Below, one piece after another: positions 1 to 20,103 of a stretch of 20,103 nt of DNA. The position numbers and the translations under genes are program-made. The first letter of the stretch is position 1. Every line of letters begins with the position of its first letter. Origin of the DNA: Thermoproteota archaeon (GTDB lineage: Archaea; Korarchaeota; JAOZGF01; JAOZFZ01). The notes under the pieces were generated by a model that was not told where the DNA came from, searched no databases, and worked only from the letters and a program-made list of their open reading frames with translations. The DNA is taken from the NCBI GenBank assembly GCA_027492035.1, contig JAOZFT010000024.1:1-20103 (forward strand), written 5' to 3'.

Positions 1-96
1 TGGTTCCCAAACGTTTCTGTCAAACCATTTTGCGTAAACAAAGTAAGCTATTGCATATACGATGATTCCTAAAACGACAAACCATATAGGAAACAT
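1..96 (-). CDS. cstA: Carbon starvation protein A (CstA) family transporter, 5' end only; continues beyond the window
   Basis: Not in the ORF track. Manual translation from ATG at 96-94 gives MFPIWFVVLGIIVYAIAYFVYAKWFDRNVWEP, matching the CstA N-terminal pattern (TM helix, Y-x-x-Y-x-K/R-W, then the run-up to the TPA motif). AAGGTG RBS at 105-110 on the minus strand. CstA genes are known neighbours of ArsA-type ATPases. Confidence 0.75.
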   Translation of the reverse strand, partial: MFPIWFVVLGIIVYAIAYFVYAKWFDRNVWEP

Positions 97-305
97 GGGT
101 TTTGCACCTTCTCAAAGATTCTCAAAGAAAGAGAAATATTTGTTTTGTAGAGGAAGGAGATAAATATTTAAATTTAACTGTTTAACATGTTTAATGTCGA
201 CAATTAACTATTTTTCGAAATTTTACGGGATAACTTCCGTTTTTATCACTTAAAGAAGTAAAATTTTAAACAAGTAAATTTAGTGAAGTAGAGAGGGGGA
301 CTGGT

Positions 306-932
306 TTGGGTGAAGATTTAGGTTTTGTTTTCATTGTTCTCTTAACTTTCTTTTTTGTTTTCACTTATCTCTTAGGTAGGAGAGAGAACTTTAAAAGACA
401 GAAAAATTTGTGGAAGAAAATTTCTGTTGCTATTAAGCCTTACTGTAAGAAAGTGAATTTTAAAGGTTTGGGTTCCAGTGCTTTCCAAATAAGTTTACGT
501 AGAAGCCGTCTACCTTTCAAAAAATTTGAATTGATTGTTTCTCTTTTGGACAGGGAAAACATCCTTCATTATTTTTTACTTAAATTGATGAAGAAAACTG
601 ATGAGTTAATTGTGAAAGCAGATTTTGAAATAAAACCCGGTTTTGAATTAGAGGTTTATAAAGGGAAGAGGAGAGTGAAGGAAGGCATGTTTTTTGTTAA
701 ATCAAGTATTTTACCTAGCGGATTCAGAATTTTAACCTCTAACAAAGACAAAGCAGAAAATTTTTTTGTAAAAATCGGCAAGAAACTAAGTAAATGCGTC
801 AACGAAATAGTTTATTTGTCGATTTCACCCGTTTCTCCAACTTTAATATTCACCGTATCCTTGGATGGAAACACTGTAGAGAAAGTTATGCCTGTGATTT
901 TAGAGCTTGGAGAAACGTTCAAGATGCATTAA
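306..932 (+). CDS. Single-pass membrane protein resembling CCDC47/DUF1682 (PAT complex subunit)
   Basis: TTG start after GAGGGGG RBS. N-terminal TM helix followed by YLLGRREN..W, then [26 protein letters not shown] and TLIFTVSL, colinear with CCDC47 blocks as I recall them. The ORF is secure; the family call is by eye. Confidence 0.6.
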   Translation: [208 protein letters not shown]

Positions 933-936
933 GGAG

Positions 937-1470
937 TCAAAGTTGATCATGGCATTTTACAGTTGAAATCAAGGGCATTAAATTGTTAAATGCTTCATCT
1001 GGTTCTTGGTTTGTGGAAAACTCTAAAAATATTGTTCTTGAGGTTTTTTTACATTTGAAAAGAAACTTTACAGTGGTTTCTTTTATTCTTTTCCCAAAAA
1101 ATAGGTTTTTCCTCCTTTCTTTAGCAGAAATATAGTAAACAGCTTCGTGGCTGAACAAGTTGAGACACCCCTTCTTTAAAACATTTTCTTTCTTTGTTTC
1201 TTTTTCCAGCCATTCATTAACCTTGAGTTTTTCATTGTACTTTTTTGTTTTCACCAGTAGAGAAAAGTATTTCTGTTCTGGGAGACGTATTAAGGCTCCT
1301 GTGTATCCTGAGACAGCCCATTTATTTCCTTCAAGTTCAATCCATTCCTCAACATCAGTTCTATAAAACAGGGGGGAGACGCTCCATTCTTCAGGTATTT
1401 TAAAATAGAGAAAAGAAACTTTACCTATTAGAAAATTATCTGTTTCAATTGATACGTTTTTAAGTTCCAT
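937..1470 (-). CDS. Hypothetical soluble protein, possibly PsbP/Mog1/DcrB-like fold
   Basis: 177 aa ORF with ATG start and native-like composition; FKIPEEW near the N-terminus, SHEAVYY centrally, LISTVKCH at the C-terminus. Convergent with 306..932 with a 4 bp gap. Confidence 0.7.
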   Translation of the reverse strand: MELKNVSIETDNFLIGKVSFLYFKIPEEWSVSPLFYRTDVEEWIELEGNKWAVSGYTGALIRLPEQKYFSLLVKTKKYNEKLKVNEWLEKETKKENVLKKGCLNLFSHEAVYYISAKERRKNLFFGKRIKETTVKFLFKCKKTSRTIFLEFSTNQEPDEAFNNLMPLISTVKCHDQL

Positions 1471-1526
1471 AAAGAACTAACCTTTTCCTCAGTTTTTCAT
1501 GACACTAAAAACTTTCTGAAAAAAAA

Positions 1527-1590
1527 GAAAAAGGGAAAGATTTAAATCTTAATGTAGCACCCTCAAAAATTTAATTCTTTCCCCTTTTTC
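1527..1590. promoter_or_regulatory. Inverted repeat formed by two opposed BRE+TATA-like elements in a divergent intergenic region
   Basis: 1527-1547 gaaaaagggaaagatttaaat versus reverse complement of 1569-1590 gaaaaaggggaaagaattaaat (one indel, one mismatch), 21 nt spacer. Confidence 0.55.
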
Positions 1591-1626
1591 AGTTTCTTCT
1601 ACTTTTCGAAAGAGGCAACTTTTAGA

Positions 1627-1887
1627 ATGTCATTCTCAGGTTTGAAAAAGAAAATAAGAGAATTTCTTTTCGGTTTTTTTGTGATGGAACCTCTTTTGAC
1701 AGCTAGAAAAATCACGTTTAAGCTTGAACTTTCCTTTATGTCAGCAGTGGTTGGGGATTTAATAGGGATCCCTCTGTTTTCACCTATTTATAAATTGAAA
1801 CTTTTACCTCACTGGTTTCCCTTAATAACTATTTGGAAAAACAACATATTGAAAGAAGAGGATTTAACTGATAAAATAAGGGGATGA
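1627..1887 (+). CDS. Small CstA/ArsA-associated hydrophobic protein (cory-CC-star-like), paralog 1
   Basis: LELSFMSAVVGDLIGIPLFSPIYKLKLLPHWFP..W motif shared with 1978..2256; GAGG RBS upstream. Confidence 0.75.
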   Translation: MSFSGLKKKIREFLFGFFVMEPLLTARKITFKLELSFMSAVVGDLIGIPLFSPIYKLKLLPHWFPLITIWKNNILKEEDLTDKIRG

Positions 1888-1917
1888 AGAGGAGGAAAAA
1901 GGCATTAGAGAAGACAT

Positions 1918-1932
1918 AGAAAAATTTAAATA
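1918..1932 (+). promoter_or_regulatory. Putative archaeal BRE/TATA promoter for the small protein-ATPase-ATPase operon
   Basis: agaaaaaTTTAAATA about 45 nt upstream of ATG 1978; the core gaaaaatttaaata recurs upstream of cysD. Confidence 0.45.
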
Positions 1933-1977
1933 AGGGGGATTGTGTAGAAAGAAGAAATAGTGAAGGGTGTTAATGAA

Positions 1978-2256
1978 ATGACCGGAGAAAAAGAAAAGAA
2001 AGGTGTAAGTGAAGTTTCGAAAGCTGTAAAAGAAGTTTTTTATGGAATGGCTTCCCATGCAGTAGTTAGACAAATGATGAAGACAAGAATGTACCTAGAA
2101 CACTTGTTTATGTTAATAACACTGGGAGACATGCTTGGAATGCCAATACTTCCACCTTACTACTCACTTAAACTTCTACCTTATGCATTGCCTAACATAA
2201 AGACTTGGAAGAGAAGATTGTTCAAGGAAAGAGATGTAACAGATATGCTTTACTGA
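1978..2256 (+). CDS. Small CstA/ArsA-associated hydrophobic protein (cory-CC-star-like), paralog 2
   Basis: LEHLFMLITLGDMLGMPILPPYYSLKLLPY..W..R resembles the small proteins encoded between cstA and arsA-like genes. ATG 1978 (after AAGGGTG) preferred over GTG 1960. Confidence 0.8.
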   Translation: MTGEKEKKGVSEVSKAVKEVFYGMASHAVVRQMMKTRMYLEHLFMLITLGDMLGMPILPPYYSLKLLPYALPNIKTWKRRLFKERDVTDMLY

Positions 2257-2273
2257 AAGAAAAGGCGAGAACA

Positions 2274-3284
2274 ATGACTTTGTCAATGAAGAAATACATA
2301 AATCAACACCCAAATTTAAGAGTGATTATTTACGCCGGTAAGGGGGGTTTAGGGAAAACTACTTGCAGCGCCGCGACAAGTTACTGGTACGCTAAACAAA
2401 ACAGGAAAGCATTATGTTTCAGTACAGATCCTCAAGCTTCATTAAGTGACATATTTGAAAAGGATTTATTTGGGAAAGGAGAGCAGAAATTAGCGGAAAA
2501 CCTTTTCGTTGTCGAAATAGATGCTGACAGAAAAATAACTGAATTCCAAGAAGAAGTTAGACAGAAAATAAGAGAAATGTACGGCATAGATGAAATACCT
2601 AAAGAGATAGATGAATATATAAGCACTTCATCTTACGAGCCTGCAATGCATGAAAGTGCAACTTACGACGCCATGGCTGCACTTTTAGCAAGTAAAAAAT
2701 ACGACGTGTATGTCTTTGACATGCCTCCGTTCGGCCACGGAGTTAGAATGATAAGTATGGCAACTATTTTAGATGTTTGGATTGATAAAATGGCTGAAGC
2801 TAGAAAGAAAGCAGCAGAGTATAAGGAAGCTGAAGCTAGGATTAAAGGAGTTTCAGCTGAAGCTGAAGATGCTGTGTTAAATGAATTAGATGAAATTAGA
2901 AGTAAACTTGACTTTTTTAGGGAAACATTAACGAATTCTGAAACAACTGCTTTTTTCATGGTTTTAATACCTGAAAAAATGGCTATTTTAGACACTGAAA
3001 GAGCACTTAAAATGTTTGAGAAACTGGGAATTAAATTAAGCGGAGTGATTGTGAACCAAGTTTACCCTGTTGAACTTCTTGAAAGGAAAGACTTAAGTGA
3101 GTTCCTAAAACATAGAATTGAAATGCAGCAGGGATACTTAAAGGAAATAAGTGAAAAATTTGGTGAACACGTCAGGGCAGTGGTGCCTATGTTCGAAAAG
3201 GAACCTAAAGGTTTGGAAATGATTGGAAGAGTTGCTGAACATTTATTTGAGAAACCTAACCTAGAAGTTTTAAAGAGGGTTTAG
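2274..3284 (+). CDS. ArsA/Get3(TRC40)-family ATPase, subunit 1
   Basis: Deviant Walker A GKGGLGKTT, switch I STDPQASL, switch II DMPPFGH, IVNQV. Start moved from 2205 to ATG 2274 to avoid overlap with the upstream gene. Confidence 0.92.
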   Translation: MTLSMKKYINQHPNLRVIIYAGKGGLGKTTCSAATSYWYAKQNRKALCFSTDPQASLSDIFEKDLFGKGEQKLAENLFVVEIDADRKITEFQEEVRQKIREMYGIDEIPKEIDEYISTSSYEPAMHESATYDAMAALLASKKYDVYVFDMPPFGHGVRMISMATILDVWIDKMAEARKKAAEYKEAEARIKGVSAEAEDAVLNELDEIRSKLDFFRETLTNSETTAFFMVLIPEKMAILDTERALKMFEKLGIKLSGVIVNQVYPVELLERKDLSEFLKHRIEMQQGYLKEISEKFGEHVRAVVPMFEKEPKGLEMIGRVAEHLFEKPNLEVLKRV

Positions 3285-3286
3285 AA

Positions 3287-4309
3287 ATGAGTGAACAACA
3301 TGAAACTTTAAAAGATTTTTTAGGGAAGCACCCAACAGTGAAGTATTTATTTACTGGCGGTAAAGGAGGAGTTGGAAAAACAATTTCAGCAGCTGGTTTA
3401 GCTTATTACTTTGCCTCAGAAGGAGAGAAAGTCCTTTTAGCTTCATTAAACCCTGTACATTCACTTTCAAGTTTATTCGGTCAAGACTTAACAGGTGGTG
3501 CAATTAAACCTATTAACGGCATAAACAACCTTTACGCTATTGAAGTAGATATTCGGGAAAGAGTTAAGAAATACAAGGAACAGCTCTCGGAGAAATTAAT
3601 GTGGTTCATGAAATGGGCAGATATTCCATTAAAAGCTGAAGAATTCGTTGACATTGCTGCTACCAACCCTGCTTTTGAAGAAAGTGCAATGTTTGACAAC
3701 ACAATCGATATAATGTTGAAGGAAAGTGAAAATTTTGACAAAATAGTTTTTGACACTGCAGCAGTGGCTAATGCTGTTAGGCTTTTAGGTTTAAGCAAAA
3801 TATATGGTTTATGGCTTGGAAGAATGATTGAAAGCAGAAAAGAAGCTCTTTCTTTAAGAGTAAAGCTTTCATTCAGGAAGGAAAGAGTTATGGAGGAAGT
3901 TAAAAAGGACCCAATGATGAAGGATTTACTTGATATGAACGAAAGAATAAAGAAAGCAAGAGAAGTATTTAGTGACCCTGAAAAAACAGCTTTCTTCTTT
4001 GTAACACTACCTTTAGCTTTACCTATAGCAGTTGTTGAAAGGTTTATTAAAATGGTTCAAGGATTTGACATACCTACAGGAGGAGTGATTGTGAACGGTG
4101 TTTTAGAGAAAAAACTTGTCTCTGAGGGAAAGGCAACAGAGTACTTAATAAACAAGTTTAAAGAACAGCAGAGATACATGGAAATTATAAAAGAACGCCT
4201 CTGGCCAAGTGTGAGAGCAATTATTCCACTTTACCCAACTGAAATAATAGGGCTGGATATGGTGGGAAAAGTAGCTCAAGACATGTTAAACTGGAAACCT
4301 GAAGCCTAA
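3287..4309 (+). CDS. ArsA/Get3(TRC40)-family ATPase, subunit 2 (degenerate switch I/II)
   Basis: GKGGVGKT, SLNPVHSL (Asn in place of the catalytic Asp), DTAAVAN in place of DTAPTGH, IVNGV; 2 bp after the previous stop. Confidence 0.92.
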   Translation: MSEQHETLKDFLGKHPTVKYLFTGGKGGVGKTISAAGLAYYFASEGEKVLLASLNPVHSLSSLFGQDLTGGAIKPINGINNLYAIEVDIRERVKKYKEQLSEKLMWFMKWADIPLKAEEFVDIAATNPAFEESAMFDNTIDIMLKESENFDKIVFDTAAVANAVRLLGLSKIYGLWLGRMIESRKEALSLRVKLSFRKERVMEEVKKDPMMKDLLDMNERIKKAREVFSDPEKTAFFFVTLPLALPIAVVERFIKMVQGFDIPTGGVIVNGVLEKKLVSEGKATEYLINKFKEQQRYMEIIKERLWPSVRAIIPLYPTEIIGLDMVGKVAQDMLNWKPEA

Positions 4310-4470
4310 AACTTTTCCAGTGTCACCTCCCATCCCTTTATTTCTTGAAAAATCACATCTTCCACTTCTACTCTTTCTTAGACCTTTTTCTTCCCGGAAA
4401 AACATTTTTGACAACATTTTCACTCTCTGTTTTTTCAACCACTATAAATTCAGCTTTTCTACTTTTTTCT
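4310..4470 (+). terminator. Pyrimidine/T-rich tract after the ATPase operon, possible archaeal intrinsic terminator region
   Basis: Abrupt switch to C/T-rich sequence with several T4-T7 runs right after the stop codon. Confidence 0.3.
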
Positions 4471-4673
4471 AAACCTGTTTAGTGAAAAACTTAACCATCA
4501 CAATTTGCAATTTTTACAGATTCAATGTATTTAAGTAATTTGATTTTTCATAAATTGCATCAACAAGGATTACAGAGAAATTCCACTGAAAAAAGTTTTT
4601 AAGTTAGCGGCAGAAAAAGAAGAGTAAACCTAAATTTTTCCCATTACCAGAATGATCTTGAGAAGTGTAGAAA

Positions 4674-5339
4674 ATGAATTTAAAGAAGGAATTTCTAAAA
4701 CTGTTGAGGGAAGATGAGGAATTCAAGTACGCCGTAGCAGGTTTCATAGGGATGAATGAAATCCTTAAAAAACTTGACAAACACGAAAGAATCATAATTG
4801 AACTAAGAGAAGACTTTAACACATTAAGAAGAGACTTCAACAGAATGCTTGAAGAAATAAAAATAATTAATCTCAGGTTGAACAGAGTTGAAAAAACCCT
4901 GGAAAAACTTACTCTAGACATTGAGGAAGAGGCTAGATCGATACTGAGTTATAGGCTAAAAAATGAGGGAATAAATATCCAAGTGGAACCTTTAACTTTA
5001 AAGGAAACAGAAATAAACCTTTACGGCGCCTCAAACAATATTTGCGTAATAGGAGAAGCAACAGTTAGGGCAGGATCAAACCTACTGGACGAATTAGAAG
5101 AAAAAATTAAGATTTTACAGAGAAAACACCCTCACCTACTCAAAGGAAAAACTATTTTAGTTATTTACACCTCATTAGCTACACCTGACCTTATAAAGAA
5201 AGCAAAAGAGAAAAAAGTATGGGTTCTAAAAGCCACAGGAGACATTTTTAAACCTGAAAAATTAATGAAGAAACAGCTATTGCAACGTAAAGAAAGAAAC
5301 AAAGAAAACACCAACAGTAAATGCATAGGAAAAAATTAA
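4674..5339 (+). CDS. Archaeal coiled-coil protein with C-terminal restriction-endonuclease-like (PD-(D/E)XK) domain, DUF3782/paREP-like
   Basis: Typical N-terminus LKKEFLKLLREDEEFKYAVAGFIG, heptad coiled coil, then EINLYG...IGEATVR (degenerate nuclease motif). Confidence 0.75.
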   Translation: MNLKKEFLKLLREDEEFKYAVAGFIGMNEILKKLDKHERIIIELREDFNTLRRDFNRMLEEIKIINLRLNRVEKTLEKLTLDIEEEARSILSYRLKNEGINIQVEPLTLKETEINLYGASNNICVIGEATVRAGSNLLDELEEKIKILQRKHPHLLKGKTILVIYTSLATPDLIKKAKEKKVWVLKATGDIFKPEKLMKKQLLQRKERNKENTNSKCIGKN

Positions 5340-5589
5340 TAACCTGAAATGAGGCAAAGGGAACATTACTAAACCTGCATTAGAGTGTTTTTCAAAGGTT
5401 TTTCGTCTTTGCAGGATCCACGACCTAATTCCGAAAAAATAGGAGCTGTCCAAGAAAACGTCAACACTTAACAGATAAAGCTAAGCAGCAAGGAGTTTTA
5501 AGGCAAAATATTTTAATTGAAAAACATCACTGCTTTAAAACAACGCGGCGACAACATAACCATCTTCTTGTTTATAAGGTGACGTTGAA

Positions 5590-5805
5590 TTGAAAGAAAA
5601 AGTTACGATAAAGATACCTAAAGAACTTTACTTGAAGTTAAAAGCTATGATAAAAGGTACTGGGTTCTCCAGCGTCACAGAATTCATAGTTTTCACTATG
5701 AGAACAGTGGCTATGGGTGGTAAAATATCAGAAAAAGCAAAATTTAAGAAAGAGGAACTCAAAGAGATAAGGGAAAGACTGAGAAAATTAGGTTATCTTA
5801 AATGA
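5590..5805 (+). CDS. Ribbon-helix-helix (CopG/Arc/MetJ) transcriptional regulator
   Basis: KVTIKIPKELYLKL..GFSSVTEFI RHH pattern; AAGGTGA RBS; TTG start; C-terminus ERLRKLGYL. Confidence 0.85.
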   Translation: MKEKVTIKIPKELYLKLKAMIKGTGFSSVTEFIVFTMRTVAMGGKISEKAKFKKEELKEIRERLRKLGYLK

Positions 5806-5821
5806 ACATTGGAAACGTTAA

Positions 5822-5837
5822 AGGAAAAATTTAAATA
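5822..5837 (+). promoter_or_regulatory. Putative BRE/TATA promoter of the cysD operon
   Basis: aggaaaaaTTTAAATA upstream of cysD, same element as at 1918-1932. Confidence 0.45.
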
Positions 5838-5893
5838 CTTTTACACTCCAATTAGAGCCTTAATTTTGACTCTGATTGGAGTGCAGAAAAACA

Positions 5894-6718
5894 ATGAATA
5901 GGAACCTAACTTACCTAGATGAATTAGAATCAAAAAGTATTTACATAATAAGGGAGGCATATAGGAGATACAGAGACAAATTAGCTGTCCTTGTTTCTTG
6001 GGGTAAAGATTCCACTACTCTTTTGTATTTAACTAGGAAAGCTTTCTTCGGCGAAGTTCCTATTCCTGTTATGCATATAGATACTTCTTATAAATTTAGA
6101 GAAATTTATGAGTTCAGAAATAGGTTAGTTAAGGAGTGGAACTTAAAGTTATTAATTGCAAAAAATGAAGAAGCCTTAAAACAGGGCATGAGCCCAGGAA
6201 AAGGAAGGTTTCAATGTTGCACAGCATTAAAGACACAGGCTTTGAAGCAAGCAATAAAGAAATTTAAACTTAAGGCTCTGCTTTTAGCTATACGGAGAGA
6301 TGAACATGGAATTAGAGCTAAAGAAAGGTACTTCTCTCCACGTGATTCGCATTTCAAGTGGAACTATTTAAGTCAACCTCCTGAACTTTGGGAGCAATTT
6401 AACCAAGTAACGGATGAAGAAACCCATGTCAGGGTTCACCCTATGCTTCACTGGCTTGAAATAGATATTTGGCGCTATATTCAAAGAGAAAAAATACCTA
6501 TTGTTCCTTTATATTTTTCTGGGGCGAGGAAGCTAGGGTATAGATACAGGAGCATAGGTTGCGAGCCATGCTGTATCCCTATCCCTTCAAATGCTAAGAC
6601 AGTGAAAGAGGTTATAGCTGAACTGGAAAGAACAAACGTCCCAGAAAGAGCTGGAAGAGCTCAAGACAAAGAGAAAATGTACATGATGGAAAAATTAAGG
6701 GCCCTGGGGTACATGTAA
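5894..6718 (+). CDS. cysD: Sulfate adenylyltransferase subunit 2
   Basis: LDELESKSIYIIRE, SWGKDS PP-loop, HIDT, RRDE..RAKERYFS, QPPELW, RVHP, YRSIGC. ATG 5894 (GGAGTG RBS) preferred over TTG 5876. Confidence 0.95.
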   Translation: MNRNLTYLDELESKSIYIIREAYRRYRDKLAVLVSWGKDSTTLLYLTRKAFFGEVPIPVMHIDTSYKFREIYEFRNRLVKEWNLKLLIAKNEEALKQGMSPGKGRFQCCTALKTQALKQAIKKFKLKALLLAIRRDEHGIRAKERYFSPRDSHFKWNYLSQPPELWEQFNQVTDEETHVRVHPMLHWLEIDIWRYIQREKIPIVPLYFSGARKLGYRYRSIGCEPCCIPIPSNAKTVKEVIAELERTNVPERAGRAQDKEKMYMMEKLRALGYM

Positions 6719-6942
6719 TGCATGAAACAAGAACTAGGTCGTTAATTAAAGCTTTAACTTGGAGAGTAATTGGAATGTTTGTTTTAGGCAGTTTAGCATG
6801 GATTATAACTAACAACACTTTTCAAACTACCACTTTAACTGTTTCTTTTCATTTAGTTCAATTCACTCTCTACTACTTCCATGAAAGAATCTGGAATTAC
6901 ATTAAGTGGGGGGTAACTGATGGACAGAAAAAAGAAACGTAG
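6718..6942 (+). CDS. DUF2061 small membrane protein
   Basis: ETRTRSLIKALTWR...YYFHERIW..IKWG signature; TAATG coupling to cysD. Confidence 0.88.
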   Translation: MHETRTRSLIKALTWRVIGMFVLGSLAWIITNNTFQTTTLTVSFHLVQFTLYYFHERIWNYIKWGVTDGQKKET

Positions 6943-7024
6943 ATGAAAACTTAAAACATACCAAGAGGTAGGAGGAACCAAAAGAAATGTTGAAGCTAAA
7001 ACACAAAAGACGGAGGCTAGGGAT

Positions 7025-8217
7025 ATGAATATAGTTATTGTTGGACATGTAGATCATGGTAAATCAACTTTAATAGGGAGACTTCTTTATGACACGGACT
7101 CTATACCTGAGCAAAAACTGGACGAAATAAAACAAACCTGTGAAGCATTAGAGCGTAAAATGGAATTTGCTTATGTAGTTGACGCCTTAGAAGAAGAAAG
7201 AAACCGTGAAATGACAATTGACACAACCCAAACATTTTTTAGAAGCAAAAAAAAAGTTACACCATTATAGACGCCCCAGGTCACAAGGAATTCCTAAAAA
7301 ACATGGTAACTGGTGCTTGCCAAGCAAATGCAGGATTACTTATAGTTGATGTAGAGAAGGGGGTGCAAGAACAAACAAAAAGACACGCTTACATTCTGAA
7401 ACTCTTAGGAATAAATCAACTTATAGTAGTAATTAACAAAATGGATTTAGTTAATTTCAGCAAAAAGAAGTACGAAAAAGTCAAAAAGGAAGTGTTGAAG
7501 TATTTAAAAGAAATTGGAACCACTCCCAACTTTATTATACCGGTTTCTGCCTATTATGGAGACGGTGTAACTAAAAATTCGGAAAGAATACCCTGGTATA
7601 AAGCTGAAACCGTCATAGACGCCTTAGATGCATTGAAAGAGCCTTTTAAAACTTATGATTTCAGACTCCCAATCCAAGACATTTACAAACTTAGTAACAA
7701 AAGAATCTATGTTGGCAACATACTGTCCGGAATGGTTAAGGTGGGGGAAAACGTAAAAATTTTTCCTTCAGGTGAAGAAGCAAAGATAGAGCAGATAATT
7801 ACTTTTGAAGGCAAAATGAAAGAAGCTGAAAAACCTAAAGCAATAGGGGTAACTTTGAACAAGCAAGGGTTCTTAAGAGGAAACGTAATAACTAAAGGGA
7901 AAAAACCCATTGTCACTAACGAAATAGAACCAACTGTTTTCTGTTTACTAAATGAAGTAAAGGAAAAAGAGCAATACATTTTCAGGTGTGTAACCCAGGA
8001 AACTAAATGTAAAATTGAGAGAGTAGTGGAGAAAATCGATGTTAACACTTTAGAGAAAATAAAAAACACAACCGCTTTAAAGGAAACAGAAGTTGGAAAA
8101 GTAAAGATTCACTTAAACAAACCAGTAGTTGTGGAAAAATTCGAAAACTTACCTGAACTAGGCAGGTTTATACTTGAAAAAAACGGAGAAATAGTTGCAG
8201 GTGGAATAATAACATGA
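7025..8217 (+). pseudogene. cysN: Sulfate adenylyltransferase subunit 1 (EF-Tu-like GTPase), split by a 1-nt frameshift in an A9 tract (real or assembly error)
   Basis: GHVDHGKST and TIDT in 7025..7270; [18 protein letters not shown] and NKMD follow in the -1 frame after A9 at 7247-7255. One extra A restores a continuous protein of about 397 aa with no fused CysC domain. Confidence 0.88.
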
Positions 8218-8909
8218 TAATTCTTGCTTTAGATGGTTTAGAATATAAATATGTGAAAGAGTTCAAATGTAAAAATTTAATGCAGAAATACTGTGGTAAA
8301 ACAGACATATCTGAGTTTTCAGAACCAAGAACAGTAGTTATTTGGTCATCATTCCTTGCAGGGAAAAACCTGGAAAAAGAGATACTTAAAACAAAAAATT
8401 TTTGGGAGTTTAAACTAAACCCAAAAGAAACCTTTTTTTCAAAGTTTAAGAAATGGAAAGCAATAGATGTTCCAGGACTTACCTATAAGTCAGAAAAACA
8501 TAAAAAAGAAAGAGAACTTCTAAAAAAATTTTTCAATGGAGAAATCACTATAAGGGAATATGATAAAGCAGCTTTTAAACACCATAAAGAGAATAAGGCT
8601 GAATTCTTTAATGCAATAAAAGAGAATTACCAAGTTACAATGGGTTACTTCGCCTTAGCTGACACAATCGGGCACTTAAGTTTTGGGGTTAAACCGAAAA
8701 TGAAGATAGTTTACAAAGAACTTGACAAAATAGCTGAGAAAATTGGGGAAAATAACAAACTACTAATAATTTCTGATCATGGAATGAAAGCTGTTGGAAG
8801 ATACGGAGACCATTCTAATTACGGATTCTGGAGCACAAATTTTTTTGCAGACCTGGACAGGCCGAAAATAACTCAATTCAGGAAAATAATTGAGCTCTGT
8901 AAAGGTTAA
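8214..8909 (+). CDS. Alkaline phosphatase superfamily protein (nucleotide pyrophosphatase/phosphodiesterase-like, minimal)
   Basis: ILALDGL, putative Thr nucleophile in PRTVVIWSSF, DTIGH, ISDHG, GDHS metal ligands; ATGA overlap with cysN. Confidence 0.85.
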   Translation: MIILALDGLEYKYVKEFKCKNLMQKYCGKTDISEFSEPRTVVIWSSFLAGKNLEKEILKTKNFWEFKLNPKETFFSKFKKWKAIDVPGLTYKSEKHKKERELLKKFFNGEITIREYDKAAFKHHKENKAEFFNAIKENYQVTMGYFALADTIGHLSFGVKPKMKIVYKELDKIAEKIGENNKLLIISDHGMKAVGRYGDHSNYGFWSTNFFADLDRPKITQFRKIIELCKG

Positions 8910-8996
8910 AAAATTTAAAAGAATCAGGAACAAATTAACAAAGTTTCTTTATAACTTCTCTAATTAAAAATTAAGGGAATAAAAAGGAGTTCAGAA

Positions 8997-10826
8997 TTGT
9001 GCGGAATAGCTGGCTACTACGGTTTAAACAATAAAAACTTACTGGAAAAAATGTGCAAAGTAATTAGACACAGGGGACCTGACGATGAAGGATACTACAC
9101 ATGTTCAAAAATAGGTTTATGTAACAGACGTTTAAGCATAATAGATGTGAAAGGGGGACATCAACCTATACATAACGAAGACGGAACAATCTGGATAACG
9201 TACAATGGCGAAATATACAACTACAAAGAGTTAAGCAGGGAGTTAGAAAAGAGACATAATTTTTACACTAACTCAGACACTGAAGTAATTGTTCACTGTT
9301 ACGAAGAATATGGGGAAGAATTTGTCAACAAATTAAACGGAATGTTTGCTTTCGCTATATGGGACTCAAATAAGGAAGAACTGCTTATTTACCGTGACCG
9401 TTTCGGAATAAAACCACTATATTATTACTATAACGGTGAAAAACTCTTTTTCGGTTCAGAAATAAAAGCAATACTTCAAAGTGAAGAAGTGGAAAGAACC
9501 CCAAACGACAAAGTAATTTATGAATTTCTTGTCCACGGTTGGCACGACCATACAGAAGAAACCTTCTTCAAAGGAGTAAAGAGATTAATGCCAGCACATT
9601 ACCTAAAAGTAAACAGTAAAGGATTAAAAATTAGAAAGTACTGGGAAATAAAGAAACTAAACCAAAAAATAGAGTCCAAAGAGGAGAAAGACAAAGAACT
9701 AACTGAAAAATTCTACAACTTATTCCTAGATTCAGTAAAGAAAAGACTTATAAGTGAAGTCCCTGTAGGAACGTGTTTAAGCGGCGGAATGGATTCTTCA
9801 TCCATTGTATGCATAATAAATAAACTCTTAAGGAAAGGAATAAGCAAAGAAGTTATAGGGGAGAAACAAAAAACTTTTTCAGCAGTCTATAAAGAAAAAG
9901 AAGCAGATGAAACCCCCTATATTGAAGAAGTTATTAAGTTCACAAACTCAGAAAAAAACTTCACCCACCCAAACGCTGAAGAACTCTGGAAAGAACTTGA
10001 CAAAATAATATGGTACCAAGAAGAACCTTTCGGAAGCACAAGCATTTATGCTCAATGGTGTGTAATGAAAGAAGCAAGCAAAAAAGTTAAAGTAGTACTT
10101 GACGGGCAAGGAGGAGACGAATTACTTGCAGGATACACTCACTACTACATATACTTCCTAAAAGATTTACTGAAACAAAAAAGAATCATTCAGTTCATAA
10201 AAAACTTCTTCTTAGGTTTAGACCTCTTCTACAAAGACATACTGCACCACCTACTTAACAAAAGAAAAGAGAAAAAACTTATACAGGAAATGTTGAACAA
10301 AGAATTCATAAAGAAATATAAGGGTGAAGTTAAAACACCATGGAAAATCAAAAACTTAACAACTTACCTTCTAAATTCATTAACACAAATAAGTATACCC
10401 CACCTTTTAAGGTATGAAGACAAAAACGCAATGGCACACTCTATAGAATCAAGGGTACCTTTCCTAGACCACAGACTCGTAGAATATGTTTTCAACACAC
10501 CGGAAAACCAAAAAATAAGAAACGGATGGACAAAGTACATTCTGAGAAAAGCCATGAAAGGGGAGATACCCGAAAAAGTAAGGAAAAGAAGGTCAAAACT
10601 AGGATTTGCAACTCCGGAAGTAAAATGGCTCAGGGAATTAAGTAAAGAAATAATTGAAACCTTCGAAACAGAAACGTTCAAACAAAGAAAGTACTTTAAC
10701 CAAGAAAAGGTAACTAAAAATTTTGAGGAGTTTGTGAAGGGGAAATTTACACTGCAACACTCAATATTCTGGCGAGTAGTAATACTTGAAAAATGGCTAA
10801 ACCTATTCATAGATGAGAAAAAGTAA
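8997..10826 (+). CDS. asnB: Asparagine synthase (glutamine-hydrolysing) family amidotransferase
   Basis: MCGIAG Ntn N-terminus (TTG start, AAGGAG RBS), HRGPD, RRLSIID, NGEIYN, LSGGMDSS, GQGGDEL, ESRVPFLD. Confidence 0.95.
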   Translation: MCGIAGYYGLNNKNLLEKMCKVIRHRGPDDEGYYTCSKIGLCNRRLSIIDVKGGHQPIHNEDGTIWITYNGEIYNYKELSRELEKRHNFYTNSDTEVIVHCYEEYGEEFVNKLNGMFAFAIWDSNKEELLIYRDRFGIKPLYYYYNGEKLFFGSEIKAILQSEEVERTPNDKVIYEFLVHGWHDHTEETFFKGVKRLMPAHYLKVNSKGLKIRKYWEIKKLNQKIESKEEKDKELTEKFYNLFLDSVKKRLISEVPVGTCLSGGMDSSSIVCIINKLLRKGISKEVIGEKQKTFSAVYKEKEADETPYIEEVIKFTNSEKNFTHPNAEELWKELDKIIWYQEEPFGSTSIYAQWCVMKEASKKVKVVLDGQGGDELLAGYTHYYIYFLKDLLKQKRIIQFIKNFFLGLDLFYKDILHHLLNKRKEKKLIQEMLNKEFIKKYKGEVKTPWKIKNLTTYLLNSLTQISIPHLLRYEDKNAMAHSIESRVPFLDHRLVEYVFNTPENQKIRNGWTKYILRKAMKGEIPEKVRKRRSKLGFATPEVKWLRELSKEIIETFETETFKQRKYFNQEKVTKNFEEFVKGKFTLQHSIFWRVVILEKWLNLFIDEKK

Positions 10827-10892
10827 TTTTAAATTAAAAAGTGTTGGAAGTTAAGATTAAACTGCAATCCTGAACATGAAGGGTTTTTGTTT

Positions 10893-12824
10893 ATGTGCGG
10901 CATATGCGGCTTCGCTTTTGAAGATAAAAAACTAATAAAGGAAATGTGCAATATTTTTAAAGCATAGGGGACCTGACGATAAGGGGTATTTCCTAGATAA
11001 AGGAATATCTTTAGGGAACACAAGATTAAGCGTAATAGATTTAGAAACAGGGAAACAACCTATTTACAATGAAGACGGTTCAATGGTGATTGTGCAAAAT
11101 GGAGAAATTTACAATTATAGACAAATCAGGAAGGAACTTATCAATTTAGGGCATTCATTTTACACAAAATCAGATACAGAAGTTATACTCCACGCTTATG
11201 AGGAATGGGGAACCAAAGCACTTAATAAACTCAATGGAATGTTTGCATTTGCAATATGGGACTCCAACAGAAAGGAATTATTCCTAGCCCGAGATAGATG
11301 CGGAATAAAACCTTTATATTACACCTTAACAAAAAACAAAACCCTTCTTTTCGCTCAGAAATAAAAGCCTTACTTTTATATGAAAAAATTAAACCTAAGC
11401 TAAGTTTAGAAGGACTTCACTATTACTTAAACCTCCGATTCTTACCTGGAGAAGTAACAATGTTTAAAGGAATCAAGAAACTTTTACCTGGCCATTACCT
11501 CTTATATAAATTATCAAGCAAGAACATGGAAGTAAGTAAGTATTGGGAAGTAAAGGTTTCACCGGAGGAGCATACCGAAAGTTTTTTTGTTAAGAAGTTA
11601 AGGGAAATTTTGAAAGAATCTGTAAAAAGACACCTTATAAGTGACGTCCCTGTTGGAATATATCTTTCTGGAGGCATAGACAGCAGCTCAATAGTAGCTT
11701 TTGCTTCGCAAGTGTCAGAAGAACCCGTTAAAACTTTTACAATGGGATTCAATGAACCCTCAGATGAATTAAGAGACGCTAAACAAGTGTCAGAATTTTT
11801 TGAAACTGAACACTATGAATTAGTAATAGACTCTGATTTGATGAAAGATTACCCTGCTATGATATGGTACGCTGACACACCGAAAAGAAACCTTTACCCT
11901 TACTACATCGCCAAAGTTGTAAGGAAACATGTAAAAGTAGTTCTTGGAGGACTTGGAGGTGATGAACTTTTCGCAGGTTACGAATGGAAATACCAATTCG
12001 CAGAAGATACTACGGAAGAGCGTTCAAAAATACCAAACAACCTCAAATTCTCGCTTAGAAAAGAAATTCCAGAATTCATAAAGTATGTAACAAGGTATGG
12101 TTCACTTCATGAAATAGACCTTATCCACAATTTAAGGAGAGCAGCATACATAGACAACGATGTCAAACAGTACCTGCTCATAATGAGCTTAGATGAAGTC
12201 TATGAAAATAATTATTTGAAAGAGAAAATATATGGCGAAGAAATTCAGAAAATTAAATTACCGCAACTAGAAGATATATTTAAGCCATTTTTTGAAGATA
12301 ATAATCTTAACTTAATTGATAAAATTCTTCTTGCAGATTTTAAAATTAAAATGGTGGATGATTTTCTTTTTGTGGAGGATTCAATGTCCTCCGCTAACTC
12401 CTTAGAGTCAAGAGTACCTTTTTTAGACAAAGAACTTGTGGAATTCGTTTTTACTATACCATCAAGGTTTAAATACAGAGAGGGAAGAGGGAAATATATT
12501 TTTAAGAAAGCAATGCAGGGAATATTACCTAAAGAAGTAATAAAGAAAGAAAAACAAGGATTTAGCAGTGACGTAGTAATTAGATTTGAAAGAGAAATAC
12601 GGGAAATAGCAAAACAAATTCTAATGAATGGATACTTAGTAAAGGATAATTTAATTAAGGGGGGCTACATAGAGAATATACTTAATTACAGAACTTCTCG
12701 CAGCTTAACTAAGCATTACATTACAGTATGGAATCTCTTAACCCTTGAAATATGGTATAGAATGTACATTAAACAAGGAAAAATTCCAAAACCTCTTACA
12801 CTAAATAAATTGGAAGCAATTTAG
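10893..12824 (+). pseudogene. asnB: Second asnB-family amidotransferase with two frameshifts (+1 near 10954-10958, -1 near 11355)
   Basis: ATG 10893 gives MCGICGFAFEDKKLIKEMCNI; removing one T from T5 gives LKHRGPDD..RLSVID..QPIYNEDG, joining ORF 11083; adding one T at gct/cag gives FASEIKA, joining ORF 11298 (LSGGIDSS, GLGGDEL, ESRVPFLD). Confidence 0.88.
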
Positions 12825-12963
12825 TTTTAAAAACCAAAAAGCGTTTTTGGTAAAAATATAAAGAGACAGAAAACTTCTTTATGTTTAAATTTTATCTTTT
12901 TGACGGCATTGATTAAAACCAAATGTTGCAAAGTAGAAAATATAAGAAGAAGGGGTTTATCCT

Positions 12964-13491
12964 TTGCAAGAATGGAAAAAGTTAATTTTAGAAATTTTTG
13001 AAAAGAAAAATCTAAAAAACCCTCTTCAAAAAATATTGAGGAAATCAGGTTTAAAAATAAATGAATTTGCAAGAATTTCAGAGATTCCTGAAAGTACATT
13101 ATATAAAATCTTTTCAGAGGAAGAGAAAGACATTAGGCTGTCTACAGTTTTTAAAATAATGGATGGAATAAAAAGGATCTACGGAACAGAAAGTCCATCC
13201 TTAAAAAGCACTATAGGGGTTATTACAGCCAGTTTTGTTCTGGATCAATTACCAAATGCTTTAGAAGTTAAAGGTAAAACTTACTATATAAAGGAGTATC
13301 CGGCTTTAACAATAGAGGAAGAGATAATACAAGGAATAAAGGCTGAAAGAGACGGAGTGGAGGCTATCATTTGTGGACCTGTTGCAGCAACCACACTGGA
13401 GAAAATAGTTACAGTACCGGTTATCTCGGTTAAGTTCGACAAAGAAGTTGTAATGAGAGCTGTACATCAGGCAATGGAGAAAATAGATTAA
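12964..13491 (+). CDS. XRE-type HTH transcriptional regulator with C-terminal ligand-binding (PrpR_N-like) domain
   Basis: INEFARISEIPESTLYKIF..DIRLSTV HTH; C-terminal AERDGVEAIICGP..VPVISV; directly upstream of comA. Confidence 0.8.
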   Translation: MQEWKKLILEIFEKKNLKNPLQKILRKSGLKINEFARISEIPESTLYKIFSEEEKDIRLSTVFKIMDGIKRIYGTESPSLKSTIGVITASFVLDQLPNALEVKGKTYYIKEYPALTIEEEIIQGIKAERDGVEAIICGPVAATTLEKIVTVPVISVKFDKEVVMRAVHQAMEKID

Positions 13492-13669
13492 AAGGAATCT
13501 GAATTAATAAAACTAAAAAAGTTTTCTCCCAGAAAAAACGAAGGAAAAACTAATTGTTTTTTGCTTGTCTTTTCTCGACATAGTAAATTGCACCCTAACC
13601 CTTTTTTATGAAGAAAAGAAAAATTTTTCCTTAATGTAATTTTTCTATTTTATTTTTTTCTTTATAAGG

Positions 13670-13692
13670 AAAAATAGTAATATTTAAATATA
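13670..13692 (+). promoter_or_regulatory. Putative TATA box of the comABDE operon
   Basis: aaaaatagtaataTTTAAATA in a 260 bp AT-rich spacer, about 60 nt before the comA start. Confidence 0.4.
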
Positions 13693-13751
13693 AAAAATAC
13701 TTAAGCGAGTAAAGAAAAACTTACTAAAGTTTTCGGCAAAAGGGGAAGGGT

Positions 13752-14528
13752 TTGAAGATAAAAAACTTTGAAAAATTAATAGTTCCTGAGAGAGAACCTA
13801 AACCTAGAAGTAAAGGAATAACTATGGTGTTAGATAAAAACCTTGGGTTAAGAGGAATAAGAGACTTAGTTGAAACTGCCGGGGAGTACATAGACATTAT
13901 GAAGTTTGGTTGGGGCACAACACGGATGTTACCCAAGAGATTATTAAAGAGTAAAATAAGGATTTTAAGGGATAATGAGATAGAGGTATGCAATGGAGGA
14001 ACATTAACAGAATTTGCATTTTTACAAGGTAAATTTAAGGATTACCTAGGTGAAATGGCAACAATGGGTTATACGGTGGTTGAGATTTCAGATGGAACCA
14101 TAAATATGGGCTATGAAGAACGTTTGGAACTTATAACCCAAGCAAAAGAGCAAGGGTTTAAAGTTGTTACTGAAGTAGGCAAGAAAAGCCCTTCAGAAGA
14201 CTCCAAACTAACTGTACAAAAAAGGGTAGAACTGATAAAGAGAGACTTAAAGATGGGAGTAGATAAAGTTGTTTTAGAAGCTAGAGAAAGTGGAACTGTA
14301 GGAATTTTCGACAATAGGGGGGAAGTAGTTATTCCGAGGGTGTTATCCATAATTAAAAGCGTAAATGTTAATGATTTAATATTTGAAGCCCCTAAAAAAA
14401 AGCAACAAGTATATTTAATCTTAAACATAGGTCCTAATGTGAATTTAGGAAACATCAGCCCTTTAGATGTGATATCCGTTGAAACATTAAGGAGGGGACT
14501 TAGAGGAGATACATTTGGTAAGGTGTAA
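13752..14528 (+). CDS. comA: Phosphosulfolactate synthase
   Basis: KPRSKGITMVLDK, KFGWGT, GGTL, EISDG, EVGKK, EARESG, FEAP, VNLGNI, ETLRRGLRGDT. Confidence 0.96.
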   Translation: MKIKNFEKLIVPEREPKPRSKGITMVLDKNLGLRGIRDLVETAGEYIDIMKFGWGTTRMLPKRLLKSKIRILRDNEIEVCNGGTLTEFAFLQGKFKDYLGEMATMGYTVVEISDGTINMGYEERLELITQAKEQGFKVVTEVGKKSPSEDSKLTVQKRVELIKRDLKMGVDKVVLEARESGTVGIFDNRGEVVIPRVLSIIKSVNVNDLIFEAPKKKQQVYLILNIGPNVNLGNISPLDVISVETLRRGLRGDTFGKV

Positions 14529-15171
14529 AATAAGTTTCAATGTGAAAAGTATCGGGAAAGATGACACTGTTGTGGTTGTTGATGTTTTACGTGCTACTAG
14601 CACTATTGTTACAGCTTTGGCCAATGGTGTAGAGGAGATCATTCCTGTAAGTTCTATTGATGAAGCTTTTAAACTTAGAAGGAATGGTTATTGCTTAATT
14701 GGGGAAGAAAAAGGTGTGAAAATAAAAGAATTTGACTTTAGTAATTCACCTACTGAAATAATGCAAAATCCTTGTAAAAAAATCGCTTTAAAAACTACAA
14801 ATGGAACAAAAATTATTAAGGAAGTAGAGGAAAGGACAAACCAGGAAGTATTTATGGGCTCAACATTAAACCTTTCTTACTTAGCTGAAAGACTTAAACA
14901 AACAGAAAAAATAAACATAATAGCTGTGGGAGGGAGGAAGGGATTCATAGAAGATTTAGCAGTAAGTATAGCTTTATTTACTAAATTGCAGAATTTACCT
15001 TTGAAGAAGGAAATTGTTAAGGAATTAATTATTAATTCAGAAGCAGCGAAACATTTAGCTAAAATAGGTTACTGGAAAGACGTTGAATTTGTTCTTCAGA
15101 TAGACCTATACCCAATTGCCCCTATTCTAAAAAAGGGAAAAATAGTTTTGGAGCAAAGCAGCTACAAGTGA
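14515..15171 (+). CDS. comB: 2-phosphosulfolactate phosphatase
   Basis: VVVDVLRATSTI, GE..G..FDFSNSP, TTNGT, IED; overlaps comA by 14 bp. Confidence 0.93.
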   Translation: MVRCKISFNVKSIGKDDTVVVVDVLRATSTIVTALANGVEEIIPVSSIDEAFKLRRNGYCLIGEEKGVKIKEFDFSNSPTEIMQNPCKKIALKTTNGTKIIKEVEERTNQEVFMGSTLNLSYLAERLKQTEKINIIAVGGRKGFIEDLAVSIALFTKLQNLPLKKEIVKELIINSEAAKHLAKIGYWKDVEFVLQIDLYPIAPILKKGKIVLEQSSYK

Positions 15172-15177
15172 ATAGAA

Positions 15178-15669
15178 ATGGGGGAAATTGACAAGGAAAT
15201 AGTTAAGTTTTTGGTGGAGTCAGGTATAGACTTCGTTTGCAGCGTGCCATGTATGCTTTTGAAAGGAATACTGGAAGAAATAGAGAAGACAAACTTGAGA
15301 CATGTTAGAGTCAACAGGGAAGAAGAAGGAGTGGGAGTATGCGCAGGAGCGTACTTGGCCGGTAAGAAACCAGCATTAGTAATTCAAAATTCAGGTTTAG
15401 GTAACTCAATAAATGCTTTACTTTCCCTTACAAAGTTTTATCGTTTAGGGTTATTTATTTTAATGAGCCATAGAGGAGATAAATACGAAAAAATTAAAGC
15501 GCAGGTTCCAATGGGAGAGGCAACACCCAAATTGTTAAAGCTCTTAAACATCGAATATGCCAAAGTTACGGAGCCAAACCAATTGTTTCTGATAAAAAAC
15601 CTTGTTAAGAAAGCATTTAAAGAAGAAGACATTAAAGCTGTTTTACTTTCAAGGTCGTTATGGCTATGA
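15178..15669 (+). CDS. comD: Sulfopyruvate decarboxylase alpha subunit
   Basis: SVPC, REEEGVGVCAGAYLAG, QNSGLGN, SHRG..E..AQVPMG; in an operon with comAB. Confidence 0.94.
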   Translation: MGEIDKEIVKFLVESGIDFVCSVPCMLLKGILEEIEKTNLRHVRVNREEEGVGVCAGAYLAGKKPALVIQNSGLGNSINALLSLTKFYRLGLFILMSHRGDKYEKIKAQVPMGEATPKLLKLLNIEYAKVTEPNQLFLIKNLVKKAFKEEDIKAVLLSRSLWL

Positions 15670-16214
15670 AGAGAATAGATGTTATAAGGGAAATTTCTAA
15701 AAGGAAAGGATTAATAATTTGTAATTTAGGATTTCCTAGTAGAGAACTTTATAGCATAAAGGATAAAAATACAAATTTTTACATGTTAGGCTCAATGGGA
15801 ATGGCTAGTTCCATAGGGTTAGGAGTTGCATTGTGCCAAAAAGAAAAAGTTTACATTATTGAAGGTGACGGTTCAATACTTATGAACTTAGGGTCCCTAG
15901 CCACAATAGCAGCCTACGCAACACCTAACTTAAACTTAATAGTAGTGGACAACGGGGTTTACGGTTCCACAGGAAAACAACCAACACACACAGCTAAAGT
16001 GGCAGATTTAAAAAAGATAGCTAAAGGAGCAGGAAATAAAAAGGTTTTTGAAGTAAAGTCGATAGAGCAACTTAAAGAAGCCTTAGAACAAGGTGGGCCT
16101 CTTATTATTGTAGCAAAAGTAAACCAAGAATCAAAAAAGGTACCTGAGGTACCTCTTGAAGCTGAGTTTATAAAGAAAAGATTTATGAACGCTATTTATG
16201 AATTAAATAAGTAA
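15666..16214 (+). CDS. comE: Sulfopyruvate decarboxylase beta subunit (TPP-binding)
   Basis: NLGFPSREL, FYMLGSMG, GDGSILMN..DNGVYGSTG.Q TPP motif, IKKRF; ATGA overlap with comD (alternative ATG at 15660). Confidence 0.94.
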   Translation: MKRIDVIREISKRKGLIICNLGFPSRELYSIKDKNTNFYMLGSMGMASSIGLGVALCQKEKVYIIEGDGSILMNLGSLATIAAYATPNLNLIVVDNGVYGSTGKQPTHTAKVADLKKIAKGAGNKKVFEVKSIEQLKEALEQGGPLIIVAKVNQESKKVPEVPLEAEFIKKRFMNAIYELNK

Positions 16215-17996
16215 ATTGTTTAGGGAACTAAGCTTTAACGATTTCAATTTTTCAGTTGAGGGTTTACCAGTAATTCTGTCCCAATTCCTTATTTTGTAAT
16301 ACTTTCTAAGCATGAAATTAACATCCGGCACCTTATTCTTAGCTCCTCCTTCCCTTAAAGGTTTCAAAAAAATGGAGGGGAGATAATCATCCCTAGCATT
16401 AATTCCAAGTTTATTGTTTAATAACCTTTTCAAGTTAAATATCCTTTCCCCGATCAGAAGCAAGTCTTGAACAGTGATTCTCCATCCCATTAAACAATTA
16501 AGAGCTTCAGTTATTAATTTTGGTGATATTACACAGAATTGACATAGAATCAGGGAATTATAGATACTCATCCAATTCTGAGTTTTAACTGTAGTTTCTG
16601 CCTTGCCTTTTTCAGAGAATCTCTCCCCTGGATAGATTCCAATTTCAGGTATTTCTTTACCCATATCTACTTTATGCATATCACCTTGCAAATGACAAGC
16701 CCCTCTCGGTGAAGTCGCGTAACAGAGAGCCATTCCAAAAAAGGCGCGTGGATCATGAAAAGGCACTTCTAAGCCTTTAACCTCTGCTGCAAATTTTTGT
16801 AACCCATGTCTTAATTGAAGATTGGAAGTTCCTTCAGCTAAAGAATCACCGAAACCTTTACGGTAAGCTATCTGTGTTATAAGCGCTAAAACAGTGTCAA
16901 TATCGCCCCATTTCAATGTTACACCACCTGTTTCACTTTTACTGATTTTTCCAGTTTCAAAAAGGTAGGTGGCGAAAGCAATAACGGAACTACAGCTAAT
17001 GGTGTCTAAACCCATTTGATTGCATAAATAATTAGCATGAACAATTTTTTCAAGGTTCTGATTCAAAAAGAGCGAACCGAAACCACAAATTGTTTCATAC
17101 TCCGGAGCATCAATTAAAATAAATTTTCCGTTCTTTTTCAACTTAACAATTTTTCCGCAAGCAATTGGACAGTAAAAACATGCCTTGCTTCCCACAACTA
17201 GTTTCCTTAAAGCATCCTTACTTATCAATTCACTTTCAAATTTTCCTTGTAGGAAATATTTGTTAGGCATATCTCCAAGTTCTTGTGCAACTTCCACTAA
17301 CCAGCTTGTCCCATATTTACGCAAAATATCACTGGAGGGGTTATTTCGAATTTCCGTCACAAATTTTTTTATAATAGGTTTAATTTCTGGCTTAATGGGT
17401 TTCTTCTCAGGTTTAGGTATTATAATTGCCTTTAATTTTTTAGAACCCATCACCGCACCTAAACCTGTCCGGCCAGCAGCTCTACCGCCATCAACAATAA
17501 TTGAAGCGAATTTAACAAGGTTTTCACCTGCAGGTCCTATACTCGCAACACTAGCGTTTTTAAGGCTGAGGTCTCTCAATATTTCGTTTTGAACATCTAG
17601 AGCTCCAAGACCCCAGTATTCAGTTGCATCTAATATTTCACTTCCCTTTTCTGTAATTTTAAGCATTACTGCACTAGACGGCTTACCTGTAATAAAAATG
17701 CCGCTAAAACCTATAAATTTAAGATATGACGCAAATTTGCCACCTACACTGGATTCTGCCCAAATATGTGTAAGAGGAGACTTAGAAGTTACTGAGCATT
17801 TACCGGAGCAAGGAAGCCCTGTACCTGTAAATGGACCTGTTAAAAAAAGTAAGGGAGCCTCAGCATGGAAAGGAGAAAGTGAAGACTTAATTTTCCCGAA
17901 AAGAAGGCGAGCTGCTAAGCCGCTTCCACCCAAAAATTTTTTATAAAATTCACTATTAAGGTGAACTATTTTAGCTTGTTTATTCCCCAGATCCAC
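16203..17996 (-). CDS. aor: Aldehyde:ferredoxin oxidoreductase family (tungstopterin, 4Fe-4S)
   Basis: KSPLT, IGPAGEN, AAGRTGLGAVMGSKKLKAI, CFYCPIACG, EYET, GLDTIS, DPR, RGACH. The true start may lie upstream near 18032 (see findings). Confidence 0.93.
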   Translation of the reverse strand: MDLGNKQAKIVHLNSEFYKKFLGGSGLAARLLFGKIKSSLSPFHAEAPLLFLTGPFTGTGLPCSGKCSVTSKSPLTHIWAESSVGGKFASYLKFIGFSGIFITGKPSSAVMLKITEKGSEILDATEYWGLGALDVQNEILRDLSLKNASVASIGPAGENLVKFASIIVDGGRAAGRTGLGAVMGSKKLKAIIIPKPEKKPIKPEIKPIIKKFVTEIRNNPSSDILRKYGTSWLVEVAQELGDMPNKYFLQGKFESELISKDALRKLVVGSKACFYCPIACGKIVKLKKNGKFILIDAPEYETICGFGSLFLNQNLEKIVHANYLCNQMGLDTISCSSVIAFATYLFETGKISKSETGGVTLKWGDIDTVLALITQIAYRKGFGDSLAEGTSNLQLRHGLQKFAAEVKGLEVPFHDPRAFFGMALCYATSPRGACHLQGDMHKVDMGKEIPEIGIYPGERFSEKGKAETTVKTQNWMSIYNSLILCQFCVISPKLITEALNCLMGWRITVQDLLLIGERIFNLKRLLNNKLGINARDDYLPSIFLKPLREGGAKNKVPDVNFMLRKYYKIRNWDRITGKPSTEKLKSLKLSSLNNLLI

Positions 17997-18284
17997 CTTT
18001 AATAGAGGAGGATTTGACTCGTTAGTAACCGTTCCAGTTCACCTTAAACCTAAAATCCATCCATAAGAGACCATGAATAACTGAAAGAATCCGCTGAATT
18101 TTTCATTTGCTGAAGAAAAGAATTTATAAATTTAAAAACTGAAAAAACTTTCAAGAGGAAAAGTGGTTAAGTTGAATTTTAAAATTTATGCAGCAAAATC
18201 CCTGAACAATTTTCCTATACACAATAGAGGCTGCAAGACATTACTGTAAATTTTCTGTTTAATAGAGAGGAAGAGGGAAAAGCA

Positions 18285-19013
18285 GTGGGGATACTGTTAA
18301 GAATTGATGTGGACAACCCGTACGGCTACAGTGACCTGTTAAGGAAAACATTTAATTTCTTTGCATTAAACTATTTTTTCCCGCCTTTGCCTAAGTTACA
18401 CCTTTCTAATTTTAAAAAGCTTCTTGAAGATTTAGAAGATAGAGGGATCCCAGTTAATTTCTTCTTTAAACCTAAAACTTTACCTTCTAAAGAATTATCT
18501 GTGCAAATAATTAAAAGAAACGAAGTAGGCCTACATGCAGTTCAAGTGCACACTTTCGAAAAATTTGAGGAAGAACTAAAAAAGGTCAATGCCAGATTTG
18601 GAAATAAAGTAAGGGGGTTCAGTAAACACGGACACTGGAGAAATTGGGTGGGCGAAAGAGGCTCTGTACCAGGATATAACCCAAACAAACTTTTAAAATA
18701 CGCAAGGAAGGCGAAACTGAAATATTTTGCAGGGAATTATGAAAATCCAACATATAAACCTGAAATCGTGCAGGGAGTGCATTATTTCCCCTCTGCATTT
18801 TGGCTAAATGAAAGATTCAGAAACAAAAAATTCACGTTAAATTGGCTCTTCCAAAACAGTCAAGTAAGAGATATAGTGGTGCTTATGCATCCTTGGGAAT
18901 GGGTTACATTAAAACAGGTAAGGGAAGCATATGAAAAAATTTTAACAAAGACTGAAACTTTCAAAAAATTCAGCGAAGTAAGTGACAGCTTTAGAACTTC
19001 ACCGAAACTTTAA
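18285..19013 (+). CDS. Polysaccharide deacetylase (NodB/CE4-like) family protein
   Basis: LRIDVD, FFF, EVGLHA, SKHG, LMHP motifs; GTG start after GAGGG. Confidence 0.7.
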   Translation: MGILLRIDVDNPYGYSDLLRKTFNFFALNYFFPPLPKLHLSNFKKLLEDLEDRGIPVNFFFKPKTLPSKELSVQIIKRNEVGLHAVQVHTFEKFEEELKKVNARFGNKVRGFSKHGHWRNWVGERGSVPGYNPNKLLKYARKAKLKYFAGNYENPTYKPEIVQGVHYFPSAFWLNERFRNKKFTLNWLFQNSQVRDIVVLMHPWEWVTLKQVREAYEKILTKTETFKKFSEVSDSFRTSPKL

Positions 19014-19087
19014 GGAGTAAATAATTCTTAAATAGCGAGGTTCTAGTTCAAAAATTTTTAAAGGTTTAAGGTGGAGGGGAATTAAGT

Positions 19088-20103
19088 CTGGCCATTAATA
19101 TTTTAATAACTGAAGCTTCACAGAGGAACAGTTTAGCAATTGCTAGAACACTTGGCTCTAACGGATTCAACTGTATACTTGCAGATGAAAAAAAATTCGC
19201 TCCTTCATTTTATTCCAAATACTGCAAAGCCAGATATAGATACTTCCCTCCAACCACTAACCCTGAGAAATTTTTAAGTAGCATAATAAGGATAGTAAAG
19301 GAAAGTAAAGCCTCTCATATTCTTCCCGTAGGCGTAAACACAGTAGTTCCATTGTCTCTGTACCTTGACAAAGTTAGACAATACATCAACATTGCTTTAC
19401 CCCCCTACAAAACATTACTTAAGGCTCATAACAAAGCAGAAACGTTAAAAATAGCAAGAGAAGTGGGAGTACCTACACCTAAAACTTACACCCCAAAAAG
19501 TCGCTTAGAAGTTATAAATCTGTCCAGGAAAGTTCAATACCCCGTTATAATTAAAAGAAGAAAGGGGTCAGGGGTATATAAAGGGGTTCGAATAGCTAGA
19601 ACCCCTTCAGAACTAGTTAAGAAATATATGGAGATAGAAAATATGCAGGGGGACCACTTAATTGAAGAACAAAAGTTACCGTTGATCCAGGAATATGTAC
19701 CTGGAGAGATTAGAGATGTTTGCGTACTTTTTAATAGAGGTGAACCACGAGCCGCATTGGTTCAAAGAAGAATATGGACATGGCCACCTAAAGGAGGAGT
19801 TGGTATTCTTAATGAAACGGTGAAGGACGATAAAACGTTGAAACTTGCCTTGAAACTTTTAAAAAAAATGAAATGGCACGGTGTAGCACAGGTTGAGTTT
19901 AAAAAGGATGAACATGGAAATCCCCTCCTCATGGAGGTTAACCCTAAATTTTGGGGCACTTTAGAACTTTCAATAAAGGCAGGGATAAATTTTCCTTTGT
20001 TAATAATAGAAATGATGAAGAGGGGGGATATACCAGCAAAATTCAAATACAAGGTAGGCATTAGATTTTATTGGCCTCTACCTTACATAACAAAGTACCT
20101 CAT
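19088..20103 (+). CDS. ATP-grasp carboxylate-amine ligase (D-aspartate-ligase-like family), 3' truncated by the window edge
   Basis: Absent from the ORF track. Manual translation is open to the window end: INILITEASQRNSLAIARTLG..SKYC..NKAET..GVPTPKT..YPVIIK..GSG..QEYVPG..QVEFK..MEVNPKFWG. Probable CTG start. Confidence 0.9.
   Translation, partial: MAINILITEASQRNSLAIARTLGSNGFNCILADEKKFAPSFYSKYCKARYRYFPPTTNPEKFLSSIIRIVKESKASHILPVGVNTVVPLSLYLDKVRQYINIALPPYKTLLKAHNKAETLKIAREVGVPTPKTYTPKSRLEVINLSRKVQYPVIIKRRKGSGVYKGVRIARTPSELVKKYMEIENMQGDHLIEEQKLPLIQEYVPGEIRDVCVLFNRGEPRAALVQRRIWTWPPKGGVGILNETVKDDKTLKLALKLLKKMKWHGVAQVEFKKDEHGNPLLMEVNPKFWGTLELSIKAGINFPLLIIEMMKRGDIPAKFKYKVGIRFYWPLPYITKYL

Follow-up and report, generated by a model that had tools for sequence, protein, structure and literature searches.

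An archaeal gene for a homolog of the CCDC47 core lies beside genes for Get3-type ATPases

CCDC47, a PAT-complex subunit at the multipass translocon, is regarded, so far as we are aware, as a eukaryotic translocon component; its coiled coil reaches the ribosome. Passages of two papers place the protein in membrane-protein biogenesis (PMC9630114, PMC13261788), and passages of a third describe the mycobacterial protein TtfA in complex with the multipass transporter MmpL3 (PMC6593404), which part of another report describes as a therapeutic target (PMC7458404). Homologs of Get3 exist in archaea, and the sections of the paper cited here for them name no archaeal membrane receptor for Get3 (PMC6593721). 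For BagAB, a related pair of Get3-like proteins in mycobacteria, the reported link is to tolerance of glycerol and nitric oxide and not to protein targeting (PMC10597346). No prokaryotic homolog of CCDC47 is described in the covered parts of the literature naming both CCDC47 and archaea, though an archaeal CCDC47/DUF1682 family may already stand in supplementary lists of eukaryotic signature proteins, for instance those accompanying the Asgard studies that PMC11186639 cites. We found no literature pairing 'Asgard' with terms for the PAT complex and none naming both TtfA and CCDC47, and a 2026 preprint on structural homologs shared by Asgard archaea and eukaryotes leaves CCDC47 unmentioned. To our knowledge, coupling of CCDC47 genes to Get3-type ATPases has likewise not been described.

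The window that we analyzed is a 20,103-nucleotide stretch of archaeal DNA (contig JAOZFT010000024.1), and the gene at issue occupies nucleotides 306–932 on its plus strand. This reading frame, taken from the ORF list, starts with TTG and encodes 208 amino acids; we characterized it through its protein family, alignments, an AlphaFold2 (AF2) model, and structural matches. Upstream of the TTG start, on the same strand, are an AT-rich box, AAATTTTAAA (261–270), and a purine-rich stretch, GAGAGGGGGA (291–300), both candidate expression signals read from the DNA itself and with putative functions. An Rfam search over the whole window returned no family at the gathering score. A preliminary description of this DNA had proposed that the frame encodes an archaeal homolog of CCDC47, with an N-terminal transmembrane (TM) helix and a globular domain but neither the acidic lumenal N-terminus nor the C-terminal coiled coil of that protein. 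The boundaries of the frame proved exact and the gene is conserved, being present in 22 of the 43 genomes of its own phylum.

The predicted architecture agrees with that description on each count. The protein has one N-terminal TM helix, a hydrophobic stretch at residues ~6–24 (nucleotides ~321–377, plus strand), and an alpha/beta domain over its remaining length. Modeled by AF2 without templates, it folds confidently (pLDDT 96, pTM 0.90). Only 5 residues precede the helix, leaving no acidic lumenal or extracytoplasmic N-terminal region, and the chain stops at residue 208, which matches residue 396 of the CCDC47 chain 7tm3_4, so that the charged C-terminal coiled coil is absent. The motifs conserved in the family include G-R/K-x-x-N, which follows the TM helix, LGSSxF, LLDRENxxHY, D99...K104A, and S-I-S-x-x-x-P-H-L. 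A hydrophobic 19-mer is found at the N-terminus of 137 of 149 family members, and in 136 of those 137 the positive charge after it exceeds that before it. Thus, an N-out/C-in topology is predicted: the protein would cross the membrane once, with its domain facing the cytoplasm.

When the AF2 model was searched against the PDB with Foldseek, the best matches were CCDC47 chains (E 2.5e-8). We also ran a scan independent of Foldseek, comparing the model with 48,161 chains by VIA Z scores. The top-ranked CCDC47 chains scored 18.4, 15.2, and 12.7, the highest value belonging to both 7tm3_4 and 7tut_4 (rmsd 2.2 Å, 205 of 208 residues aligned) and the second to 9i78_4. Of these, 9i78_4 alone carries the database label CCDC47; we take the translocon chains 7tm3_4, 7tut_4, and 6w6l_7 to be CCDC47, in keeping with the residue numbering 135–396. 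Residues 3–208 of the model align to residues 135–396 of 7tm3_4, in register and with the TM helix included, and 205 residues pair collinearly with 14% identity (12–14% across the structural alignments to CCDC47 chains), a pattern compatible with the weak blocks that the preliminary description had listed in order along human CCDC47. Next in the ranking came mycobacterial TtfA, with a Z of 11.1, followed by unrelated chains at 8.0 or below, so that no unrelated fold outscores CCDC47 in the full scan. The matched CCDC47 structures, with release dates between 2019-12 and 2025, postdate the training cut-off of AF2 (2018). A structure search with a predicted model, which the preliminary description had put forward as a check, placed CCDC47 on top.

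The sequence evidence reaches CCDC47 through a chain of profiles. We collected the family at E ≤1e-3, which gave 155 cluster representatives; the counts given here refer to 149 members. Two sequences were dropped before alignment A2, namely P0142 (476 aa), a zona-pellucida-repeat protein by Pfam, and P0043 (4333 aa), which had no aligned stretch. Pfam PF07946 (CCDC47, formerly DUF1682) is matched at E ≤0.01 by 21 of the 149 members, with a best E of 3.3e-8, and member P0066 scores 29.1 bits, above the gathering threshold of 27.7 bits. Related archaeal forms of ~300 aa, the only ones in which a K/E-rich C-terminal tail was found, stand closer to the profile: one of them, L088, scores 35.0 bits against the cut-off of 27.7, covering profile positions 8–314 of 326. 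By hhalign, the short family matches these longer forms with a probability of 98.7% (E 2.2e-16).

The 306–932 protein has no Pfam match at E ≤1 and is thus below the PF07946 threshold, and across the 43 genomes of its phylum there was one sub-threshold match to that profile, at 19.5 bits. Against PDB sequences, phmmer searches with the 306–932 protein, P0066, and L088 gave no CCDC47 match, nor did the long-form profile A9; the family profile A2 reached only the 9i78_4 CCDC47 chain, in the TM region and without significance (E 1.9). Longer relatives of eukaryotic length (448–2000 aa), sought with profile A2, did not appear at E ≤0.01. Neither outcome that the preliminary description named as refuting its proposal, the lack of any significant profile-profile or structural match to CCDC47 or a better match to an unrelated fold, was observed: PF07946 recognizes members of the family, and the short form connects to it through a longer one that passes the cut-off, although the 306–932 protein itself gives no match. 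Together, the structural matches and the profile chain bear out the idea of a minimal prokaryotic CCDC47 core, and they support the conclusion that 306–932 encodes a genuine prokaryotic homolog of that core, comprising the TM helix and the membrane-proximal cytosolic domain.

The word archaeal in the original proposal needs widening, whereas the homology itself stands, given the fold (Z 18.4) and the profile chain. Some family members come from metagenome-assembled genomes of Chloroflexota and Acidobacteriota, so the family is not solely archaeal. Wherever a source names a member, the name is 'hypothetical protein'; no member comes with a precomputed Pfam domain. One archaeal family, perhaps of Thermococcales, carries the gene in 17 of its 18 sampled genomes, which are complete and ~2 Mb in size, and offers an experimental handle.

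Immediately downstream, and convergent with the CCDC47-like gene, lies orf177 (937–1470, minus strand), a conserved neighbor encoding a soluble protein of 177 aa. It has no Pfam or NCBIfam match. Its AF2 model (pLDDT 92.8) shows a Mog1/PsbP/DcrB/Eag (DUF1795)-like fold, with a best Foldseek E of 5.3e-4 and TM scores of ~0.5 to BT_1490, PsbP, DcrB, and SciW/EagT6. An alignment of 16 homologs shows little or no variation at H108, C140, T143, R145, C173, and H174, suggesting a putative metal site. Of the sources from the same phylum, 13 of 21 have orf177 beside the CCDC47-like gene, as do 9 of 11 metagenome loci and 2 of 15 loci of other archaeal families.

Two genes for small proteins follow on the plus strand, sm86 (1627–1887, 86 aa) and sm98 (1960–2256, 98 aa), paralogs with 37% identity. 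The first has a moderately hydrophobic central segment. The second, up to 93% identical across genera, has the core motif LFMLITLGDMLGxPILPPYYSLKLLPY..P.IK.WKR.L..ERD.TD. and distantly matches the NCBIfam 'cory-CC-star protein' model (NF041419; E 1.5e-8, 34.5 bits, below the cut-off of 80). We considered the two as Asterix-like TM partners and set them aside, their hydropathy maxima being 1.63 and 1.42 (sm86 and sm98, respectively) and neither matching PF03669 at E ≤1.

Beyond them, also on the plus strand, are genes for two P-loop ATPases of the Get3/ArsA type. ATPase 1 (2205–3284; PF02374 E 1e-73, TIGR00345 236 bits) probably starts at 2274 or 2286, past the sm98 stop codon, and has no CxxC motif. 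Its closest solved structures are the single-domain 3zq6_A (E 4.1e-62) and 3ug6_A (1.6e-54), followed by eukaryotic Get3/ASNA1. The depositors named 3zq6_A and 3ug6_A arsenical pump-driving ATPases; we take both to be archaeal Get3 homologs shown to bind tail-anchored proteins. ATPase 2 (3287–4309; PF02374 E 4.7e-57, TIGR00345 197.9 bits) is a paralog, 30% identical to ATPase 1, with no cysteines at all and with PDB matches 5zme, 3ug6, and 3zq6.

This arrangement recurs. In at least 11 archaeal genome families, the short CCDC47-like form adjoins one or more Get3/ArsA-type ATPases and a CC-star-like small protein. The neighborhood survey, another of the checks initially put forward, found a Get3/ArsA-family ORF in the flanks of 13 of the 21 CCDC47-like sources in the same phylum; among the remaining eight, seven represent a divergent paralog locus or a contig that ends less than ~2 kb away. 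Such an ORF is also near the CCDC47-like gene in 5 of 11 metagenome loci, the other 6 being short contigs; for loci of other archaeal families the figure is 11 of 15. Gene order and orientation vary by lineage, with sm98 followed by the ArsA-family gene and then the CCDC47-like gene in loci L078–L083, and a second ArsA-family gene overlapping a co-directional CCDC47-like gene in L028. In a sample of 401 archaeal genomes, the CCDC47-like and sm98 families occur together in 43, the CCDC47-like family alone in 8, sm98 alone in 3, and neither in 347; hence, sm98 is present in 43 of the 51 genomes that carry the CCDC47-like gene, which in turn is present in 43 of the 46 that carry sm98 (Fisher p 6.6e-46, a value inflated by shared ancestry). 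The ~300-aa K/E-tailed archaeal forms, which are the most CCDC47-like, have no Get3 gene beside them (L088, L089), and sm98 is absent from genomes with tailed forms (G277, G315). Thus, the link to Get3 may be a feature of the short subfamily alone.

What is new here is the link between the CCDC47-like gene and Get3-type ATPases, a linkage of genes that does not show binding. Complex predictions run with ATPase 1, ATPase 2, sm98, and CCDC47-like residues 24–208 scored 0.27 and 0.23, where the mark is 0.32, and count neither for nor against binding. We consider it reasonably likely that, in a Get3-type targeting or chaperone module, this homolog of the CCDC47 core is the part anchored in the membrane, with both contact to the ATPases and a role in biogenesis inferred from the gene neighborhood and the CCDC47 likeness. 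The protein would work at the cytoplasmic face of the membrane, where it would anchor a Get3-type module for post-translational targeting or chaperoning of membrane proteins. There it would serve as a docking site or chaperone platform and would presumably touch the Get3-type ATPases physically. In the phylum of the window, the module would also include the Mog1/PsbP-fold protein, to judge from genomic coupling.

The homolog might instead be an equivalent of CCDC47 at the co-translational translocon, standing beside SecYEG and a YidC/Oxa1-like insertase to guide or shield nascent multipass proteins, with the Get3 neighborhood reflecting only a shared membrane-biogenesis regulon. Its TM-plus-domain architecture is shared with CCDC47, its fold superposes on that protein within ribosome-translocon structures, its orientation is predicted to be cytoplasmic, and longer archaeal relatives bear a CCDC47-like K/E-rich C-terminal tail. 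The 306–932 protein itself, however, has no coiled-coil tail, and we noticed no secY, secE, or yidC-like gene among the annotated genes of the window. Asterix (PF03669), the obligate partner of CCDC47, has no match at E ≤0.1 in this genome (93% complete), although 14 control genomes were equally silent. Moreover, the linkage that is tight and resists rearrangement is to Get3-type ATPases and not to anything like the PAT complex. We therefore regard a translocon role as unlikely.

The protein might also anchor to the membrane a Get3-like module that, in the manner of BagAB, serves stress responses or detoxification and handles small molecules or damaged proteins instead of targeting newly made membrane proteins. 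Two paralogous ATPases of the ArsA family together with a CC-star-like protein do resemble the actinobacterial bagA/bagB arrangement, and the invariant His and Cys residues of the neighboring orf177 fit such a module. Yet the Get3/TRC40 model TIGR00345 and the chains 3zq6 and 3ug6 match the ATPases far better than BagA or BagB do, and BagAB has itself no known biochemical activity, so that we find this role quite unlikely.

It is very unlikely, in our judgment, that the protein is a TtfA-like accessory subunit of one particular transporter or lipid exporter, without a general role in biogenesis. After CCDC47, the model matches TtfA best (Z 11.1, 152 residues), and TtfA has the same layout, with a TM helix at aa 2–24 and an essential conserved region at aa 1–205 in the part of the TtfA study cited here (PMC6593404); in the ESM Atlas, the TtfA cluster (0.77) is nearly level with the CCDC47 cluster (0.78), which we treat as a lead only. 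But no transporter gene is conserved alongside, the conserved partners being ATPases and small proteins that are soluble or weakly hydrophobic, the CCDC47 match is clearly better (Z 18.4 versus 11.1), and the Pfam sequence signal that was found points to PF07946. Finally, convergence on a common alpha/beta chaperone-like fold, in place of homology, is extremely improbable: identity to CCDC47 chains is only 12–14% and matches at Z 5–8 to type III secretion chaperones, the MotA C-terminal domain, and YbjN-like proteins show how widespread this type of fold is, but the CCDC47 match stands 10 units above those weaker ones with its TM helix in register, a sequence-profile chain ties the family to PF07946, and the architecture and predicted topology are identical to those of CCDC47.

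With a membrane-anchored Get3-type module as the preferred reading, a broader and doubtful scenario can be sketched. The CCDC47 fold may have been an ancient prokaryotic biogenesis factor that first served Get3, the short form being an archaeal Get3 receptor or platform; eukaryotic CCDC47 might then descend from a tailed archaeal variant that moved to the co-translational translocon, and TtfA could be a diverged assembly chaperone for MmpL3. Whatever its history, a large, unannotated prokaryotic family with the CCDC47 core fold gives a PAT-complex subunit a prokaryotic ancestry, and its relevance to the origin of the endoplasmic reticulum machinery is plausible. The Get3 linkage bears on what receives archaeal Get3 at the membrane, and the structural result suggests a new view of TtfA, the essential partner of MmpL3.

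Among the known systems, the Get3/TRC40 receptor Get1/Get2 (WRB/CAML) is alike only in the role proposed, that of a membrane partner for a cytosolic Get3-type ATPase. Get1 is a member of the Oxa1 superfamily with three TM helices and a cytosolic coiled coil. The 306–932 protein has one TM helix and an unrelated alpha/beta domain in place of the three-TM Oxa1 core or of Get3-binding cytosolic helices, and thus does not belong to the Get1/Get2 family. The likeness to actinobacterial BagA/BagB (NF053622, NF053621) and 'cory-CC-star' (NF041419) lies in the gene set, as two paralogous ArsA-family ATPases are found beside an sm98-family protein there as in the window; actinobacterial CC-star genes adjoin those ATPases. 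Matches of the window proteins to all three models nevertheless fall far below the equivalog cut-offs, and we know of no CCDC47-like or TtfA-like gene in the BagA/BagB operon.

TtfA (trehalose monomycolate transport factor A), whose family the ESM Atlas names PF28092, is closer in form. PF28092 was absent from the Pfam matches of the 149 family members, in a Pfam copy that may not hold this entry. It is prokaryotic and has the fold in common with the 306–932 protein, the AF2 model superposing on 6t84 with an rmsd of 3.7 Å, although the match is much weaker than that to CCDC47. The partner of TtfA is MmpL3, and its setting is mycolate producers; the 306–932 protein is archaeal and tied to Get3-type ATPases. 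Passages of the TtfA study describe an N-terminal TM helix and a conserved domain of ~180 aa, as seen here (PMC6593404). CCDC47 differs in having a lumenal acidic N-terminus and a C-terminal coiled coil, and its aligned span, residues 135–396, is ~57 residues longer than the 205 aligned in the archaeal protein. It is nonetheless with CCDC47 that the likeness is fullest, as in each an alpha/beta domain that faces the cytosol follows the one TM helix, and the two superpose over those 205 residues.

The preliminary description had read an open reading frame (ORF) with an N-terminal transmembrane helix and a globular domain, and both features are real. We found the ORF at exactly 306-932 (+), encoding 208 aa from a TTG start, with a purine-rich GAGAGGGGGA (291-300) and an AT-rich AAATTTTAAA (261-270) upstream; the window has a G+C content of ~30-37% and comes from a 1.87-Mb genome in 42 contigs, 93% complete, whose class counts only 3 species genomes and whose phylum counts 43. 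Residues ~6-24 of the product are strongly hydrophobic, the domain that follows yields a confident AlphaFold2 model, and an N-terminal hydrophobic segment is present in 137 of 149 relatives. In 136 of these 137, charge is more positive over the 15 residues that follow the segment than over those preceding it (means +3.6 versus -0.9), a bias that predicts a single-pass, N-out/C-in family with its domain on the cytoplasmic side.

The window protein had also been proposed as a homolog of CCDC47. Searched on its own, it matched no Pfam family at E≤1, no NCBIfam family and no PDB sequence, and a word-indexed protein search returned only two relatives. A three-sequence profile run against 1.84 billion cluster representatives returned 155 proteins at E≤1e-3, nearly all 200-240 aa. 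The resulting family alignment, A2, holds 149 sequences; among the 150 matches listed of the 155, two were removed: the 476-aa P0142, which is a zona-pellucida-repeat protein, and P0043, which is 4333 aa long and gave no aligned stretch. Individual Pfam scans of the 149 A2 members gave 21 with a match at E≤0.01 to PF07946, "PAT complex subunit CCDC47" (lowest E 3.3e-8), and one with a match to an unrelated domain. Within a first sample of 10 members, P0066 scored 29.1 bits against PF07946, above the cut-off of 27.7, and residues 19-218 of P0027 aligned to profile positions 7-227 of 326. Two of the 149 matched DUF3137 (PF11335; best E 1.6e-7); bacterial DUF3137 may share a superfamily with CCDC47 and with TtfA, the mycobacterial trehalose monomycolate transport factor A. 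Across the window's phylum (43 genomes), PF07946 gave a single sub-threshold match, at a family member's locus.

Running the A2 profile over 401 archaeal genomes turned up longer relatives, L088 among them; archaeal forms of ~265-308 aa are L088, L093-L104, and L089 in genome G315. L088 (genome G277, contig C48; 299 aa) matched PF07946 with 35.0 bits (E 1.2e-8) over profile positions 8-314 of 326. It and its relatives have a K/E-rich C-terminal tail, and a gene of this type occurs in 13 of the 14 genomes of its family, in its own phylum. In hhalign, A2 matched A9, an alignment of nine long forms, with a probability of 98.7% (E 2.2e-16, 190 columns). Because the window family resembles the tailed forms and these resemble PF07946, the window family connects to Pfam CCDC47. 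The profile comparison failed for the window protein itself but succeeded for 21 of 149 relatives and for L088. Neither the A2 nor the A9 profile reached CCDC47 among PDB sequences, and no relatives of eukaryotic length were found.

We modeled the window protein with AlphaFold2, using A2 as the alignment and no templates (mean pLDDT 96.0, pTM 0.90). Foldseek against the PDB returned 7tm3_4 (E 2.5e-8, TM 0.78 on the query), 9i78_4 (E 2.2e-7), 6w6l_7 (E 7.4e-5) and TtfA (6t84; E 5.4e-4), with all remaining matches at E >0.05. Realigned with VIA-align, these top matches scored Z 18.4 for 7tm3_4 (rmsd 2.2 Å, 205 aligned residues, 14% identity; model residues 3-208 on chain residues 135-396), 15.2 for 9i78_4, 12.7 for 6w6l_7 and 11.1 for TtfA (152 aligned); the next reached 7.4. 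A scan of 48,161 representative chains, made without Foldseek, gave 7tut_4 (Z 18.4), 9i78_4 (15.2) and 6t84 (11.1), followed by the MotA C-terminal domain (8.0) and by type III secretion chaperones and YbjN-like proteins (5-7). Chain 9i78_4 is CCDC47 by database label, and 7tm3_4, 7tut_4 and 6w6l_7 are chains that we take to be CCDC47, in line with their residue numbering. A labeled CCDC47 chain (Z 15.2) stands among the top matches, with unrelated chains at Z ≤8.0. The matched structures were released between 2019-12 and 2025, and the AlphaFold2 weights are older than the matched CCDC47 structures. The sequence route via the tailed forms agrees with the structure. Given the top structural matches, the PF07946 matches in relatives and the hhalign chain, we conclude that the window protein is very probably a CCDC47 homolog.

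The preliminary description had called the protein archaeal, which holds in part. The CCDC47-like family is present in 51 of 401 archaeal genomes: 22 of them are among the 43 from the window's phylum and 29 among the remaining 358, where one family of complete ~2-Mb genomes has it in 17 of 18. A query with A2 matches 353 or more clusters (90% identity), none with a precomputed Pfam domain; all source-given names are "hypothetical protein", and taxon-named clusters come from Chloroflexi/Chloroflexota, Anaerolineae and Thermoanaerobaculia metagenome-assembled genomes. Since its members are both bacterial and archaeal, the family is prokaryotic rather than restricted to archaea. The nearest ESM Atlas clusters are from Chloroflexota, Methanobacteriota and Thermoproteota, and the nearest named ones, as leads only, are CCDC47 (0.78) and TtfA (0.77).

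Five conserved neighbors flank the gene: the convergent orf177 (937-1470, -; 177 aa), the paralogous small proteins sm86 (1627-1887, +) and sm98 (1960-2256, +), and two paralogous Get3/ArsA-type ATPases, ATPase 1 (2205-3284, +) and ATPase 2 (3287-4309, +). The nearest solved relatives of the ATPases are the single-domain 3zq6 and 3ug6, then eukaryotic Get3/ASNA1; BagA and BagB of NCBIfam are weak matches.

We surveyed this neighborhood by calling ORFs in the flanks and comparing them by blastp or with HMMs from the first loci. A Get3/ArsA ORF lies near the gene in 13 of 21 sources from the window's phylum, 5 of 11 metagenome contigs and 11 of 15 loci from other archaeal families; the corresponding counts are 17, 9 and 11 for sm86/sm98 and 13, 9 and 2 for orf177. 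Among the eight loci of the window's phylum with no ATPase ORF, four are contigs of 1.8-4.7 kb (L007, L012, L039, L040), two are on contigs that stop ~1.4-1.8 kb from the gene (L032, L035), L037 is a divergent paralogue locus, and L036 has full flanks. The six such metagenome loci are contigs of 1.7-6.9 kb ending close to the gene. In the other families the ATPase is absent at L085, L088 and L089, and L087 is a 4.6-kb contig; neither tailed gene, L088 or L089, is beside Get3/ArsA genes, and their genomes, G277 and G315, have no sm98. Gene order varies: L078-L083 read sm98>ATPase>CCDC47-like with one ATPase, at L028 the CCDC47-like gene is co-directional with and overlapped by ATPase 2, and L033 is convergent. 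That linkage is kept despite rearrangement argues for functional coupling.

An sm98-family profile was positive in 46 of the 401 genomes: 43 carry both genes, 8 the CCDC47-like gene only, 3 sm98 only and 347 neither (Fisher p 6.6e-46, which overstates independence; the two genes occur together in at least 12 genome families). The eight include G277 and G315, two weak matches and one genome 63% complete. The three with sm98-family genes and no CCDC47-like gene by the A2 profile (G193 and G269 of family f88, and G231) may encode a membrane partner that has diverged further.

The small protein sm98 has a match short of the cut-off (E 1.5e-8) to the NCBIfam "cory-CC-star protein" and reaches 93% identity across genera, far above its neighbors. 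It has a moderately hydrophobic, tail-anchor-like G-D-M-L-G-x-P segment ~30 residues before the C-terminus, and could be a client, plug or subunit of the ATPases; sm86/sm98 relatives occur at L023-L034, L041-L051 and L078-L092. The orf177 product matches no Pfam family. Its model (pLDDT 92.8) is a predicted Mog1/PsbP/DcrB-like sandwich, with the Eag/DUF1795 chaperones SciW and EagT6 among its matches (E 5e-4 to 3e-2, TM ~0.45-0.5), both solved with effector transmembrane segments bound. Residues H108, C140, T143, R145, C173 and the C-terminal H174 are invariant or nearly so, and H108, C140, C173 and H174 suggest a candidate metal site.

Elsewhere in the window, a PAPS-reductase-family (CysD-like) gene (5876-6718) precedes an EF-Tu-family GTPase split over two ORFs in different frames (7025-7270 and 7303-8217, +); together these resemble a frameshifted CysD/CysN sulfate adenylyltransferase, which would be a pseudogene or the product of an assembly error. 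Next to an intact asparagine synthase of 609 aa (8997-10826) is a second copy, split by a frameshift into overlapping GATase (11083-11364) and synthase (11298-12824) ORFs (+). Coenzyme M biosynthesis genes (13752-16214, +; ComA phosphosulfolactate synthase, ComB phosphatase and a split ComD/ComE-like TPP enzyme) suggest methyl- or alkyl-coenzyme M metabolism in the lineage, and an aldehyde:ferredoxin oxidoreductase follows (16203-17996, -). The ORFs at 4674-5339 (+, 221 aa) and 18285-19013 (+, 242 aa) match no Pfam family; the former also has no NCBIfam match and no relatives in the other loci compared.

The accessible parts of the literature on CCDC47 together with archaea describe no prokaryotic CCDC47 homolog, and those on DUF1682 concern plants. 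We found no paper treating both TtfA and CCDC47, none of the surveyed papers on PAT/Asterix/multipass translocon mentions "Asgard", and a term search of a 2026 preprint on structural clusters of Asgard and eukaryotic proteins did not find CCDC47. Tailed archaeal forms may already carry a PF07946 annotation in public domain databases, because L088 exceeds the threshold. The analysis adds a conserved coupling with Get3-type ATPases and, with it, a specific, testable hypothesis.

A membrane-anchored, cytoplasm-facing CCDC47-fold domain is co-encoded and co-inherited with one or more Get3-type ATPases and a small conserved protein. Get3 ATPases take up hydrophobic transmembrane segments and pass them to a membrane receptor. 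The CCDC47-like protein would be the membrane-side part of such a module, serving it as a docking site or as a platform for chaperoning, and its domain may bind extended or hydrophobic polypeptide, as the fold also resembles secretion chaperones. We put the chances of such a Get3-coupled role in biogenesis at about even. Some archaeal Get3 homologs bind tail-anchored proteins (PMC6593721), TtfA is anchored through its N-terminus and partners MmpL3, a multipass transporter (PMC6593404), and CCDC47 works with Asterix at the ER translocon (PMC9630114, PMC13261788). The long K/E-rich C-terminal tail of the L088/L089-type archaeal forms recalls the CCDC47 coiled coil.

Follow-up and report, generated by a model that had tools for sequence, protein, structure and literature searches.

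Coenzyme M pathway genes in a mosaic island with sulfate-activation and sugar-tailoring genes: a possible sulfonate supply for a surface glycan in a non-methanogenic archaeon

The 20,103-nt stretch analyzed here (the window, which is the whole of contig C22 of a 1.87-Mb genome with 93.3% completeness) carries genes of the coenzyme M (CoM) pathway among genes for sulfate activation and sugar tailoring, and raises the question of what product this pathway serves in a non-methanogenic archaeon. The first-pass annotation had reported comA, comB, comD, and comE flanked by ATP sulfurylase, an AlkP-family enzyme, two AsnB amidotransferases, a polysaccharide-deacetylase-like protein, and an ATP-grasp ligase, and had proposed a sulfonate-decorated glycan as the product. 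All of the genes that it named were present in the places it gave, as determined from open reading frames, Pfam, and NCBIfam and, for the deacetylase-like (CE4) protein, from the fold (Table 1). As it had also stated, the window lacked mcr, mtr, hdr, and comF-like genes.

A genome of the same family (G001) was collinear with the window from position 6 to 4307 only, and synteny ended where the ArsA2 gene ends; by genome comparison, the rest of the window was absent from the closest relative. The genomes from the same family and the same order had no ComA, AlkP protein, or CE4 protein. In its tetranucleotide profile, the contig was consistent with the genome (r = 0.989). The product of hyp4674 itself had no Pfam match, and a paralog on contig C38 carried PF12644 (DUF3782); three partial paralogs of this gene were present in the genome. 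From the gene identities, the absence from the nearest relative, and the glycan context in which modules i and ii occur elsewhere, the segment from 4.3 to 20.1 kb is a lineage-specific accessory mosaic island composed of three modules: (i) sulfate activation, (ii) sugar tailoring, and (iii) the com cassette with a convergent aldehyde:ferredoxin oxidoreductase (AOR).

Table 1. Genes of the island, with positions in the window and the matches on which the assignments are based.
Feature	Position	Strand	Evidence or remark
hyp4674, DUF3782-family protein	4674..5339	+	first gene beyond synteny with G001; left island edge
RHH-like ORF, 71 aa, possible regulator	5590..5805	+	upstream of cysD; RHH_1, weak
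cysD, sulfate adenylyltransferase small subunit	5876..6718	+	NF003587, PF01507
DUF2061 small membrane protein	6718..6942	+	PF09834, 46 bits (cut-off 23.1)
cysN, GTPase subunit	7025..8217	+	two frames, 7025-7270 and 7303-8217; GTP_EFTU on both pieces
miniAlkP, 231-aa minimal alkaline-phosphatase-superfamily (NPP-like) protein	8214..8909	+	PF01663
asnB1, glutamine-dependent amidotransferase, asparagine synthase B family, intact	8997..10826	+	TIGR01536; GATase_7 and Asn_synthase
asnB2, second AsnB paralog	about 10893..12824	+	two frameshifts; synthetase-domain ORF 11298-12824 intact
XRE-type HTH protein, PrpR_N-like C-terminal part	12964..13491	+	HTH_26, 25.1 bits
comA, phosphosulfolactate synthase	13752..14528	+	TIGR03849, PF02679
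comB, 2-phosphosulfolactate phosphatase family	14515..15171	+	PF04029, 170.2 bits; 14-nt overlap with comA
comD, sulfopyruvate decarboxylase alpha	15178..15669	+	TIGR03845, 193.5 bits (cut-off 148)
comE, sulfopyruvate decarboxylase beta	15660..16214	+	TIGR03846, 219 bits (cut-off 221.5)
AOR, tungsten type	16203..17996	-	AFOR_N and AFOR_C; convergent with comE, 12-nt overlap
CE4/NodB-fold polysaccharide-deacetylase-like protein	18285..19013	+	fold from AF2 model and Foldseek
ATP-grasp ligase (ATPgrasp_Ter-like)	about 19094..20103	+	PF15632, 56-57 bits; truncated at contig end

In module i, CysD scored 324.9 bits with NF003587 (cut-off 195) and 140 bits with PF01507, and was the sole PAPS_reduct-family member in the genome. 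The assignment of the short ORF upstream of it is a weak one, with 19.2 bits (E 0.0012) for RHH_1, short of its 20.5-bit cut-off. The CysN models covered residues 1-303 of the second cysN piece, and the cysN homologues of nine other genomes were unbroken, with lengths of 398-423 aa where complete. MiniAlkP, whose start overlaps the cysN stop, scored 28.5 bits with PF01663 (cut-off 23) and had 627 homologues with identities of up to 72%; its AF2 model (pLDDT 96.7) was closest to the solved folds of ENPP5, ENPP6, and ENPP4 (E about 1e-4), and D7, T40, D150, H154, D188, H189, and H200 were invariant. In all nine of the other archaeal genomes miniAlkP adjoined cysN, with cysD adjacent in eight and the contig cut in the ninth, and the neighbors were genes for a flippase, a sulfatase-family protein, epimerase/dehydratase, UDP-Glc dehydrogenase, GT2, GT4, PMT_2, PGM, RmlC/D, and TauE. 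In other archaea, the cysD-cysN-miniAlkP genes form a fixed trio located within loci for cell-surface glycans. Rhizobial NodPQ-NodH, which sulfates Nod factors, likewise has cysDN paralogs within a glycan-tailoring gene set, and in both cases a dedicated CysD/CysN pair lies among glycan-modifying genes and not with cysteine biosynthesis. However, NodQ has an APS kinase domain and is followed by a PAPS-dependent sulfotransferase, whereas no APS kinase was found in this genome or in the five near-complete genomes bearing the trio (5/5), and the conserved third partner here is the NPP-like AlkP-fold protein.

In module ii, AsnB1 scored 504.5 bits with TIGR01536 (cut-off 267). The CE4-fold protein had neither a Pfam nor an NCBIfam match, its family being too divergent for Pfam detection; the top Foldseek matches of its AF2 model (pLDDT 91.2) were CE4 deacetylases (E 8e-9 to 1e-6, TM 0.5-0.63), the family profile matched PDB 4m1b with an E value of 0.0019, and the invariant residues of the family include R6, D8, D10, H84, H115, and H202. 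The ATP-grasp protein, about 57 C-terminal residues of which are missing at the contig end, showed 57% identity over 336 aa with a 393-aa ATP-grasp encoded 3' of a CE4-like gene in another locus (L127). The CE4-like gene was present in 80 metagenome loci, of which 14 carried an ATP-grasp gene (12 directly downstream, 2 within 3 kb), and two (L131 and L135) an AsnB gene directly upstream, whose product was 38-42% identical to AsnB2 and 29% to AsnB1. Eleven of these loci, annotated with Pfam, held genes for GT1/GT4, UDP-GlcNAc 2-epimerase, UDP-Glc dehydrogenase, AglB/STT3, flippase, PIG-L, and methyltransferase. AsnB proteins have a role in uronamide or acetamidino formation. The asnB1/asnB2, CE4-like, and ATP-grasp genes are thus a sugar-tailoring set of the kind that in metagenome loci stands beside GT1/GT4, AglB, flippase, and nucleotide-sugar genes, and the earlier view that the com genes are flanked by glycan-tailoring modules was borne out for both flanks. 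In contrast to those loci, the com cassette and AOR split the set here, and there was no glycosyltransferase, flippase, or nucleotide-sugar gene in the window, which counts against a glycan product.

In module iii, ComA scored 312.2 bits with TIGR03849 (cut-off 280) and 299.6 bits over the full length of PF02679, and is encoded in single copy. The top NCBIfam equivalog for ComB reached 161 bits against a cut-off of 235, and the phosphonopyruvate decarboxylase model (cut-off 312) gave ComD and ComE no more than 92 and 144 bits. As in the methanogen CoM pathway (ComA-ComB-ComC-ComDE-ComF/MMP16), comA, comB, comD, and comE clearly belong to their families and follow one another closely in the order of the pathway, and a search of the genome for comC, which the first-pass annotation had proposed, found a candidate, an unlinked Ldh_2 dehydrogenase on contig C20 (285 bits, below the equivalog cut-off of 500). 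Unlike in methanogens, sulfate-activation and glycan-tailoring genes flank the cassette, which belongs to a strain-specific island, and neither McrA nor MtrA, which would use the product, was found in the 93.3%-complete genome; nor was MMP16/ComF found there over the cut-off (best match 152 bits versus 364). The lack of McrA, MtrA, and MMP16 makes CoM an unlikely end product, in agreement with the earlier doubt about a CoM role.

In genuine CoM synthesis, the product of the single PF01837/COG1900a (L-ASST-like) gene of the genome (contig C9, 466.7 bits) would thiolate sulfoacetaldehyde, and CoM would act, in the absence of MCR, as a thiol cofactor or protectant. We regard this as very improbable. 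A single COG1900a gene would in any case be expected for the synthesis of homocysteine, and we know of no CoM-dependent enzyme in archaea outside alkyl-CoM reductase systems. In its favor, the available portion of one study indicates that L-ASST may in part make up for MMP16 loss in Methanosarcina given sulfide (PMC12068725), and that of another ties the level of CoM in methanogens to their protection against oxidative stress (PMC12713407).

We tentatively favor a different product, in which the com cassette possibly supplies a sulfonate building block for a cell-surface glycan. ComA, ComB, the unlinked Ldh_2 dehydrogenase, and ComDE would convert PEP and sulfite via sulfolactate to sulfoacetaldehyde, which would serve as the small sulfonate building block rather than as a CoM precursor; together with the activated sulfate of module i, it would place negatively charged sulfur-oxyanion groups on the surface glycan as sulfate esters, sulfonate substituents, or both. 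For this reading we count the gene identities, the lack of a CoM consumer and of the last step, the glycan contexts of modules i and ii, the island status, and the closeness of the two sulfur-oxyanion modules (sulfate activation and com), which are both single-copy, about 5 kb apart, and on the same strand. Against it we count the unlinked position and sub-equivalog score of the ComC candidate. In addition, searches of the genome yielded no APS kinase, CysH-type reductase, AprA, or NIR_SIR sulfite reductase, so that the known enzymes cannot link activated sulfate to sulfite, the substrate of ComA. The window also held no aminotransferase, reductase, or nucleotidyltransferase to convert or activate sulfoacetaldehyde for transfer, which likewise counts against a sulfonate-bearing glycan.

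A special case of the sulfonate-glycan reading, proposed in the first-pass annotation, would use the three genes directly after comE: AOR would oxidize sulfoacetaldehyde to sulfoacetate, the CE4 protein would free a sugar amine, and the ATP-grasp ligase would form an N-sulfoacetyl amide. ATP-grasp enzymes join carboxylates to amines, and the CE4 fold and conserved Asp/His residues are compatible with a deacetylase. However, AOR, whose nearest solved relative is P. furiosus AOR (1aor, 378.7 bits), is of the canonical, broad-specificity P. furiosus type; it is one of nine AOR-family matches in the genome (nearest paralog 51.5% identical, contig C21), is convergent to comE, and was beside ComA in none of the 90 other loci. 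Fourteen loci have the CE4 and ATP-grasp pair but no com gene, so a com product is not the usual acid substrate of this pair. We consider this route hardly likely.

The linkage of com, asnB, and ATP-grasp genes, whose conservation in other genomes the first-pass annotation had proposed to test, was not found in any of the 90 ComA loci, 80 CE4 loci, or 9 trio loci. None of the 90 ComA loci carried cysD/N, miniAlkP, CE4, ATP-grasp, AOR, or the HTH gene; one actinobacterial ComA locus had AsnB and a 28%-identical PAPS_reduct-family gene. Conversely, com genes were present in 0/80 CE4 and 0/9 trio loci. The joining of com to modules i and ii is a singleton arrangement of this genome, which counts against the sulfonate-glycan reading and for chance adjacency in a mosaic variable region. 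By chance adjacency, the sulfonate made by com would be soluble or lipid-linked (sulfolactate, isethionate, taurine, or a head group) and have an osmotic, stress, or sulfite-trapping purpose, and the neighboring glycan genes would act independently, module i at most sulfating the glycan. The HTH gene and comABDE lie between the two halves of module ii, with a gap of 261 nt between the HTH gene and comA, so the cassette may be an independent unit with its own regulator; the HTH protein matched PrpR_N at 21.8 bits, below the cut-off, and had weak PDB matches to HipB and an NtrC-family regulator.

ComA is also widespread in non-methanogens in many different contexts. Of 592 confirmed stretches with ComA in the genome collection, the best 80 were mostly from Bacillota, Chloroflexota, and Aminicenantes, and non-methanogen ComA also appeared under Pyrobaculum, Bathyarchaeia, and Asgard MAG titles. 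In bacteria, ComA and ComB occur without methanogenesis, and Bacillus spores contain sulfolactate. ComB was adjacent in 11 of the 90 ComA loci; ComD and ComE were each present in only 3, all archaeal. The bacterial loci lack ComDE, whereas the pathway here continues to sulfoacetaldehyde. The available portion of a report on the bacterial CoM route has it begin with ComA (PMC9457059). In a methanogen-like locus (L212), ComC and a homocitrate-synthase-like gene accompanied the com cassette. Two Asgard MAG loci had com genes clustered with the conjugating enzymes nucleotidyltransferase and CDP-alcohol phosphatidyltransferase, a parallel for com cassettes that feed something other than a free cofactor; this parallel is counted for the sulfonate-glycan reading and, as a hint of head-group or solute use, for chance adjacency. 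The synteny break beside the DUF3782 gene with its fragmentary paralogs also fits chance adjacency. This reading does not account for the proximity of the genome's only two sulfur-oxyanion modules, or for the position of the cassette between AsnB and CE4 genes, which are directly adjacent in L131 and L135. We judge chance adjacency a serious but somewhat unlikely alternative.

Damage to cysN, asnB2, and the ATP-grasp start in the assembly suggests that the island may be decaying, which also counts against the sulfonate-glycan reading. In cysN there was one frameshift at an A9 run (7247-7255), where a -1 shift would join both frames; in asnB2 there were two, at a T5 run (10954-10958) and near 11356, the latter outside any homopolymer. 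From 19070 onward the ATP-grasp frame is open; a GGTGGAGGGG motif lies at 19070-19079, and alignment to the homologue begins at 19094, but there was no ATG, GTG, or TTG from the upstream stop (about 19067) to 19352. A largely non-functional island of laterally acquired cassettes being lost, with no product, would account for these three frameshifts in two genes and the missing canonical start in a third, as well as for the fragments of ATP-grasp and DUF3782 genes elsewhere in the genome; the assembly, in which contig ends overlap by 127 nt, is of a short-read type. We consider decay improbable, however: comA, comB, comD, comE, cysD, miniAlkP, asnB1, CE4, and AOR are full-length and matched their models end to end, the cysN break fits an A_AAA_AAA -1 slippery pattern and may be bypassed by read-through or reflect an error of assembly, and single internal stops in other genes of the MAG make consensus errors possible.

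Of the proposal of a sulfonate-decorated glycan, the flanking glycan modules and the unlikelihood of CoM stood, and the recurrence of the linkage, the AOR/ATP-grasp route, and a sulfite-forming enzyme did not; such a glycan is plausible but unproven. A close known model is phosphonate decoration, in which PEP mutase and phosphonopyruvate decarboxylase act before transfer to glycans or lipids. In both, a homologous TPP enzyme would decarboxylate a PEP-derived C3 acid to a C2 aldehyde with an anionic group, ComDE being a distant relative on the phosphonopyruvate decarboxylase model, and the genes lie within surface-polymer loci. The chemistry here is that of sulfonates, however, ComDE matched the sulfopyruvate models far better, and the window had no equivalent of the aminotransferase or cytidylyltransferase. 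If the sulfonate-glycan reading is true, the com supply would be the sulfur counterpart of the PEP mutase/phosphonopyruvate decarboxylase line that provides phosphonate decorations.

Gene order in the window, taken from the ORF listing together with Pfam and NCBIfam scans, agreed with that described in the first-pass annotation, and all genes lay on the plus strand except AOR. The window was contig C22 in its entirety (20,103 nt), and the archaeal genome bin to which this contig belonged comprised 1.87 Mb in 42 contigs, with 93.3% completeness and 1.7% contamination. No glycosyltransferase, flippase/oligosaccharyltransferase or nucleotide-sugar enzyme was found by these scans in the 20.1-kb contig, which ended inside the ATP-grasp gene. 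As far as the contig extends, the window thus did not show the gene set of a surface-glycan locus; such genes surrounded the homologues of cysD-cysN-miniAlkP and of the asnB1-asnB2-CE4-like-ATP-grasp set in other genomes, and also occurred on contig C38 of the same bin.

Features of the window and, in the last row, large AlkP-superfamily proteins at compared loci
Feature	Position	Strand	Remark
Two hypothetical genes	window start, before the ArsA/Get3 pair	+	ORF listing
Tandem ArsA/Get3 pair	2205-4309	+	
DUF3782-like gene	4674-5339	+	
RHH-like ORF	5590-5805	+	weak match
cysD	5876-6718	+	model score 324.9 (cut-off 195)
DUF2061	6718-6942	+	
cysN	7025-8217	+	in two frames
miniAlkP (231-aa AlkP-fold protein)	8214-8909	+	
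asnB1	8997-10826	+	
asnB2	10893-12824	+	
XRE-type HTH gene	12964-13491	+	
comA	13752-14528	+	TIGR03849, PF02679
comB	14515-15171	+	PF04029
comD	15178-15669	+	sulfopyruvate decarboxylase alpha
comE	15660-16214	+	sulfopyruvate decarboxylase beta
AOR	16203-17996	-	AFOR_N and AFOR_C
CE4-like protein, 242 aa	18285-19013	+	no Pfam match; assigned by fold
ATP-grasp	runs off contig end	+	
Large AlkP-superfamily proteins	L131:1782-3311, L135:2327-3856, L135:5051-6688, L119:10895-12535, L247:2662-4065, L249:13248-14609		

Mis-binning of the contig was rejected, since its tetranucleotide profile fitted the bin (r = 0.989 against the largest, 666-kb contig) and its four sub-regions gave correlations of 0.954-0.979, compared with a mean of 0.969 for 5-kb background segments. 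The 5' end joined contig C33 by a 127-nt overlap, which pointed to short-read assembly, and the join was confirmed by synteny with a same-family genome, G001; at the 3' end, no overlap of at least 21 nt with any contig was found, and the locus could not be extended. From CstA on C33 through the ArsA pair, the genes were syntenic with those of G001 at 77-88% identity. This synteny stopped at position 4307, and the next G001 genes mapped to four other contigs of the bin. Among the genomes sampled, only this one thus carries the stretch between the DUF3782 gene and the contig end, both included. The two ArsA/Get3 copies were 30% identical to each other and 81-83% identical to G001:C49:4920-7010, where the first copy carried an internal TAG. 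Searching the flanks of the com block for an insertion signature revealed no tRNA, and the only exact direct repeat was a 17-nt pair at 10917-10933 (5' end of asnB2) and 13751-13767 (exactly at the comA start codon), which may reflect past recombination or, the DNA being AT-rich, mere chance. A second glycan cluster, C38:142693-149778 (L238:12186-19778), encoded GT4, a hexapeptide acetyltransferase, a methyltransferase, WbqC, a DegT aminotransferase and a PglF-like dehydratase, and ended with a 115-residue N-terminal fragment of an ATP-grasp protein followed by a paralog of the DUF3782 gene at window position 4674, which hints at rearrangement between such loci.

In the com cassette, ComA (phosphosulfolactate synthase) scored 312.2 bits with TIGR03849 (cut-off 280) and covered PF02679 positions 1-243 of 243. 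ComB, of the 2-phosphosulfolactate phosphatase family, belonged to PF04029 (170.2 bits vs. 26.4) and fell below the cut-offs of two equivalog models (161 vs. 235 and 133.6 vs. 175). ComD and ComE were assigned as sulfopyruvate decarboxylase (alpha, 193.5 vs. 147.95; beta, 219 vs. 221.5, just under the cut-off), and the phosphonopyruvate decarboxylase model fitted them worse (91.7 and 144.3 vs. 312.5) than the sulfopyruvate models. The candidate for ComC was an Ldh_2 dehydrogenase on contig C20, with 285 bits in the sulfolactate dehydrogenase model against a cut-off of 500. As judged from these sequences, the organism can plausibly reach sulfoacetaldehyde via ComA, ComB, the Ldh_2 candidate and ComDE. 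A complete coenzyme M (CoM) pathway accompanied by a CoM-using enzyme (MCR/ACR, Mtr) was not found in the bin: profile searches that were positive in two methanogen controls gave no match to McrA or MtrA, and no MMP16/ComF was found above the cut-off, the best match (152 bits vs. 364) coming from a single COG1900a gene on contig C9. Because the genome is 93.3% complete, the absence of MCR, Mtr and MMP16 is regarded as probable, not proven, and the McrA and MtrA searches suggest that there is no known consumer of CoM. PMC12068725 identifies MMP16 as the principal CoM synthase, for which L-ASST (COG1900a) may stand in to some extent; true CoM synthesis, for this reason conceivable, is considered very unlikely.

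The CE4-like protein gave no match to PF01522 in the Pfam scan, and the same domain was detected in 2 of its 41 homologues, which carried names such as MSBL1, ANME-1 and Promethearchaeota; no close homologue was found in 200 relatives. In Foldseek searches, its AF2 model (pLDDT 91.2) matched CE4/NodB deacetylases with E-values of 8e-9 to 1e-6 and TM-scores of 0.5-0.63 for this predicted structure, and the label "polysaccharide-deacetylase-like" in the first-pass annotation holds at the fold level. The family profile matched a Bacillus anthracis deacetylase with an E-value of only 0.0019. D8, D10, H84, H115 and H202 were invariant in the family, and the second His of the H-x-x-x-H motif was not. 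Among the best 80 of 225 confirmed metagenome stretches with the CE4-like gene, ATP-grasp lay directly downstream in 12 and within 3 kb in two more, and AsnB lay directly upstream in two; these two AsnBs were 38-42% identical to asnB2, compared with 29% to asnB1. The 78 neighbouring ORFs of 11 CE4-like loci examined with Pfam included GT1/GT4, UDP-GlcNAc 2-epimerase, UDP-glucose dehydrogenase, AglB/STT3, flippases, PIG-L, methyltransferases, PHP proteins and large Phosphodiest/Sulfatase proteins. On this sequence evidence, the CE4-like, ATP-grasp and AsnB neighbourhood is read as a genuine glycan-tailoring set.

ComA was detected in 10 of 60 relatives, none of them of the same family or order. 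We compared 90 ComA loci, consisting of these 10 and the best 80 from the genome collection, which yielded at least 592 when searched with an 11-sequence alignment; a single-protein query had given 148 pattern matches, none of them confirmed. ComB adjoined ComA in 11 of the 90 loci, and ComD and ComE were each adjacent in three. Neither cysD/N, miniAlkP, CE4, ATP-grasp, AOR nor the HTH gene occurred in any of the 90, and one actinobacterial locus contained AsnB together with a gene of the PAPS_reduct family (28% identity). Conversely, ComA, ComB, ComD, ComE, CysD, CysN, miniAlkP, AOR and the HTH gene were all absent from the best 80 CE4-like loci. The linkage of com genes to a glycan-tailoring cluster proposed in the first-pass annotation was thus seen at none of the loci compared. 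That the com cassette is independent of its neighbours and merely shares a variable region with them is a possibility we regard as somewhat unlikely. The singleton arrangement and the cassette's own regulator speak for such independence and count against a functional tie, as do the missing sulfite step, the missing attaching step and the damage to several genes. A functional tie is nevertheless more than idle, because the only two sulfur-oxyanion modules of this genome lie together and because the cassette is situated between AsnB and CE4 genes, which touch each other elsewhere. We tentatively favour the reading that the com cassette supplies a sulfonate for a surface glycan.

Other arrangements of com genes were also found. 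In the same phylum, ComA was fused to a C-terminal TrmB-type HTH at three loci (L207, L209 and L214, of genomes G015, G016 and G025), with neither ComB nor ComDE nearby, and a Sulf_transp-family membrane protein adjoined ComA in L209 and L210. In a tree of 91 rows made by quick search with SH-aLRT only, the window ComA fell outside this ComA-TrmB clade, and its placement was unsettled between a Pyrobaculum/Bathyarchaeia pair and a Methanobacteriota clade; no donor can be named. Two Asgard loci from Freyarchaeota and Jordarchaeia MAG records (L081:5542-11472 and L085:300-6232) contained a seven-gene row in the order sugar-1-P nucleotidyltransferase-like, CDP-alcohol phosphatidyltransferase, ComD, ComE, ThrC/cysteate-synthase-like PLP enzyme, ComA and ComB, in which the phosphatidyltransferase resembled archaetidylinositol-phosphate synthase (137 bits vs. 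a cut-off of 180). From its gene content, this row looks like a pathway for a sulfonate-bearing head group or solute. No paper placing com genes in glycan loci was found in the main text of open-access articles.

AOR contained both AFOR_N and AFOR_C (Pfam, 218 and 407 bits) and was closest to the broad-specificity AOR of P. furiosus (1aor, 378.7 bits vs. 246 for FOR and 197 for WOR5); the GAPOR model gave 15.7 against 1300. The bin had nine AOR-family matches, including a paralog on contig C21 with 51.5% identity to the window AOR, and the window gene runs towards comE, the two overlapping by 12 nt. Little weight attaches to the position of AOR beside the com genes. The first-pass annotation had proposed that the deacetylase frees a sugar amine, AOR makes sulfoacetate from sulfoacetaldehyde and the ATP-grasp protein forms an N-sulfoacetyl amide; the broad-specificity type of AOR counts against this route, AOR was at none of the 90 ComA or 80 CE4-like loci, and we give the route very little credence.

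Several reading frames were disrupted as assembled. The two frames of cysN join by a -1 shift in an A9 run (7247-7255), after which the DxPGH G3 motif follows at once, as expected; of the heterodimeric ATP sulfurylase CysDN, CysD scored above its cut-off, and the adjoining CysN was split by this one frameshift. Since the run matches the classical -1 slippery pattern A_AAA_AAA, read-through or programmed frameshifting, transcriptional or phase-variation-like slippage and assembly error are all possible. CysN homologues were uninterrupted in nine other genomes. In asnB2, the frame changed in a T5 run (10954-10958) and returned near 11356, a site that was not a homopolymer, and the synthetase-domain ORF (11298-12824) was intact. 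The ATP-grasp protein aligned from 19094 with a 393-aa homologue (57% identity over 336 residues), and ATG, GTG and TTG were all absent between the upstream stop and 19352; the purine-rich motif GGTGGAGGGG at 19070-19079 makes an ATT or CTG start possible. Elsewhere in the bin, an AOR paralog (C21:20841-21989) was interrupted by a TAG, and a TAA split a divergent AsnB-like gene (C9:5833-6633), showing that disrupted genes were not confined to the window. The damaged frames are what a decaying island would show; we think decay improbable.

The miniAlkP protein belonged to the NPP-like branch of the AlkP superfamily and had 627 homologues, up to 72% identical, with the source name "alkaline phosphatase family protein" in MAGs of Aenigmarchaeota, Micrarchaeota and Thaumarchaeota; its ESM Atlas matches were unnamed Phosphodiest clusters only, mostly archaeal. 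A sequence search of the PDB gave nothing better than E 0.03, and the best folds for the AF2 model (pLDDT 96.7) were ENPP5/6/4, a weak likeness of the predicted structure with E-values of about 1e-4 and TM-scores of 0.45-0.54. Residues D7, T40, D150, H154, D188, H189 and H200 were invariant across 33 sequences, and we read them, from the motif pattern and not from superposition, as a putative two-metal site with a Thr nucleophile. Close homologues came from three sets of genomes, namely 200 relatives (4 with a homologue), 17 genomes of a small phylum (2) and 351 of a second small phylum (5), and nine other genomes in all thus carried one. miniAlkP adjoined cysN in all nine; cysD was also present in eight, the ninth contig beginning inside cysN, and the trio was adjacent in 10 of 10 genomes when the present one was counted. 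Its neighbours included flippases, sulfatase-family proteins, epimerases/dehydratases, RmlC/D, UDP-glucose dehydrogenase, GT2, GT4, PMT_2 and phosphoglucomutase, and TauE-family permeases were nearby in four of the nine. At one locus (L118:11940-12386, genome G179), cysD and cysN were separated by the gene for a HIT-family protein; enzymes acting on APS are among the members of this family. Glycan loci of both the CE4 and trio types repeatedly encoded AlkP-superfamily proteins of large size (454-546 aa; Phosphodiest or Sulfatase), which are candidates for transfer or removal of glycan sulfate or phosphate.

Assimilatory reduction of sulfate to sulfite or sulfide was not evident in the present genome. 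The best APS kinase match was below the cut-off (19.7 bits), CysD was the sole PAPS_reduct family member and a CysH-type reductase was thus not seen, AprA was not found (best, 36.8 bits vs. 641), and NIR_SIR sulfite reductase gave no match. Known enzymes thus leave a gap between the APS that CysDN makes and sulfite, the substrate of ComA. PMC6286981 reports CysDN in some ANME lineages, describes the in situ sulfite source as unclear and raises CoM sulfonate as a possible use. Among the nine other trio genomes, only one encoded an APS kinase with a convincing score (87.7 bits), along with another strong PAPS_reduct member besides CysD (181 bits), and two more had kinase matches of 25-27 bits; none of the five with at least 90% completeness had an APS kinase match. 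Eight of the nine, as well as the present genome, were without a clear APS kinase and CysH-type reductase. On its gene content, the trio is a conserved unit in glycan neighbourhoods, mostly lacking canonical APS users. miniAlkP may transfer a sulfuryl group from APS, carry out a thiol-dependent reaction leading to sulfite, hydrolyse APS or remove PPi. A description of the trio was not found in the main text of open-access articles, and a review, PMC11625862, states that sulfation pathways of polysaccharide sulfotransferases are relatively unexplored.

Together, these results support the reading of the region as a mosaic island of surface and sulfur genes that is specific to this lineage. If the com cassette does provide the surface sulfonate, this line would be a sulfur analogue of phosphonate decoration. 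The fuller scheme, in which an MCR-less archaeon uses ComAB(C)DE as a glycan sulfonate supply fed by PAPS-independent activation, with miniAlkP instead of APS kinase/CysH consuming APS, is an unlikely one as a whole; miniAlkP would act either as an APS-dependent sulfuryl transferase or in the missing step towards sulfite. Were the com cassette to feed surface decoration, CoM genes in metagenomes could not be taken to indicate methane or alkane metabolism, and one would expect archaea to make sulfonated glycans of a new class. The significance of the trio stands apart from the com question. Its adjacency, its glycan context and the lack of APS kinase and CysH make it a concrete candidate for the use of activated sulfate in small-genome archaea, and, if miniAlkP does consume APS, it would represent a widespread and so far undescribed archaeal route placing sulfur oxyanions on glycans.
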